Assembly: GCA_965200965.1 (NCBI GenBank)
Contig: OZ241744.1
Coordinates: 3,008,001-3,072,000, forward strand
Reading direction: 5' to 3'
Source: an uncultured Candidatus Binatia bacterium
GTDB taxonomy: Bacteria; Desulfobacterota; Binatia; Bin18
DNA: 64,000 nucleotides
Shown here: positions 1 to 64,000 of the stretch, piece by piece
How positions within the stretch are numbered: position 1 is the first letter of the stretch
How the letters are laid out: each line of letters opens with the position of its first letter
Position numbers and translations under genes: made by a program
The notes under the pieces: model-generated
The model's database searches: none
What the model was told of the DNA's origin: nothing
The model's input: only the letters and a program-made list of their open reading frames with translations

Positions 1-1
1 G

Positions 2-265
2 CGCGAGGTCGAGCTCCTGGCCGAAGCGATCGGGGCGATGGACGCGCTCAAGGCGGTCACATCGGTCGCCGCCCGCTATCTGCGCCAACAGGACACTATC
101 GGCAGCGTAGCCCCGGGCCGCTATGCGGATTTTTCGATTCTTGACGGCGACCCGCTCCGCGATGTGCGCGAGCTGCGCAGCGCAACCGCGGTTGTGCGGG
201 GAGGGGTGTGCTATGACCCGGCCAAGCTGCTGGAGCAGGTCCCGCACTCCGCGGCCGCCAACTAG
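2..265 (+). CDS. Amidohydrolase family protein, C-terminal part (5' end outside window)
   Basis: Frame open from the window edge; 'ALKAVTSVAARYL...IGSVAPGRYADFSILDGDPL' matches the C-terminal G-x-I/V-x-x-G-x-x-A-D motif of metal-dependent amidohydrolases. Confidence 0.8.
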   Translation, partial: REVELLAEAIGAMDALKAVTSVAARYLRQQDTIGSVAPGRYADFSILDGDPLRDVRELRSATAVVRGGVCYDPAKLLEQVPHSAAAN

Positions 266-291
266 CACCGCCGGCCTGCTGCGACAGTGCA

Positions 292-1581
292 ATGGACCAG
301 CACCGTTTCAACCGTGAGTTGTTCGCCTTCCTGGCCGCCTCGCCGACCGCTTTCCACGCCGTCGAACAGATGGCCGCGCGCTTAGTGGCCGGCGGATTTG
401 AGCGGCTGGCCGAGGCCGACGCCTGGCGGCTGGCTCCGGGCGGTCGCTATTTCATTACCCGCAACGACTCGGCGCTTATTGCCTGGACCATGCCGCTTGA
501 CGGCTCGCCGGCCGAGAGCGGCTTTCGGATGGTTGGGGCGCATACCGACTCACCCTGCCTCAAGGTCAAACCCCAGCCCGACATGCACCGCCACGGCTAC
601 GCCCAGCTCGGGGTCGAAGTCTACGGCGGGGTGCTGCTCAACCCGTGGTTTGATCGCGACCTGTCGCTCGCCGGCCGGGTCAGTTATCTGAATCGCCGCG
701 GCCACCTCACCCAGCGTTTGATCGATTTCTCCCGGCCGGTGGCCATCATTCCCAGCTTGGCCATTCATCTCGACCGTGAGGCCAACACCAGCCGCTCGAT
801 CAACGCCCAGACCTATCTCCCGCCCGTCCTCGGACAGACCGGGGACAAACCGGACTTGAGAGCCCTCCTCCACCAACGGCTTGCGGCAGACCACGGCTCG
901 GATGTCGCCCAGGTCCTGGACTATGAGTTGTTTTTCTATCCCAGCCAGCCCCCGGAGTTCATCGGCCTTGACCGCGAGTTTATCGCCTCGGCCCGGCTCG
1001 ACAACCTGCTGAGCTGTTTTATCGGCCTGCACGCTCTGCTCGCCGCCGGCACCGACCAAGCCGCCCTGCTCGTCGCCAACGATCATGAAGAGGTCGGCAG
1101 CGCCTCAAGCTCCGGGGCGCGCGGGCCGATGCTCAGGCACATGCTGGAGCGGGTCTTGCCCGACCCCCAGCAGCGCGGCCGGGCGCTGTCGCGCTCGCTG
1201 CTGATCTCCACCGATAACGCCCACGGCCTGCACCCCAATTTCCCTGACCGGCATGACGACAATCACGGCCCGCTGCTCAACCACGGCCCAGTCATCAAAC
1301 TCAACGCCAACCAGCGCTACGCCAGCAACAGCCAGACCAGCGCCGTCTTCCGCAAACTGGCCGCGGAGGAAGACACGCCGGTCCAGGTCTTTGTGGCGCG
1401 CAGCGACATGGCCTGCGGCAGCACCATCGGACCGCTGACCGCGGCCGAGATTGGCGTACCAACCGTGGATGTGGGCGTGCCCCAGTGGGCCATGCACTCC
1501 GCCCGCGAGGTAGCCGGAGTACGCGATGCCTTCAGCCTGAGCCGGCTCCTGCGCCGGTTTTTCAGAACAGCCGTGCTGTAG
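292..1581 (+). CDS. apeB: M18 family (aspartyl) aminopeptidase
   Basis: 429 aa; motifs GAHTDSP, ARLDNL, DHEEVGS, STDNAHGLHPNF, CGSTIGP, AMHSARE. Confidence 0.92.
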   Translation: MDQHRFNRELFAFLAASPTAFHAVEQMAARLVAGGFERLAEADAWRLAPGGRYFITRNDSALIAWTMPLDGSPAESGFRMVGAHTDSPCLKVKPQPDMHRHGYAQLGVEVYGGVLLNPWFDRDLSLAGRVSYLNRRGHLTQRLIDFSRPVAIIPSLAIHLDREANTSRSINAQTYLPPVLGQTGDKPDLRALLHQRLAADHGSDVAQVLDYELFFYPSQPPEFIGLDREFIASARLDNLLSCFIGLHALLAAGTDQAALLVANDHEEVGSASSSGARGPMLRHMLERVLPDPQQRGRALSRSLLISTDNAHGLHPNFPDRHDDNHGPLLNHGPVIKLNANQRYASNSQTSAVFRKLAAEEDTPVQVFVARSDMACGSTIGPLTAAEIGVPTVDVGVPQWAMHSAREVAGVRDAFSLSRLLRRFFRTAVL

Positions 1582-1585
1582 AGGG

Positions 1586-2395
1586 ATGAAGAACATGGTA
1601 GACCAAGCGCTCGACTTCCAGGCCGAAAGCGACACCTTTTCTGAACTGCTTGACGGCCTGAGCGATCAGGACTGGAGCCGGACCACCCAGTTCAAGGGCT
1701 GGACCATTAACGATGTGCTGGCCCACCTCCATCTCGGCAACTATCTGGCAGACCTGTCCTTGCAGGACAGCCGGGCCTTCCTCGACTTTATCCAGACCTT
1801 CGGCAGACAGTCCCCCAACCGCCTCCAGGCCACCCACGACTGGCTTGAGGGTCTGCGCAACCGCGCCCTGCTGGAGCGTTGGCGAGCGTTCTACACCGAC
1901 ATGGCCGGCCGATTTGCCAGCGCTGACCCCAAGCTGCGGGTCAAATGGGTCGGGCCGGATATGAGTGTGCGCTCCAGCATCAGCGCCCGGCAGATGGAAA
2001 CCTGGGCCCACGCCCAGGCTGTGTATGACCTGCTGGGCCGGGAGCGGACCGCAAGCGACCGCCTCAAAAATGTCGCCTTCATGGGCGTCAATACCTTTGC
2101 CTGGACCTTTCGCAACAGAGGGCTACCCGTGCCCGCCGACCCGCCCTATGTCCGGCTCCACGCCCCCTCGGGTGCAGTATGGGAGTGGCAGCCGGCCAAC
2201 GACTACAACACGGTTCAGGGCCAGAGCCTGGAGTTCTGCCAGGTCGTGACCCAGGTGCGCAACATTGCCGACACGAGTCTTGAAGTACGGGGCGACACCG
2301 CCACCGCCTGGATGTCTCTCGCCCAGTGTTTCGCCGGCCCGCCTGAGAACCCGCCGCGGCCGGGCAGCCGTTTTCGGCAGACGGGATACGCCTGA
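1586..2395 (+). CDS. TIGR03084-like maleylpyruvate isomerase/DinB superfamily metal-binding protein
   Basis: 269 aa; 'TQFKGWTINDVLAHL', 'ARQMETWAHAQ', C-terminal 'AQCFAGPP'. Confidence 0.8.
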   Translation: MKNMVDQALDFQAESDTFSELLDGLSDQDWSRTTQFKGWTINDVLAHLHLGNYLADLSLQDSRAFLDFIQTFGRQSPNRLQATHDWLEGLRNRALLERWRAFYTDMAGRFASADPKLRVKWVGPDMSVRSSISARQMETWAHAQAVYDLLGRERTASDRLKNVAFMGVNTFAWTFRNRGLPVPADPPYVRLHAPSGAVWEWQPANDYNTVQGQSLEFCQVVTQVRNIADTSLEVRGDTATAWMSLAQCFAGPPENPPRPGSRFRQTGYA

Positions 2396-2562
2396 CCTGC
2401 GCAGGGCAGGCCGACGAACCGGACGACCCCCATTACCGAGCGGCGGCCAACCCAGCACCCGGCAAGGGCGACAGATGGATGTTCGGCTGCCATAGTATGG
2501 GCCGCGCGCTTGACCTTCCCGGCCCGACAAGCCTACAAGGGTCTGATACCGGAGACCGTGCT

Positions 2563-3915
2563 ATGGCCCATTGCATGCGCTGGAGAACAGCCCTGTGTCT
2601 GCTTGCCGTCTGGCTGGTGTTGTTGGCCTCGCCCGGGGCCGGCCAGGTGCCAGACGGTCCGCCCGAGCGCCGGAGCTGGCGGACGCTGGCCGAACTCGGG
2701 GAGCGGGAGCGGTCTGCGTTTGACCCGCGGACCCACACCCCGCGTGACTCCCGATATCCCTATATTCCAGCCGAGCGTTACCCGTTTGAGCCGCCCTATA
2801 CGGCCGAGGAGATGGGCTTTCGGGCGATGGAGTTCAGCCACTCGCCGCGCTGGTCGTGCAACCTGATTGACGTGAGCGGCAAGCTGACCAGCCAGGGCTA
2901 TCTCTTCACCTCCAAACTCTACAGTCCGATCTTCTACGTTCCCAACGCCAAAGGGCTGAGCGGCTTTGCCGGAGAGTTGTACGGCACGCTGCCCGGCCAA
3001 CCCACCCGCCAGATTACCGGCCAGGATGTGTTTCCGCCCGAGACCTACGGCAATCAGATGAACCTGATCCAGTACCGGACCGACCGGGAGCATCCCACCC
3101 GCTGGGACCTGTTTGTGTACACCGACGGGCTGCGCCGTGTCCGCCGCCAGCCGTCTCCACGGCGGGGGGATAAACTCGCCCAGGGCTCGGAGGGGTTTGA
3201 CGATGTGTTTGGACGCGATCCGTGGGAGTTTGACTGGCAGGTGCTGGGGACGGATGTGCTGTACGAAACCATCCGTTTTCCTGCAACCCGCCCGACCATC
3301 ACCCTGGCCCGTCCCGACGGAACCTTTTATACGGTGGCAAGCAAAGACCTGCGGCTCATGGGCGAGAGCTACCCGTTTTATACGGCTGAGGACGGGGTGC
3401 GGTGCTGGGTCGTCAAAGCCGAGGTCAAAGAAGACTGGTTGCCCAACTACTACGCGCCAACGATTCTCTACTGGCTCGACCGGCACTATTTTTATCCGCT
3501 GCGGATTGAGCAGTACGGCCGCGACGGCACGCTGATTTTTGTGGAAACCCGCCTTGCCGAGCATCTCAACCCGGCTATGGGCGAGCAGGGCTACGGGATG
3601 CACTTCAACTACTACTGGGATGTCAGCCTTGACTACATGGGCTACAGCGTTCACGACGCCCATGTTGTCCGCGAGTGGTCGGAGCGGGATCAACAGGTCT
3701 TTTTCAGTCCCGCCGTGCTGCCCCGCAAATGGCACTTCGCCCCGCTCAAGAGCCAGGTCGAGGTCACCTCACCCGAGCAGTTTTTTCTGCGTCCCCGCCT
3801 TGACCGCGGCAAGTTTCCCCACCACCGCCCGATCGAACTGCCGGCCGCCCTTGAAGAACGGATTACGGCCCAAGAGGCGGCCGGCCAAGTGGTTTTCAGC
3901 GATGAAGACGGCTGA
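2563..3915 (+). CDS. DUF1329 / LolA-like exported protein
   Basis: Signal-peptide-like N-terminus (ATG 2563 preferred over 2479); 'LFVYTDGLRRVRR' and 'RIEQYGRDGTL' resemble DUF1329/outer-membrane lipoprotein-sorting motifs. Confidence 0.65.
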   Translation: MAHCMRWRTALCLLAVWLVLLASPGAGQVPDGPPERRSWRTLAELGERERSAFDPRTHTPRDSRYPYIPAERYPFEPPYTAEEMGFRAMEFSHSPRWSCNLIDVSGKLTSQGYLFTSKLYSPIFYVPNAKGLSGFAGELYGTLPGQPTRQITGQDVFPPETYGNQMNLIQYRTDREHPTRWDLFVYTDGLRRVRRQPSPRRGDKLAQGSEGFDDVFGRDPWEFDWQVLGTDVLYETIRFPATRPTITLARPDGTFYTVASKDLRLMGESYPFYTAEDGVRCWVVKAEVKEDWLPNYYAPTILYWLDRHYFYPLRIEQYGRDGTLIFVETRLAEHLNPAMGEQGYGMHFNYYWDVSLDYMGYSVHDAHVVREWSERDQQVFFSPAVLPRKWHFAPLKSQVEVTSPEQFFLRPRLDRGKFPHHRPIELPAALEERITAQEAAGQVVFSDEDG

Positions 3916-3948
3916 GGCGCAGCATCCCGGCGGAGAAGTGGAAACCCC

Positions 3949-4212
3949 ATGAGCTCCCTTGCTTTTGACACCCACAAGGTCGCCGCTGCGCTGAAGCAGG
4001 CTGGGTTTGACGAGGGCCAAGCGGAAGCCGTCATCAACACCGTGGGCGATGCCCCAGGCGGCAAGGTCGCCACGAAGGCCGACCTGACGGAAGCGGTAGC
4101 GGCCGTGCGGGTGGACATGGCCGCTCAGTTTGCCGGCCTCCACAAACGGCTATGGCTCATGGCTGTCGGCATCGTCGGCCTGACCGTCACCCTGGTGAAA
4201 CTCATCCCCTGA
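3949..4212 (+). CDS. DUF1640/CCDC90-like coiled-coil protein with C-terminal TM anchor
   Basis: 'FDTHKVAAALKQAGFDEGQAEA...ATKADL' plus a hydrophobic C-terminus. Confidence 0.8.
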   Translation: MSSLAFDTHKVAAALKQAGFDEGQAEAVINTVGDAPGGKVATKADLTEAVAAVRVDMAAQFAGLHKRLWLMAVGIVGLTVTLVKLIP

Positions 4213-5197
4213 TCATGGAAAGCGGGCAGGGGAACACACCCGCGCTCTGGACGACAGGAATACGCCACGGTCAGGGTTGGGGAGCTTGAGAGGGGCTTGG
4301 CGGCGGGGTTTTTTTGAGTTTCTGAAATTGCCCCTCCAGATGCTCTAAGGCCAGCATTTTTCTTTCTCGATGTTTGGGGTTTTCCTCCTCCTGAATAAAC
4401 TCTTTCAGGTGTTCAAGGAGAAACTCCACAATAGCGTCCCGGTTGCAGTCTTTGTTTTTGTTGCAATATCCAACAAGAGATTCTGCCAACTCCGCATACG
4501 GCTTGTTGCCCAGGCTCTCCTCCTCCCTTTTTATCGCCTCCTCAACAAAAGCTCTGGTGTAACCCCACTCCTTGGCATAGTAGCCGGAGATCGCCTCACC
4601 TTCCGATGCAGTGATTTGGTCATCGTCGGCTTTTGCGACTCTGAGACTCAGAGGCAGCATCAGCCCCAGCACTTCGTCAGCGATCACATCGAGAGGCGTG
4701 TTGATGTACTCGGGGATCTTGATCATCATCTTATCCTCAATCTTATCCCCAAACTTCCCCAAGAGCTTCTTCGCTCCGAGGTAGGCCCCTCCGGCAAGCG
4801 CACCGGCACCAACGACCCAGCCTATCGGCGTTGCTGCCGCCGCGCCAAGGCCAAGAGTTGCGAGAATACCCGATGTTGGGAAGAAAGTGGTGGCGACCAC
4901 TGAACTAGAGGCAACCAACGCCCCGCTAGAGCCAGCGCCGGCGGCCCCCAGCAATGTTGACAGGTTCTTGCGCATTCTCAGGAGTTTGTAGGCATCCTCT
5001 CCCATGCTGAGCTTTTCCTTGAATCTCCAGTCGTCCGCGAGGATCGTGATTTCTTCCTGGTCTTGGGCCATCAGGCTGCTCCTTTCAGGCCATCAAAGGA
5101 CTGGATGGCCTCCTTGATTTTCTGGGAGATATCGTGCTCTCTCATGTCCTCCATGAAGCCCTTGCCCAGGGCAAACAGGAGGATCAGCGGGCTCAGC
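4206..5197. repeat. Tandem duplication copy A (~1 kb)
   Basis: Aligns by eye with 5214..6196, including the intergenic 'cgggcaggggaacacacccgcgctc(t/c)ggacgacaggaatacgccacggtcaggg' and the end 'ggatcagcgggctcagc'. Confidence 0.9.
4271..5071 (-). CDS. Gly/Ala-rich membrane protein with putative TerB-like C-terminal domain (paralog A)
   Basis: 266 aa; Gly/Ala hydrophobic hairpin; 'RVAKADDDQITASEGEAI' resembles the TerB motif; paralog of 5279..6067. Confidence 0.6.
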   Translation of the reverse strand: MAQDQEEITILADDWRFKEKLSMGEDAYKLLRMRKNLSTLLGAAGAGSSGALVASSSVVATTFFPTSGILATLGLGAAAATPIGWVVGAGALAGGAYLGAKKLLGKFGDKIEDKMMIKIPEYINTPLDVIADEVLGLMLPLSLRVAKADDDQITASEGEAISGYYAKEWGYTRAFVEEAIKREEESLGNKPYAELAESLVGYCNKNKDCNRDAIVEFLLEHLKEFIQEEENPKHRERKMLALEHLEGQFQKLKKTPPPSPSQAPQP

Positions 5198-5205
5198 CGA
5201 CACAT
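5071..5205 (-). pseudogene. 44-codon remnant of the 6067..6552 gene, still an open mini-ORF coupled (TGATG) to paralog A
   Basis: Translates MCRLSPLILLFALGKGFMEDMREHDISQKIKEAIQSFDGLKGAA*, matching the C-terminus LSPLILLFNLGKGFMEDMRE...SFDGLQGVA of 6067..6552. Confidence 0.8.
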
Positions 5206-5216
5206 CGGCTGAGCCC
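5189..5216. repeat. Perfect 12-bp hairpin at the duplication junction
   Basis: GGGCTCAGCCGA-CACA-TCGGCTGAGCCC. Confidence 0.85.
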
Positions 5217-6196
5217 CTGATTGTGGAAGACGGGCAGGGGAACACACCCGCGCTCCGGACGACAGGAATACGCCACGGTCAGGGCTGGGGAGGTTGAGAG
5301 GGGCCGGCGGTAGTGGTTTTTTTGAGTTTCTGAAATTGCCCCTCCAGATACTCCAAGGCTATCATTTTCTCTTCTCTACGGTCGCTGTTTTCCTCCTCTT
5401 GAATAATATCTTTGAGGTGTTTGCGGAAAGACCCCACGATCGCGTCCCGATTGCAGTCTTCGTTGTCATTGCAGAATCCGACAAGAGATTCTCCCAAAGC
5501 CTTATACCGTTTGTTGAGGGTGCTCTTCCCCGCCTTTTTCATCGCCTCCTCAACAAAAGCTCTGGTGTAACCCCACTCCTCGGCGTAGTAGTCGCAGATC
5601 GCCTTGCCTTCCGATGTGGTGATTTGGTCATCCCCGATTTTTGCGAATTTGAGACTCAGAGGCAGCATCTGTTTAAGCAACTCGCGAGCGAGCTCATCGG
5701 GACCTTTGTTAAGCTGCTTGGGGAATTTGTGCATCAGAGCTCCCTCAAGCTTATCAGAGAGCTTCTTCGCTCCGAGGTAGGCCCCTCCGGCAAGCGCGGC
5801 GGCAGCAACGACCCAGCCTAGCGGCGTTTCTGCCGGCGCTCCAAGACCAAAGGTTGCGAGAAAACCCGATTTTGGGAAGAAAGTGGTGGCGACCGCCGAA
5901 CTAGAGGCAACCAGCACCCCAGCAGCGCCAGCGCCGGCGACCCCCAGAACTATTGACAGCTTCTTCCGCAATCTCAGGACTTTGTAGGCATCCTCTCCAA
6001 TGCCGAGCTTTTCCCTGAATATCCGGTCGTCGGCAAGGATTTCCTGGGGTCCTGAGTCCTGGGCCATTAGGCTACTCCTTGCAGGCCATCAAAGGACCGG
6101 GTGGCCTCCTTCTTGATTTCTTGGTAGACAAGTTTCTCTCGCATATCTTCCATGAAACCCTTGCCCAGGTTGAAAAGGAGGATCAGCGGGCTCAGC
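5214..6196. repeat. Tandem duplication copy B (~1 kb)
   Basis: Diverged direct repeat of 4206..5197. Confidence 0.9.
5279..6067 (-). CDS. Gly/Ala-rich membrane protein with putative TerB-like domain (paralog B)
   Basis: 262 aa; same architecture as 4271..5071; start overlaps the upstream stop (TAATG). Confidence 0.6.
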   Translation of the reverse strand: MAQDSGPQEILADDRIFREKLGIGEDAYKVLRLRKKLSIVLGVAGAGAAGVLVASSSAVATTFFPKSGFLATFGLGAPAETPLGWVVAAAALAGGAYLGAKKLSDKLEGALMHKFPKQLNKGPDELARELLKQMLPLSLKFAKIGDDQITTSEGKAICDYYAEEWGYTRAFVEEAMKKAGKSTLNKRYKALGESLVGFCNDNEDCNRDAIVGSFRKHLKDIIQEEENSDRREEKMIALEYLEGQFQKLKKTTTAGPSQPPQP

Positions 6197-6552
6197 AGCG
6201 GCCCTAGGACCGCTCCCAAAACGGGGATGGCGCTGATAAGCAGGGAGACGATCAGGCCCAGGATCAGGCCGAATGTCGTCCGTGGATATTGTTTGGCGAA
6301 ATCAAGGGCGATTTCAATAATTCTCCTGCCCACCCTCAAGATGCGGTCTCCAACCTGGATCGCTTTGTCCATGAAGGACGCCAGGAATGCTTTCGCGTCC
6401 GCGGAAATCGGCAGGTTGGCGATCATGCGCTCCAGTTTTTGCTTGGGGAGTTCCTGGGACTTCCACTCACGATAGAGTTGTTCCACTTTATCGCTCTCAA
6501 TCTCGGCGGCGATTTTTTTGCCTGTCTCCAGGTCAACGGCTTCGGTTCTCAC
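6067..6552 (-). CDS. Hypothetical membrane protein (C-terminal hydrophobic hairpin)
   Basis: GTG at 6552 preceded by AGGAGG; 'TFGLILGLIVSLLISAIPVLGAVLGPLLSPLILLF'. Confidence 0.7.
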   Translation of the reverse strand: MRTEAVDLETGKKIAAEIESDKVEQLYREWKSQELPKQKLERMIANLPISADAKAFLASFMDKAIQVGDRILRVGRRIIEIALDFAKQYPRTTFGLILGLIVSLLISAIPVLGAVLGPLLSPLILLFNLGKGFMEDMREKLVYQEIKKEATRSFDGLQGVA

Positions 6553-6637
6553 GGTGTCCTCCTTTTGCACGGTTTCTGTTTACAAAGCACAAACTTGAGG
6601 AGGGAGCAAGAGGCACTATCACGCCGTCAGCATTGCT

Positions 6638-7414
6638 CTACAACTCCATCGGCAGGACCAGATATTCGTCATAGATGAAGTCGCGGTGCTCAACCAGAGC
6701 CGGATCAAGTGCGCTGCTGATCTCCGGGTCAAGCGCCTCAAAGGCTTTGCGCAGGCCCTCTACCATTGGGCATTTGTCCGGCGGCAGGGGCGCGACCAAA
6801 GCGGCAAAGGTTGCCCAGTACACGTCGAGAGCGCTCAGACGCTCGCCGAGCAGAAACCGGCTGCCGGCGGCTTTCTGGGCCTGGAGCCGCTCGGACAAGA
6901 GCCGGAGCACCTCAAGCGTCCGTTTGCGGACCTGGGGACCGATGCCGGGTCGATAGCCGTACTTTGCGCCGAGATACTGGGCAACTCCGGCGTCCATTGG
7001 AAACGCGGCCTTGGGATCAAGCGCCTGGTCAACCATGACCAGCCGTATGCTCCAGCCAAAGCCCAGCTCGCCGCAGATTTCGTTGGCCAGCCCGAACAGC
7101 AGCGCCCGCTGGGCCGGGTCTTCAGGAATCAGCCGTGGCTCAGGGGCCAGGCGTTCGGCCAGCAGCAGAATCTCGGCCCAGCCCGAACGGGCCGGCTCGT
7201 TCTCGTACACTATCGCCGGTCCGCTATCGACCCCGGTCCATTCGACCAGAGCCGTGTTGTCGCCGCCCGGGACATAGCGCGTCCCAACACACGGAATCTG
7301 TTTGATATGAAAGAAACCCTTGGCCGCTTCGCCCCACGGGCTGGGCGTGCCGCCGACAAATGCGCCGCGCAGCCCCGAACTCTTCTTCGCCGTTTCAATG
7401 TCTACAAATTCCAT
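6638..7414 (-). CDS. Glutathione S-transferase-like protein
   Basis: 258 aa; 'PSPWGEAAK' N-terminal and 'FLLGERLSALDVYWATF' C-terminal GST motifs. Confidence 0.75.
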   Translation of the reverse strand: MEFVDIETAKKSSGLRGAFVGGTPSPWGEAAKGFFHIKQIPCVGTRYVPGGDNTALVEWTGVDSGPAIVYENEPARSGWAEILLLAERLAPEPRLIPEDPAQRALLFGLANEICGELGFGWSIRLVMVDQALDPKAAFPMDAGVAQYLGAKYGYRPGIGPQVRKRTLEVLRLLSERLQAQKAAGSRFLLGERLSALDVYWATFAALVAPLPPDKCPMVEGLRKAFEALDPEISSALDPALVEHRDFIYDEYLVLPMEL

Positions 7415-7683
7415 TCTCGTGTCCTCCTCAATTTCTCAGTGACCCAACGCTTGACCAGGCTGTCGGGGGAAAGCCCACGGCTGCGGGCCGCTCCTTCGAG
7501 TTTGGCATACAGGGCGGGATCAAGCGTGATCCGCGGCCTGCGCTGGGCACGCAATTCAAAGCTCACCTCAGCCGTCTCTTCGGTGTAATCGGCCAGACTG
7601 TGGGAATCCCAGAACTGTCCGGCCTCCTCCGGAGTGGTCGCCCGAGAGATGCCGGTCCGTCCGTCCCTGTCATTTTCGTTCAT
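7402..7683 (-). CDS. CopG/BrnA-type antitoxin
   Basis: 'EEAGQFWDSHSLADY' followed by RHH-like 'ITLDPALYAKLEGAARSRGLSPDSLVKRWV'; directly downstream of the BrnT-like gene. Confidence 0.8.
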   Translation of the reverse strand: MNENDRDGRTGISRATTPEEAGQFWDSHSLADYTEETAEVSFELRAQRRPRITLDPALYAKLEGAARSRGLSPDSLVKRWVTEKLRRTREWNL

Positions 7684-7954
7684 GGCGTCTGCGCTCCTTT
7701 CTATCCATATCGCGGGCGCTCAGGATGAGAGCTCGTTCAGCCTCTTTGTGGATGAAGAAAACTATCATATAGCGCCCTGCATCAGTCTGTCCAGTTGCAG
7801 CATACACATCTTCTCCTGAACGATAGCCTCGCTCAACAAACCAGTAGCGAGGACGATTGAAAAAGACCTCCTCCACTTCATCCTGATCCACGCGATGTTT
7901 TCTCCCCAGCTTGTCAAGAAGACCGGGGAGCCGGATGAAGCCGTCGATCGTCAT
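7670..7954 (-). CDS. BrnT (DUF497) family toxin
   Basis: 'KHRVDQDEVEEVF...GQTDAGRYMIVFF...ILSARDMDRKERR'. Confidence 0.85.
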   Translation of the reverse strand: MTIDGFIRLPGLLDKLGRKHRVDQDEVEEVFFNRPRYWFVERGYRSGEDVYAATGQTDAGRYMIVFFIHKEAERALILSARDMDRKERRRHERK

Positions 7955-7966
7955 GTCTCATGGATA

Positions 7967-10321
7967 TTACAGGCCGAAGGAGCGTTTGACTTCGAGAAAG
8001 AGGCGGTCGTTTTTGCCGGTGAAATGTCGCCTGCGGAGCCGCCTGGCCGGGGCCGCGTACTGGCCGAAGAAGCCCGAGCGGGGGCCGATGAAGAGGTCAA
8101 GGCCGAGCGTCAGCGACAGAAAATCGTTGATCTGATACTCGACCTGGGGACGAATCAGGAGTTCGCCAAAGTTGATGCCGTACAGGGCGATCAACTCGGG
8201 AAACAGGGTTTCGTTGAGGAAATCGGCGCGCAGGAAGACCGACACGACGTTGTTGACCGCTTCGTCCGGGATGTCCGTGGGTTTATTGAAGATCACATTC
8301 TGGAAGAACTGGAAGTTGGCCATCAGGTTGTCGTTGACCGTCCAGTCCAGGCCCAGCACATAGGACAGGTATTCCCGCTGGCGGATGCCGTCCGGCTCGG
8401 TGGGGTCGGTAGACACAAAATGCTGCCCCAGGGTCAGTCCGCCCTCACCCCTGATGACAAACACATCAAAGGCATAGTTGAAGGTTCCGCCCAGCAGATG
8501 AAAACGGGTGTGGCGCGGCTCGAGCAGCACCTGACCGCCGCCAAGCGTGCGCCGAAAGGCGACCGGGAAATCGCTCCAGGCATAAAAATAGTTCAGCGAC
8601 AGATCCATATTGCGCAGAAAGCGGGCGATCCGAAGGCCGACCTCTGAATCGCTCAGCCGGCCATCCTGGGGTTTTCTGGTCTTGGCGAGTTGAACGAACG
8701 GAGACTGAAGGAGCAGCTCGAGCTGTCCGGCACTTCTGAACTGCCACTCACTGCCCAGGTCTGCGGCCCGATTTTCCTCAAAGTCAAGAAACCACACCCC
8801 CTCAAACACCCAGTCCTTGAAGGTGTAATCGAGCCGCGTGCCCCACAGCGGGATACGCGCGTCAATAAAGTCATCAAGGATGAACTCGCGGAAATCCTGC
8901 GGGTTGATGACATCAAGAATCCGCAGGCCGAGCGACTCGCCCCACACCACCTGCTGGCGGCCCACCCGGAGATCAAAATCGCCGTAGACAATTTCAAGAT
9001 AGAGCTCGCGCAGCTCGGCCTGAAAAAAATCGCCGCTGGCCCAGCGATCAATCGGCCCGGCGGCAAAGTCATGCGCGTCGCTCTCCAGGTGGTTGGCCGG
9101 GTCAAGCAGGGCGTGGCCAATCATGTTCAGGCTTACCCGCTTGTTCAGTTCGACCTCAATGTCGGTCTCCAGCCAGTTCTGGACCTTGGAGAACTGGCGG
9201 GGCGAGTGCAGCCGAAGGGCGGTCTCGTTTTTGAGAAAGGCCGTCCCGTCAACCCGCTCCTGCCACAACTCCTTGAGGCGGCCAGGGGCGGTCTGTGTGG
9301 CCGGCCGCGGGGAAACGACCGGGGCCGGCGCGGCCTCAGACGGGGCCGGCGGCGTTTCCTGGGGCGGGTCCAGAGCAAGGACCGGGGCTGGGGCCGGCGG
9401 CAGCATTGGCTCGGCTGGGACGCTGGCAACTAGGGCGGCCGGGGCCGGGTCGCGGAACAAGACCTGCGTCCGGGCCTCTTCGGGTGTGGGCAGGGAAAAG
9501 ACCAGGCGTAGCCGGTTGTCGGTGGGGTGGACCTCAAAAGGCGGGATATGAGGGCCGGCGAGATCAACCACAAACCGCAGCCGCGATGGGTGGGAGCCTG
9601 CGCGCACATTGTGGACCAGCCTGTCGCCGGCCGGGTAGTGCGCCGACGGCCGGCGTGGGACCGGCCCGGTCACGTCCAGCACAACCCGGGACGGGGCGGA
9701 CAGGGCAAAAGCGTGCCAGCTGTCTGGAGGCTGGGAAAAGAGGAAGCTGAGCGTCTTTTGAGTGCCCTCGACTCCGAGTTGGAGTTCTTGCAGGCGCAGT
9801 GTTGAGGCTGAGGACAGCGATGCGGGGGAGGTGTCAGCGCCCGGCGGGAAGAGCAGTTGGGTGTAGGCGTCCTGGCCGCTGGGGGCGGTTTGCAGGACCG
9901 CGGTCAGGCGCGGGCCGTCACGCTCAATGGTATAGGCCGGCACACGCGCGGTCTTGAAGTCGAGCACAAACCGCAGGCGCTGGGGATGCGTACCCTGGCG
10001 GATGCGCCACAGCGTTTCGTCCTGTGCCGGGTAGCTGGCCGACCGGGCTTTGCCGGCCGGGCCGCTCACGTCAATGACCAGGCGCGCCGGGGCGGACAGG
10101 GCAAAGGCGCGTACCGCGGTCGGGGCGGTCGAGAACTGCCAGCTGACGGTCTTCTGACTGGCCGCGACGCGGAGCCGGATTTCCTGGACCTGGAGAGTGG
10201 AAGCGGCCTGGACCGCGGCAGTCTGAGGACCGGGCCCGGCCACGCTTGTGGCCCACACCAGGACAGCCGCCAGACGGCCGGCGGCTCTCGCCATTCTGCT
10301 TGTGCCCGTCGTCCACGTCAT
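7967..10321 (-). CDS. Outer-membrane DUF1302-like beta-barrel fused to two N-terminal AMIN domains
   Basis: 784 aa; two repeats 'FALSAP(A/S)R(L/V)V(I/L)DV...R(L)RFV(L/V)D' (AMIN), Pro/Ala linker, then 'LRELYL...LRVGRQQVVWGE...ILDVINPQD' barrel ending in F-x-L. Confidence 0.75.
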   Translation of the reverse strand: MTWTTGTSRMARAAGRLAAVLVWATSVAGPGPQTAAVQAASTLQVQEIRLRVAASQKTVSWQFSTAPTAVRAFALSAPARLVIDVSGPAGKARSASYPAQDETLWRIRQGTHPQRLRFVLDFKTARVPAYTIERDGPRLTAVLQTAPSGQDAYTQLLFPPGADTSPASLSSASTLRLQELQLGVEGTQKTLSFLFSQPPDSWHAFALSAPSRVVLDVTGPVPRRPSAHYPAGDRLVHNVRAGSHPSRLRFVVDLAGPHIPPFEVHPTDNRLRLVFSLPTPEEARTQVLFRDPAPAALVASVPAEPMLPPAPAPVLALDPPQETPPAPSEAAPAPVVSPRPATQTAPGRLKELWQERVDGTAFLKNETALRLHSPRQFSKVQNWLETDIEVELNKRVSLNMIGHALLDPANHLESDAHDFAAGPIDRWASGDFFQAELRELYLEIVYGDFDLRVGRQQVVWGESLGLRILDVINPQDFREFILDDFIDARIPLWGTRLDYTFKDWVFEGVWFLDFEENRAADLGSEWQFRSAGQLELLLQSPFVQLAKTRKPQDGRLSDSEVGLRIARFLRNMDLSLNYFYAWSDFPVAFRRTLGGGQVLLEPRHTRFHLLGGTFNYAFDVFVIRGEGGLTLGQHFVSTDPTEPDGIRQREYLSYVLGLDWTVNDNLMANFQFFQNVIFNKPTDIPDEAVNNVVSVFLRADFLNETLFPELIALYGINFGELLIRPQVEYQINDFLSLTLGLDLFIGPRSGFFGQYAAPARRLRRRHFTGKNDRLFLEVKRSFGL

Positions 10322-10330
10322 GCGTGGTCC

Positions 10331-11125
10331 CTAGGGTGCTCCTTTGCGCAAGGACCGCTCGGTGAACAGACTGTCTCTGAAACCCTGATTGAACTTCACA
10401 TTCGAGATATCCAGTTCGGTCTTGTGGCCGGTGATCTGGTTTTCGACCACCGTCCGCTTCCAATTCCAGATGCCGTCAATCAGCGCCCAGTCCTGATACA
10501 TGATCTTGAGCAGCCGGCCCTTGCGGTCGTAGAATTCGGTCTTCGGCGTTGTCCACGTCTCGGCATTCACCCAGGTCAGCTTCCTGCTGTAGATGTAGTT
10601 CGGCTTTTTGGCCACCGCCTGAACCACATACATCTTGGTGCCATTATCGTTTTCAACCCGGAGCAGGGTGTGGGTGTCTTCCTCAACCTCGCGATCTCCC
10701 ATGTCGTCATAGATCATGTCGCTGCCCATGAACGAGTTTTCCTTATCGCCTGAGGCGATCCGGCGGACCTTGCGCAGGGCCGGCAGGTAGATCCACTGGT
10801 CGTCATCGGCCTCGGCATCCTCCTGGGACCAGTTCAGAAAGGTGGTGTCTTTCACGTCCGGCGGCGAGTCAAAATAGATGAACGACTTGCTCGACAGGCC
10901 GTCCTTGCCGTCATAATCTTTCCAGTAGCGCAGGGTGTGACGCTTGCGCTGTTTGCCGGCCTTGTTGGTCAGCGTCCAGGTCGCCTCAGACACCTGATCG
11001 TCGCCGTTCTCGCGCTCGTCAACGTTGATCGCAATCTGGAGGCCGCTCGGTTCGCCCGGAATCTCTTCCGCTCCGGCCAGACCGGGGACCAACAGCATCA
11101 CTCCAGCCACTATCAGAATACGCAT
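10331..11125 (-). CDS. Outer-membrane lipoprotein-sorting (LolA-like) protein
   Basis: Signal peptide; 'SPPDVKDTTFL...DDQWIYLPALRKVRRIAS...SFMGSD...FYDRKGRLLK...FTERSL'. Confidence 0.85.
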   Translation of the reverse strand: MRILIVAGVMLLVPGLAGAEEIPGEPSGLQIAINVDERENGDDQVSEATWTLTNKAGKQRKRHTLRYWKDYDGKDGLSSKSFIYFDSPPDVKDTTFLNWSQEDAEADDDQWIYLPALRKVRRIASGDKENSFMGSDMIYDDMGDREVEEDTHTLLRVENDNGTKMYVVQAVAKKPNYIYSRKLTWVNAETWTTPKTEFYDRKGRLLKIMYQDWALIDGIWNWKRTVVENQITGHKTELDISNVKFNQGFRDSLFTERSLRKGAP

Positions 11126-11173
11126 TGTTCTTCTCCTTTCTCCGTCTATGGGGCACGACGCCACAGCACGAAC

Positions 11174-13735
11174 TCATGCCGAGTGCGCTCCCTCCTGCTC
11201 CCGACCAAACCCGATACGCGCGTCCCGCTCTGGCTGTACAGCCGCGGGCGGTCTCCTGGCGTACACAAAGCGGGGTTTCCAGGTGTTCAGCACCGCCGGC
11301 AGGACGGTCATTGACACCAGCAGACAGGCACTCATATTCAGGGCCAGCATTGCCCCGAGGTAAAAATTGGGCAGAAAGTTCGAGGTCAAAAAGACCAGAA
11401 AGCCGCTGACCACGACCAGGGCGTTGAAAAAGATGGCCTTGCCCGAGGTGGCCATTGTTGCCTCGGTAATGTCCCGGGGATCGCTCAGACCCTCCTGGAC
11501 CTTCAGCCGATACTTGTTGAGAAAGTGGATCGTATAATCAATGCCGATACCGATCACCATGGACGCGGTCAGCGACTTGCCGACCTCCAGCGGGATATTG
11601 AGCAGCCCCATCATCCCAAAGCTGAAAATCATCACCATGCTGATCGGAAGGACGTTGATCAGGCCGGCTACCCAGGAACGAAACATGAACGCGGTCAGCA
11701 AAAAGACGGCGACCAGTGAGGTCACCAGGCTGGACAACTGGCCGGCCACGACCAGCTCACTCATCCGGTTCATCATGTAGCCGGCCCCGGCGTAGCCGAT
11801 CCGAAAATCACTGTCCGTCTCCCAGCTGACCAGCGTCGGGGTCATCCCGGCCAGCCACATGCCAAAGCGGACGCTCAGGGGGTTGGCCGAGCCGCCTGGC
11901 TGTCCGCGGTCGGCCGCCTCCTCGGACGCGCGGCCAAATTCGCGGACGGCAAAGGCATCAATTTTCTGGATTACCCGCAAGACATCTTGGGAGCTGTCCG
12001 AGCGCAGGAAAAACATCACATTGGCGTGCTGATAGTCATAGTCAACGATTTCGTCAAAGTCGTCCGGGTCGCCCGAGAACGAGTACAGCAGCAGATACTG
12101 GGCAACCAGGGCGCGATCGGCCGGGATGACCTCCATCTCGGGCCGGTCCTCGTTCATGACCCGGTTCATGCGCTTGAGATATTCGGCCAGCGACAGCGAG
12201 CCGCCGACCACCGGGTCCTGCTCAATCTCGGCCTGGAGGCGGTCGAGTTTGTTGAGGAGGACGGGGTCCTTGAGTAAATCCGGCTGATGGCCCTCAATGG
12301 CGACGTAGAGCGGCAGGGTGCCCTGGAACTTGCTCCGCAAGACCTCGTCGCCAATCCGCACCGGGCTGCGCGGCTCGAAAGCGCCAATCCACGAGCTATC
12401 GACCACAATCTGCTGGGTGCCGATCACACACGCGCCCATCACCAGACCGGCCGGCAGCAGGACCCACAGCGGTCGGTGTGCCACCCCGCGCCCCAGCCAG
12501 GACAGGGCGCTTGCCGCCCAGCCGGCGGCCGCCAGTTCACCGCTGCGGTCCATCTGGCGGCGGAGACCGGCGCTGACGGTCGGCCTGAGCAGGCTCAGGA
12601 CGGCGGGGAAAAAGGTCAGGGAGAAGATCATAGCCGCCAGCACGCCAAGCGCGGTAAACAGGCCAAAGTAGCGGACCGGCATCATGGCCGCGGTCAGGAA
12701 AGACAGAAAGCCGGCCGCGGTGGTCAGCGAGGTGAACAGCACGGGCTTCCACATCTCCCGCATGGCGAGCAGCACGGCGTCCGAGGAGCTGATATCCGGC
12801 TGCTCCAGGACGGCGTCGTAGTAGCGGCTCAGGATGTGGATCCCGTCCGCCACCCCGACCGCCATCAAGACCACCGGCATCATGGTCGAGATGAAATACA
12901 GCGGCACCCCAAGGGCGGTCATGATGCCGAGGGTCCAGATCACCGCCACCACAACGACAGCCAGGGGCAGCAGGACGCCACGCAGGCTGCGGTAGGTCAG
13001 ATACAGGCCGCCCAGCACGACGACCACAATGAGCGGCAGAAAGGTCTGCATATCGCGCCGCCCGTCTTCCTCAAACGTCACCTCCATAGCGCCGCGGCCG
13101 GTAATGTGCATGACCTCAGGAGCGCCGGCGTCTCGCTTGGCCTGGATCATGTCCCGCAGGCTGCGGTAAATGGCCGCACGCCTGGCCACGCCCTCACGCG
13201 TCCCCTCAGACGGCTCCATTTTGGCGATGATCAGCAGCCCGCTCCCGTCCTGTGAGACGATCCAGTTGACGAACATACTGTTCTCGAACAGCGCCCGTTT
13301 GAGTTCGCGCAGCGCGGTCTGGCCCTCCGGCACATGCTCCATCAACGGATCAACGGCCATGCCATCCGCGGTCCCGGTGATCGTATCCAGGCTGGCAACG
13401 CTGGCCACATCTTCGTCACGGATGGCTTTGATGCCCGGCAGCAGCGCGATCTTTTCGGAGAACTCCTTGACCAGGCCGAGGGTGCGGGGGTTGAAGACGC
13501 CATTCTCCTGCGGGTTGTCATTCAAGACCCCGACGATGATGAGGTTACGGATGCCAAAACGATCCTCAACCAGTTGGTGATAGGTCTGGACCGGGTCCTT
13601 GGGCGGGATCATGGCCTCGGCGTCACCCTCAAAGCGCAGCTGGCGCAGTTCCAGCCAGGCGACGCCGGTACACGCCAGGACGAGCCCAATGACCAGAAAA
13701 CGAAAACGGAGAATCCAGCGGAAAAATGACTCCAT
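11174..13735 (-). CDS. MMPL/RND family transporter (paralog 2)
   Basis: 853 aa; two TM bundles with 'GVADGIH' and 'GIGIDYTIH'. Confidence 0.9.
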   Translation of the reverse strand: MESFFRWILRFRFLVIGLVLACTGVAWLELRQLRFEGDAEAMIPPKDPVQTYHQLVEDRFGIRNLIIVGVLNDNPQENGVFNPRTLGLVKEFSEKIALLPGIKAIRDEDVASVASLDTITGTADGMAVDPLMEHVPEGQTALRELKRALFENSMFVNWIVSQDGSGLLIIAKMEPSEGTREGVARRAAIYRSLRDMIQAKRDAGAPEVMHITGRGAMEVTFEEDGRRDMQTFLPLIVVVVLGGLYLTYRSLRGVLLPLAVVVVAVIWTLGIMTALGVPLYFISTMMPVVLMAVGVADGIHILSRYYDAVLEQPDISSSDAVLLAMREMWKPVLFTSLTTAAGFLSFLTAAMMPVRYFGLFTALGVLAAMIFSLTFFPAVLSLLRPTVSAGLRRQMDRSGELAAAGWAASALSWLGRGVAHRPLWVLLPAGLVMGACVIGTQQIVVDSSWIGAFEPRSPVRIGDEVLRSKFQGTLPLYVAIEGHQPDLLKDPVLLNKLDRLQAEIEQDPVVGGSLSLAEYLKRMNRVMNEDRPEMEVIPADRALVAQYLLLYSFSGDPDDFDEIVDYDYQHANVMFFLRSDSSQDVLRVIQKIDAFAVREFGRASEEAADRGQPGGSANPLSVRFGMWLAGMTPTLVSWETDSDFRIGYAGAGYMMNRMSELVVAGQLSSLVTSLVAVFLLTAFMFRSWVAGLINVLPISMVMIFSFGMMGLLNIPLEVGKSLTASMVIGIGIDYTIHFLNKYRLKVQEGLSDPRDITEATMATSGKAIFFNALVVVSGFLVFLTSNFLPNFYLGAMLALNMSACLLVSMTVLPAVLNTWKPRFVYARRPPAAVQPERDARIGFGREQEGAHSA

Positions 13736-13750
13736 GCAGTGTGGTCTCCC

Positions 13751-16261
13751 TCAGTCGGCGGCGAGCGGGGCCACGGCCGGACGCGCTTGCCGTCCGTACA
13801 CAAAGCGGGGTTTGAAGGTATTCAGGATCGCCGGCAGGACGGTCATCGACACCAGCAGGCAGGCGCTCATGTTCAGCACCAGCATTGATCCCAGGTAAAA
13901 ATTGGGCGTGAAGTTTGAGCTCAGAAACACGGCAAACCCCCCGATGACCACCATCGCATTGAAAAAGATAGCCTTGCCCGAGGTGGCCATCGTGGCTGCC
14001 GTAATCTGCTCTGGATCATGGAATCCGCTCTGAACCTTGAGCTTGTACTTGTTGAGAAAGTGGATCGTATAGTCGATGCCGATGCCGATGACCATAGAGG
14101 CGGTCATGGAGTTGCCAATCTCCAGCCTGATGCCCAGCAGCCCCATGACCCCAAAGCTGAAGAGGATGACCAGGCTGATCGGGATGATGTTGATCAGCCC
14201 GGCCACAAGAGAGCGAAACATGAACGCGGTCAGCAGGAACACGCCGACCAGCGAGGTCACCAGGCTGGACAACTGACCTGCCACCACCAGCTCATTAAAC
14301 CGGACGGTCAGATAGGCGGCCCCGGCAAAACCGAGTCGAAAACCACTGTTGGTCTCCCAGCCGGTGATGGTGGGCTTGATATTGCCCAGCCAGCGGCCAA
14401 AGCGCAGAAACAGCATATCCCGCCAGCCGCCGGCGTCGCTGTTGTCCTGCGCACTGCGGCCAAACTCGCGCAGGGCAAAGTCCTGAATCCGGTCAACCAC
14501 CCGCTGAATATCGCGCGTCCCGTCGGAGCGGAGATAAAAGGTTACGTTGGCGTGCTGATAGTCGTAGTCAACGACCTCATCAAAATCGTCCGGGTCACCA
14601 GAAAAGGAATACAGCAACAGATACTGGGCAACCAGGTCGCGCGAACTCGGCACCAGCTCCATCTCGGGCCGGTCTTCGTTCATCACCCGGTTCATGCGCT
14701 TGACGAACTCGGCCAGCGACAGCGAGCCGCCGACCACCGGGTCTTTTTCGCCCTCGGCCTGCATCTGGTCAAGCTGGCGGAGCAGCCGCGGATCTTTCAG
14801 CGCATCTGGCTCATGGCCCTCAATCGCCACATAGATCGGCAGCGTGCCCTGAAAGCGCTCGCGCAGAACCTCGTCGGCGAGCCGTACCGGACTCTGGGGA
14901 TGGAAGACCTGAATCCACGAGCTATCGACCACAATCTGCCGCAGGCCAAGCGTACACAGCCCCATGACCACAATCGCCGGCACCCATACCAGGAACGGTT
15001 TGCGGGCAACCCCACGTCCCAGCCGTGACAGCGTCCGGGCCGCCCAGCCGGTGGCCGCCAGCTCACCGCCCCGCCCGATTTGACTGCGCAGGCCGGCGCT
15101 GACCTCGGGCCGCAGCATACTCAGCACGGCCGGAAAAAAGGTCAGCGAAAACAGCATGGCGGCCAGCACGCCGACCGCGGTGAACAGCCCGAAGTACCGA
15201 ATCGGCACCATGGCCGCGGTCAGAAACGACAAGAACCCGACCGCGGTGGTCAGCGAGGTAAAGACTACCGGCTGCCACATTTCGCACATCGCCGCCACCA
15301 CCGCCTGGGGGGAAGACATCTCGGGGTGTTCCATGACCTCGTCGTAATAGCGGCTCAGGATATGAATGCCGGCGGCCACGCCAATCGCCATCAGGACGAC
15401 CGGCATCATGGTCGAGATGAAGTACATCGGGATACCGACCGAGGCCATGATGCCCAGCGTCCAGATGATCGACACCACCACCACCGCCAGCGGCAGCAGG
15501 ACGCCGCGCAGGCTGCGATAGGTGAGATACAGGGTTCCCACCACCACCAGCAGGACCAGGGGCATGAACAGCCGCATGTCTTCGCGCGCCTGCTCAGAGA
15601 AGGTCACTTCCATGGCCCCGCGTCCGGCCACATAGAACTGCTCGGGCGTCCCGGCCTCTTCTCTGGCCTGAATCAGTTCGCGGATTGTGCGGTAGATGGT
15701 GGACCGCCGGCGCACGCCCTCCAGGGTGCCTTCGGACGACTCCATCTTGGCCATAATCAGCAGGCCGGTGCTGTCCCGAGACACGATCCAGTCGATATAC
15801 ATGGTGTTGCCGAACAGGCTGCTCTTGAGCGCCTGCAACTCGGCCTTGGTCCGGGGCACGGCTTCCATAAACGGGTCAACCGCCAGGCCGTCGGTAGTGC
15901 CGACGATGTTATCCATAGTCGCCACGCTGGCCACGTCTTCGTCACGCACGGCTTTGATGCCGGGCAGCAGGGCGATTTTTTCAGAGAACTCTTTGACAAT
16001 GGCCAGGGTGCGCGGATTGAATACGCCGTTTTCGGCCGGGTTGTCGTTGAGCACCCCGACAATAATCAGGTCCCGCATACCAAAACGGTTTTCGACCATA
16101 TCGTTGTAATGCTGGACCGGGTCGTCGGGCGGGACCATAGCTTCGGCGTCACTCTCAAAGCGGAGTTGCCGCATCTGGACACAGGCGAGCGCGGTGCAGG
16201 CCACAATCAGCGCGATGACCGGCCAGCGAAAACGGATGATGGTTCGAAAGACAGTTTCCAT
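13751..16261 (-). CDS. MMPL/RND family transporter (paralog 1)
   Basis: 836 aa; 'GVAAGIH' and 'GIGIDYTIH'; highly similar to 11174..13735. Confidence 0.9.
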   Translation of the reverse strand: METVFRTIIRFRWPVIALIVACTALACVQMRQLRFESDAEAMVPPDDPVQHYNDMVENRFGMRDLIIVGVLNDNPAENGVFNPRTLAIVKEFSEKIALLPGIKAVRDEDVASVATMDNIVGTTDGLAVDPFMEAVPRTKAELQALKSSLFGNTMYIDWIVSRDSTGLLIMAKMESSEGTLEGVRRRSTIYRTIRELIQAREEAGTPEQFYVAGRGAMEVTFSEQAREDMRLFMPLVLLVVVGTLYLTYRSLRGVLLPLAVVVVSIIWTLGIMASVGIPMYFISTMMPVVLMAIGVAAGIHILSRYYDEVMEHPEMSSPQAVVAAMCEMWQPVVFTSLTTAVGFLSFLTAAMVPIRYFGLFTAVGVLAAMLFSLTFFPAVLSMLRPEVSAGLRSQIGRGGELAATGWAARTLSRLGRGVARKPFLVWVPAIVVMGLCTLGLRQIVVDSSWIQVFHPQSPVRLADEVLRERFQGTLPIYVAIEGHEPDALKDPRLLRQLDQMQAEGEKDPVVGGSLSLAEFVKRMNRVMNEDRPEMELVPSSRDLVAQYLLLYSFSGDPDDFDEVVDYDYQHANVTFYLRSDGTRDIQRVVDRIQDFALREFGRSAQDNSDAGGWRDMLFLRFGRWLGNIKPTITGWETNSGFRLGFAGAAYLTVRFNELVVAGQLSSLVTSLVGVFLLTAFMFRSLVAGLINIIPISLVILFSFGVMGLLGIRLEIGNSMTASMVIGIGIDYTIHFLNKYKLKVQSGFHDPEQITAATMATSGKAIFFNAMVVIGGFAVFLSSNFTPNFYLGSMLVLNMSACLLVSMTVLPAILNTFKPRFVYGRQARPAVAPLAAD

Positions 16262-16314
16262 CTACACAGGCTCCTGTGGCGAGGCGGGCTGAGCCGTCCT
16301 GGGTCGCCTCTTTT

Positions 16315-16947
16315 TCATGGCGGCGACCCGCGGTCGGTCTGCAACAGGCTGAGCACCAGGTCGGCCAACTGGGCCAGGACTTCCGGACCGGAAAGACCCG
16401 GTGTAATCCGATCCATCAACTGATTGGCGCGCAGGGCGTGGATGATGATCCCGACGATCACAAATGGGGTGGCAGCCGGCGGCAGGGGTTTGAAGATGCC
16501 GCTTTCGATCCCCTCGGCGGTAATCGTCTGCATCGCCACATGGGCGCGTGAAAACCAGCGCTCGGCCAGGGTATGGGCGGCCGGGCTGTGGTCGTCTATG
16601 GCCCGCTGCAGCATACGAAAGCCCTGCGGATTGAGCCGGTATTGTTCCAGAAAGACCTGGACGGCCGCCCGAATTTTCTGCTCAGGCTTACCCGCCCCGG
16701 CCGCTACCGCTTCGAGCCGGGTCACGACCATAGCGGCGTCTTTTTCGAGCAGGGACAGGTAGAGGGCTTCTTTACTCTGGTGGTAGTGGTAGATGAGGGC
16801 CTTGGTCGCTCCGGCCTGCTCGGCAATTTCGCGTATCGACGTGCCGTCAAAGCCGCGCTCGGCAAATAAGGTTTCGGCGACCTGAGCGATCCTGGCCCGA
16901 TAATCGGTCGAGTCAACGGTTTTGACTGGGCGTGCCACGACGGGCAC
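16315..16947 (-). CDS. TetR/AcrR family transcriptional regulator (true start possibly GTG 16938)
   Basis: 'AETLFAERGFDGTSIREIAEQAGATKALIYHYHQSKEALY' HTH. Confidence 0.92.
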   Translation of the reverse strand: MPVVARPVKTVDSTDYRARIAQVAETLFAERGFDGTSIREIAEQAGATKALIYHYHQSKEALYLSLLEKDAAMVVTRLEAVAAGAGKPEQKIRAAVQVFLEQYRLNPQGFRMLQRAIDDHSPAAHTLAERWFSRAHVAMQTITAEGIESGIFKPLPPAATPFVIVGIIIHALRANQLMDRITPGLSGPEVLAQLADLVLSLLQTDRGSPP

Positions 16948-16975
16948 AACATAACCGGACGTTCAGTTAAGTCAA
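16948..16975 (-). promoter_or_regulatory. Sigma70-like promoter with overlapping palindromic operator (likely TetR autoregulation)
   Basis: Minus strand TTGACT-N16-TATGTT; imperfect palindrome TAACTGAACGTCCGGTTA (16952..16969, 14/18 self-complementary) fills the spacer. Confidence 0.65.
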
Positions 16976-17022
16976 GAGGGGAGGGGGCAAAAGATGTCAC
17001 TTTTGCCTGCTCTGTTCAGCGT

Positions 17023-18549
17023 TCAGGGGACCCAGTTCGGCTGGCCGGACAGGGCAATATCAAAGACCGGCACGCCGAGCAGATACAACAGAACGGGCAG
17101 GATCAGGACACCGAGCAGGTTCAGCCCCAGGCCGGCCCAGAACATCTGCGGCAGGCTGATCCGCCGGCTGGCGAACACAATCGCGTTGGGCGCGGTGGCG
17201 GTCGGCAGCATAAAGGCAAACGAGGCCGCAAAGGTGGCCGGGATCATGAGCAGCAGCGGATCAATGCTCATGCCGGTCGCGGTGGCGGCCAGGATGGGCA
17301 TCATCAGGGTGGTGGTGGCCGTATTGCTGGTCACCTCGGTCAGGCTGACCAGCAGGGCGCATACCGCAAAAATCGCGCCGAAGGGCGGCAGGTCTTGCAG
17401 AAAGCCGAGCTGGTGGCCGACCCACTCGGCCAGACCCGAGGCACCGACCCCCCGGGCCAGGGCCAGGCTGCCGCCGAGCAGGACCAGAATCCCCCACGGC
17501 ATACGCTCAAACACGCTCCGGTCAAGCAGGCAGCGGCCGTCCCCCCGTCCGGTCGGAATCACAAACAGCAGGGTGGCCATGAGCATCGCCACCGTGGAAT
17601 CCTTGATATTGGCCGGGACCGGAAACAGGTGGACCCAGCCGGGGACCGTCACGGGGCCGAGCGGCAGGTCTTCACGCAACATCCACAGCAGCGCGGTGAG
17701 GGAAAACAGGAGCAGGACCCGCCGTTCGGGCCGGCTCATCGGGCCGAGGGCCTGCACCTGTTCGGCCAGAAAGCCGCGGTCGGCCTGCCAGCCGCTCGTC
17801 GGCACCCGGAACACGATATAGACCAGATAGAACCAGACGCACACCAGCATAACCGCCGCGGTCGGCAGCCCGAACAGCATCCAGTACACAAAGCTGATGC
17901 TGGGTGCGGCTGGAAACAGGTTCTCAAAAGCGCCCAGAAACACCGCGTTGGGCGGTGTGCCGACCGGGGTGCTGACGCCGCCGATTGAGGCGCTGTAGGC
18001 CAGGCCAAGGATCAGCGCGGTGGCAAACCCGCGGCTCGTATCATAGCCCTGGGCGTCGGCATGGCTGAGAATGGCCAGAGCGATCGGCAGCATGACTACG
18101 GTTGAGGCGGTGTTCGACATCCACATTGACAGCAGAGCCGCGGTGCCGAAGAAGCCCAGGATAAGCAGGCGTGGCGAGCCGCCAATGCGCGACACAATCC
18201 ACAGCGCGATCCGCCGGTGCAGTCCCCACTGCTCGGTCGCCAGGGCCAGAAAAAACGCGCCAAAAAAGAGAAACACAATCTGGCCGGCATAGGCGCTCGA
18301 CACCTCACCGGCCGGCAGAATATCGAGCACCGGAAACAGAAACAGGGGCGCAAAGGCGGTGACGGTCAGGTCTACCGCTTCGCTGATCCACCACACCGCC
18401 ATCAGCCCGGCAACAGCCGCGGTTCGCCACGCGGCCAGGCTCATCCCCTCGGGCGGCGGCAGCAGCAGCAGCACAACACACAGCCCCACCCCGCCCAGCA
18501 GGCCGAGCCGGCGGCGTGTCGGGGTGGAAGATGCGGCGTCCGTCGTCAT
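17023..18549 (-). CDS. SLC13/DASS family sodium:dicarboxylate/sulfate symporter
   Basis: 508 aa; two SNT motifs 'SMWMSNTAST' and 'TEVTSNTATT', 'GTPPN', 'ATAPNAIVF'. Confidence 0.92.
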   Translation of the reverse strand: MTTDAASSTPTRRRLGLLGGVGLCVVLLLLPPPEGMSLAAWRTAAVAGLMAVWWISEAVDLTVTAFAPLFLFPVLDILPAGEVSSAYAGQIVFLFFGAFFLALATEQWGLHRRIALWIVSRIGGSPRLLILGFFGTAALLSMWMSNTASTVVMLPIALAILSHADAQGYDTSRGFATALILGLAYSASIGGVSTPVGTPPNAVFLGAFENLFPAAPSISFVYWMLFGLPTAAVMLVCVWFYLVYIVFRVPTSGWQADRGFLAEQVQALGPMSRPERRVLLLFSLTALLWMLREDLPLGPVTVPGWVHLFPVPANIKDSTVAMLMATLLFVIPTGRGDGRCLLDRSVFERMPWGILVLLGGSLALARGVGASGLAEWVGHQLGFLQDLPPFGAIFAVCALLVSLTEVTSNTATTTLMMPILAATATGMSIDPLLLMIPATFAASFAFMLPTATAPNAIVFASRRISLPQMFWAGLGLNLLGVLILPVLLYLLGVPVFDIALSGQPNWVP

Positions 18550-18666
18550 CCCAGCCTCGTGTTCTGCATGGTGGGCGGGAGTCTAGCAGCCCGGTCCCGG
18601 CTTGAAAAAGGGGGGACGCCGGCAAGAATACACGCTATGCTGTACAGCAGAGAGGAGGAGCCTACG

Positions 18667-19551
18667 ATGAAATATGGCTTACATCTGGCTGGCGGGGCGT
18701 CGGTGTGTGACCGGGCAGGGCTGCGTGAGGTAGCGATTGCGGCCGAGGAGGAGGGCTACGATTGCATTCTGATCGGCGATCATATCGTGCTGCCCAAAAC
18801 CATCACCACCCCCTGGCCGTATGAGGAGTATAACGACGGCAAGCCCAACTACGACATCTATACCCAGATGGAGTGGCTTGACCCGTTTGATACAGTCGCC
18901 TTTATGGCCGGCGTGACCGAAAAAGTCCGGCTGGGCCTCGGCGTGCTGATCGTCCCCTACCGGCATCCGTTTGACGTGGCCCGACGGGTGGCGACTCTGG
19001 ATGTCCTGAGCGGCGGGCGTTTTGTGCTCGGCACCGGGGTGGGCTGGCTGGCCGAGGAGTTCAAACTGCTGGGCGTGCCGTTTGAGCGGCGGGGAAGACG
19101 GACGCGCGAATATATTGAGGTGATGAAGGCGCTGTGGACCGAAGACAAGCCGCGCTTCTCGGGCGAGTTTGTTCAGTTGAACGAGGATGTCAATGTGCTG
19201 CCGCGTCCCGTGCAGAAGCCCCATCCCCCGATCTGGGTCGGTGGAGAGTCGGTGTACGCCCTGAAACGGGTGGTCGCGTTTGGTGACGGCTGGCATATTG
19301 CACTGCTGACATTTGAGCAGATTGCCAGCATGCTTGAGCAGCTCAAACGCTTGGCCGAGAAAGCCGGCCGGGACTACGCTGACCTGGAACTGACCGCCAT
19401 GAGCGACCCGACCCGCATGACCCAAGACACGGTGCAGCGTTACCGTGACTTGGGCGTGCAGACCTTGTTCACCCTGCCGCTCAGCCGGGACCCCGACGGC
19501 ATTCTGCGTGAGGTCCGGGAGTTTGCCAAACGGGTGCAGGACGCCGGCTGA
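18667..19551 (+). CDS. LLM class (putatively F420-dependent) oxidoreductase
   Basis: ATG 18667 after GAGGAGGAG; 'GDHIVLP', 'ATLDVLSGGRFVLGTGVGWLAEEF', 'PPIWVGG'. Confidence 0.9.
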   Translation: MKYGLHLAGGASVCDRAGLREVAIAAEEEGYDCILIGDHIVLPKTITTPWPYEEYNDGKPNYDIYTQMEWLDPFDTVAFMAGVTEKVRLGLGVLIVPYRHPFDVARRVATLDVLSGGRFVLGTGVGWLAEEFKLLGVPFERRGRRTREYIEVMKALWTEDKPRFSGEFVQLNEDVNVLPRPVQKPHPPIWVGGESVYALKRVVAFGDGWHIALLTFEQIASMLEQLKRLAEKAGRDYADLELTAMSDPTRMTQDTVQRYRDLGVQTLFTLPLSRDPDGILREVREFAKRVQDAG

Positions 19552-19566
19552 TGCGTCGGGCCGGCT

Positions 19567-20448
19567 CTACAGGCTTGCCGAGGGGACGACGAGCTTCTCG
19601 GCCAGCTTTTCAATCTCGCCCCGGATCTTGCCCGGATCATCGACAAAGCCGCCGACAATCACCTGATCGACGCCAAGGTCACGGTACCGCTTGATCTGAT
19701 CCATCTCCACCGGCGAGCCAAGGCCCGGAGAGACCGCAAAGTTCAGTTTGTCTGGGTTACGGCCGGCCGCGGTGGCGTATTCTTTCATACGCGCGATCTT
19801 TTCCTGGGCGTCCTCAGCCGTCACATTCACCCCGAACCAGCCGTCGCCGACCTCACCGACCCGCTTGAGGGCCGGCGTGCTCTCCCCGCCAAAAATAATC
19901 GGCGGATAGGGTTTCTGGACCGGTTTGGGCAGCATGACCGCCTTGGGAAAGCTGCAGAACTCCCCGCTGAACTCCGGCTCGTCCTCGGTCCACAGCAGCT
20001 TCATGGCCTGGAGGTACTCGCGGGTCCGCTGGGCGCGGCGCGGCCACGGTACCCCCACCGCGGCAAACTCCTCGGCCAGCCAGCCAACGCCAACGCCAAA
20101 ATCAAACCGCCCGCCCGAGAGCTTGTCGAGGCTGGCGACTTCCTTGGCCGTGACCACCGGATTACGCTCCGGTACCAGACAGATTCCGGTCCCCAGGCGG
20201 ATGTTTTTGGTCGTGGCCGCGGCAAACGTCAGGGTCGTAAACGGGTCCAGAATATCGACCTGGGTTGACATGGGGAGCCGCCCATCCTGGGAGTACGGAT
20301 ATTTGGAGGCGTACTGGTTGATCAAGACCACATGCTCGGGTGCCCACAAGGAATGAAAGCCGGCCTGGTCAGCCGTCTGAGCGGTGAGCGTGATATGCTC
20401 AGGCTCAGCCCCGATGCCAATGCCAACTGCGAAATAGCCAATCTTCAT
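19567..20448 (-). CDS. LLM class (putatively F420-dependent) oxidoreductase
   Basis: 'WAPEHVVL', 'ASLDKLSGGRFDFGVGVGWLAEEF', 'PKPVQKPYPPIIFGG'. Confidence 0.9.
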   Translation of the reverse strand: MKIGYFAVGIGIGAEPEHITLTAQTADQAGFHSLWAPEHVVLINQYASKYPYSQDGRLPMSTQVDILDPFTTLTFAAATTKNIRLGTGICLVPERNPVVTAKEVASLDKLSGGRFDFGVGVGWLAEEFAAVGVPWPRRAQRTREYLQAMKLLWTEDEPEFSGEFCSFPKAVMLPKPVQKPYPPIIFGGESTPALKRVGEVGDGWFGVNVTAEDAQEKIARMKEYATAAGRNPDKLNFAVSPGLGSPVEMDQIKRYRDLGVDQVIVGGFVDDPGKIRGEIEKLAEKLVVPSASL

Positions 20449-20487
20449 CGCTGTCTCCTTTCTCTACATTCTCATCTGTACGCATTC

Positions 20488-20877
20488 TCAAGGCTTGGCG
20501 CGTGCCTCACGCCCCTTGTCTGGGGTCGGGTCTGTGACCAGCCCGTAAATCTGGCGGCCCTCATGGTCCTCCGGCAGATGCTCGGTAATCGGCAGACCTT
20601 CGGGGCTCACAAACAGCAGACAGTGACAATACTTCCACTGTTTCATCTCGTCGCAGGCGCATACCCATTCACGGCTGCGCTCGACCTCGGCTTTTTTATC
20701 CGGGTAGAAATTGCACGGGCACAGCGGCCGGCCCACCTGGTCGATATTGCTGGCCAGCCCCAGAATGACCGACTCGGTGACTTCCGTATCCGGGTGGGCA
20801 GATGTGCCTGTTTTGTGGAGATATTTTTCAACATAGACCCGCATCCGTTTGACGCTTTTTTCCGACGGCTGTTCCAT
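20488..20877 (-). CDS. Ferredoxin:thioredoxin reductase catalytic (beta) subunit family
   Basis: CPC...CAC...CHC cysteine triads ('LCPCNFY', 'WVCACDEM', 'YCHCLLF'); ATG 20877 preferred. Confidence 0.85.
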   Translation of the reverse strand: MEQPSEKSVKRMRVYVEKYLHKTGTSAHPDTEVTESVILGLASNIDQVGRPLCPCNFYPDKKAEVERSREWVCACDEMKQWKYCHCLLFVSPEGLPITEHLPEDHEGRQIYGLVTDPTPDKGREARAKP

Positions 20878-21009
20878 CCCGGCACTCCCTTTCATAGGTT
20901 GGCTGCACAGTCCAGTATTATCCGCCTGCGGCAAAAGATAAAGGGCTTGAGAGATGTCGGCCTCACGCGCCAAGAACGGGAGCAGTTGAGGCCCCACCCC
21001 GAACGGCGC

Positions 21010-21285
21010 TTAGTCCTCATACACGGTTCTTCCATTTCTCCGAGCCCAATCCACAGAGAATCCAAGGTGAGAGATTGCGTTCTTGCTCCTGTCCAGTTGA
21101 CGCTCCGTTTCGGCCACCACAATCTCTGGCTCAAGTTCATAAATGACCTTACATTTCGTCTGATTGGACGCGTACATTTCCTTGACCAGCCCAGGCTGGA
21201 GTAAATTGCTCATACCGATTGACCGAGCCAATTCGGCCGCCTTCAGGACGAATTTGATGATTCTACGATACACGTCTCGGGCCAT
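21010..21285 (-). CDS. Short hypothetical protein downstream of the MTase; possible truncated restriction endonuclease
   Basis: 91 aa, starts 1 nt after the MTase stop; no clear PD-(D/E)xK motif seen. Confidence 0.45.
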   Translation of the reverse strand: MARDVYRRIIKFVLKAAELARSIGMSNLLQPGLVKEMYASNQTKCKVIYELEPEIVVAETERQLDRSKNAISHLGFSVDWARRNGRTVYED

Positions 21286-21286
21286 A

Positions 21287-22081
21287 TCAGAATAGCCTCT
21301 CCGCCAGTTCGCGCTCTACATTCGCCAGCCTGGCGTTTGCTGCCTCAACACGATCTCCGTCTTTCTCTATCCCGATGAAATGCCGGCCAAGCCTGCGACA
21401 CACAACCGGACACGTCCCAACGCCGGCAAACGGATCGAGAACAATATCGTTCTCAACCGAACTGGCTTTCACCAGCCGCTCTATGAGTTTCTCTGGTTTC
21501 TGAATGGTGTTCAGGGCTTCCCTGCTGACCAGTTCCGTGGATTTGTAGGTCAGTTGCTTGATGTCGCCCCAGACATCTCCGGGGTTCTTACCGGCATGGT
21601 TGAACTTTGTCTTGCGGAACTTCCCGTTCGTGACAGACGGAACCCGCTCGCAGCGGAGCCTATGCTCCAACTCGACAAGTTGCGCGACACGGATGGCACC
21701 CAGGTTGAAGGTCTCAGGTTTTTTACCCTTGACGAAGTAGCATATGATATCGTAGTTGTTCGTGTAGTTCGTCCTGCCCTGAGCTAAGCGGCCTGGCTGG
21801 AACCAGACAATCTTGGAACGCAGTTCGAGAAATGGTCGATAGTCGATAAAGTCGATACAATCCGGTTTTCCGAACAGATAGAGAGCGCCTCCCGCTTTCA
21901 GCTTGGCAGCGAAGAGACGGATCAGCTCCAGGTTGAACTCCTGAATGTTACGGATTCTGTCCCATCTGTTCGTGGTGACCCCGTAGGGACCGTCGCAAAT
22001 GACGAGGTCGATAGACTCGTCGTTGACGCGCGGAAGCATCTCAAAGGTATCCGCGTGGTAGATGTTATCAACGGCAAGCAT
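21287..22081 (-). CDS. Site-specific DNA methyltransferase (N6A/N4C, beta class)
   Basis: Motif IV variant 'ICDGPYG' precedes 'QKPEKLIERLVKASS...VLDPFAGVGT' motif I; ATG 22081 preferred. Confidence 0.9.
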   Translation of the reverse strand: MLAVDNIYHADTFEMLPRVNDESIDLVICDGPYGVTTNRWDRIRNIQEFNLELIRLFAAKLKAGGALYLFGKPDCIDFIDYRPFLELRSKIVWFQPGRLAQGRTNYTNNYDIICYFVKGKKPETFNLGAIRVAQLVELEHRLRCERVPSVTNGKFRKTKFNHAGKNPGDVWGDIKQLTYKSTELVSREALNTIQKPEKLIERLVKASSVENDIVLDPFAGVGTCPVVCRRLGRHFIGIEKDGDRVEAANARLANVERELAERLF

Positions 22082-22389
22082 CTCTTTTGCGTCTTGGTAA
22101 TGTGGCGCAATTTGGGCCAGCTCTGGCACCGTTTTTGTGATTCTCACAGGCCGCACCCTAGCACACCGCCCCGGCCTCTGCCAGCCGTGGCCAATCATGG
22201 GCCGATACATGCGTTCACAGTGTTCATGCGGGGAGGGCAAGGCGGAGGAGCCGGCGGACGATTAGGCAAATCCGACGAAAAGGGATATATGAAAACCACG
22301 GCCGCCCAAAGGCCGGTCCACGACAGAAACCGCCGTGTTGACGGGCGGGGCAGATACGCCTGCGGAGATATCATTGAGGAGGCACAGCC

Positions 22390-23442
22390 ATGCTGGAGGG
22401 CCTGCACATACGGAATTACCGCGTCTTCAACGACCTCACAGTTGACCATTTGAGGCGCATCAACCTTATTGCTGGCAAGAACAATGCCGGCAAGACAAGC
22501 CTGCTGGAGGCGATTTTTCTGCTGTCCGGGGCGGGGAATCCGCAAGTGGTGCCGACCATCATGAATTACCGCGGGATCGAGTCGGTGACTGGACCTCCGC
22601 AAACAGTAGGGGAAATCTTCTGGAAGCCGCTCTTCTCTGCGCTGGATATGAACAGGACCGTCGAAATCACCGGGCAGCATACATCCGCCGGTCCGCTGAC
22701 TCTGACAATCGTGTTGGATAAGCCCCACACCAGCGAACTGCCCCTTAATGCTCCCGTTGAGACGCACCTGGAAAACCTTTCCGGCGCATCCCAACTCACG
22801 CTTTCGTTCAGCAGCCACTCAACGGGAGAAGTCAAGGGTCACATGCGCGTGACCGGACAAGCGGTTCAGCTTGAGCCGCCTAATGTGGAATTGCCGTTTC
22901 CCGGAAGGTTTCTTATGTCTCGTGGGGGAAATCTCACAGCAGATGCCGGACTGCTGGGAAGGCTGAGACAACAGAAACAGGGCGAGCTCGTCCTGGAAGC
23001 ACTCCAAATCATTGAACCGAGACTGCAAAGCGTTGAGGACAATTCCGCCAGTGGCGCGCCCCTGATCTGGGGCGATATCGGCTTAGCCGAACTGATACCG
23101 CTGACGGTCATGGGCGAGGGCATGACCCGCATCGCCCGGCTGATCCTCGCCATAGCCTCCACGCCGGGCGGTGTTGTTCTGGTGGATGAGATCGAAAACG
23201 GCCTGCATCACTCTGTGCTGCCCAAGGTCTGGAAAGTCGTTGATACCGCGGCCAAGCGGTTCAACACCCAGATATTTGCGGCCACACACAGCTTTGAGTG
23301 CGCGGAGGCAGCGCATGAAGCCCTCTGCGCGGACGACTTTCGCCTGCACCGGCTTGAAGTCAGTGGCGCGGAGAACCGCTGCGTCACCTATGAGCCGGAG
23401 GAAATTGAGGTCGCGTTTCGACAGAATTTGGAGATCCGCTGA
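22390..23442 (+). CDS. AAA_15/AAA_21-type ATPase (OLD/AbiEii-like)
   Basis: 'IRNYRVF', Walker A 'GKNNAGKTS', 'GEGM', Walker B 'LVDEIENGLH', 'ATHS'. Confidence 0.9.
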   Translation: MLEGLHIRNYRVFNDLTVDHLRRINLIAGKNNAGKTSLLEAIFLLSGAGNPQVVPTIMNYRGIESVTGPPQTVGEIFWKPLFSALDMNRTVEITGQHTSAGPLTLTIVLDKPHTSELPLNAPVETHLENLSGASQLTLSFSSHSTGEVKGHMRVTGQAVQLEPPNVELPFPGRFLMSRGGNLTADAGLLGRLRQQKQGELVLEALQIIEPRLQSVEDNSASGAPLIWGDIGLAELIPLTVMGEGMTRIARLILAIASTPGGVVLVDEIENGLHHSVLPKVWKVVDTAAKRFNTQIFAATHSFECAEAAHEALCADDFRLHRLEVSGAENRCVTYEPEEIEVAFRQNLEIR

Positions 23443-23444
23443 AT

Positions 23445-24061
23445 ATGGCGCAACCAACAGAAATCAAATCCAGCTGCTTGTTGAGGGCAACGACCAGCGC
23501 AACTTTTTTGAGGCGTTCATTGACCATCTCTCGCTTACAGATGTTCAGGTTCAGAACTTTGGAGGCGTTGACGACCTGCGATCCTTCCTGTCAATACTTG
23601 TGAAAAGGCAAGGATTTCGTGACACTGTGCAGAGTGTCGGCATCGTCCGGGACGCGGAAACCTCCGCTCAGGCCGCGTTCCAAAGCGCTCAGTCTTCGTT
23701 GAGGAAGGCCGGGCTGGTCGTACCGAACCGGCCCGAAGAACGCGCCGGCAGCAGCCCGGCAGTGGCGGTGCTGATACTGCCCGACGGGAACCAGCCGGGG
23801 ATGCTCGAAACCTTGCTCTGCCAGAGCTTTGCGGGCGACCCGGAGGAAGCCTGCATTGATGACTTTTTCCGGTGCGTTGAGGCTTTGTCAGGCGTGTCTA
23901 TCCAACGCCCAGACAAGGCGCGTGCGCGAGCCTACTTGGCGACAAAGCCCGATCCGCACCTTTCCGTAGGCGTGGCGGCGAGGCGGAGCTACTGGAATCT
24001 CAACCATCCCGTTTTTGAGCGGATTCAGCAATTCCTCAGCCGGCTGTCGGCTTACGTCTGA
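23445..24061 (+). pseudogene. DUF3226 (TOPRIM-like) partner protein, apparently frameshifted near the 5' end
   Basis: ATG 23445 gives MAQPTEIKS but 'QLLVEGNDQ...GIVRDAE...GMLETLL...KARARAYLA' lies in another frame; the shift falls at 'gaaatcaaatccag'. Confidence 0.7.
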
Positions 24062-24080
24062 CGGCTAAGCCGACCTACGA
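24045..24080 (-). repeat. GTAG-type REP-like palindrome, copy 1
   Basis: TGTCGGCTTACGTCTGACGGCTAAGCCGACCTACGA: 9-bp stem GTCGGCTTA/TAAGCCGAC, with GTAG abutting the stem on the minus strand. Confidence 0.8.
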
Positions 24081-24098
24081 CTGAACCCGGAGCAGGAT

Positions 24099-26678
24099 AT
24101 GGCGAGAGCAAGGAAGAAGGCCGCCAAGAACATTGAGGTCTACACCCACCCCGGCAAGGAGCGGGTGAACAACCCGCCGGTCGGCCTTGTGACGCCCGAC
24201 ACCGACAAGGACGCCGGCCGGCAGACCTACGCCTACGACCCGCATCTTGACCCGCAGTTGCAGTGGGCCGGCAAGGCCGAGCATACCGCATTTGTGGTAC
24301 CGACCGTCTCTCTGCATGTCCATGAGCGGATTGACCCCCAGGCCATCATTGAGGCCGTGCGCCGGCAGGGCGGCGGCGCGGACGACCCGCAGATGTCGAT
24401 GTTCTCCAGTCAGGAGGAGAACCCGCCCATCCGCAAAGCCATTGAGTTCTACCAGCACAAACATAAGTGGACCAACCGGCTGGTTGCCGGCGACAGCCTG
24501 CTGGTGATGAACAGCCTGCTGCAAAAAGAGCGCCTCGCCGGCCAAGTCCAGATGGTCTACTTGGACCCGCCCTACGGCATCCGCTACGGCTCGAACTTCC
24601 AGCCCTTCATCAACAAGCGCGATGTCAAAGACGGCAAAGACGAAGACCTGACCCAGGAGCCGGAGACCATCCGCGCCTTCCGCGACACCTGGGAACTGGG
24701 CATTCACTCCTACTTGGCCTACCTGCGCGACCGCCTGCTGCTGGCCCGCGAGCTGCTGACCGAGAGCGGCAGCTGCTTCGTGCAGATCAGCGATGAGAAT
24801 GTCCACTTGGTTCGCAATATGATGGATGAAATATTCGGCGTGACGAACTTCATGTCCCTGATCTCATTCAGAACAAAAATTCCGCTCAACGCTGCCCATC
24901 TTCCAAACATAGCCGATTACCTGATCTGGTACGCGAAGGACAAAACACGGGTCAAGTTCCATCGACTGTTTGGACCTCGGAACTATGGCGAGGACACGAT
25001 GTTTTCGTCTGCTCTCCTTCCTGACGGTAGCGTAGTCAAAGCTGGCGCGGTTCCCGGTGAACACAGGGGAGCGGCGCGTTACTTTAGTCTGATTGATTTG
25101 ATGGCGACCGGGTACACCGAATCCTGTCATTTTGAATTTGAGTTGGAGGGCCGACGCGCCTATCCCAATCCGACGACAAGTTGGAAAACCACGCCTGAAG
25201 GAATGGAAAAGCTCCTCATGGCTGAGCGCGTCCGTTGGCAAAGGACTGTTCCACGATATGTTTTTTATGCGGACGATTATCCGGTTATGGAGATGACCAA
25301 CCAGTGGACGGATACACAGGGGGCCAGCGGGAAAGCCTATGCAGTGCAAACGGCAGTCAAGGTTATCGAACGCTGCCTGCTGATGACCACCGACCCCGGA
25401 GACCTGGTCTTTGACCCGACCTGTGGAAGCGGCACGACCGCCTTTGTGGCCGAGCAGTGGGGCCGACGTTGGATCAGCTGCGACACCTCGCGCGTTGCCG
25501 TCACCCTGGCCCGGCAACGCCTGATGACCGCCAGCTTTGACTATTTTGAGCTCGCCCGCCCGGACGAAGGCGTGGGCGGCGGGTTTCGGTATAAGACCGT
25601 GCCGCATATCACCCTCGGCTCTATCGCCAATAACCCTGATATCACAGCAGGCATGACGCGCGACGCGATTGACGCCGCCATTGCCCGCCATGCACCACCA
25701 CAGGAAACGCTCTACGACCAGCCGTTCCGCAACACCAGAAAAGCCCGCGTCACCGGCCCGTTCACCGTTGAGGCGGTACCCGCGCCGGTTGTCAAAACGG
25801 TGGACGAACTGCTCGAGGGGGAGGACACGCCACGCGAGGCCGACAACTCGGTGGCCCGCTCTGGCGAGACGCTGCGTCAGGACGAGTGGCGGGACGAACT
25901 GCTGAAAACCGGCATTCGCGGCAAAGCCGGCCAGCGCATGGCCTTTGTCCGGCTCGAACCCCTGCCGGCGACACGTTGGCTGCACGCCGAGGGCGAAACC
26001 CGGCCCGAGGCCGCAGGGGCGGAGCGCAGCAGCGGTCGTGTGGTGGTGTCCTTCGGCCCGGACCATGCGCCCCTGGAGCAACGCCAAGTTGAACACGCCT
26101 GGGAGGAGGCCCGCAGCCTGCGCCCCAAACCGATGTTGCTGGTCTTTGCCGCGTTTCAGTTTGACCCCGAGGCGGCCAAGGATATTGACGAACTCAAACC
26201 TGAGCTGACCGGGATGCAGTTTCTCAAGGTCCAGATGAACGCCGACCTGCTGACCGATGACCTCAAGAAAAAGCGGGCCAGCAATGAGAGCTTCTGGCTC
26301 ATCGGCCAGCCGGATGTGGAGCTTGAGTAGGATGGGTCGGGTGCATATCGCGTCTCGGTGCTCGGCTTTGACTACTACAACACCAAGACCGGCGGGGTAG
26401 AGTCTGGCGGGGCGGACAAGATCGCCATGTGGCTGCTTGACCCCGATTATGACGGGCGCAGCCTCTTCCCTCGCCAGGTGTTTTTCCCCTGGGCCGACGG
26501 CCGCGACGGCTGGGCACGGCTGGCCCGCAGCCTCAAAGCCGAGATTGACCCCGAGCGGATTGAAGCCTACCGGGGCACGGTCTCGCTGCCCTTTACGCCG
26601 GGCATCCACCGCCGCATTGCCGTCAAGATCATTGACGACCGGGGGATTGAAAGCCTCAAGGTGGTGGAGATTGCCTAG
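24099..26678 (+). CDS. mod: Type III R-M-like DNA methyltransferase (Mod), interrupted by one in-frame TAG at 26328-26330
   Basis: 'YLDPPYG' and 'FDPTCGSGTT'; the frame continues past TAG (GQPDVELE*DGSGAYRVSVLGFDYY...IAVKIIDDRGIESLKVV) to TAG 26678. Confidence 0.85.
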
Positions 26679-26705
26679 CCGTGGGAGGCAAAAGGAGATT
26701 ATCCA

Positions 26706-27536
26706 ATGGCAAAACCGATGAAGGCCCAGGCAATAGAGCGTCTACAGAAAGCACTGGATGCGATACCTGCATTAGAGGGATTGGACACTGATTCCCCGGA
26801 GTTCAAGAGGTGGTGGAGAAGCACAGAAATCGCTATCACCAACACATTCGGGGACGAATCATATCATATTCGGGAATTCTACGATACCGATTATTTTTCC
26901 TGCTTTGCTTCACCCCCTCCCGGGGAGAAGGAGAAAACCTTGAAATCAGCAACCGCACTACTCCAATCAATGATTGAGGAAGTCGAGGAGTATTGGGAAG
27001 AAGACACGGAGACAACAAAAGTGCCCAAAAAACTTAAATTACAGCAACCCGGGGAAGATCGGAAAAAAGAACATCAGCCTCCGCCGAACACCAGAGAAGT
27101 CTTCGTTATTCACGGAAGGGACGAGGCAGCCGAGCAAAAAGTGGTGAGATTTCTCGAAAAACTGGACCTCACGCCAGTGATATTGCACGAGCAGCCGAAC
27201 TAGGGCCAGACAATAATCGAGAAGTTCGAGCAACACGCGCAAGTCGGGTTTGCCGTGGCCCTGTTGACGCCGGACGATGGAGGCGCGCTTCAGGGTGAGG
27301 CGGAACATATCAAACCCCGTGCCAGACAGAATGTTGTGTTTGAGTTGGGGTATTTTCTCGGACGCCTTGGCCGAAAGCGGGTCTGTGCCCTGGTCAAAGG
27401 AATCCCAGAAATTCCGTCAGACTATGCCGGGGTGGTCTATATTCCACTGGATGATTACGGGGGCTGGGAGAGAAAACTTGTCAAAGAGCTAAAGGAAGCC
27501 GGCTTTGAGATTGATGCGAATCGTATAGTGGAGTGA
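26706..27536 (+). CDS. TIR-domain nucleotide-binding protein (CAP12/Pycsar-effector-like TIR), interrupted by one in-frame TAG at 27201-27203
   Basis: 'VFVIHGRDE...ILHEQPN*GQTIIEKFEQHAQVGFAVALLTPDD...RARQNVVFELGYF...PSDYAGVVY' in a single frame. Confidence 0.85.
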
Positions 27537-27575
27537 AGATAATGAGCGCCCATGTTGCCATTCTACAAGGCGGGG

Positions 27576-27611
27576 TGTCGGCTTACGCCTGACGGCTAAG
27601 CCGACCTACGA
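27576..27611 (-). repeat. GTAG-type REP-like palindrome, copy 2
   Basis: 35/36 nt identical to 24045..24080. Confidence 0.8.
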
Positions 27612-27630
27612 TGACGGCCTAGGAAGCAGG

Positions 27631-27726
27631 ATGCCGAGCGTGACGATTGACCGGCTGATCATCAACCCGCCCTATGAGGAGCCGGGGCAACACTGGCAAT
27701 ACGACCGCGAGACGCGGCTGTTCGCT
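27631..27726 (+). pseudogene. Duplicated 5' fragment (32 codons) of the res gene
   Basis: MPSVTIDRLIINPPYEEPGQHWQYDRETRLFA versus MPSATIDRLIINSPYEEPGQHWQYDRETRLFA at 28436. Confidence 0.9.
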
Positions 27727-27799
27727 AGCCGTGGGGGGCAGGAGAGGCTGAACCGGGATGGGGGGAGGCTAGCTGGAGGGGAGCGGGTGTGCTAGGGTC

Positions 27800-28117
27800 T
27801 TGCTCATGAGCAGTTTTGGCAAAAATTATGCTGAACTGTCTTCTGTTTGCAGCACCATTGCTGCCTTGCCAGATGCCCCTTACACCCTGTTACGGCCTAT
27901 TCCAGTCCGGCTGGAACCGGGGGAGGATGGGGGATGGATGGCACGTTTTGAGGAAGCGAATATCGGCATGTCGGGCGGTGATCCAGAAGACGCTCGGCAG
28001 ATGCTTACTGAGGACATTGTAGAGACCTTTGCGCTGTTCCTCGCGGAAGAAGCGACCTTAGGCCCCGGCCCTCAACGTCAACTCGCCGTGCTCAAGCAGT
28101 ACCTCCAGGTCTGCTGA
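27800..28117 (+). CDS. HicB-like protein
   Basis: 'EPGEDGGWMARFEEANIGMSGGDPEDARQML' resembles the HicB N-terminal fold; start may be ATG 27806. Confidence 0.55.
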   Translation: MLMSSFGKNYAELSSVCSTIAALPDAPYTLLRPIPVRLEPGEDGGWMARFEEANIGMSGGDPEDARQMLTEDIVETFALFLAEEATLGPGPQRQLAVLKQYLQVC

Positions 28118-28119
28118 CA

Positions 28120-28410
28120 ATGCCCTTTACCCGACAGGAGGCCCGAGCTATTGCGAAGAAACTTGGAGCCGAAGTCCAAACCAAGCACAAGAAGCACCAT
28201 ATGGCCATTGTTCGTTATCATGGCCGCATTGTAGCAAGCTACGGCATCCGACGCGCAAGCGGAGAAGTGGGGCATGATCACATCCCACATCAATTGTACA
28301 TTTCTCGTCAGCAGGCATTAGCCCTCGCCCGATGCTCCCTTGACAGGGATGGCTACTTTGTCGTTCTGCGCGAGCAGGGCTTGCTTCCTGAAGAGGAGCG
28401 GCGCGACTAG
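28120..28410 (+). CDS. HicA-like small basic protein
   Basis: 'AIAKKLGAEVQTKHKKHH...IPHQLYISRQQALALARCSLDRDGYFVVLREQGLL'; paired with the HicB-like gene. Confidence 0.5.
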   Translation: MPFTRQEARAIAKKLGAEVQTKHKKHHMAIVRYHGRIVASYGIRRASGEVGHDHIPHQLYISRQQALALARCSLDRDGYFVVLREQGLLPEEERRD

Positions 28411-28435
28411 CCCGCCCATTGTCCTTTCAGCCAGA

Positions 28436-31246
28436 ATGCCGAGCGCGACGATTGACCGGCTCATCATCAACTCGCCCTATGAGGAGCCGGGGCAGCACTG
28501 GCAATATGACCGTGAGACGCGGCTGTTTGCGCTGACCGAGGGCCGCCGGCCGGCTGGCTATGTCGTGGCTTCGGGCAAGGCCGGGGCGTTTGATGACCCC
28601 GGCGTCTTTGTTGCAATCCCACTGGTCAACCAGATTCGCCCCCGCGTCAAAGCCTGGCGCGAAGCCGGCTGGCCCGGCGTGACCGCGGCCACGAGACGGC
28701 TGCTGACCCACTGGACCGACCCGGAGGAGTTCGAGACCCGACGCTTTTTCTTCTGTCAACTGGAGGCCGTGGAAACGCTGATCTGGCTGGCCGAGACGCC
28801 GGACGCCGCTGAGGAGCGAAGGCACCCCGGTCGAGAGGAAGGTGACACCTTCCCTCCTTCTGATGGCGGGGCGTTTCAACGCCTGTGCGCCAAAATGGCG
28901 ACCGGCTCCGGCAAGACAATTGTCATGGGCATGGTCATTGCCTGGCATGTGCTGAACAAAGTCGCCGCCCCGCAGGACCCACGGTTCTCGGCCCATGTCC
29001 TGATTACCGCTCCGGGGCTGACGGTCAAGAGCCGGCTGGCGGTCCTCAATCCGTCTCACCCGGACAACTATTATGAGGCGTTTCGCATTGTGCCGTCGGT
29101 GCTGCTCGACCGGCTGCGCCAGGGCAAGGTCCTGGTCCGCAACTGGCACGCCCTCAACTGGGAGACCGAGGACGCTATCGCCCGCAAGCGCAGCGTGGAC
29201 AGGCGCGGGGCCAAGAGCAATGAAGCCTATGCCCGGGCCGTGCTGGGTGAGCTGGCAGCAGCCCGCGGGCTGCTGGTCATCAATGACGAAGCCCATCACG
29301 CCTGGCGAGCGCCGGCCGGCACTAGGCTCAGGGGGGTTGCCAGGGACTCGGTTGAGGAAGCCACCAAATGGGTCGGCGGCCTTGACCGCATCCACGCGGC
29401 GCGGGGCATCCTGGCCTGCTATGACTTCTCGGCCACGCCTTTTGCGCCGACCGGCAGGCAGAGCGCTGAGGAAGGGCTGTTTGGCTGGATCGTCAGCGAT
29501 TTCGGGCTGAATGATGCGATTGAGGCTGGTTTGGTCAAAACCCCGCGGGTGGTCATCCGGGACGATGCTGTGCTCGACGCCAGGACCTACCGGTCCCGGC
29601 TGTATCATCTCTACAATGATCCAGAGGTTAAGGACGATCTGAACCGGCCGGCCGGGCCGGAGGTCCCGCTGCCCGACCTGGTGCTCAACGGCTATGCGCT
29701 GCTCGGCTATGACTGGCGGGAGACGGCCAGGGCGTGGCGGCGAGACGGGTTTGCGACCCCGCCGGTGATGATTACGGTGGCTAACCGTACCGAGACCGCG
29801 GCCCGCATCAAGTACGCCTTTGACCAGCGGAGAATCCACATTGAGGAGCTGTGCGACCCCCGGTACACGCTGCACATTGACTCAAAAGCCTTGGAGGCTG
29901 CGGAGGCTGCGGAGGAGCCGGTGGCTGCTCTCGGTGAGGGTGACGGACGCAGGCTGAGCAGAAAGGAACAGGCCGAGCTCCTGCGCCGGCAGGTAGATAC
30001 GGTGGGCCAAGCCGGCAAGCCCGGCGAGCGGGTACATAACGTCATTTCGGTCGGTATGTTGTCTGAGGGCTGGGACGCCAGGACCGTCACCCACATCATG
30101 GGCCTGCGGGCCTTCAGCAGCCAGTTGTTGTGTGAACAGGTGGTCGGCCGCGGCCTGCGCCGGACCTCCTATGAGATTGATGTGGACGGGCGGTTCAAGC
30201 CGGAGTATGTCAACATTTTCGGCGTGCCGTTCACCTTCCTGCCCCACGAGTCCGGGGACGGCTCTCCACTGCCGCCCGAGTCAAAGCCGGTGGTTGAGCC
30301 GCTGGCCGACAGGGCCGGCTTTGCCATACGCTGGCCGCATATCATCCGCATTGACCATGTGCTGCGGCCGCGGCTGACCCTGGATTGGGAGGCGGTCCCG
30401 GCCCTTGAGCTCAACGCCAGCCAGACTGTGCAACTGGCTGAACTGGCCCCGACCGTTGACGGCAAGCCTGACATGAGCGGCATCGCGGCTATTGAACTGG
30501 AATACTTGGCCCGGGAGTTTCGCACCCAGCGTATCATCTTTGAAGCCGCCCGTGAGGTGTACGACCAGATGCACAAGAACTGGCCGGGGAGCAAGGAGGT
30601 ACTGCTGGCCCAACTCGTGGGACTGGCCCAGCAGTTCATCCGCTCTGGTCCTATCCGCCTCACCCCGGCCCTGTTTCAGCAGGACGCCCTGAAAAGACGC
30701 CTGCTTATCACCCTGAATATGACCAGGCTGGTCCAGCATATCTGGGAGGCGATCCGTTTTGAGAACACCGACAGGCTGGTGCCGGTCTTTGACCGTGACC
30801 AGCCTGTTCGCTCAACCGGCGATATGGCCCCCTGGCATACGGGCAAGCCGTGGGCCTGTACTGCCCGCAGCCATATCAACCGCTGTGTCCATGACGGGGC
30901 CTGGGAGGCGTCTGAAGCCTGGGAGTTGGACAACAACCCGTTGGTAGCCGCCTGGGTGAAAAATGACCATCTGGGCTTTGAGGTGTGCTATGTCTATCGT
31001 GGCGTGGTGGGCAAGTACCGGCCCGATTTTCTCATCCGGCTCAGCGCGGGTACTATGCTGGTTCTGGAGACCAAGGGCCGGGACAGTGAGCGGGAGCGGA
31101 CCAAACGCCGCTTTCTTGATGAGTGGGTGAGAGCCGTTAATGCCCACCGCGGCTTTGGCCGCTGGTCCTGGGACGTGTCCACCAACCCCGGCGATGTCAA
31201 GGATATTCTCGTCCGCCACGCTCGTCGTGAGGGAAGGGAAGCGTGA
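28436..31246 (+). CDS. res: Type III restriction-like helicase/endonuclease (Res, BPTD_3080-like)
   Basis: 'KMATGSGKT', 'INDEAHH', 'FSATP', 'MLSEGWD', 'EQVVGRGLRR', C-terminal 'YRPDFL...LVLETKG' nuclease. Confidence 0.92.
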   Translation: MPSATIDRLIINSPYEEPGQHWQYDRETRLFALTEGRRPAGYVVASGKAGAFDDPGVFVAIPLVNQIRPRVKAWREAGWPGVTAATRRLLTHWTDPEEFETRRFFFCQLEAVETLIWLAETPDAAEERRHPGREEGDTFPPSDGGAFQRLCAKMATGSGKTIVMGMVIAWHVLNKVAAPQDPRFSAHVLITAPGLTVKSRLAVLNPSHPDNYYEAFRIVPSVLLDRLRQGKVLVRNWHALNWETEDAIARKRSVDRRGAKSNEAYARAVLGELAAARGLLVINDEAHHAWRAPAGTRLRGVARDSVEEATKWVGGLDRIHAARGILACYDFSATPFAPTGRQSAEEGLFGWIVSDFGLNDAIEAGLVKTPRVVIRDDAVLDARTYRSRLYHLYNDPEVKDDLNRPAGPEVPLPDLVLNGYALLGYDWRETARAWRRDGFATPPVMITVANRTETAARIKYAFDQRRIHIEELCDPRYTLHIDSKALEAAEAAEEPVAALGEGDGRRLSRKEQAELLRRQVDTVGQAGKPGERVHNVISVGMLSEGWDARTVTHIMGLRAFSSQLLCEQVVGRGLRRTSYEIDVDGRFKPEYVNIFGVPFTFLPHESGDGSPLPPESKPVVEPLADRAGFAIRWPHIIRIDHVLRPRLTLDWEAVPALELNASQTVQLAELAPTVDGKPDMSGIAAIELEYLAREFRTQRIIFEAAREVYDQMHKNWPGSKEVLLAQLVGLAQQFIRSGPIRLTPALFQQDALKRRLLITLNMTRLVQHIWEAIRFENTDRLVPVFDRDQPVRSTGDMAPWHTGKPWACTARSHINRCVHDGAWEASEAWELDNNPLVAAWVKNDHLGFEVCYVYRGVVGKYRPDFLIRLSAGTMLVLETKGRDSERERTKRRFLDEWVRAVNAHRGFGRWSWDVSTNPGDVKDILVRHARREGREA

Positions 31247-31466
31247 GCGTGCGGATCGTGGGGATGAGGATGGCAGAAGGCGGGGTGGTGTGCTACGGTG
31301 TGGCCCGTGAGAGCCGGAGCAGGAACTATGCCGGTAGCCACCAGGATGACAGGGGGCGGGGAGGTGCTAGGGTTGAAACAAACCCCTAACCGCACATGCC
31401 GCACTAGACAGCCCGGGCGTGGTATGATGGTGTGGTGTAAACTTAAGGGCCAACGGGGAGGCGAAT

Positions 31467-32396
31467 ATGACAAAGGTTTTCGCATTCATTAACTACAAAG
31501 GTGGAGTTGCAAAGACAACATCGGCCTACCATATCGGATGCTGGTTAGCTGAAAGGAAGAATAAAAAGGTCTTGCTGATCGATATTGACCCACAAACGAA
31601 TCTGACGTTTTTGTGCGCGTCTATTGAAGATTGGCAAAAGCGCAAGTCTAAATTCGGCACGATAGCCACAATGTACAAGAGATATTTGAAGAAACAACCC
31701 CTGGAGACCGGAAGATATCTGTGGGAGACCCCTATTCGTTTAAGGAGTGGTGGCCGTCTTCCCGGAATTGATTTGCTGCCGTGCGACATAGACCTAATCG
31801 GAGAGGATATTGGGAGTGGTCAAATTGCCGGGGCATATCCAAGTATGACGATGTTGAGAAAGAATGCAGAACAGTTTATGCGAGATCGCGAATTTCTCGC
31901 TAAAGCTATTGATGAAATCCGGGACAGATACGATTACGTCCTCATAGACTGTCCACCAAACCTTTACCTGATGACACAGAACGCACTGCTGGCGAGCAAT
32001 TACTACATTGTTACTGCGATACCAGATCATCTTTCTACTATCGGTTTGAACATCTTGATCAACAAGGTTGGTAAAATCTCCGAACTTGTGAATTCTGCTG
32101 CTGTCCTGGCTGGTGGAAATGTGGCTCCTCACAGTGTTGCCCAGTTCGGCGCAATTCTTTTTGTCCGGGTACGGATCGGAGGCGCAATGCAAACGATAGC
32201 CCATGCGAACAAGATGAATGAGATCCGAGCAGCGAATGAGTGCTTTGGAACGCACACGACCGAGTTGATTGGATACACCGAAGCTGCGGAAAACAGCCTG
32301 CCAGTATGGTTGCACGATTCTAACAATGCCAAGCGGGCTCGGGGGAAGCAGGAATATCCACAAATTGTTGAGGAGCTGTTGAGGAAATTTCCATGA
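31467..32396 (+). CDS. ParA/Soj family ATPase (low GC, no parB nearby)
   Basis: Deviant Walker A 'NYKGGVAKTT', 'IDIDPQTNLT', 'IDCPPN'. Confidence 0.88.
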   Translation: MTKVFAFINYKGGVAKTTSAYHIGCWLAERKNKKVLLIDIDPQTNLTFLCASIEDWQKRKSKFGTIATMYKRYLKKQPLETGRYLWETPIRLRSGGRLPGIDLLPCDIDLIGEDIGSGQIAGAYPSMTMLRKNAEQFMRDREFLAKAIDEIRDRYDYVLIDCPPNLYLMTQNALLASNYYIVTAIPDHLSTIGLNILINKVGKISELVNSAAVLAGGNVAPHSVAQFGAILFVRVRIGGAMQTIAHANKMNEIRAANECFGTHTTELIGYTEAAENSLPVWLHDSNNAKRARGKQEYPQIVEELLRKFP

Positions 32397-32989
32397 ACAA
32401 TCCTGTAAATTTGACAGGAAAGAAATTGGACGGCTTCCTGAGCAAGTTGTCTCAACTGGTTGACGCTCTACCGTCACAGGAAAGGAAATCTCGCCTAGAT
32501 CGGGAACTGGGAGTCTTGATCGAGTTTCTGAATGATTTTCGTACTAGGCTAAGGTCGCTCCCCACAGGAGAAGACACGGAGGGTGTCACATCAACGATAG
32601 AAGCAATGAAGGACCTTGTGCGTGTGGTTGAGGCCGACCCCACAATGTCACATTTTCTTGGTTTCTCGTCAGAAAAGAAAACGTTGAGGAAGTCTTCACG
32701 CAGAGCTCTCACCATACAAGATCGCGAAGAAGCGAAAGCTATGGCGGCAAAGCTACAAACTCTTCCGTCTGAAGATATAGATCGCATCTTGGCGGACAAA
32801 AAGACATACACTATTCCTATGCTGAAACAGCTTGGTGGAGAGCTAGGGCTAAACTTTCCGTCCAAATCCACCCGGTTATCTATAATCGAAAAAATATCCA
32901 AGAAGATAGCTAACCTGCGGGGTTATGATTACTTGAGACACGGGCATATGGAAAGCCAAGTGGCTAAGGAGGCTGGAGTACGGTCTTGA
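32393..32989 (+). CDS. Hypothetical helical, basic protein coupled to ParA
   Basis: 198 aa; ATGA overlap with the parA-like gene; same low-GC composition. Confidence 0.7.
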   Translation: MNNPVNLTGKKLDGFLSKLSQLVDALPSQERKSRLDRELGVLIEFLNDFRTRLRSLPTGEDTEGVTSTIEAMKDLVRVVEADPTMSHFLGFSSEKKTLRKSSRRALTIQDREEAKAMAAKLQTLPSEDIDRILADKKTYTIPMLKQLGGELGLNFPSKSTRLSIIEKISKKIANLRGYDYLRHGHMESQVAKEAGVRS

Positions 32990-33090
32990 GGGCATGAAAT
33001 GTCCGTCGAAGTCGATCATTGGTAATTTATATCTCACTGTGTGTTACGGGGATAATTCAGGAGACTATAAAGAAAACCCGAATTCATACG

Positions 33091-34273
33091 ATGGCAGCGG
33101 CTCTCAGCCTAGCGCTAATCGCGCCAGCATTTGGATAAGAACCAGTCAACAGCCTTGAAGTCCCTGGCAACGGCTCTTTATCAGATCGGCATAGGCTATG
33201 TGTCCGGCTGGGTGTGTGACGCCGAGCGTGTCGCTATCGTTATTGATGGCGGTCTGCACCTTCCGCCCGTGGCCCGGAATATCAGCCGAGGCGATACCGA
33301 AGCGGCATGCGGAGACCAAAACAACGGCTTTATCACGCAATGGAATTGGAGCTTGATGGGGGATGGAACCTATACGGCCGCCCTTGTGGTAGATGGGAAA
33401 ACCCTTCAAGAAATCCGCTTCACCGTTACCACCTTGGGCGAGGAGTTTGTCCGGGGTGCTGAACGGGATGTTGAGATAGCGGATTTTCCTAGCACCGGAG
33501 AGACTACCCGGCTCCGGTGGCAGCAAAGCGTTCAAGGCTTTGTCCTGGTTCCAGGCCCAACCCCCGAAGAACCCGAAGAACCATCCGTTCCAACCCCCGA
33601 AGAATTGGAGTCAACACATATCCCCCAGGCCCATTTTGTCTATCCGGCTGTACCGCGACCTAGAAGCCGCCCAAGCCTGCCTGCCTGACGGATTGTTCCA
33701 CAACCTTCGGCCCGGACTCTAAGCCGGTTGGAAAATCCGGCAAGCCGCTCATATCAGAGTGGTATCGGGATTATCTCAGGCTGGGTCTGTGGTGAAGCAA
33801 CGGCAGAGATTGAGGTTGTCTTGTCCAGGGCGGAATACTATGAACTGACCGCTGAAGGTGTAAGCGGTCAGGAGGGAAGGGATTATTATATCCAGTCCGG
33901 CCAAGAAATCCTCCGAATCCCTGCAATGGGGAATACAAATCTGGACGGGGCAGGCAACTTGCTGTTCTGGGGAGTTCCACGGGCCGACACTGAGGCCCTT
34001 TGCGAAGGCCCTGAAAACGGGTTCATCACGCAAATGAACTGGAATCTGCTTGGGGAAGGGGTGTATTTCATCACTCTCCAGGCTGATGAGGGGGAGCTTC
34101 ATACTCACAGATTCACAGTCACCACCTTTGGCGAAGAGTTTGTCCGGGGGGCTAGGGGAGAGTGTACTATTGCGGACTTCCCCAGTCCCGGACAAAGCGC
34201 CCGGTTTTGGTGGGAGGAATCTTTACAGAACCTTGTCCTTGTGAACCCTCCTCCTTCTTCAGTAGAGGAGTAA
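33091..34273 (+). pseudogene. Degraded exported protein with two tandem 'LExP...SGIGxISGWVC...NWNL...GEEF...DFPS...W..S.Q' domains
   Basis: Signal-like MAAALSLALIAPAFG then TAA, a frameshift after LEVPGNGS, and a TGA at 33686 between two clearly homologous domains (33131..33688, 33728..34273). Confidence 0.7.
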
Positions 34274-35052
34274 CCCCTGTCTGCAACACCCGGCTCCCGT
34301 GGATGGAGCCGGATCAAAGAAGGAGAAGAACTGTGGAAAACCGAATGGAAGAGGCAACACAAAACCTGATGACGGCTTTCTTTGCCCTTGCCGAATCTGC
34401 CAAAGGTAAAATCCTTATTCAGGATATGGCGTGTTTGGATGAGGGGGGGAAGCCCCGACATTTCAGTATGGGAAGGGGTTTGGGAGGAACCGGAGTTTGT
34501 CCGCCTCCTAGAGGCTATGGAGGCGGTGATAAAGGAGCGGAGGAGCTAGGAATAGAAGTCAAGACCCTCACCATCCAAAATCAGTATCATGGCTCTGAGG
34601 CGTCCCTCACTGTTGAGCTTGACGACAGTGATAAGCTGGTGCTCTTTGGTTACGACACGCGGCTTCAATACAATGGACAGTGGGACATACTCCCGGCGGG
34701 TAACACTGATGCGCCTTGGGATACGATTACAGCCATACGCGCCTATATCGATTATCCTCATGGCTGGGATGGACAGAGGGACCTTCAGCCTGTGATGCAA
34801 ATTCTAAGCCTAACCCCTGAGATAACACCGTGGAGGAGTACGGTTCTTATCAGGAGCGGCCGGAGGCACCCCAGGACTTGGGCTTACGCGATAATAGGCA
34901 CGCCTACATGGGCGAAAAATATCCTTACCATTCCGATCAAACGAGTTCTTGAGACAAACGGCTTCAAGGTCTCCCGTCATGCTCATTACACTAACGGATT
35001 ACACATAAGTTACTGCGCTGCATCTGATCCTGATAGTTGCGTTGTTCGATGA
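34162..35052 (+). CDS. Hypothetical protein (possibly the C-terminal part of the preceding degraded gene)
   Basis: 296-codon open frame overlapping the end of 33728..34273; start uncertain. Confidence 0.35.
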   Translation: MYYCGLPQSRTKRPVLVGGIFTEPCPCEPSSFFSRGVTPVCNTRLPWMEPDQRRRRTVENRMEEATQNLMTAFFALAESAKGKILIQDMACLDEGGKPRHFSMGRGLGGTGVCPPPRGYGGGDKGAEELGIEVKTLTIQNQYHGSEASLTVELDDSDKLVLFGYDTRLQYNGQWDILPAGNTDAPWDTITAIRAYIDYPHGWDGQRDLQPVMQILSLTPEITPWRSTVLIRSGRRHPRTWAYAIIGTPTWAKNILTIPIKRVLETNGFKVSRHAHYTNGLHISYCAASDPDSCVVR

Positions 35053-35229
35053 GGCTTTGTCCTCGTACCAAGACCATCAGAAGAGAGGAGGCTACGGAAT
35101 GAAGATTGAAACCGACATCTCAGAAGTTCTGACCTTTGTCGCCTGCTGACTGGCTGACCTCAGCTTATTCAAGCGTTAATTTTTGAGTGAGGAGTACAGG
35201 CCAGGTTAAGAACGCTGAAACTCTGTTGC

Positions 35230-35514
35230 ATGAAAGTCGATGAAAAACTATTGGCGAAAGCGAGGAACAGCCCGGCCAATCTCGCTTTTGACGATTTAAT
35301 CAAACTTGTGGAGCAGCTGGGCTGGAAGCATCGGAATACGAAAGGGAGTCATCACATCTTTTCTTACCCACGGGCTAGGGATACGGGGAACCTGTATCCC
35401 CGCCCCCTCAACCTACAGCGCTGGAAAGGCGGAAAGGCGAAACGAGAACAGGTAAAAGAAATGCTGAAGCGAGCGGAAGAGATGGGGATAATAGAGAAAC
35501 GGGGGAACCTATGA
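35230..35514 (+). CDS. hicA: HicA family toxin
   Basis: 'NLAFDDLIKLVEQLGW...KGSHHIF...LNLQ...GKAK'. Confidence 0.8.
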   Translation: MKVDEKLLAKARNSPANLAFDDLIKLVEQLGWKHRNTKGSHHIFSYPRARDTGNLYPRPLNLQRWKGGKAKREQVKEMLKRAEEMGIIEKRGNL

Positions 35515-35735
35515 CTGTGGAGGGATTGCCGCCTTACACCTACGAGTGGACAAGGTGTACGGAATCAGAAGACATTGAGGCACGTTGCTTGGAGATTCCC
35601 GACCTGTCAGCCTATGGAGAAACGCCCGAAGAAGCGCTTGACGAGATCAAAATAGCCGTGTCGAGCTGGCTGGAAGTCCTGGAAAAGGACGGCCTCCCTT
35701 TTCCCGCGCCGCTTCATGCGCTGAGAGCATCGTGA
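35511..35735 (+). CDS. hicB: HicB family antitoxin (short, no DNA-binding domain)
   Basis: 'ARCLEIPDLSAYGETPEEALDEIKIAVSSWLE...G...PAP'; ATGA overlap. Confidence 0.85.
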   Translation: MTVEGLPPYTYEWTRCTESEDIEARCLEIPDLSAYGETPEEALDEIKIAVSSWLEVLEKDGLPFPAPLHALRAS

Positions 35736-35808
35736 GCTTCCCGGCCGTACCGCCTGTCTGACACTGCTGCGTGACCCTTTATTCTGCCGTGTCTGAAGGC
35801 TAGGATGG

Positions 35809-38800
35809 GTGGCTATGGCTTATTCAGACTCCGGTGTCCCTGCCCTGTCACCGACCGCCCAAGACCTGCTGGCCCTGCTGCGGGAGCGCATCCTGCTGTT
35901 TGACGGGGCGATGGGCACGTCGATTCAAGACCTGCACCTCGATGCCGCGGCCTTTGGCGGGCATGAGTACGAAGGCTGCAATGAAAATCTGGTGATGACC
36001 GCCCCGCAGTTCATTGCCGATATCCATACCGGGTTTCTTCAAGCCGGCTCGGACATCATTGAGACAAATACCTTTGGCGCGACGCGCATTGTCCTGGCCG
36101 AATATGGGCTTGAGGACAAGGCTCCGGCGATCAATCAGGCCGCGGCTGAAATCGCCCGGCAGGTGGCCGACCGGCACAGCACCCCGGCCAAACCCCGCTT
36201 TGTGGCCGGCTCAATGGGACCGACGACAAAGACGATCTCAGTGACCGGCGGGGCGACATTTGGCGAGATGCGGGCCGCCTACGCCGAACAGGCCCAAGGA
36301 CTGGTGCGCGGCCACGTTGACCTCCTCATCCTGGAGACCGCTCAGGACGCCCTGAACCTGAAGGCCGGGCTGCTCGGCATTGATGAGGCGTTTTCTGGCC
36401 TTGGCCGGCGCGTCCCGGTGGTTGTGTGTGGCACAATCGAAACGATGGGGACGACCCTGGCCGGTCAGGGCGTTGAGGCGCTGTATGTTTCGCTGGCCCA
36501 CAGGGAACTGCTGGCGATCGGCCTCAACTGCGCGACCGGCCCGGACTTTATGACCGACCACCTGCGCACCCTGGCCCGGCTGTCCCGCTTTCCGGTCGTG
36601 TGTATGCCCAACGCCGGCCTGCCGGATGAAGACGGGCATTACAATGAATCTCCCGAACTCCTGAGCGCCAAGCTGGAGCGCTTTGTTGACCAGGGCTGGG
36701 TGAATATGGTCGGCGGCTGCTGCGGCACCACCCCGGCCCATCTACGGCTCTTGTCTCAGATGCTGGCCGGCAAAAAGCCGCGCCACCACCACGCGCCACG
36801 ACGCAGCGTGGTATGCGGGCTTGAGCCGCTGGTCATTGACGAAGACAAACGCCCGGTCCTGGTTGGAGAACGGACCAATGTGATTGGCTCGCGCAAGTTC
36901 AAACGTCTGATTACCGAAGGGGCGTTTGAGGAGGCGGCAGAGATTGGACGGCGGCAGGTGCGGGGTGGTGCTCAGGTGCTTGATGTGTGTCTGGCCGACC
37001 CGGACCGTGAAGAAAGGGAAGACGTGACGACCTTTTTGGACATGCTGGTCAAAAAGGTCAAAGTCCCGCTGATGATTGACTCGACCGATGCACGGGTCAT
37101 TGAAGCCGCGCTCGAGCGCTGCCAGGGCAAGGCCATCATCAACTCGATTAACCTTGAAGACGGCGAGGAGCGCTTTCAGAAAATCGCCCCCCTGCTCAAA
37201 CGTTACGGCGCGGCCGTGGTAGTCGGCTGCATTGACGAAGACCCTGTTCAGGGCATGGCCGTTACCCGCCAGCGTAAGCTTGAAATTGCCCGGCGCAGCT
37301 ATGAATTGCTGACCCAGCAGTATAGCCTGGAGCCGGAAGACCTGATCTTTGACCTGCTGGTGTTTCCGCTCGGCACCGGCGACCAGAATTATATTGGCGC
37401 TGGACGAGAAACGGTTGAAGGCGTGCGGCTCATCAAAGACGCCTTTCCTGAGTGCAAAACCATCCTCGGCATCAGCAATGTCTCTTTTGGTTTGCCGCCG
37501 GTCGGCCGCGAGGTGCTGAACTCGGTCTTTTTATACGACTGTGTCAAAGCCGGGCTCGATATGGCGATTGTCAACACCGAAAAGCTGGAGCGCTACGCCT
37601 CTATCCCGGAAGAAGAACGGCGGCTGTCAGAGGACTTGATCTACTGGCGGGGCGAGGACCCGGTCGCCGCCTTTGCCGCCCATTTCCGCCAGCGACCAAC
37701 GCGCAACAGGGCGGAGACGGGCCGGGAGCTGCCGCTGGATGAACGTCTGGCTCGGTATATCATTGAGGGATCGAAAGACGGGTTGATTGACGACCTGAAC
37801 AAGGCCCTGTGCGGTAGAACACCGCTCAATATCATTAACGGTCCGCTCATGGCGGGTATGGATGAGGTCGGGCGGCTGTTCAATAACAACGAACTCATCG
37901 TAGCCGAGGTGTTGCAGAGTGCCGAGTCGATGAAGGCGGCGGTTGGCCACCTTGAGCCGTTTATGGAAAAAACCGCCGAAGCGCTCAAGGGGGTGGTCAT
38001 GCTGGCTACGGTCAAGGGTGACGTACACGATATTGGCAAAAATCTGGTCGAGATTATCCTGGGCAATAACGGCTATCGGGTTGTCAATCTGGGCATCAAG
38101 GTCCCGCCGGAAACCCTGATTGATGCCTACCGGGAATATCGTCCCGATATCATCGGGCTGTCCGGTTTGCTGGTCAAATCTGCCCAACAGATGGTGGTGA
38201 CGGCTCAGGACCTGCACAACGCTGGGGTGGAGTGTCCGATGCTGGTTGGCGGGGCCGCTCTGACCGCCCGGTTTACCGCCAGCAGAATTGCCCCGGAGTA
38301 TGCAAACCTGGTCTGTTATGCCAGCGATGCGATGAACGGTCTTGAGTTGGCCAACCGGCTCGTTGATCCCGACAAACGGATCCACCTCGTCCAGAAAATC
38401 GTGGCTGAACAGGAACGTTTGGCTCAGCAGACGGCAAAGCCGCCGCGCGTCGTCGGGAACGGACGGACGGCTCCCCACACGTCCTCGGTGGCCCATGACC
38501 ACCCCATACCAAGTCCGCCAGACCTGCGTTTGCATGTGATTGAGGATCACGACCTTGAAGAGATTTTTGCCTACGTCAATCCGACCATGCTGTACGGCAA
38601 ACACCTGGGGCTCAAGGGCAAGCTCGACACGCTGCTTGAGCAGCAGGATGCGAAGGCCGTGGGTCTGCACACCCGGGTTCGTGTCCTGCAGGATCGGGTC
38701 CTGGCGAAAGGTTTGATGCGCGCCAAGGGGCTCTACAAGTTCTTTCCCGCCCAGTCTGACGGCAATACCTTGCTGGTGTATAACGCGGCGGGCGATCGGG

Positions 38801-39348
38801 TAGTTGAGACCTTCGAGTTTCCGCGCCAATTGCACGGCGAGGGGCTGTGTCTGAGCGACTTTGTTGCCCCGCGAACCGCCGGCCGGATGGATTATATTGC
38901 TCTCTTTGCGGTGACCTGCGGCGGTGGCGTGCGTAAACTGTCAGAACGCTATAAACAGGCTGGGCAGTATTTTGTGTCGCACGCGCTGCAAGCCTTGGCG
39001 ATTGAAAGCGCCGAGGGTTTTGCCGAACTCCTGCACCGCCGGCTGCGCGAGATGTGGGGCTTTGCCGACCCTGCCGACATGACCATGCGCGACCGCTTCA
39101 GAGCGCGCTACCGGGGGGTGCGGGTCAGTTTTGGCTATCCGGCCTGCCCGCGTCTGGAAGACCAGCGCATTCTCTTTCGGCTCTTGCCGGCAACAGAAAC
39201 CATCGGCCTCCAACTCACCGAAGGCTGTATGATGGAGCCCGAGGCATCGGTCTCAGCGCTCGTTTTCCATCATCCTCAGGCGCGTTACTTCAGCATTCTG
39301 GAAGACGAATTGCGTGAGTTTGAGCAAAGGCCGGGCGCGGCTGGCTAA
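35809..39348 (+). CDS. metH: Cobalamin-dependent methionine synthase
   Basis: 1179 aa; 'DGAMGT', 'GGCCGTTP', 'GERTN', B12 motif 'KGDVHDIGKN...SGLL', activation domain 'SFGYPACP'. Confidence 0.97.
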   Translation: MAMAYSDSGVPALSPTAQDLLALLRERILLFDGAMGTSIQDLHLDAAAFGGHEYEGCNENLVMTAPQFIADIHTGFLQAGSDIIETNTFGATRIVLAEYGLEDKAPAINQAAAEIARQVADRHSTPAKPRFVAGSMGPTTKTISVTGGATFGEMRAAYAEQAQGLVRGHVDLLILETAQDALNLKAGLLGIDEAFSGLGRRVPVVVCGTIETMGTTLAGQGVEALYVSLAHRELLAIGLNCATGPDFMTDHLRTLARLSRFPVVCMPNAGLPDEDGHYNESPELLSAKLERFVDQGWVNMVGGCCGTTPAHLRLLSQMLAGKKPRHHHAPRRSVVCGLEPLVIDEDKRPVLVGERTNVIGSRKFKRLITEGAFEEAAEIGRRQVRGGAQVLDVCLADPDREEREDVTTFLDMLVKKVKVPLMIDSTDARVIEAALERCQGKAIINSINLEDGEERFQKIAPLLKRYGAAVVVGCIDEDPVQGMAVTRQRKLEIARRSYELLTQQYSLEPEDLIFDLLVFPLGTGDQNYIGAGRETVEGVRLIKDAFPECKTILGISNVSFGLPPVGREVLNSVFLYDCVKAGLDMAIVNTEKLERYASIPEEERRLSEDLIYWRGEDPVAAFAAHFRQRPTRNRAETGRELPLDERLARYIIEGSKDGLIDDLNKALCGRTPLNIINGPLMAGMDEVGRLFNNNELIVAEVLQSAESMKAAVGHLEPFMEKTAEALKGVVMLATVKGDVHDIGKNLVEIILGNNGYRVVNLGIKVPPETLIDAYREYRPDIIGLSGLLVKSAQQMVVTAQDLHNAGVECPMLVGGAALTARFTASRIAPEYANLVCYASDAMNGLELANRLVDPDKRIHLVQKIVAEQERLAQQTAKPPRVVGNGRTAPHTSSVAHDHPIPSPPDLRLHVIEDHDLEEIFAYVNPTMLYGKHLGLKGKLDTLLEQQDAKAVGLHTRVRVLQDRVLAKGLMRAKGLYKFFPAQSDGNTLLVYNAAGDRVVETFEFPRQLHGEGLCLSDFVAPRTAGRMDYIALFAVTCGGGVRKLSERYKQAGQYFVSHALQALAIESAEGFAELLHRRLREMWGFADPADMTMRDRFRARYRGVRVSFGYPACPRLEDQRILFRLLPATETIGLQLTEGCMMEPEASVSALVFHHPQARYFSILEDELREFEQRPGAAG

Positions 39349-39396
39349 CGCCGGCAGTGCCAGATCAGCCGCTAGGCGGAGCGACCCCGCCTTGTC

Positions 39397-39425
39397 TTGA
39401 CAAAGCCCGGCCACCCGACTAGTCA
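39397..39425 (+). promoter_or_regulatory. Candidate sigma70 promoter for the hydrolase/thiolase operon
   Basis: TTGACA-N17-TAGTCA, ending about 30 nt upstream of ATG 39455. Confidence 0.4.
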
Positions 39426-39454
39426 GGGGGCAGCTTTCTTCCCGAGAGGAGCAT

Positions 39455-40276
39455 ATGCCAACAAAATACGTTGATGTTGACGGCTATGCGGTCCATTACT
39501 TTCACACCGGCCAAACAACCCTGCCCCCAGTCGTTCCAGATGTCAGCCAGGGCAAACTTATCCTGTACATTCACGGGGCGGGCAGCAACGGGCATTTTGC
39601 CCATAAGCTGCTCGATATCCTGTCGGTCAGGCACAGTCCCCTCTCTTTCGATTTTCCGGCCCACGGCCGCTCAAGCGGCATTGACAGCCTGGGCAGCATC
39701 ACCGCCTACAGCGATTTCACCTACAGTTTGTGGCAAACGCTCGGCCTTCGTCCGGCGGTACTGATGGGTCACTCCATGGGCGGAGCGATCGCCATGGACT
39801 TGGCCCTGCGCCGTCCCGAGATGGTCAGTGGCCTGATCCTGAGCTGCACGGCCGCCACATTCAACATTCCGGACGAGCGGGTTGAGACCTGGGCACAGGT
39901 CATGAAAGGCCGCCAGTCCCAGCCGTTTACCAAAGATTCCTGCTCGCCCAAGACGCCGCAAGCAATTGTCCAGGAGGGCTGGATGGAGCAGACTAAGACC
40001 GACCCGCGCGTCCGCCACTTCGATTTGGTGGCGTGCCAACAGGTCGATATGAGGCCCAGACTGAGCGAACTCAGGACACCAGCGCTGATTCTGGCCGGCG
40101 GGGACGATACCGCTACGCCGGTTGCCCAGAGCGAAGAACTACGCGACCAGATTCCCGGTGCCCAGCTCAGGATTATTGAAGATGCCGGCCACTGGCTCCC
40201 AATCGAAAAGCCGCAGGTGGCGTGCGATGCCATTGAGGCGTTTTTCGGCTCATCAGCGCAAGAGGACAGATCATGA
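39455..40276 (+). CDS. Alpha/beta hydrolase
   Basis: 'IHGAG', 'DFPAHGRS', nucleophile 'GHSMGG', 'AGH'. Confidence 0.9.
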   Translation: MPTKYVDVDGYAVHYFHTGQTTLPPVVPDVSQGKLILYIHGAGSNGHFAHKLLDILSVRHSPLSFDFPAHGRSSGIDSLGSITAYSDFTYSLWQTLGLRPAVLMGHSMGGAIAMDLALRRPEMVSGLILSCTAATFNIPDERVETWAQVMKGRQSQPFTKDSCSPKTPQAIVQEGWMEQTKTDPRVRHFDLVACQQVDMRPRLSELRTPALILAGGDDTATPVAQSEELRDQIPGAQLRIIEDAGHWLPIEKPQVACDAIEAFFGSSAQEDRS

Positions 40277-41421
40277 GCATAACAGGAAAAACCGCGGTCG
40301 CCGGCGTATACGAGCATCCGCTCCGCTGGGCACCGCACAAAACCCAGTACCAGCTTATGGCCGAGAGCGCCCGCGGCGCGCTGGACGACGCCGGCCTGAG
40401 GCTGAAAGACGTTGATGGCCTGTTTACCTCTGGGGTAAGCGGGATGGGCATTGTTGCCCTGGCCGAGCACCTGAATCTGAACCCCGATTATCTGGACTCC
40501 AATTCGATTGGCGGCTCGTCTTTTGTGTCACACACCGCCCACGCGGCCGCGGCGATTGCGGCCGGCTACTGCAAGGTTGGTCTGATTCTGTACGGCAGCA
40601 AATGGTCGTCTGACCGGTTTGCGATTGGCACGGCCGGGGGTGGGGCGGGGGATCCGCCCGATCAGCACGAAAACAGCTTCGGACCAACGACGGTCGGGGC
40701 CTATGCCCTGGTTGCCCAGCGCCATATGCACGAGTTTGGGACGACCAGCGAGCAGTTGGCCGAAATCGCCGTGGTCACCAGACGGCACGCCTCGCTCAAT
40801 CCCAAGGCCAAGTTCCGCGATCCCATCACGGTCGAAGATGTGCTGAAATCGCGGCTGGTGTCGTCTCCGCTCCACCTGCTGGACTGCTGCATGATCTCAG
40901 ATGGCGGGGGCGCGCTTGTGGTCACCTCGGCCGAACGCGCCCGTGACCTGAGAAAGAAACCCGTCTACATCCAGGGGGCTGCCGAAGCCTGCTATCACAC
41001 CAGCGCCGGCCGGCGGGACCTGACCGATGCGGCGGCCAAACAGTCCGGCCCCAAGGCCCTGCAGCGGGCGGGCGTGGCGCATAAAGACATCGACATGGCC
41101 ATGATCTATGATTCGTTCACCATCACCGTGTGCGTCACCCTGGAAAGCTTAGGCTTTTGTGGCAAGGGAGAGGGCGGCGCATTTGTCCAGAACGGCCGGA
41201 TTGGGCTGGGCGGTGAGCTGCCGATCAACACCGACGGCGGCGGGCTGTCGTCAAATCATCCTGGCATGCGCGGCATTTTTCTGGTCATCGAAGCCACCAA
41301 ACAGTTGCGTGGCGAGTGCGAAGACCGCCAAGTCCGGGACTGTCAGATGGCGCTCTGCCACGGTACCGGAGGAACCCTGGGGCTGCGGCACAGCGGAGCG
41401 AGTCTGGTGTTGAGTGTGTAA
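40273..41421 (+). CDS. Thiolase-like (SCP2/Ltp2-type) protein
   Basis: 'LLDCCMISDGGGA', 'IYDSFT', 'INTDGGGLS...HPG'; lacks the canonical N-terminal catalytic Cys (GGSS). Confidence 0.88.
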   Translation: MSITGKTAVAGVYEHPLRWAPHKTQYQLMAESARGALDDAGLRLKDVDGLFTSGVSGMGIVALAEHLNLNPDYLDSNSIGGSSFVSHTAHAAAAIAAGYCKVGLILYGSKWSSDRFAIGTAGGGAGDPPDQHENSFGPTTVGAYALVAQRHMHEFGTTSEQLAEIAVVTRRHASLNPKAKFRDPITVEDVLKSRLVSSPLHLLDCCMISDGGGALVVTSAERARDLRKKPVYIQGAAEACYHTSAGRRDLTDAAAKQSGPKALQRAGVAHKDIDMAMIYDSFTITVCVTLESLGFCGKGEGGAFVQNGRIGLGGELPINTDGGGLSSNHPGMRGIFLVIEATKQLRGECEDRQVRDCQMALCHGTGGTLGLRHSGASLVLSV

Positions 41422-41433
41422 GGGAGAGGTGTC

Positions 41434-41949
41434 ATGGCTGAAGAGAAGAAATACCGCAAACCCCTGCCCCGTCTTGACGAGGAAAACCGCCCCTTTTGGG
41501 AAGCCTGCGCCCGGCACGAACTCTATGTCCAGAAATGCCGCAGATGCGGCACAGTCTTGTATTACCCGCGCGCTTTTTGCCCAGAAGACCTGTCCACCGA
41601 CCTCGAATGGATCAAATGCAGTGGCAAGGGGACCGTCTATACCTACACGGCAACCTACCAGAATCAGAGTGCCGGCTTCCGCAACACGCTGCCCTACATC
41701 ATGGCCTATGTCGAGCTGGAAGAAGGCGTGCGCATGTTGACCAATATCGTTGACTGCACCCCCGAAGAGGTCAGCATCGGAATGCCGGTTGAGGTCGCCT
41801 TTGAGGACGCCACGCCGGAGATTTCCATTCCGCTGTTTCGTCCGGTCGGTGACAGAGCCGTCCGGCGGGCTATACGCGCGGGGCGTCTGAACGGTCTGCT
41901 GTCCATTGCCAGACCGGGGCAATTCTGGCACTATAAGTGCCCATATTGA
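41434..41949 (+). CDS. DUF35 Zn-ribbon/OB-fold protein
   Basis: 'PFWEAC...QKCRRCG..YYPRAFCP...SGKGTVYTY...VELEEG..MLTNI...PLFRP'. Confidence 0.9.
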   Translation: MAEEKKYRKPLPRLDEENRPFWEACARHELYVQKCRRCGTVLYYPRAFCPEDLSTDLEWIKCSGKGTVYTYTATYQNQSAGFRNTLPYIMAYVELEEGVRMLTNIVDCTPEEVSIGMPVEVAFEDATPEISIPLFRPVGDRAVRRAIRAGRLNGLLSIARPGQFWHYKCPY

Positions 41950-41988
41950 CCAAAAGCCAGACCATTCGGCAGGCTGGGCAGATACCCT

Positions 41989-42657
41989 ATGGCACATATC
42001 ATTGATCTCCACTCGCACTCCGAAGCCTCAGACGATAGCCGCGCCCCTGTCGAGGCCTACCTCAAATGGCTGGCCCGCAAGCATGAAGAGCGGCCCATTG
42101 ACGGCTTGGTCTTGACCGAGCACCGCAAATTTGATGCCGCCAGCGATTACCGCGCCCTTGAAGACAAATACGGCCTACTCATCCTCAAAGCCTCCGAGGT
42201 TGAGACCGAGTACGGCCATATTCTGATCTATGGGGTCAACGACGATATCCTCAAACGCTTCGATTTCTCCAATGTTCGACTGCCGGCCCAACAGATCATT
42301 ACCGAGGTTGCCCGTATGGGTGGCATTGCCATGCCGTGTCATCCCGGTCGGCCAACCATCGGCCTCATCGAACATTACGAAAAAATGCCCCCGCTCGAAG
42401 GCGTGTGCGGGGTTGAAGCCCTCAATGGAGGTAGTAAAAAAGGCGAAAACGAGCGGGTGGCCGAGTTGATCAACCACTATGGCTACCACGCCTTTGGCGG
42501 CAGCGACTCGCATCTGGTGAGCTTCATCGGCATTTGCGCCACCGAATTTGATCAGGACATCGGCTCTACCGAAGCCCTGGTCACCGCCCTGCGCAGCGGT
42601 GGCTACCGGCCGGTAGACTTTCGGGTGCGCAGAGCCCAGTCCTCAAGCGCAGCCTGA
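41989..42657 (+). CDS. PHP-domain metallohydrolase
   Basis: 'DLHSHS', 'TEH', 'GH', 'HP', 'GGSDSH'. Confidence 0.85.
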   Translation: MAHIIDLHSHSEASDDSRAPVEAYLKWLARKHEERPIDGLVLTEHRKFDAASDYRALEDKYGLLILKASEVETEYGHILIYGVNDDILKRFDFSNVRLPAQQIITEVARMGGIAMPCHPGRPTIGLIEHYEKMPPLEGVCGVEALNGGSKKGENERVAELINHYGYHAFGGSDSHLVSFIGICATEFDQDIGSTEALVTALRSGGYRPVDFRVRRAQSSSAA

Positions 42658-42668
42658 AGGATACGACT

Positions 42669-43112
42669 ATGGCACTCGACTTTGACCGTTCCATCCTGGG
42701 GACCGTCTTTGATGAAACCTTGTTTGTCCCCATTACCAAAGAAGAGATTCTGGAGTTTGCGGCAGCCCTCGGAGAGACCAACCCGCTCTATACAGATGAA
42801 GCCGCGGCGGCTAACGGCCCGTACCGCGGCTTGGTGGCTCCACCGACATTTGTCACCAAGCTGCGTCCGAACAAAATGACGCCCGAGAATATGCCCAAGT
42901 TCGGCAAGGTCGGCTTTGACGGCGGCAGAGACCTCAATGTGTTTGAGCCGGTGCGGCCCGGCGACACGCTCACGATGGTCAGCAAGATTCACGACATCTA
43001 TGAAAAAACAGGGCGCAGCGGCAGCATGTATTTCATTGTCCTGCGCAACGAGGTCAGTAATCAGCACGGTGAAAAAGTGGCCGTGATCGACCATAGGATC
43101 ATGCAGCGATGA
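42669..43112 (+). CDS. MaoC/FAS1-like hotdog dehydratase subunit
   Basis: 'FAAALGETNPLY...APPTF...PVRPGD'. Confidence 0.85.
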   Translation: MALDFDRSILGTVFDETLFVPITKEEILEFAAALGETNPLYTDEAAAANGPYRGLVAPPTFVTKLRPNKMTPENMPKFGKVGFDGGRDLNVFEPVRPGDTLTMVSKIHDIYEKTGRSGSMYFIVLRNEVSNQHGEKVAVIDHRIMQR

Positions 43113-43531
43113 GCAGTTTCTATTTTGAAGATGTCGAAGAGGGCGACGAGTTCCCACCCCTGGACCTGTTTCTGACCAAGGACCAGGTCCGTCGCTATGC
43201 GTGGACCGCCAATATGGATTTTCCGCGCTTTACCGACGACGAGGGGGCTCGCAAGGAGGGCCTGCCCGGCATGATTGCGCCCGGCGTCATGAGCATGGGC
43301 CTGCTGGCGCGGATGATCAGCGACTGGAACCCCGCCGCGCGGATTACCCGTATCGGAACGACATTCCGCAGCCCGGTCCTGCCCGATACACGTCTCCACC
43401 TGTGCGGTGCAGTCACCCAGAAAGACGAACAGACCCATACGGCCGAATGTGATATCTGGATGGAAAACGACGACGCCGAACGCTGGGTCATTGGTACCGC
43501 AACACTTGCCCTGCCGACAAAATCGGCCTGA
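43109..43531 (+). CDS. MaoC family hotdog dehydratase subunit
   Basis: 'YFEDVEEGDE...GLPGMIAPG...FRSPVLP'. Confidence 0.8.
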   Translation: MSSFYFEDVEEGDEFPPLDLFLTKDQVRRYAWTANMDFPRFTDDEGARKEGLPGMIAPGVMSMGLLARMISDWNPAARITRIGTTFRSPVLPDTRLHLCGAVTQKDEQTHTAECDIWMENDDAERWVIGTATLALPTKSA

Positions 43532-43596
43532 TGTTCCTCCCCTGCTTGTCTGCGTCTGAACGTGTATCCCGGGAGAGAGGAAGAGGGGGTCCTCCC

Positions 43597-44328
43597 ATGC
43601 TCAGTCGAATCGTTCTTCCGTCACTCGTGTTGCTGGTGTGTCTGACCCCGGGGCCGACTCCGGCCCAACTCGGCGACGGTCTTGAAGACTCGCTGGACGC
43701 CAGCGCTCAGGTGTACGAAACCTCCCGGCTCGAAACCTTCAACGAAGCCATGTTTGACGTGAACCTGTGGCTGGATGAGAAAGTCATGCGCCCGGTGGCC
43801 AGAGGCTATGAAAGAGTCCTTCCCGCAGGTGCCCGCCTGGGGGTGCAACGCTTCTTTCTCAACCTGGGCGTCCTGCCCCGGTTCGCCAACAGCCTCTTGC
43901 AGTTCAAATTCAACGGGGCGGCGCGAGAAGTGAGCCGCTTTATGGTCAATACCACGGTCGGCGGACTCGGCTTCTTTGACGTGGCCAAGACCCAGTTCGG
44001 GCTTCAGGAGAGCAACGAAGACTTCGGCCAGACGCTGGGCTCTTACGGCCTGGAAGGCGGGGCCTATCTCGTGCTGCCATTCCTTGGTCCGTCAACCGTC
44101 CGTGACGCTGTGGGCTTTGTGGTGGATGGGGCGATGGACCCTAAACAGTATATCCTGCCTGGCACCCACAATCTTGCGGTCAGCACTGGAACGACCGTCA
44201 CCAACGCCGTCAACGACCGATCGTTGAACCTGGAGTTGTTTGAGCAGGTTGATCGCTTCTCGCTCGACCTCTACAGCGCCGCCCAGGACTTCTACCTGCA
44301 ACGCCGAGAGCAGCAGATCGAGGAATAG
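43597..44328 (+). CDS. MlaA/VacJ family protein
   Basis: 'LETFNEAMFDVN', 'RFMVNTTVGGLGFFDVA', 'EDFGQTLG', 'YLVLPFLGPSTVRD'. Confidence 0.9.
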   Translation: MLSRIVLPSLVLLVCLTPGPTPAQLGDGLEDSLDASAQVYETSRLETFNEAMFDVNLWLDEKVMRPVARGYERVLPAGARLGVQRFFLNLGVLPRFANSLLQFKFNGAAREVSRFMVNTTVGGLGFFDVAKTQFGLQESNEDFGQTLGSYGLEGGAYLVLPFLGPSTVRDAVGFVVDGAMDPKQYILPGTHNLAVSTGTTVTNAVNDRSLNLELFEQVDRFSLDLYSAAQDFYLQRREQQIEE

Positions 44329-44333
44329 CAGCC

Positions 44334-44924
44334 ATGCCATATCGCCGACACGCTCTGTGCTTCGCCTTGGGTCTGGCGCTGGCCTGGGCTGGGCCGGCTC
44401 AGGCCGAGACCCCGACCCACATGACCCGGCAGTTGCTTGAGTCTATTATTGCCTGCACAGAAACGAACGGAGCCCAGCCGAGCGGCTGTGATGTGGAAAA
44501 AATTGAGGACCATCTGGCCCTCGCCCAACTCGCCCGCTGGCTGATGGGCCCCCACTGGCAGGACCTCGGCCAGGACAAGCAGGACGATTTCGTCGCCCTG
44601 CTCGCCCACCTGCTGCGCGATGTCGCCTATCCCCGCGCCGCCGCATTCCTCTCCAGCCACCAGATTGTGTACGGCCACAACCGCGTTGAGGGCAAGGAGG
44701 CCAGTGTGGAAACCTTGCTCGTCAACGCCGAAGAGGGCCAAGTCGCCATCACCTATCGCCTGCACCTCATTGACGACCGCTGGAAGGTCTGGGATGTGCA
44801 TCTTGACGGGGTAAGCATGGCCGGCAACCTGCGCAAACAGGTGCAATCCATCATGGCCCGCACATCCTACGAGGAGTTGGTCAGGCGCATGAAGGACAAA
44901 CTCACCTGGGACGGGCCGGGGTAA
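44334..44924 (+). CDS. hpnM: HpnM/MlaC (Ttg2D) family periplasmic lipid-binding protein
   Basis: 'ITYRL...WKVWDVHLDGVS...QVQSI'; lies between mlaA-like and hpnN. Confidence 0.75.
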   Translation: MPYRRHALCFALGLALAWAGPAQAETPTHMTRQLLESIIACTETNGAQPSGCDVEKIEDHLALAQLARWLMGPHWQDLGQDKQDDFVALLAHLLRDVAYPRAAAFLSSHQIVYGHNRVEGKEASVETLLVNAEEGQVAITYRLHLIDDRWKVWDVHLDGVSMAGNLRKQVQSIMARTSYEELVRRMKDKLTWDGPG

Positions 44925-44931
44925 GCGCCAA

Positions 44932-47769
44932 GTGAAGACCCTGCGCCTGCCGCCGTCCGCCCCTTCCGCCCACCCCTTTCCGCCGGACATGACCTGGGAG
45001 CAGCGTGCCCTGTCCTCCCTGGCCGGCCTGACCACGACCCATCCTGTCTCGGTCCTGGCCGTGTGTCTGGCCCTGGTTGGCGTAGCGCTCGGCTATACCG
45101 CCTTGTGTCTGGAGTTCGTCACCGGCCGCAACGATCTCATCAACAGCGACAAGCCGTATATCAAGCTGGAGAAGCAATACACCGAGGAGTTTGGCAGCGT
45201 TGACCAGTTCTTTGTTGTGGTTGAGCCGCAGGATATCGAGCAGGGCAAAGCCTTTGTGGTCCGGCTCGCCGACCTCCTGGCCCGGGAGACCCGCCATGTC
45301 AAGGAGGTCTTCTATCAGATCGACACCAGCTCGCTCGACGGTAAAAAGCTCCTCTATCTGTCTACTGAGGGCCTGCAACGCCTGCTTGACGACCTCGCCG
45401 GATCCCGGGAACTGATCCACGACCTCACCGCCGCCCCCGGCCTCAACACCCTCTTTGAGGCCCTGAACCACCAGATCGCTCAAGCCACCGTCTCATACTT
45501 GGTCGGCGGTCTGTTGGACCTCGGCCACACAGCCGAGCAGGAAACCGGCGGCGAAACACCAACGCCGCAGATCGGTTTTCTCAACTCCCTGCTGTACGAG
45601 ATGGACCAGACCCTCAGCAACCCGGCCCATCGCTATCAGTCACCCTGGGAAGAGTTCTTTGGCGATACCCAAGCGCTGTCGGATGAGGGCTTCCTGGTGT
45701 CCGGCAACCGCCGCTTTCTCTTCATGCTGCTTGACCCCGCCGAGCCGGAAGAGGCCGGACTGACCGAGTTGCAAGACGCCATCACCACAATTCGGCGCAT
45801 TATTCACGACCTGCGCCCGGACTTCCCCGGACTTGACGCCGGTCTGACCGGCATAGAGGTCCTTGATACCGATGAGATGACCAGCGCCCAGCGTGACGCC
45901 CCGTCCGCAACGCTGGCCACCACCCTCGGCATTGGCCTGCTGTACCTGCTCTTTTTTCAGCGCCTCCGCCACCCCGTGCTCATTCTCTCCTCCCTGCTCG
46001 TCGGCCTGTCCTGGACGATGGGCTTTGTCACCCTCGCGGTCGGCCACCTGACCATTCTCAGCGTCTTTGTCGCTCCCCTGCTGCTGGGTCTGGCCGACGA
46101 TTTCGGCGTCCACTTCATGACCCGCTACGAGGAAGAACGCGGCACCGGCAGCGACCCGATTGCGGCCCTCCAGCAGGTCTCTATTCATACCGGGCCGAGC
46201 ATTATCGCCGGGGCGTGTACAACGGCCCTGGCCTTTGCCGCCATTATGCTGGCCGACTTCCGGGGTATGCAGGAACTCGGCCTGATGTCCAGCGTCGGTA
46301 TGCTGCTGTCCCTGCTGGCCATGTTCAGCTTTTTGCCGGCCCTCGTCGTGGTGGTTGAGCGCATCCGGCCCTGGCAGGCCCGTACCAGCCGCCGGCGTTT
46401 CCTGAGTGCCAGCTTTGCCGCCCTGGGGCGGCTGGTCGAGCACAGACGGCGGCCGGTTCTGGTGGTGGCCGGTCTGCTGACGCTGGGGGCGCTGGCTGCG
46501 CTGCCGACCGTTCGGTTTGACTATGACCTGCTCAATCTTCAAGCCCACGGCACGCCCTCGGTTGAGTGGGAGAGACGCATCATCGCCCATTCCGAACGCG
46601 CGTCCTGGAATGCCCTGGCCACCGCTTCAAGCCCCGAGGCCGCCATGCGGAAAGCCGCGGCCTTTGAAGCCCTGCCGGTCGTCGAAACGGTCGAAAGCGT
46701 GGCCTCGTTCATCCCCGCCGGACAGGACCGGTGCCTGCCGCTGGTGTCCGCCCTCCAACCCCTGCTGGCCGACCTGCCCCCGACCCTCGCTCCCGCTCCG
46801 CCGGTTGTAGTCTCCGCCCTGCAACGCTCTCTTGACCAGATCCGCTTCAAGGTCCGCGAGAGCAACGAGGACTGGGACCCTGAAAACCGGCCCACCGAGA
46901 GCGAGCTGAGCACCGCCCGCGACCGGCTCAAAACCATTGTCGCCCGTTTGCAAAACCTGCACGAGGCCGAAGCCCGGGCCGCGCTCAGCCAGTTTCAGGC
47001 CGATCTGTTTGCCGACTTTGCCGAGGTCTGGAGCCTGCTGCGGAACAACATTCATCCCGCCGGTCCGATTACCATGACCGACATTCCGCCCCAACTCAAA
47101 AAACGCTTCGTAAGCCGTGACGAGGACAGGTTCCTGCTTCAGATCTATCCCAAACACAATATCCGTGAACAGCAGGCGCTCGAAGCCTTTATCCGCCAGC
47201 TGCGCCAAGTAGACCCCAATGTCACCGGCTCGCCGGTCATTGGCTATGAGTCAATTCACGCCATGCAGCAGGGCTATCTCGAAGCCGCGCTATACGCCCT
47301 GCTGGCGATTGTGATCGTCACCTTTGGGACCCTGCGGCGCGTCGCTGATACCCTGCTCGCCCTCCTGCCGCTCGGTCTGGGGATGATCTGGACGGCCGGC
47401 CTGATGTGGCTGTGCAAGCTCCAGTTCAACGTGGCCAACCTTGTTGCCGCCCCACTCATTATTGGCATCGGTATCGAAAACGGCATTCACCTTGTCCACC
47501 GTTTTCGAGAGGACCCGCACACGACACCGGCCAGCCTGGTCGCCGGCAGCACCGGACAAGCCGTCGCCCTGTTTTCGCTGACAACTATGGTCGGCTTTGG
47601 CAGCCTGATGATCGCCAAATACTATGGCGTTTTCAGTATGGGCTTGCTACTCTCGCTGGCAGTCGGTAGCGTCCTGCTTGCCTCCCTCGTCGTGCTTCCG
47701 ATGCTGTTGTCTCGCCCGGCAGGCCACACGGCGCAGCATGACAGCGACCACGTCCAGGCCGCCGGCTGA
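44932..47769 (+). CDS. hpnN: Hopanoid-associated MMPL/RND transporter HpnN
   Basis: 945 aa; 'GLADDFGVHF', 'VTGSPV', 'GIGIENGIHLV', 'TTMVGFGSL'; hopanoid gene context. Confidence 0.8.
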   Translation: MKTLRLPPSAPSAHPFPPDMTWEQRALSSLAGLTTTHPVSVLAVCLALVGVALGYTALCLEFVTGRNDLINSDKPYIKLEKQYTEEFGSVDQFFVVVEPQDIEQGKAFVVRLADLLARETRHVKEVFYQIDTSSLDGKKLLYLSTEGLQRLLDDLAGSRELIHDLTAAPGLNTLFEALNHQIAQATVSYLVGGLLDLGHTAEQETGGETPTPQIGFLNSLLYEMDQTLSNPAHRYQSPWEEFFGDTQALSDEGFLVSGNRRFLFMLLDPAEPEEAGLTELQDAITTIRRIIHDLRPDFPGLDAGLTGIEVLDTDEMTSAQRDAPSATLATTLGIGLLYLLFFQRLRHPVLILSSLLVGLSWTMGFVTLAVGHLTILSVFVAPLLLGLADDFGVHFMTRYEEERGTGSDPIAALQQVSIHTGPSIIAGACTTALAFAAIMLADFRGMQELGLMSSVGMLLSLLAMFSFLPALVVVVERIRPWQARTSRRRFLSASFAALGRLVEHRRRPVLVVAGLLTLGALAALPTVRFDYDLLNLQAHGTPSVEWERRIIAHSERASWNALATASSPEAAMRKAAAFEALPVVETVESVASFIPAGQDRCLPLVSALQPLLADLPPTLAPAPPVVVSALQRSLDQIRFKVRESNEDWDPENRPTESELSTARDRLKTIVARLQNLHEAEARAALSQFQADLFADFAEVWSLLRNNIHPAGPITMTDIPPQLKKRFVSRDEDRFLLQIYPKHNIREQQALEAFIRQLRQVDPNVTGSPVIGYESIHAMQQGYLEAALYALLAIVIVTFGTLRRVADTLLALLPLGLGMIWTAGLMWLCKLQFNVANLVAAPLIIGIGIENGIHLVHRFREDPHTTPASLVAGSTGQAVALFSLTTMVGFGSLMIAKYYGVFSMGLLLSLAVGSVLLASLVVLPMLLSRPAGHTAQHDSDHVQAAG

Positions 47770-47780
47770 GAGCGACCGCC

Positions 47781-48266
47781 ATGATTACCGGAGCCGACTT
47801 TCTCAAAACGCTGCAAGCCGAAGGCTTCGATTTTTTTACCGGAGTGCCCTGTTCGCTGCTCAAGAGCCTGATCGCCTGCCTTGAAGAGGAGGGCAGGTAT
47901 ATCCCGGAGACCCGCGAAGACGCCGCGGTCGGGCTAGCGGCTGGTGCCTATATGGCCGGCAAACAGCCCGTCGTGATGATGCAGAATTCGGCCCTGGGAG
48001 TGTGCCTCAACGCCCTCGCCTCGCTGAGCCTGATCTACGAACTGCCGTGTCTGCTGATCGTTACTTGGCGCGGCTATCAGGGACAAGACGCGCCCGAACA
48101 TCTCATCATGGGTAACATCTCTCCCCGCCTCTTCGAGACCGTGCGCATTCCGTACCGGGTCCTGGGTGCCGAGACCGCCACCCAGGACGCTGGATGGGCC
48201 GCCCAGGCCCTCCACCACAGCAAAAAACCGGTGGCTCTGCTGCTCCCTCCGGGGGTGCTGGCGTGA
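47781..48266 (+). CDS. Phosphonopyruvate/sulfopyruvate decarboxylase alpha subunit (TPP, ComD-like)
   Basis: 'FFTGVPCSLLK', 'REDAAVGLAAG', 'MQNSALG', 'WRG...DAPEH'. Confidence 0.85.
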   Translation: MITGADFLKTLQAEGFDFFTGVPCSLLKSLIACLEEEGRYIPETREDAAVGLAAGAYMAGKQPVVMMQNSALGVCLNALASLSLIYELPCLLIVTWRGYQGQDAPEHLIMGNISPRLFETVRIPYRVLGAETATQDAGWAAQALHHSKKPVALLLPPGVLA

Positions 48267-48826
48267 AACTGGCAGACGCCCTAGGCGTAGTGATTCCCCT
48301 CCTGGGCGACGAGCTAGTCGTACACGCCAACGGTTTTATTGCGCGCCAATCCTTCACTCTCAGCGACCGGCCGGGCAACTTCTACATGATCGGCTCAATG
48401 GGACTCGCCTCATCTATCGGCCTGGGCCTTGCCCTCAACCGTCCCGACCGCCGGGTAGTGGTCTTTGACGGCGACGGCAATGTGCTCATGAATATGGGCT
48501 CTCTGGCGCTCATTGGCGCTACCCAGCCGTCCAACTTTGTCCATATCGTTTTCGACAACGAAGCCTACGGCTCAACCGGCAATCAACGCACCATCTCGGC
48601 TCATGTCGCCCTCGAAGACATCGCCCGCTCCAGCGGCTACCCGCGCGTTGGCAGGGTTGAAACCCCAGCCGCTCTCAAAGCCGCGGCAGGCGCATTACTT
48701 GCTCAGGTCGGCCCCTCGTTTCTGCTGATCAAAATTGAACCCGACTGGCAAGAACGCCGGGTCGGCCGCATCACCCACGAACCGCCCCGGATTGCCCAGC
48801 GGTTCATGGATGCGATGAGAAAATGA
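48263..48826 (+). CDS. Phosphonopyruvate/sulfopyruvate decarboxylase beta subunit (ComE-like)
   Basis: GTGA overlap; 'NFYMIGSMG', TPP motif 'DGDGNVLMN...DNEAYGSTGNQ'. Confidence 0.85.
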   Translation: MKLADALGVVIPLLGDELVVHANGFIARQSFTLSDRPGNFYMIGSMGLASSIGLGLALNRPDRRVVVFDGDGNVLMNMGSLALIGATQPSNFVHIVFDNEAYGSTGNQRTISAHVALEDIARSSGYPRVGRVETPAALKAAAGALLAQVGPSFLLIKIEPDWQERRVGRITHEPPRIAQRFMDAMRK

Positions 48827-48858
48827 CGACGCTGTAACCCCTGCCTGCCGAGTTCCCC

Positions 48859-49932
48859 ATGCAAGCCATCCTCCTCAACCCCGGTCCGGTCAACGTCTCC
48901 CCGCGCGTCCAGCAAGCCTTATTGCGTGGAGACCTGTGCCACCGCGAAGCCGAGTTCTCAGACCTGCTGCGAGCTATCCGCTCAAAGCTCCTGCGGGCCT
49001 TTGCCCCCCAGGACTATACCGCGGTCGTCATCAGCGGCTCAGGCACCTCCGCGGTAGAGGCTATGGTGTCCTCAGCCCTGCCCCCGGGGAAAAAACTCCT
49101 GGTCATCAACAACGGGGTCTACGGCGAGCGTATGCTGCGCATGGCCACCGCCCACCGAATACCGAGTGTTGAGTTGCGCTATGCCTGGACCGAGCCGCCC
49201 GACATCGCTCAGATCGAAGCCAAGCTTCAGGCCGACCCGGCTATCGGCGGCGTCGCCCTCGTCCACCATGAGACCACCACCGGGCTGTTGAACCCGGTCT
49301 CCGAGGTCGGGGCCCTGACCAGGCGGCTGGGGCGTGTGTTCCTGCTTGATGCAGTCAGCGCCTTGGCCGGCGAAGACCTTGCCCTTGCCCGCGACCAGGT
49401 CGATCTATGTGCTTGCACGGCCAACAAATGCGTCCAGGGCTTGCCCGGCGTGGCCTTTGTGTTGGTACGAACGAGCCTGATGGAAGCGATGCAACACCAC
49501 CAACCCAACTCGCTCTCTCTTCACCTGCCCGTCCACTGGGCAGCCCAGGAACGCAACAGCGTCCCCTTTACCCCATCTGTGCAAACCTGGTACGCCCTTG
49601 ACGCCGCCCTTGATGAGCTGCTGGAAGAAACCGTGGCGGCACGCATCGCTCGCTATCGCGCCGCCTCGCAGCTGCTGCGGACCGGCTTCGGTCGGCTGGG
49701 GCTGCGGTTTCTTTTGCCGCCCGAACGGCGGGTCAACTCGCTCACCGCGCTGGTCTTGCCCCACACCCTGAGCTACCACGAACTGCATAACCAGCTTAAA
49801 CACCGCGGCTTTGTCATCTATGAAGGCCAGGGTCAACTCCAGACCGCTATCTTCCGGGTCGCCAACATGGGGCATCTGAGCCTTGATGACTTCCGCCGTT
49901 TCCTCCGCAGCCTTGAAGACGCGCTGCGCTAG
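48859..49932 (+). CDS. 2-aminoethylphosphonate transaminase-like (class V PLP; PhnW/AepZ family)
   Basis: 'LLNPGP', 'SGSGT', 'VHHETTTGLLNP', 'DAVSA', PLP Lys in 'TANKCVQGLPG', 'PFTP'. Confidence 0.8.
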   Translation: MQAILLNPGPVNVSPRVQQALLRGDLCHREAEFSDLLRAIRSKLLRAFAPQDYTAVVISGSGTSAVEAMVSSALPPGKKLLVINNGVYGERMLRMATAHRIPSVELRYAWTEPPDIAQIEAKLQADPAIGGVALVHHETTTGLLNPVSEVGALTRRLGRVFLLDAVSALAGEDLALARDQVDLCACTANKCVQGLPGVAFVLVRTSLMEAMQHHQPNSLSLHLPVHWAAQERNSVPFTPSVQTWYALDAALDELLEETVAARIARYRAASQLLRTGFGRLGLRFLLPPERRVNSLTALVLPHTLSYHELHNQLKHRGFVIYEGQGQLQTAIFRVANMGHLSLDDFRRFLRSLEDALR

Positions 49933-49947
49933 CTCAGCTTCCACACC

Positions 49948-50685
49948 ATGAAAGCCATTATTCTTGCCGCCGGCATAGGCAAACGCTTCCAAGCCGTCAC
50001 CGACCAGCTCCCCAAGTGCCTGATTGAACTCCACGGGCGGACGCTCCTGGAGCGAACCCTGTCCGCCCTTGGTGCGGCTGGGGTCAGCCGGGCGGTGGTC
50101 GTCGTTGGCTATCGGGCCGAGATGGTTGAGCAGAAAATCGGGGCCAGGTGTGGCAAGGTCCAGGTCTCCTACATCACCAATCCCCGCTATGACCAAGGGG
50201 CGATCGTGTCGCTGTGGAGCGCCCGCCAGGAGTTTGACGACGATCTCCTCATCATGGATGCCGATGTCCTGTTCCCGACCGCCCTGCTCAGCCGGCTCAT
50301 CACCTCCCCCCATCCGAACTGCTTTCTGCTCGACGCCGGTACGGCCAATACCGGAGAAGAACAAATGCTGCTGACCCGGGGCGGCCGGGTAGTGACGATC
50401 GTGCGGGGTGGGTCCGGGGAGTATGATCTGATTGGCGAGTCCATAGGCTTCCTCAAAGTTTCGCGTGACGATGCGGCCCTCCTGCACGCCATTCTTGACG
50501 AGCAGATTGCCCAAGGCCGGGACACCATCGAACACGAAGAAGCCTACCCGCTTTTCCTGGCCCAGCGCGTTGTCGGCTTTGAACGGGTCGAAGACCTGCC
50601 GTGGATAGAAATAGACTTTCCCCATGACTTAGAGCAGGCCGAGCGGGAAGTCCTGCCGCGCATTCTTGCCCTCGATCGGGCCTAG
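49948..50685 (+). CDS. Phosphocholine/phosphonate cytidylyltransferase (LicC/PntC-like)
   Basis: 'ILAAGIGKR...PKCL', 'MDADV', 'GESIG', 'WIEIDFPHDL'. Confidence 0.85.
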   Translation: MKAIILAAGIGKRFQAVTDQLPKCLIELHGRTLLERTLSALGAAGVSRAVVVVGYRAEMVEQKIGARCGKVQVSYITNPRYDQGAIVSLWSARQEFDDDLLIMDADVLFPTALLSRLITSPHPNCFLLDAGTANTGEEQMLLTRGGRVVTIVRGGSGEYDLIGESIGFLKVSRDDAALLHAILDEQIAQGRDTIEHEEAYPLFLAQRVVGFERVEDLPWIEIDFPHDLEQAEREVLPRILALDRA

Positions 50686-50691
50686 ACGCCC

Positions 50692-52443
50692 ATGCTCCCC
50701 TCCTTCCTCAGCCCCCTGACCCGCCTGTCGCCGGTAGCGTTGGCTGGCCTGTTTACGCTGCTGGCCGGCCTCGCCTTCCTGTGGAAGCTGGGCGACGGGC
50801 CGATCTACCGGACGATGGAAGGGCGGGAAGCCCTGGTGATGCAGGAGATGCTGCGCAGCGGCAACTGGGTGCTGCCGCTGCGCAATGGCGAGACAATTCC
50901 TTCCAAACCGCCCCTGTTACACTGGCTCGGTGCCGGCGTCGCCCGGCTGAGCGGGGGAATGTCGGAATGGGCAGCCCGCTTTCCGTCTGCCCTGTTCTCT
51001 GCCCTGAGCGTCGGCCTGACCTGTTTGCTCGGCTGTCGGCTGGCCAACCGTGAGGTCGGCATCCTGGCCCCTCTGCTGTTGCTCACCACGCCCCTGTTTG
51101 TCGAAATGGCGCGGGAAGCCTGGGTCGATTCGGCCCTGGCCTTTTTTGTCCTGGCCAGCCTGAGCAGTTTCGCCGGTATGTACGAAGCCGGCGAATGGCG
51201 GGGCTGGCGGAGTCTGGCCTTTGCCCTGTCCCTGGCCGGCGCAAGCCTCAGTAAAGGCCCGATCGGCCTCATTCTGCCCAGCCTGGTGATTACGCTCTAC
51301 CTCACAGCCCAGGGACAACTGTCACGCCTCCGGTACCTGTTGCGCCCGACCAATGTCGTGCTGGCCCTTGGCCTTCCCCTGACCTGGTATATCCTGGCGT
51401 TCAACCAGGAGGGCTGGGCATTTTTTCACAAGCAACTGCTCCAGGAAAACATCGTGCGCTTCACCTCCGGTTCGGGCAAACAGATTCCCTCCTCAGCCTT
51501 TTTTGTCGTGCCGTTTATCGTGGGCGGCCTGCCCTGGAGCCTGCTGTTCGGCTTTGGCCTGTGGCACTTTGCCCGCCAGGCTCCTATCCGCGAGAAGGGG
51601 GTACTGGCCCTGATGTGGTGGCTGGCGACCGTCGCCTTTTTTTCGGTCGCCGCCGGCAAGCGCGAGGTGTATCTCCTGCCCCTGTACCCGGCGGTTGCCC
51701 TGTTTGCCGCGCAGTGGGGCTGGGTACATGTCCCCCGCCAGACACGACCGCTCTCCCCCTGGCTGGCAACAGGTCTTGCCCTGGTCGCTCTCGGCCTCAG
51801 CCTGGCAAGCCTGCTGGCCGCGGCCACTATTGTGCTCGGCTGGCTTACCGTGGACTCGGCCGCGGTAGAGCTGGTGTTTGGCGACGACAAATGGAAAAGC
51901 GCGGCCCGCTTCATCCGCTTTGTGGCTGAGCAACCGGCGTATGCCACGATGTTGCTGGCTCTTGTGAGCAGCTGCGGGCTGGGGGCAGTCTGGACGGCGA
52001 CACAGGGCCGCTGGCAGACCAGCCTGTGGCTAGTGCTGTGTGTCCTGTTGCTGACGACCGCCGGCCTGTCGCCTTTTACCCGGGCCTATGCCAAACAGTT
52101 CAAAGCCCTGACCGGATTTGCCGCCCACATCAGCCAGGCAGTCGGCCCTGACCAGCGCGTGTTCTTCTACACCCCCCGGCCCTATTCTTCAGAGTTTGAT
52201 GAGTTCTCCCAGGTCTATTTTTACCTCAACCGCCCGGTCCCCCTGGCCGCGTGCGCCGAGCAGCCCGACTTTTCCCGCTGCCAGCCGGGCTACTACATCC
52301 TGCGGGAACGGCACTGGCACCCCCGGCAACACACGCCTGGTACCCATCTGGTGGTGGACAGCCGCAACGTCTCAGGGCCGGATGCGCACCTGCGCCTGGT
52401 CCTGGTCCGCCGGGATGAAAGCACCCCTGGCAGCAGCTTATAG
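50692..52443 (+). CDS. ArnT/GT83-like (PMT_2) integral membrane glycosyltransferase
   Basis: 'EGREALVMQEM...W..P..NGE..SKPPL', 'ARFPSA', 'KGP', 'KREVYLLPLYPA'. Confidence 0.85.
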   Translation: MLPSFLSPLTRLSPVALAGLFTLLAGLAFLWKLGDGPIYRTMEGREALVMQEMLRSGNWVLPLRNGETIPSKPPLLHWLGAGVARLSGGMSEWAARFPSALFSALSVGLTCLLGCRLANREVGILAPLLLLTTPLFVEMAREAWVDSALAFFVLASLSSFAGMYEAGEWRGWRSLAFALSLAGASLSKGPIGLILPSLVITLYLTAQGQLSRLRYLLRPTNVVLALGLPLTWYILAFNQEGWAFFHKQLLQENIVRFTSGSGKQIPSSAFFVVPFIVGGLPWSLLFGFGLWHFARQAPIREKGVLALMWWLATVAFFSVAAGKREVYLLPLYPAVALFAAQWGWVHVPRQTRPLSPWLATGLALVALGLSLASLLAAATIVLGWLTVDSAAVELVFGDDKWKSAARFIRFVAEQPAYATMLLALVSSCGLGAVWTATQGRWQTSLWLVLCVLLLTTAGLSPFTRAYAKQFKALTGFAAHISQAVGPDQRVFFYTPRPYSSEFDEFSQVYFYLNRPVPLAACAEQPDFSRCQPGYYILRERHWHPRQHTPGTHLVVDSRNVSGPDAHLRLVLVRRDESTPGSSL

Positions 52444-52516
52444 TTCAAACTACAGTCCCCACCCCACGCCAGGGCTTGGCTTGCATCCTGCCCCAGCTCC
52501 AGATACACAGAGCCAG

Positions 52517-53275
52517 ATGGCTGCCGACGCTCCGTCTCCTCCCCCCCCCCCGCTTGGTGAACGTCCGGCCGGTCTGGTCCAGACCGGCCTCGCCGCCTGG
52601 CTGCGCCGCTACCGACGTCTTGTCCCTATCCCGCTGTGTGTCCTGGTTCTGATATTCCTTCCTCCCCTCTCCCCGCTGGCCAGCCCAGGGCTTGACTTTG
52701 CTAGCGATATCCTTGGCACAGCGGTGTGTCTGCTCGGCCAGTGGCTGCGGGTCTGGGCCTGGGGCAGCAACGCCGTGGTCGGCAAGGCCGGCGTGCGTGA
52801 GCGCGGCCCCTACGCCCTGATGCGCCACCCCCTGTACGCCGGCAACTTTCTCATCGTGCTGGGCCTCGTCCTGGTCTATCATAACCCCTGGGTCTATCCG
52901 CTCTTCCTGCTGCCCTTTGCCTATCTGTACGACGCCATCACCAGGATGGAAGAGCAACGCCTGCACTGGCGTTTTCCCCACGACTACGAAGGCTATCGGC
53001 AAGTCGCCGTACCCCGCTTTCTCCCGGTCCTGTCACATCTGGGCCGGGCGTTTGACACCACGCGCCCGTTTGGCTGGCGGCTGGCTTGGCGCAAAGAGTA
53101 TGAGTCGCTCTGCGGTTGGCTGGCCGGCATTGTCGGCATTCAACTCTACGAGCGGGTTGAGGTGCTTGGCTGGACGGTCGCTTGGCCGGCCAGCCGCCTG
53201 TGGCTCGGCCTGCTGGCGTTGATCACCGTGGCCAATATGGCTCTCAAAGCGCGCAGACGCCTCTCACAGCGGTGA
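52517..53275 (+). CDS. Isoprenylcysteine carboxyl/phospholipid methyltransferase family membrane protein
   Basis: 'GPYALMRHPLYAG...EE..L...F..DY..Y...VPRFLP'; ATG 52517 preferred. Confidence 0.8.
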   Translation: MAADAPSPPPPPLGERPAGLVQTGLAAWLRRYRRLVPIPLCVLVLIFLPPLSPLASPGLDFASDILGTAVCLLGQWLRVWAWGSNAVVGKAGVRERGPYALMRHPLYAGNFLIVLGLVLVYHNPWVYPLFLLPFAYLYDAITRMEEQRLHWRFPHDYEGYRQVAVPRFLPVLSHLGRAFDTTRPFGWRLAWRKEYESLCGWLAGIVGIQLYERVEVLGWTVAWPASRLWLGLLALITVANMALKARRRLSQR

Positions 53276-53279
53276 GCCG

Positions 53280-54155
53280 ATGGCCGCGCTCGGGCGCAAA
53301 CGCCTCATTGTCAACGGCGACGATTTTGGGATGTCCGAGCGGGTCAATGCGGCCATCCTGTACGCCCATCAGCACGGGATTCTGACCAATACCAGCCTGA
53401 TGGTCACTGCCAAGGCGTGGCGCGGGGCGATCGAGCTAGCGCGGGCCACGCCGAGCCTCGGGGTCGGGCTGCACCTGACCCTGGTCCAAGGTCGGTCGGT
53501 CCTGTCACACCCCCATGTCTCACGGCTGACCGACCGCAACAGAAACTTTCTCAATGATCCGACCCGTGCCGGGCTACGCTACTTCTTCTCGCCCCGTGCC
53601 CGCTCTCAGGTCCGGGACGAATGCCGGGCCCAGATCGAGCGCTTTCTGGCCACCGGCTTGCCGCTGGCTCATATTGACGGGCATCTCCATATGCACATGC
53701 ATCCCGTCGTTCTGGACAGCCTGCTGGAGCTGGCCAGGGAATATGGCGTCCGGGCGGTGCGGCTGACCCGGGAATCGCTGGCGCGGAGCTTGGCGCTCGA
53801 TCCGCGCGCCGCACCTCGCAAACGCCGGCAGTCTTTCATCTTTCGCCGTCTTGCCCGGCATGCCGAAAAGAAGCTGGCCGCGGCCGGCCTTGTCTGGCCG
53901 GATGCGCTGTTCGGCCTGCACCAGACCGGAGCGGTAGATGGGCCTTACCTGCTCGGCATCCTGCCCCATCTGCACGCCGGCGTGACCGAACTGTACTGCC
54001 ACCCCGCCTTTCTGCCCTGTGCCGAGGTCCAGGGCTGGAGCCCGGGCTATCGCCGTGACCTTGAGCTGGCCGCCCTGACCAGCCGGGCCGTTCGGCGCAT
54101 GATTGACGACCAGAATATTGAACTGATCGGCTACCGCGATCTGTACCGGGCCTGA
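53280..54155 (+). CDS. hpnK: Hopanoid biosynthesis-associated deacetylase HpnK (YdjC family)
   Basis: 'NGDDFG', 'GLHL', 'HIDGHLHMH', 'ELYCHP'. Confidence 0.85.
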   Translation: MAALGRKRLIVNGDDFGMSERVNAAILYAHQHGILTNTSLMVTAKAWRGAIELARATPSLGVGLHLTLVQGRSVLSHPHVSRLTDRNRNFLNDPTRAGLRYFFSPRARSQVRDECRAQIERFLATGLPLAHIDGHLHMHMHPVVLDSLLELAREYGVRAVRLTRESLARSLALDPRAAPRKRRQSFIFRRLARHAEKKLAAAGLVWPDALFGLHQTGAVDGPYLLGILPHLHAGVTELYCHPAFLPCAEVQGWSPGYRRDLELAALTSRAVRRMIDDQNIELIGYRDLYRA

Positions 54156-54284
54156 CTGGACATGGGCCTACGGCCAGGGCTGGCTGCGGTCACGCGCTCA
54201 TGCCCAACTGGTAAGGGCTAGAGCGATTTCAGGGGATGCTAGCAGGCGTTAGCGTTGTGAGGGTGTGAGCGGGCTGGAGGGCAA

Positions 54285-54302
54285 GCCCCCCTTCGGGGGG
54301 GC
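54285..54302. other. Stable hairpin with cUUCGg tetraloop in the convergent intergenic gap
   Basis: GCCCCCC-TTCG-GGGGGGC; no U-tract. Confidence 0.5.
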
Positions 54303-54399
54303 ATCACAATGAAAGAGTGGGGTAGTGCGGCATCTGATATGGGATCACTCGTAGCGGGTTCAGAGTTGCTAGGCCGTCCGTGTATGCCACGCCATAAGG

Positions 54400-55086
54400 T
54401 CATTCAGTCCCTACTATGGTAAAGTTCTGAAGGCTTTCATCCCATTCCAGAATTGACGTTATTCCTGGGCGCGGGAAGTCGGGAACCCTCACCCTGCGAG
54501 AGTATTCTTCCCCGAAATGAGCGATACGGAATTCGTTTTGGGCATAGATGGGGTGCTGCCTATTGTAGATGTGCTCGCCAGTTACCACGCCAGATTCACC
54601 CAGCACTATAGTAAGAGGCCCGCTACAGTCTAAGCGGTTTTCCCCTATGCAGTACAGGTTCCAGTTCACAAGGACAGAAAAGCCGAGAGAGCTATTCTCG
54701 GGCGGAAACAGACAACGCTCCCCCGGCAGGGCGTCCGCCCGTGTTTCGTGGGTCGCTAGATAGCCCAACGCCGGGCGGGGCTCTTCCGATATGCTGGCGG
54801 CTGGCCTCCAGCCAACATTAGTAGGACACCAGGATGTTTTCCCGTTCTGGTCTTGAATCCAGCAGTTATGAGCATCCCCGCAGGTCCAGCCCCGGATAAC
54901 CCCAATGCCTGCTTGTGTAGAGCCGAGGGCAGGTGTTTCTATGACGGTTTCCCCGCGATGCTCGGCATACCCGATAGGGGCAAGCACCGGCACTAGAATC
55001 GCCAGGGTGAAGGCGAGGGGTAGATCAATTGCAAGATTGATTTTGCGTATGCTGACGAGGCCAGCCCGCCCGTTCTGGGCTGTCAA
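54400..55086 (-). CDS. Exported protein with the same repeated domain as 33091..34273
   Basis: 'IETPALGSTQAGIGVIRGWTC...VNWNL...FGEEY...PDFPRPG...WDESLQNF'; lower GC; start uncertain. Confidence 0.65.
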   Translation of the reverse strand: MTAQNGRAGLVSIRKINLAIDLPLAFTLAILVPVLAPIGYAEHRGETVIETPALGSTQAGIGVIRGWTCGDAHNCWIQDQNGKTSWCPTNVGWRPAASISEEPRPALGYLATHETRADALPGERCLFPPENSSLGFSVLVNWNLYCIGENRLDCSGPLTIVLGESGVVTGEHIYNRQHPIYAQNEFRIAHFGEEYSRRVRVPDFPRPGITSILEWDESLQNFTIVGTE

Positions 55087-55221
55087 GCCGGCGCTAGCAG
55101 TCTCACAGAGCAGCTCGTCAAGCCGTCACTTGAAAACTTGATTATTGCAAACGTACCTTGATAAGAAAAAAAGAAGAAGTAGAACTTTTCTCTCCCTTCT
55201 TGTCAATGATTTTCGGTCGGC

Positions 55222-56391
55222 CTACAAGGTCTCGCTGTGTGAGACATCGGGTACGATGTCTTCCGCGGCCATGAGCGCCATCGTGCCATCCCGACGCACC
55301 CGAAAGGTATGCTCTCGCCAGCGGACGGTGTTCCCGCCCAGGCTCCAGACCCAAATCCCGAAGGCCATGAGGTCGGTGATGAGGACAAGTCCAAACGTTG
55401 CCAGGGGTAGCCTGACCCCCAGAAAATATCGGCCCAGCAGCATAGCCGAGAGACAGCGAACCGCCAGGGTCAGCCCGGACAGGACGGCCAGCGTTGTCCA
55501 GCCCGACATAAGCCCCAGCACGGCCCAGACCGTGCCATACGTCACCAGGGTGCCCACATAGCCGACCGGGCGGCACAGGCGTTGGGTTCGCGCCCAGCGC
55601 ATCTGGTGGGAGACCAGTTCCCGCAGGCTGGCCACGTCGGGATAGGTTTCGACGACATAGGGCAGGATGCGCACCCGGTAGCCGGCCCGGCGGGCAAAGT
55701 TCCCCAGATAATAATCATCGGCCAGATAATCGGCCAGGGCCGCAAAGCCCCCGATAGCCTTAGTACACGAATGTGTCACGGCCACGCTTGCCCCAAAGGC
55801 GTAGCTGGTCCGCTCGACCTGGCTGGCAAGCAGGACGGCAGGCATGAAAGAGGTGTTGATCAGCACCGATTCGAGCAGGGCCGGCAGGGGCTGGCGAGCG
55901 ACGCTGCGGTAGGGACAGGTCACGACTCCGACCCGTGGACCGCTCAGGGGTGGAATGATGCGCCGCAGGTAGTCCGCGGCGACCTGCACATCGCTGTCGC
56001 TGATGACAAAAATGTCGTATTTGGCCCGCTGTGACAGCGCGTGCAGGGTGTTCACCTTCTGATTGCTCCCGACCGTCTCAGGATCGACGACCAGCACAAT
56101 ATCGCACTCTGGGAAGTCGTGCTGGAGGTGTTGGACGACCGTGATGGCGGGATCGAGCGGGTCGCGTACACCAAACAACAGTTGAAAGGCAGGGTAATCA
56201 ATACGGCAGAAACTCGCCAAATGCGCGTACAGGTCGGGCGTTGCCCCCTTGAGAGGCTTCAGGATGGACACCGGCGGGCAGGCTGCTAGGGGGGTGGGAC
56301 GCGGTCGAAATAGTCGCCAGGCGGCATACACGGACAAGAGGTAATACGCCCAGGCAGCACACAGCAAAACGGCGAGGAGGATCGTAAGCAT
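55222..56391 (-). CDS. hpnI: Bacteriohopanetetrol glucosamine glycosyltransferase HpnI (GT2)
   Basis: 'SILKPLKG', 'GSNQKV', 'ISDSD', 'LADDY', 'HQMRWART'. Confidence 0.85.
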   Translation of the reverse strand: MLTILLAVLLCAAWAYYLLSVYAAWRLFRPRPTPLAACPPVSILKPLKGATPDLYAHLASFCRIDYPAFQLLFGVRDPLDPAITVVQHLQHDFPECDIVLVVDPETVGSNQKVNTLHALSQRAKYDIFVISDSDVQVAADYLRRIIPPLSGPRVGVVTCPYRSVARQPLPALLESVLINTSFMPAVLLASQVERTSYAFGASVAVTHSCTKAIGGFAALADYLADDYYLGNFARRAGYRVRILPYVVETYPDVASLRELVSHQMRWARTQRLCRPVGYVGTLVTYGTVWAVLGLMSGWTTLAVLSGLTLAVRCLSAMLLGRYFLGVRLPLATFGLVLITDLMAFGIWVWSLGGNTVRWREHTFRVRRDGTMALMAAEDIVPDVSHSETL

Positions 56392-56407
56392 AAGAGCGGG
56401 CGGACGG

Positions 56408-56434
56408 CCGGAGGGGAAGGCTCAGCCCCTCCGG
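56408..56434. other. 9-bp hairpin between hpnJ and hpnI
   Basis: CCGGAGGGG-aaggctcag-CCCCTCCGG. Confidence 0.45.
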
Positions 56435-56444
56435 GCACGGTGTC

Positions 56445-57890
56445 CTAGGCGGCTGGTGCGGTGCTCTTGCCGGCCATCTGACGCCGGGTGCGCATGGTCC
56501 GAAAAAAATCTTTGCCTTCTTGCCACATCCGTTTGCGTTCCTCGGGGTTGGCGACCATCTTTTTCACGGCTTTGACGATGTAGCGGGGACGCAGATAGTA
56601 GGAGGTGTAAAACCGCTCAACCGTCGAGAAGATCTCCTCGCTCGACAGGTGGGGGTAGTTAATGACGCATTGCTGATAGCCCGTCTCGTCCACCATGTCT
56701 TCCGGTTTGATCAAGCCGTGTGCTACGGCGTGGTCGTAGAAGGCGGTCCCGGGATAGGGTGAGGCCAGGGAGACCTGGATCGTCTCGGGGTTCATTTCCC
56801 GTGCAAAACGCATGGTCTCTTGCATGGTTTCCCGCGTTTCACCAGGCAGGCCGAGGATAAACGTGCCGTGAATCAAAATGCCGAGCTTGTGGCAGTCTGT
56901 GGTAAACCGCCGGGCGGTTTCGAGCGCAACGCCTTTTCTGATGTTTTTCAGAATCTGGGCGTTGCCGGACTCATAGCCAATCACAAACAGGCGCAGGCCG
57001 CCCTCTTTCATGATTCTGAGCGTTTCGTAGTCAACATTGGCCCGCGAGTTTGTGGACCAGCACAGGCCCAGCGGTTTGAGTCGCCGGGCGATCTCGCGTG
57101 CCCGTTTGGGATCCGCGGTGAAGGTGTCGTCATCAAAGAAAATCTCTTTCATGCCTGGAAACAGACGGGGCATGGCCTGGACTTCGGCAATCACGTTGTC
57201 CACCGAGCGGGTCCGGTAGGAGTGGCCGGTCGTGACCTGGGGCCAGAGGCAGAAGGTGCAGCGGGCCGGACAGCCACGGCCGGTGTACAGGGACACATAC
57301 GGGTACTGACAGTAGGGGCTGTTATACTTGCGGAAGTCGAGGTCGCGGGCATAAATGGAGCTTGCAAAGGGCAGGCGGTCCAGTTCGTCACCGGTCATCG
57401 GGGTCCGCTCGGGATTATGCACAATCCGCCCGTTCTTCCGGTAGCTGATGCCTTGGACCTGGGCCCAGTCCAGACCCTCGGCCAGCTCTTTCATTGACCA
57501 GTCGAACTCTTTGCGGGCGGCGATATCAATGGCGGTGGATGCTTGCAGGGTCTGCTCGGGCATGGCCGTTGGATGGCCGCCGACAAAGGCGACCGTCGCC
57601 CCCGGATTGCTGTCCTTAATCATCTGCGCGGTTTGCACGTCCATCTTGAACGAGGGCGTACTGGTATGCAGGACCACGAAGTCATACGCCTTGGCAATAG
57701 CGACGCTCTGGGCCTGACTCAGCCCCTCGGGCGGAGCGTCAAGCACACGGCTGTCTTGAATCATGCCGGCCGGGTAACACAGCCAAGTTGGATACCAGAA
57801 GGACCACACCTCCCGTGTCGCCTGATAGCGAGACCCCGCCCCGCCGTCGAAGTTGTCGTAGGCCGGGGGGTTTAAGAACAAGGTACGCAT
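56445..57890 (-). CDS. hpnJ: Hopanoid biosynthesis radical SAM protein HpnJ
   Basis: 'FDGGAGSRYQATREV.SFWYPTWL', 'RGCPARCTFCLWPQ' CxxxCxxC. Confidence 0.95.
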   Translation of the reverse strand: MRTLFLNPPAYDNFDGGAGSRYQATREVWSFWYPTWLCYPAGMIQDSRVLDAPPEGLSQAQSVAIAKAYDFVVLHTSTPSFKMDVQTAQMIKDSNPGATVAFVGGHPTAMPEQTLQASTAIDIAARKEFDWSMKELAEGLDWAQVQGISYRKNGRIVHNPERTPMTGDELDRLPFASSIYARDLDFRKYNSPYCQYPYVSLYTGRGCPARCTFCLWPQVTTGHSYRTRSVDNVIAEVQAMPRLFPGMKEIFFDDDTFTADPKRAREIARRLKPLGLCWSTNSRANVDYETLRIMKEGGLRLFVIGYESGNAQILKNIRKGVALETARRFTTDCHKLGILIHGTFILGLPGETRETMQETMRFAREMNPETIQVSLASPYPGTAFYDHAVAHGLIKPEDMVDETGYQQCVINYPHLSSEEIFSTVERFYTSYYLRPRYIVKAVKKMVANPEERKRMWQEGKDFFRTMRTRRQMAGKSTAPAA

Positions 57891-57977
57891 TCCCTCCTCC
57901 TTCCCTCATCTGTATCCACGTCACTCTCCTACATACCAAACAGCGGCCCGCCGGCATAGGGGCGACGGCCCGGCCGC

Positions 57978-59015
57978 TCAGGGCAGGGGCTCGGGCAGGG
58001 CCGGGGGATGCTCCCCGGCCCGCCAGGCATAGCCGGCGCGGGTCAGAAAGAGCAGACCAAGCCCGTTATAAACCGCCTCCCGCGCCCGTTTGAGGACCAT
58101 CAGGGCCAGCCCGGCCCCGACATCGATCCCGAGCAGACGACTCAGAAAGACCCCGGTGGTCTCTCTGACGCCGAGTGCACCGGGAATGACCAGGGCCGCG
58201 GCCGTCATGGGTTGCAGCATGGACTCAAGAATCAGTGCCTCGACCGGACTGACGCGGATACCGATCAGGGCAAAGATGACCCAGATTTCGACCGCGCCCA
58301 GCACCCAGCCCAACAGGTGGTAGAGGGTCGCGGCAAGAAAGGTGTGCGGCTTGCTGTCGTACAACTGGAGGAGCTGGGCGTCGATGCGCCGCGCGCCGGC
58401 TTCCCAGCGTTGCGGGGCCGACCAGTGTGGAAACCAGCGTCCCAGACCCCGGACGAGCTTTTCCATCAGACCGCGCCGCTGCCAGTGGATCAGACCCAGG
58501 ACAAAGCCGCAGGAGACGGCCAGCAGCAGACCCATCACCCACCAGCCGTGCAGCCCCCAGCCAAAGCGAAACAGAAAAAACGGCAGGCCGATAAGAATAA
58601 AGATGACCTGAGAGACGGTCAGCGCGGTTTTGGCCGCCACAACCGAGGCCATGCCCACCTCGGGACGAATCCCACGCCGGCGCAGCAGATAAACCTTGAA
58701 GGCTTCGCCGCCGATGGAGGCAGTCGGGGTGAGATTGTTTACCGCCTCTCCGGCAATCCGGCTCAGCGAGAAATACCACAGCGGGATGGGCCGGACAGCG
58801 GCGTCTTGGGGAACCAGCCACGACCAGCCCTTGGCATCACACGCGGCAATGGCGGCGTAGGGCAGGAGGACAAGTGGGGCGAACCAGCCCAGCCGAACCG
58901 TGTGGCTGGCAACATCGGACAGCCCGACCGTCCACACCAGGACGCCGAGCAGCCCCAGACCAAGCGATACGGACAGCAGTTGAATGCCACGGTGTTTTCG
59001 TGCGCTGGTGGTCAT
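57978..59015 (-). CDS. HpnL-like / lysylphosphatidylglycerol-synthase TM (flippase-like) protein
   Basis: 'GEAVNNLTPTASIGGE', 'PGALGVRE', 'KRARE'; upstream of hpnJ. Confidence 0.75.
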   Translation of the reverse strand: MTTSARKHRGIQLLSVSLGLGLLGVLVWTVGLSDVASHTVRLGWFAPLVLLPYAAIAACDAKGWSWLVPQDAAVRPIPLWYFSLSRIAGEAVNNLTPTASIGGEAFKVYLLRRRGIRPEVGMASVVAAKTALTVSQVIFILIGLPFFLFRFGWGLHGWWVMGLLLAVSCGFVLGLIHWQRRGLMEKLVRGLGRWFPHWSAPQRWEAGARRIDAQLLQLYDSKPHTFLAATLYHLLGWVLGAVEIWVIFALIGIRVSPVEALILESMLQPMTAAALVIPGALGVRETTGVFLSRLLGIDVGAGLALMVLKRAREAVYNGLGLLFLTRAGYAWRAGEHPPALPEPLP

Positions 59016-59058
59016 GCCGGCGGGAGGGGAGTCAGGGTCGGCGAAGGGACGCGGCCAA

Positions 59059-59448
59059 CTATTGCAGGGCGGTTGGCTCACTCAGGGTAAACTCGGCAAT
59101 CTGGACATCAAAGCGATCTCCCCCGGTCGTCACCATCTGATATGTCCCCCGCATTGAGCCAAAGGGGGTCGGCAGCGGACAGCCCGAGGTGTATTCAAAC
59201 GACTGGCCGGGACCGAGGACGGGCTGTTCCCCGACCACCCCCGGACCTTTGACTTCCTCCACATGGCCGGTTGCGTCGGTAATAATCCAGTGGCGGGTGA
59301 GCAACTGGACGGTCTCGCTGCCCTGGTTTGAAATCTGGACCGTGTACAAAAAGAACCACTGATTCAGCTGCGGCATAGAGCGGCTGGGATCGTACTGGGT
59401 CCTGACCCGGATCCGAATGCCTTTTGTGACTGCTTCAGACCGTGCCAC
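59059..59448 (-). CDS. apaG: ApaG (DUF525)
   Basis: 'VQLLTRHWIITD...GPGVVGEQP...FEYTSGCPL.TPFGSM'. Confidence 0.95.
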   Translation of the reverse strand: MARSEAVTKGIRIRVRTQYDPSRSMPQLNQWFFLYTVQISNQGSETVQLLTRHWIITDATGHVEEVKGPGVVGEQPVLGPGQSFEYTSGCPLPTPFGSMRGTYQMVTTGGDRFDVQIAEFTLSEPTALQ

Positions 59449-59893
59449 GCCCCACCTCTTTGTGCGGAGACACTCGCGTATTCATATGGGCCGCAATGGC
59501 CTCGGCCAGTCGGGTGCCGTCCTCAGCGTTCAATGCGCCGGCTGGCCAGTCAATGCCAAGGCCAGAGCCGTTGGAGAGCTTCGGGATGATATGAAAATGC
59601 ACATGCCCGACAGCCTGATGGGCGGCCGCACCGTTGTTCTGGAGCACATTGAAATCCCGTGCGCCGGTTGCCCGCAGCACTGCACGACTCAGCCGGGGCA
59701 AGACCCGCCCCAAGGCGGCCGCGGAGTCGTCCGACAACTGATCGAGGGTCTCGGCCGGCTCTTTGGGGATGAGCAGGGTATGCCCCGTGCTGAGCGGACC
59801 GGTGTCCAGAAAAGCCAGGACCTTGCTATCCTCGTACACCCGATGACAGGGAATGTCCCCGGCCAGAATGCGGGTAAAAATCGTGTCAGGCAT
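59435..59893 (-). CDS. HIT family nucleotide-binding protein
   Basis: 'TIF.RI.AGDIPC', 'GHTLLIPK', 'HVHFHII'. Confidence 0.92.
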   Translation of the reverse strand: MPDTIFTRILAGDIPCHRVYEDSKVLAFLDTGPLSTGHTLLIPKEPAETLDQLSDDSAAALGRVLPRLSRAVLRATGARDFNVLQNNGAAAHQAVGHVHFHIIPKLSNGSGLGIDWPAGALNAEDGTRLAEAIAAHMNTRVSPHKEVGRGTV

Positions 59894-59940
59894 GTGGCAA
59901 GCGTAGCCCAAGCCCTGGGGGTACACCAGCCCCCGGTGTC

Positions 59941-60738
59941 TCAACGCCCGCGAAAAACCGGCGGGCGCTTCTCTACAAACGCGGCTACGCCCTCTTTGTG
60001 GTCATCGGTCTGGCCGCAGCGTAGATGCGTCTCGGCCTCGCGGTCCAGCATGGTCCTGAAATCGACCGTGGTCGAGGCGTTGATATTGGCCTTCATATAG
60101 CGGTAGCTGACCAGCGGGCCTGAGGCTATCCGCTCGGCAATCGCCATTGCCTCTTCCATCAGCCTGTCATGCGGGAACACCCGATTCACCAAGCCGAGGG
60201 CCTGAGCTTCCTGGGCCGAAATCATATCGGGCAAAAAGAACAGCTCTTTGGCCTTGGCCTGACCGACCAGATTCGTCAGTTGCCAAGTCGTGCCGTAATC
60301 TCCGCCGTAGCCGACCCTTGCATAGGCCGTGCCAAAGCGCGCCTGCTCAGACGCCAAGCGCAGATCGCACGACAGGGCCAAGCCCAGTCCGGCCCCGGCC
60401 GCCGGCCCGTTCACCACCGCGATGACCACCTTGGGACAGGTGTGCAGCAGCCAAGGCAGGCTGTGGGCGCGGCGCAGTTCGTCGATATTGTCTTCCAGGG
60501 TTGAGGTTTTTTTGCCAATCTCGGTACCTTTGTACATGGCCGAGACATCCCCGCCGGCACAGAATCCGCGCCCGGCCCCCGTCAGAACCACCGCTCCTAC
60601 ATCCGGGTCGTGCATCCATTCTTGAAGCGTTGCCACCCCGATGTCACCCATCTGGCGGGTCAGGGCGTTCAGTTTGTCCGGGCGGTTCAGGGTCAGGATA
60701 CCCACGCGATTTTTGACACGCACCTCGAGAGCTACCAT
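59941..60738 (-). CDS. Enoyl-CoA hydratase/isomerase
   Basis: 'LNRPDKLNAL', 'GFCAGGDV', 'NGPAAGAG', 'EKRPP.F.GR'. Confidence 0.92.
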   Translation of the reverse strand: MVALEVRVKNRVGILTLNRPDKLNALTRQMGDIGVATLQEWMHDPDVGAVVLTGAGRGFCAGGDVSAMYKGTEIGKKTSTLEDNIDELRRAHSLPWLLHTCPKVVIAVVNGPAAGAGLGLALSCDLRLASEQARFGTAYARVGYGGDYGTTWQLTNLVGQAKAKELFFLPDMISAQEAQALGLVNRVFPHDRLMEEAMAIAERIASGPLVSYRYMKANINASTTVDFRTMLDREAETHLRCGQTDDHKEGVAAFVEKRPPVFRGR

Positions 60739-60821
60739 GTCCTTGGCCTCCTTTCCAGTACACGCTTGCACTCTAGCGTATACTGGGCGTAAAGGAAAAG
60801 GGTGCGAAAAAGGAGGCTGGT

Positions 60822-61448
60822 ATGACTACTGTTGATTCCCACCGTATTGCGACCGTGGACGAACTGCGGACCATTATTGGCACGCCCAGCGAACTCGTGC
60901 CCCACAAGCTGTGGACCGCCCTGGACGACACTTGTGTGGATTTTATTCAGCGCTCGCCCTTTCTCCTGCTGGCAACCTCGGACGCCGAGGGGAACATGGA
61001 TGTGTCGCCCAAGGGCGACGGCCCCGGCTTTGTCGCCGTAGAGGACGCTATCACGCTGCTCATTCCAGACCGCAGCGGCAACAGGCTGATCTTTGGCCTG
61101 CAAAATATCCTGACCAACCCCCACGTCGGACTGATCTTTCTCATTCCCGGCACGGGAGAAACGCTGCGGGTCAACGGCACGGCAGCCCTCACCAGGGACC
61201 CGGCCATTCTGGAGCGCCTGTCAGCCCGGGGCAAACCCGCGGTTGTCGCCATCCGGGTCCACATCAAAGAAGTCTTCTACCACTGCGCCAAGGCATTGCT
61301 GCGCGCCCAACTGTGGAAGGCCGAGACTTGGCCGGAAAAGAGACCCATCTCGTTCGGCAGAATCCTGGCCGGCAAAATGGGCGGCGACACCAGGATGGCC
61401 GAGCAGATCGACCAGTTCGTGGAGCAGGATTATAAGACGAATCTGTAG
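60822..61448 (+). CDS. Pyridoxamine 5'-phosphate oxidase-like FMN-binding protein (MSMEG_1061 type)
   Basis: 'DVSPKGDGPGFV', 'PDRSGNR', 'ETLRVNG', 'HCAKALLR'. Confidence 0.88.
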   Translation: MTTVDSHRIATVDELRTIIGTPSELVPHKLWTALDDTCVDFIQRSPFLLLATSDAEGNMDVSPKGDGPGFVAVEDAITLLIPDRSGNRLIFGLQNILTNPHVGLIFLIPGTGETLRVNGTAALTRDPAILERLSARGKPAVVAIRVHIKEVFYHCAKALLRAQLWKAETWPEKRPISFGRILAGKMGGDTRMAEQIDQFVEQDYKTNL

Positions 61449-61455
61449 GGAGCCG

Positions 61456-62037
61456 ATGCCTAGTCACTTCTTCGCCTATCTGTCGCGCATGAAGTTCATC
61501 CGCCGCTGGGGGCTGATGCACAGCACCTACCCGGAAAATATCCAGGAGCATAGCTCACAGGTGGCGATGGTGGCCCACGCCCTGGCGATTATCCGTAACC
61601 GAGTGTTTGGCGGTCAGGTCAACCCCGAGCGGACCGCGGTCCTGGCCCTGTATCACGACGCCGGCGAGGTCCTGACAGGCGACCTGCCCACCCCGGTCAA
61701 ATACTTCAACCCCGACATCAAGACCGCTTACCGCGGCCTGGAGCAGACCGCCAACGCCAAGCTGCTCGGCCTGCTCCCCGCCGAACTCCAGGCCGACTAC
61801 CGGGCCTGCTTTCACCCCCGGGCCGCGGACGCGGCCTGCCTGGAACTGGTCAAGGCCGCGGACAAACTGTGCGCCTATCTGAAATGTGTGCAAGAGATGA
61901 GCGCCGGCAACGCCGAGTTCAGCCAAGCCGAAAAGGCGCTCAGAGCAACGCTGGAAGGTCTGGCCCTGCCCGAAGTGGGCTACTTCCTCAACACCTTTGC
62001 GCCGAGCTTCAGGCTGACTCTGGACGAACTCAACTGA
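61456..62037 (+). CDS. yfbR: 5'-deoxynucleotidase (HD domain)
   Basis: 'SHFFAYLSRMKFIRRWGLM...ENIQEHS', 'YHD..EVLTGDLPTPVKY', 'KAADKLCAYLKC'. Confidence 0.93.
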   Translation: MPSHFFAYLSRMKFIRRWGLMHSTYPENIQEHSSQVAMVAHALAIIRNRVFGGQVNPERTAVLALYHDAGEVLTGDLPTPVKYFNPDIKTAYRGLEQTANAKLLGLLPAELQADYRACFHPRAADAACLELVKAADKLCAYLKCVQEMSAGNAEFSQAEKALRATLEGLALPEVGYFLNTFAPSFRLTLDELN

Positions 62038-62575
62038 TCGCGCCGCGCAGTATGTCGCGCGGGCTGTAGCAGTCCTGGAACTCAGCGCAGGCCGCCTCAA
62101 AGGCCGCCTCCTGGTCGGCGCTCAGCCCCGAGGCCGGCGGTGTGGTACGCGCGATCGCGGCCCGCCATGCCGCCCGCTGTTCGTCGTCCTGGGGCAGGCC
62201 GATGGTATAATGGGTCGTACAGTCGGCGCTCAGGAAGATGACGGCCAGGCGCTTCTGGCAGGGCAGTTTGTCAAGCAGCGTGGCGTCTGCAACTTGGCAC
62301 GGGTTCACGCAGAATAGTCCGGCCTTTGTCTCACCACAGCTCGGATATAACTGATAGGCGACAGCCGCCAGCCACACCCCCCGGCTGCTCTGCCAGCTAC
62401 ACAAGGCCACGGCGACCGGAAGGCCGGCCTCAACAAACCACTCCAATTCCTCAACCCGAACGACCAGGGCCAGCTCGTCCGTCCCCTCCCGCTCAATGAA
62501 GCGGGCCGAATACAGCGGCTCAGCTTGCAGCAGCAGCCAACTGTCCCGGCTAATCACCACGCCCGTCTTTTCCAT
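62030..62575 (-). CDS. Hypothetical protein
   Basis: 181 aa, GAAGGA upstream of ATG, host-like codon usage. Confidence 0.55.
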   Translation of the reverse strand: MEKTGVVISRDSWLLLQAEPLYSARFIEREGTDELALVVRVEELEWFVEAGLPVAVALCSWQSSRGVWLAAVAYQLYPSCGETKAGLFCVNPCQVADATLLDKLPCQKRLAVIFLSADCTTHYTIGLPQDDEQRAAWRAAIARTTPPASGLSADQEAAFEAACAEFQDCYSPRDILRGAIS

Positions 62576-62727
62576 GCCAGTCCTTCATACAGGTCGCGCA
62601 GCGTTGTCAACCGCGTCTTCCCAGCAACTCGTGCAACATTGATATGGATTCTTCTTCCGTATTGCCGAGCCTGCGCAGCTTCGTGAGCAGACGGGGATTA
62701 AGCCGACTCGCAATCAGTGGTACTACA

Positions 62728-63667
62728 CTACTCGCTCAGTCGTAATTCAATATCTGCGGGATCAATACCGAACCGTTCCAGCAATTGTTTCGCCCGTTCG
62801 ACACTCCAATTTGCCTTTCCTGGTTTAGCACACCACATACCTCCGCTTATCCGTATCGGCTTCGGAAGTTTATGACGGTCTGTGTCTACACAATGGAAAG
62901 GTCGGCACCCTTTTATTTCCACGGGACAGGCACCTTTGGTCAAATTCCCTTTCTGCGCCAGCCAGTCGGCAAGACACACAAACATCTTCTGCCATGCCGC
63001 ACCCCCGCTCTCCATCCATTCGCAATCAATATCATTCCCTTTGAACCTGATTTTTGTCGGATGAGGATTGACCTTGTATAGCCCATGACGAGAATATCTG
63101 TATCTCTCCACTGAATCGAGGCGAATCCACTTGCCTGGTCGGGCAGGTTGCTGTGGCCTGACGAGGCGATGTATATCTTTCGGCGGCGGATGGCCTCGTC
63201 GCTGCTTACGGTAGTCGCTAATGTCGGTCGGCTTCAATCTACTGCATTTCTCCCAGCGAGTATTGAACCATTCCATAACTGATCCCACATCCTCGGTTTC
63301 AAAAACAGTTTCCTCGTTACACCCAAATCCTGCCTCTGTGAAATTCGCGCTGCCAATCCAGGCAACCGATTTCTTCGGTCTTTGGAAAATGTACACCTTG
63401 GGATGGAACATTCGACCCTTGCGGCCCACAAGGCGGAGTTCCCCGACTTCATTCAACCTTTCCAACGCCTCGGGTTCAGTGGCGTTGCCGAAAATTCTCA
63501 CAATGGCACCGAGGCCGGACTTTTGGCCGTTTCTGCTTCCTGACAGCATTTTCCAAGGCTTCCAATGCCTTCCCCGATGTTGCCCATGCGGTGGCGATGT
63601 CGATTTTATTTGCAAATTTCAGGTTTTTCTGAAACTGGCTTTGAATATCTTTTTCAGTCAGAAACAT
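62728..63667 (-). pseudogene. PLD (HKD, NgoFVII-like) nuclease-domain protein, frameshifted near 63510
   Basis: N-terminus 'IDIATAWAT...KVR' is in one frame; 'AIVRIFGNAT...FHPKVYIF...IGSANFT...NEE' is in another; low GC. Confidence 0.75.
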
Positions 63668-64000
63668 CAGCCTCTCCCAGTGGGACGCTTCCAATAAGTG
63701 ACCGAGTAATCCTCCCCCCCCTTACGACCAAGCCATCCTGATAGGCAAGGGGCACATCGCTCATAAATGTCTCTGTTTCCGTTGAGGTTGCAGGCTCCTT
63801 GTCGATCCAAGCGACCACACCGCCCTATCAGGCTTGATGGTAGCCCTAGAGTGATTTAGGGGCGTTCTCTTTCTATCATCCCTTCTATGCGTTGGCAAAG
63901 TGGCAGGGAGCTTCCCTTGACCACTCTATTTCCCTGCGTTGTCGTTTCTCCGTTCACATTCAACATGGACGCCCGTCACCAAGTCGGGCCGCCTGCTGAA

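Follow-up and report, generated by a model that had tools for sequence, protein, structure and literature searches.

The locus described here lies in a window of 64,000 nucleotides from contig OZ241744.1 of an uncultured Binatia bacterium, in which genes for tailoring and exporting the sterol-like lipids called hopanoids enclose the middle part of a predicted pathway for 2-aminoethylphosphonate (AEP). Together with distant genes of the same genome, it represents a variant of the Group 1 phosphonolipid cluster, the chemistry of which is unsolved. The head group is very probably a phosphonate, and a membrane lipid bearing it is the likely product; that the locus makes a phosphono-hopanoid, as the earlier note proposed, we advance tentatively, with a confidence just short of even. 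This part of the proposal is plausible and has gained comparative support, although the cassette occurs in many genomes free of shc and hpnH and the PepM-like protein departs from the diagnostic motif. Neither genomic situation considered fatal to the idea, namely the lack of pepM combined with a decarboxylase grouping with ComDE, or a block unlinked to hpn genes in relatives, was found. Our literature searches found no phosphono-hopanoid.

In the proposed pathway, a non-canonical PEP mutase would convert PEP into phosphonopyruvate, the split TPP decarboxylase would yield phosphonoacetaldehyde, the aminotransferase AEP and the PntC-like enzyme CMP-AEP. A displaced CDP-alcohol phosphotransferase (CDP-AP) would then attach AEP at a hydroxyl group, either on bacteriohopanetetrol (BHT) or on its glucosamine/cyclitol derivative formed by HpnI, HpnK and HpnJ, after which the HpnL-like protein may flip the product and the HpnN, HpnM and MlaA-like proteins carry it to the outer membrane. 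The decarboxylase, aminotransferase and cytidylyltransferase steps are assigned from protein family with high confidence; the mutase activity, the acceptor and the last two steps we infer only from gene context.

All 13 genes noted previously were found in place and in order. The forward-strand run (43597-54155) comprises ten ORFs separated by 5, 7, 11, -4, 32, 15, 6, 73 and 4 bases; ORF positions and NCBIfam/Pfam profiles bear out both its tight packing and the split decarboxylase, whose alpha and beta ORFs share a GTGA overlap at 48263-48266 (the -4 gap). It opens with an MlaA-family lipoprotein (43597..44328; Pfam MlaA, E 1e-64), of the type named 'hpnS' in PMC12324291 and the predicted outer-membrane partner of HpnM, followed by the HpnM/MlaC-like periplasmic shuttle (44334..44924; best match TIGR03481, 43.7, below the cut-off of 160.1; Pfam MlaC, E 1.6e-21) and the HpnN-like RND/MMPL hopanoid transporter (44932..47769; best match TIGR03480, 587.1, below the cut-off of 751.85). 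The decarboxylase, aminotransferase, cytidylyltransferase and two accessory genes come next, and the run ends with the HpnK deacetylase (53280..54155; TIGR03473, 325.1, above the cut-off of 232.6). On the reverse strand lie HpnI, the BHT N-acetylglucosaminyltransferase (55222..56391; TIGR03472, 374.6, above 310), HpnJ, the radical SAM enzyme of BHT cyclitol ether (56445..57890; TIGR03471, 724.5, above 577.6), and an HpnL-like LPG_synthase_TM membrane protein (57978..59015, scanned over 58011-59015; PF03706; best match TIGR03476, 186.9, below 195.65). The order hpnN-decA-decB-aepZ is kept in all 15 fetched loci of the same family and in the one same-order locus, so that the arrangement is not due to chance. 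As previously stated, the window contains no PEP mutase or CDP-AP: none was seen in 36000-64000 and whole-genome searches placed none within it.

The aminotransferase (48859..49932, + strand) is of AepZ/AEPT type, its best match being the PhnW-AepZ model TIGR03301 (352.1, below the cut-off of 360.8); its top five solved relatives are all AEP transaminases, and it carries the signatures DLCHRE, PFTP and IY.GQG common to the Group 1 AEP transaminases (AEPT) of Burkholderia and Mycetohabitans. The PntC-like cytidylyltransferase (49948..50685, + strand), the predicted CMP-AEP maker, has as its best solved relative, over the full length, the PntC of Treponema (Tde-PntC, 6PD1; E 5.9e-14). Its motif GIGKR..PK fits GxG(T/S)R-x-PK, and R13, K23 and R152 align with R15, K25 and K153 of Tde-PntC, the roles of which are described in PMC6697681. 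The motif and the first two residues are therefore shared with the Pnt pathway, in which PntC forms CMP-AEP (PMC6697681; PDB 6PD1/6PD2), whereas K153 is conservatively replaced by Arg and PntC is here unfused to AEPT.

The genome search for a CDP-AP suggested in the earlier note found one, at G000:C1:1378311-1379570, away from the locus, with orthologues beside hpnJ in relatives. Its sister group (UFBoot 98) consists of hpnJ-adjacent CDP-APs from one genome of the same family and three of other families; in one relative (G011) the orthologue sits between hpnJ and hpnL. The HpnL-like protein of the locus shares a clade (UFBoot 96) with copies that neighbour a CDP-AP or are fused to one. The sister families f11 and f14 have a CDP-AP within about 4.5 kb of hpnJ in 6/6 fetched loci, with an HpnL-like gene called in five of these, and no PepM or Ppd was found in any of their 18 genomes; in f14 the CDP-AP comes after another kind of donor module, made up of HAD, NTP transferase, class III aminotransferase and GFO oxidoreductase. 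The CDP-APs of these two families form their own clade, apart from the group of our genome's enzyme, and four other hpnJ loci examined had no CDP-AP nearby. It is conceivable, if short of probable, that CDP-AP and HpnL constitute a so far unrecognised hopanoid-capping module, which would join bacteriohopanepolyols to a CMP-activated head group; in this genome AEP from a mutase with a K-R-C loop would give a phosphono-hopanoid, and sister lineages would use another donor.

The remaining hopanoid genes, which the earlier note had recommended seeking, are present elsewhere in the genome: shc and hpnH score above cut-off, and an hpnG-like gene (124.1, below the cut-off of 187.1) lies beside hpnA- and hpnB-like genes, completing, with HpnI, HpnK and HpnJ, the set for BHT cyclitol ether. 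Across the class, 37 genomes have both hpnJ and the decarboxylase with its module; in 29 of them no more than 25 kb separates the two, and the other eight carry them on different contigs. Such linkage counts are overstated because kin genomes are not independent. Among 50 genomes with the cassette, shc or hpnH is present in 14/17 that have an HpnL-like match, versus 4/33 of those without. In Roseomonas marmotae the canonical cassette adjoins shc/hpnH/hpnG, in Mycetohabitans it borders the hpn cluster (shc/hpnH), and at another locus (L121) ntp-CDP-AP-hpnL follows shc-hpnG-hpnA on the same strand.

An obligate hopanoid product is disfavoured because 32 of the 50 cassette genomes, including the closed genomes of Sorangium and Minicystis, have neither shc nor hpnH above cut-off. 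In one of them (L155/G079), of unstated completeness, one run holds the complete cassette together with CDP-AP and an HpnL-like gene, and a squalene-hopene cyclase domain was not found; the cassettes of B. cenocepacia and Cupriavidus have no hpn gene within 12 kb, and G038 (assembled in three contigs) carries its cassette and hpnJ on different contigs. The 32 genomes without shc and hpnH speak for an alternative in which CMP-AEP is made but CDP-AP places AEP on diacylglycerol or another non-hopanoid lipid, producing a phosphono-analogue of phosphatidylethanolamine. The linkage with hpn genes may then reflect the shaping of the same membrane by both lipids, with a shared HpnN/HpnM/MlaA export route, and co-regulation alone may account for the clustering of membrane-lipid genes. 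Kennedy-type CDP-APs, which take soluble CDP donors, are described as normally acting on diacylglycerol, and the homologous seven-gene core is filed as a predicted phosphonolipid pathway (PMC8942020; PMC5987646). We nevertheless consider this alternative rather unlikely: in most hopanoid-free cassettes (Sorangium, Minicystis, Planctomycetota) the CDP-APs belong to separate clades, hpnJ is flanked by the CDP-AP/HpnL pair even in lineages that have exchanged or lack the donor module, and clusters homologous to Group 1, although they make up 36% of the ppm neighbourhoods in PMC8942020, have no characterised product, phosphonolipid or other.

Directly after the cytidylyltransferase lie two accessory genes, an ArnT/PMT-like GT-C glycosyltransferase (50692..52443, + strand; Pfam PMT_2) and a PEMT/ICMT/LmtA-like membrane methyltransferase (52517..53275, + strand; Pfam PEMT, E 3.6e-8; TIGR04571, 56.4 against 325). 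Their position would suit a route that delivers activated AEP to lipid A/LPS or a surface glycan, through these two proteins or by way of a phosphonolipid donor, as would an LpxD-like gene in the genome (judged by eye) and the membership of HpnK in the YdjC family, which includes deacetylases of the lipid A pathway. Such a destination is improbable, since genus g8 and most other families have neither gene between ntp and hpnK, and GT-C enzymes use lipid-phosphate-sugar rather than CMP donors. Both genes are present in only 6 of the 15 same-family loci, so the earlier note's N-methylated or further glycosylated product is weakly supported.

A PEP-mutase-like::nucleotidyltransferase fusion (PF13714 + PF12804, the nucleotidyltransferase part degenerate) was found at G000:C1:2011988-2013700, 1.04 Mb from the locus, by the search for pepM that the earlier note had called for. 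Its TIGR02320 score of 282.3 is below the cut-off of 319.55, and its loop reads EDNIFPKRCS in place of EDK-x5-NS, the motif setting Ppm apart from the rest of the isocitrate lyase family; the form EDN-x-FPKRCSFY is found in 28/28 orthologue loci. Among solved structures it best matches PEP mutases and also phosphonopyruvate hydrolase (PPH), its clade lies inside the PepM/PPH branch (support 0.996), and it keeps W55, D69, D96, D98, E125, K131, R170 and H201, the active-site residues of these enzymes. From these features the fusion would be a predicted non-canonical, early-branching PEP mutase. We give little credence to the opposite reading, in which the protein has no mutase function and the cassette serves a different anionic head group or phosphonates taken up by scavenging. 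The clade does branch basally, and the Asn of the diagnostic motif is Cys, as in methylisocitrate lyases; yet the protein has the W and H of PepM/PPH at positions where its two lyase-like paralogues show Y and D/E, EDN..NS intermediates occur in 16/167 sequences, no PhnX scored above cut-off in the genome, and the gene heads Ppd-AEPT-PntC operons across many phyla. It is linked to the decarboxylase, which follows it, in 51/80 motif loci, and lies within 5 kb of it in 21 of the 24 out-of-family class genomes having both (separate contigs in the other three), versus adjacency in 0/14 genomes of its own family.

The decarboxylase itself (alpha, 47781..48266; beta, TPP-binding, 48263..48826; both + strand), a predicted split phosphonopyruvate decarboxylase, is nearly equidistant from Ppd and ComDE models. 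The alpha subunit scores 132.2 with Ppd (TIGR03297) and 128.1 with ComD (TIGR03845, cut-off 147.95), and beta 173.2 with Ppd and 178.8 with ComE (TIGR03846, cut-off 221.5), all below cut-off, that of TIGR03297 (312.5) being made for the fused protein and applied here to separate halves. In the recommended tree the enzyme forms its own clade (UFBoot 78), and deep support of 51 or less separates neither this clade from Ppd and ComDE nor those two from each other. The alpha subunit carries the Ppd-type motif WRG..D.P.H (here WRG..DAPEH; WRGYQGQDAPEH), present in 54/68 homologues and read as DEPQH in six annotated AepY; this criterion derives from our own comparison of those six with two annotated ComD proteins, both of which lack it. 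Manufacture of taurine for a sulfonolipid by a ComDE-type sulfopyruvate decarboxylase and the transaminase, the earlier note's alternative, is compatible with this tree, the two-subunit architecture and the slightly higher ComE score, but is very improbable because ComA was not found in the genome (99.3% complete) and cysteate synthase reached at best 66.1 against a cut-off of 324.9, while the motif and the linkage with the PepM-like gene, PntC and CDP-AP suit a phosphorus donor. The phosphonate reading is strengthened by the same motif and by the PepM-like fusion and CDP-AP, which lie inside the cluster in relatives.

PMC8942020 cites Yu et al. 2013 for the Group 1 phosphonolipid cluster. Its seven-gene core ('Burkholderiales_CDP-OH' in PMC8942020) includes a Ppm-PntC fusion, Ppd, AEPT, standalone PntC, CDP-AP and an LPG_synthase_TM/HpnL-like protein, all with counterparts in our genome, and the AEPT signatures are the same; the product is uncharacterised in both. 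Its 2OG-Fe(II) oxygenase gave no tblastn match in the genome with the Mycetohabitans query at E 1e-15. In contrast to the single Group 1 cluster, the genes here are at three places, the middle steps within the hpnN/M/K/I/J/L cluster, Ppd is split and PepM has EDN-x-FPKRCS. The locus differs from the published hopanoid system by its phosphonate module, an insertion that parts hpnN from hpnK, and HpnL, without function in the published hopanoid papers, travels here with CDP-APs. In the 'phosphonate-terpene' cluster of Nitrosococcus (GCF 731, PMC8942020; one antiSMASH-based sentence in PMC7285500), AEP genes adjoin squalene synthase/cyclase genes and a phosphonoterpene is speculated upon in one line without an acceptor model or chemistry; its PepM is motif-positive, whereas the link described here is to hpnIJK/N and conserved across the class.

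If the hopanoid-capping reading is true, it would assign a function to HpnL and name the product of the commonest unsolved bacterial phosphonate cluster; as a new class of lipid, the C-P-capped hopanoid would also provide a candidate biomarker joining the phosphorus cycle to hopanoid geochemistry. Searching hopanoids instead of glycerolipids would be a direct test for the Group 1 product. Genome matches to enzymes of the EDN..KRCS type number at least 120 and come from Binatia, Nitrospirales, Myxococcota, Planctomycetota, Acidobacteriota and Actinomycetota; surveys filtered on EDK-x5-NS discard them because of the replaced loop and, if the enzyme is active, miss phosphonate producers in these taxa.

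Two further genes deserve mention. An (alpha/alpha)6-barrel gene, extra to the Group 1 core, follows pepM; its model (pLDDT 95.6) matches cellobiose 2-epimerase (Z 27.1, rmsd 2.9, 300 aligned) and, tied with it, drimenyl diphosphate synthase (Z 27.0, rmsd 2.7, 267 aligned). Between hpnK and hpnI, a 1.07 kb insert (54156-55221, GC 0.557 versus 0.632) carries a reverse-strand ORF (54400..55086) without Pfam or NCBIfam match, probably unrelated to the pathway and belonging to a multi-copy family with 31 more tblastn matches in the genome at 25-32%.

The gene run described in the earlier note is present in the window, with ten plus-strand ORFs at 43597-54155 spaced by -4 to 73 bases and the hpnL-like, hpnJ and hpnI genes converging on them. 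In profile searches HpnI, HpnJ and HpnK exceed the NCBIfam cut-offs; HpnN, HpnM, HpnL and the 2-aminoethylphosphonate (AEP) transaminase are best matches, each below its cut-off. The top five solved relatives of this transaminase are all AEP transaminases, and the top solved relative of the nucleotidyltransferase is Treponema PntC, to whose R15, K25 and K153 (roles as given in PMC6697681) correspond R13, K23 and R152 of the window protein. Synteny in relatives, which the note had proposed as a check, bears out the linkage: hpnN, the two subunit genes of the split decarboxylase (decA, decB) and the transaminase gene stay together in all 15 same-family loci and in the single same-order locus, and ArnT and the methyltransferase accompany them in 6 of the 15. 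The arrangement is real and conserved, and the product of the core cluster is still unsolved in the literature.

Upstream of mlaA, on the same strand (39455-43531), lie genes that we named by eye as hydrolase, thiolase-like, OB-fold, PHP and two MaoC-like genes. They are kept in most same-family loci, may share an operon with the mlaA cluster and resemble genes of steroid side-chain degradation. A lower-GC insert between hpnK and hpnI (54156-55221) carries a 228-codon ORF with no Pfam match and 31 further, distant matches elsewhere in the genome; no gene of its type was called between hpnK and hpnI in same-genus loci that have these two as neighbours. A second mlaA/hpnM-like pair is found at C1:337977-339313 on the same contig (55% and 25% identity), and a promoter and terminator scan of the locus gave no usable signal.

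The genome, a single contig (99.3% complete, 5.7% contamination), supplies most of what the earlier note had sought outside the window. Both shc and hpnH are above cut-off, an hpnG-like gene adjoins hpnA- and hpnB-like genes, and there are eight matches to CDP-alcohol phosphotransferases (CDP-AP), one of which (C1:1378311-1379570) resembles the CDP-APs of related cassettes, that is, of PepM-like genes grouped with the decarboxylase and linked genes. In the pathway that we propose, the PepM-like protein would perform the first step, as gene context and conserved residues suggest, and decarboxylation, transamination and cytidylylation would follow according to family assignments; the resulting soluble CMP-AEP would need an alcohol as its acceptor, which the CDP-AP would select. 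This gene set matches the 'Burkholderiales_CDP-OH' or Group 1 phosphonolipid core, whose product PMC8942020 gives as not characterised. In published work, the same core is drawn with 'hpnL' in a lichen Nostoc (PMC5987646), a phosphonoterpene is speculated for Nitrosococcus (PMC8942020, PMC7285500) and HpnL is given no function (PMC12324291, PMC12583986). No paper describing a phosphono-hopanoid was found in a literature search that covered few subscription journals. The present finding makes the standing question of the Group 1 product directly testable, the key product being one that we infer from gene context.

Bacteriohopanepolyol is the acceptor that we tentatively place ahead of the alternatives, because the CDP-AP and the HpnL-like protein paired with it remain beside hpnIJK even where the donor module is exchanged or absent. 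The calculated [M+H]+ of such products would be 654.4857 for bacteriohopanetetrol (BHT)-AEP and 815.5545 for BHT-glucosamine/cyclitol-AEP, with 668.5014 and 829.5702 for the methylated forms. The genome is taken to belong to the class Binatia, since Candidatus Binatia is the label on the closest named homologues of its proteins. In this class, hpnJ occurs in 37 of 41 genomes with the decarboxylase vs 30 of the other 70, counts that, like the others across relatives, come from samples not independent by kinship. The two genes lie within 25 kb of each other in 29 of those 37 genomes and on different contigs in the other 8, of which 7 are fragmented assemblies. The displaced CDP-AP of the genome is sister (UFBoot 98) to CDP-APs adjoining hpnJ in four relatives (G011, G039, G149, G157), in the first of which it sits between hpnJ and hpnL; in the same-order genome a short Group 1-type CDP-AP lies between hpnK and hpnI. 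The HpnL-like protein of the window groups (UFBoot 96) with copies adjoining or fused to CDP-APs, a grouping that taxonomy may confound. In families f11 and f14 a CDP-AP flanks hpnJ in all six loci, with an HpnL-like gene called in five, and none of the 18 genomes searched has a PepM or Ppd (phosphonopyruvate decarboxylase) match. Both f14 loci (L245:3487-10316, L246:12713-19648) carry a different donor module ahead of the CDP-AP and HpnL-like genes that lie beside hpnJ: HAD hydrolase, NTP transferase, an unknown gene (270 aa), class III aminotransferase and GFO oxidoreductase, with inositol-1-phosphate synthase close by in L246, possibly for an aminocyclitol-phosphate head group. Outside the class, Roseomonas marmotae has a canonical cassette next to ispH-hpnH-hpnG-shc and Mycetohabitans has one next to the dxs-hpnN-hpnH-shc cluster, and at locus L121 ntp (the cytidylyltransferase gene), CDP-AP and hpnL follow shc-hpnG-hpnA. 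Across 50 of 51 cassette loci (one 3-kb locus being omitted), 17 genomes have an HpnL-like match, and 14 of these have shc or hpnH, vs 4 of the 33 that have no such match.

Several results speak against a hopanoid product; transfer to diacylglycerol or another lipid, which we regard as less likely, comes second among our readings. Neither shc nor hpnH is above cut-off in 32 of the 50 cassette genomes, closed Sorangium and Minicystis genomes among them, and so the variant-PepM cassette overall does not need hopanoids. The CDP-APs of hopanoid-free cassettes fall mostly in separate clades. At L155 of genome G079 the HpnL-type cassette is complete, and a search found no squalene-hopene cyclase domain. 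In Burkholderia cenocepacia and Cupriavidus no hpn gene lies within 12 kb of the cassette; a CDP-AP is missing at four more hpnJ loci (f9, f12 twice, f19), and no transaminase was seen in the four Sorangium/Minicystis loci. The CDP-AP tree has low deep supports and does not demonstrate orthology for the f11/f14 members. LPS or a glycan as destination of the head group appears improbable beside the bacteriohopanepolyol favoured here.

The search for pepM led to a gene at C1:2011988-2013700, 1.04 Mb from the locus, for a PEP-mutase-like protein of 570 residues with a PF12804 domain as fusion partner. Its loop, EDNIFPKRCS, is not canonical. The pattern EDN-x-FPKRCSFY recurs unchanged in all 28 orthologue loci; EDK-x5-NS served as filter motif in two surveys (PMC8942020, PMC6697681), the latter of which reports that 22 fused sequences without it were discarded. 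That the variant is not a mutase at all we think unlikely. Every other checked position is of the PepM/phosphonopyruvate hydrolase type. In a tree built with FastTree from 167 domains, with two lyase-like paralogues as root, the protein is basal inside that branch; of the 167 sequences, 88 have the loop K..NS, 37 N..CS and 16 N..NS. No paper on PepM loop mutants was found in the literature search, with few subscription journals in its scope, nor one describing an EDN..KRCS mutase. A scan for the variant loop yielded genome matches, at least 120 in all, from Binatia, Nitrospirales, Myxococcota, Planctomycetota, Acidobacteriota and Actinomycetota; among 80 listed loci with flanks, 51 have the split decarboxylase, while the nucleotidyltransferase is present in 36, the transaminase in 33 and a CDP-AP in 24. 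The fusion (at 55% identity or more) is held by 38 of the 41 decarboxylase-bearing genomes among 111 of the class. Since it adjoins the decarboxylase in 21 of 24 genomes outside the family of the window vs 0 of 14 inside, we infer that the mutase gene was relocated in this family. In the hpn cluster of genome G025, the gene for a barrel protein (described below) has beside it an 85-codon fragment (L060:5904-6158) that corresponds to the C-terminal end of the fusion and is likely a scar of this relocation; a full copy lies on another contig.

A sulfonate route is highly improbable and was rejected, with no ComA found and no cysteate synthase above cut-off in the genome. The decarboxylase halves score nearly equally on Ppd and ComD/E models, and a tree of concatenated subunits (34 taxa) places them in a clade of variant-PepM-linked decarboxylases (UFBoot 78), without settling whether this clade goes with AepY or with the two ComDE included. 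The motif WRG..D.P.H favours Ppd: 54 of 68 alpha-subunit homologues carry it, as do six annotated AepY proteins, and neither of the ComD proteins compared has it. One of the 14 misses is a one-residue variant, and most of the others are short subunits of actinobacterial or acidobacterial origin. Catabolic use of AEP was likewise rejected, no PhnX being above cut-off in the genome, and the presence of Ppd and PntC argues for synthesis. A change of RFTP to PFTP in the transaminase, considered as a mark of a different substrate, was dropped: the AEP transaminases that adjoin canonical PepM in Burkholderia, Mycetohabitans and Cupriavidus also have PFTP.

Directly after the PEP-mutase-like gene is one for a 320-residue (alpha/alpha)6-barrel protein (C1:2013790-2014749, equal to L014:11791-12750), with a single barrel and squalene-cyclase-type repeats. 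Its gene, also found inside Nitrospirales cassettes, occurs in 19 of 111 class genomes, every time within 3 kb of a variant pepM, and the protein is therefore accessory. An alignment-based model gave a fold for which sugar epimerases and terpene cyclases are tied as closest matches.

Some variant-PepM cassettes differ in composition. Those of Blastocatellia/Chloracidobacterium (L115, L144) are without transaminase, and in L115 an aldehyde dehydrogenase gene precedes pepM, which suggests a phosphonoacetate head group; cultured Sorangium and Minicystis strains (L104, L118, L129, L168) carry the cassette but lack shc, hpnH and any transaminase close to it. Divergent from pepM in the genome of the window (C1:2008958-2011657, in L014) are a gene with a BpsA_C (branched-chain polyamine synthase) domain, GNAT-like and FkbH-like genes and an acyl-carrier-like ORF, a group that an rRNA operon adjoins.
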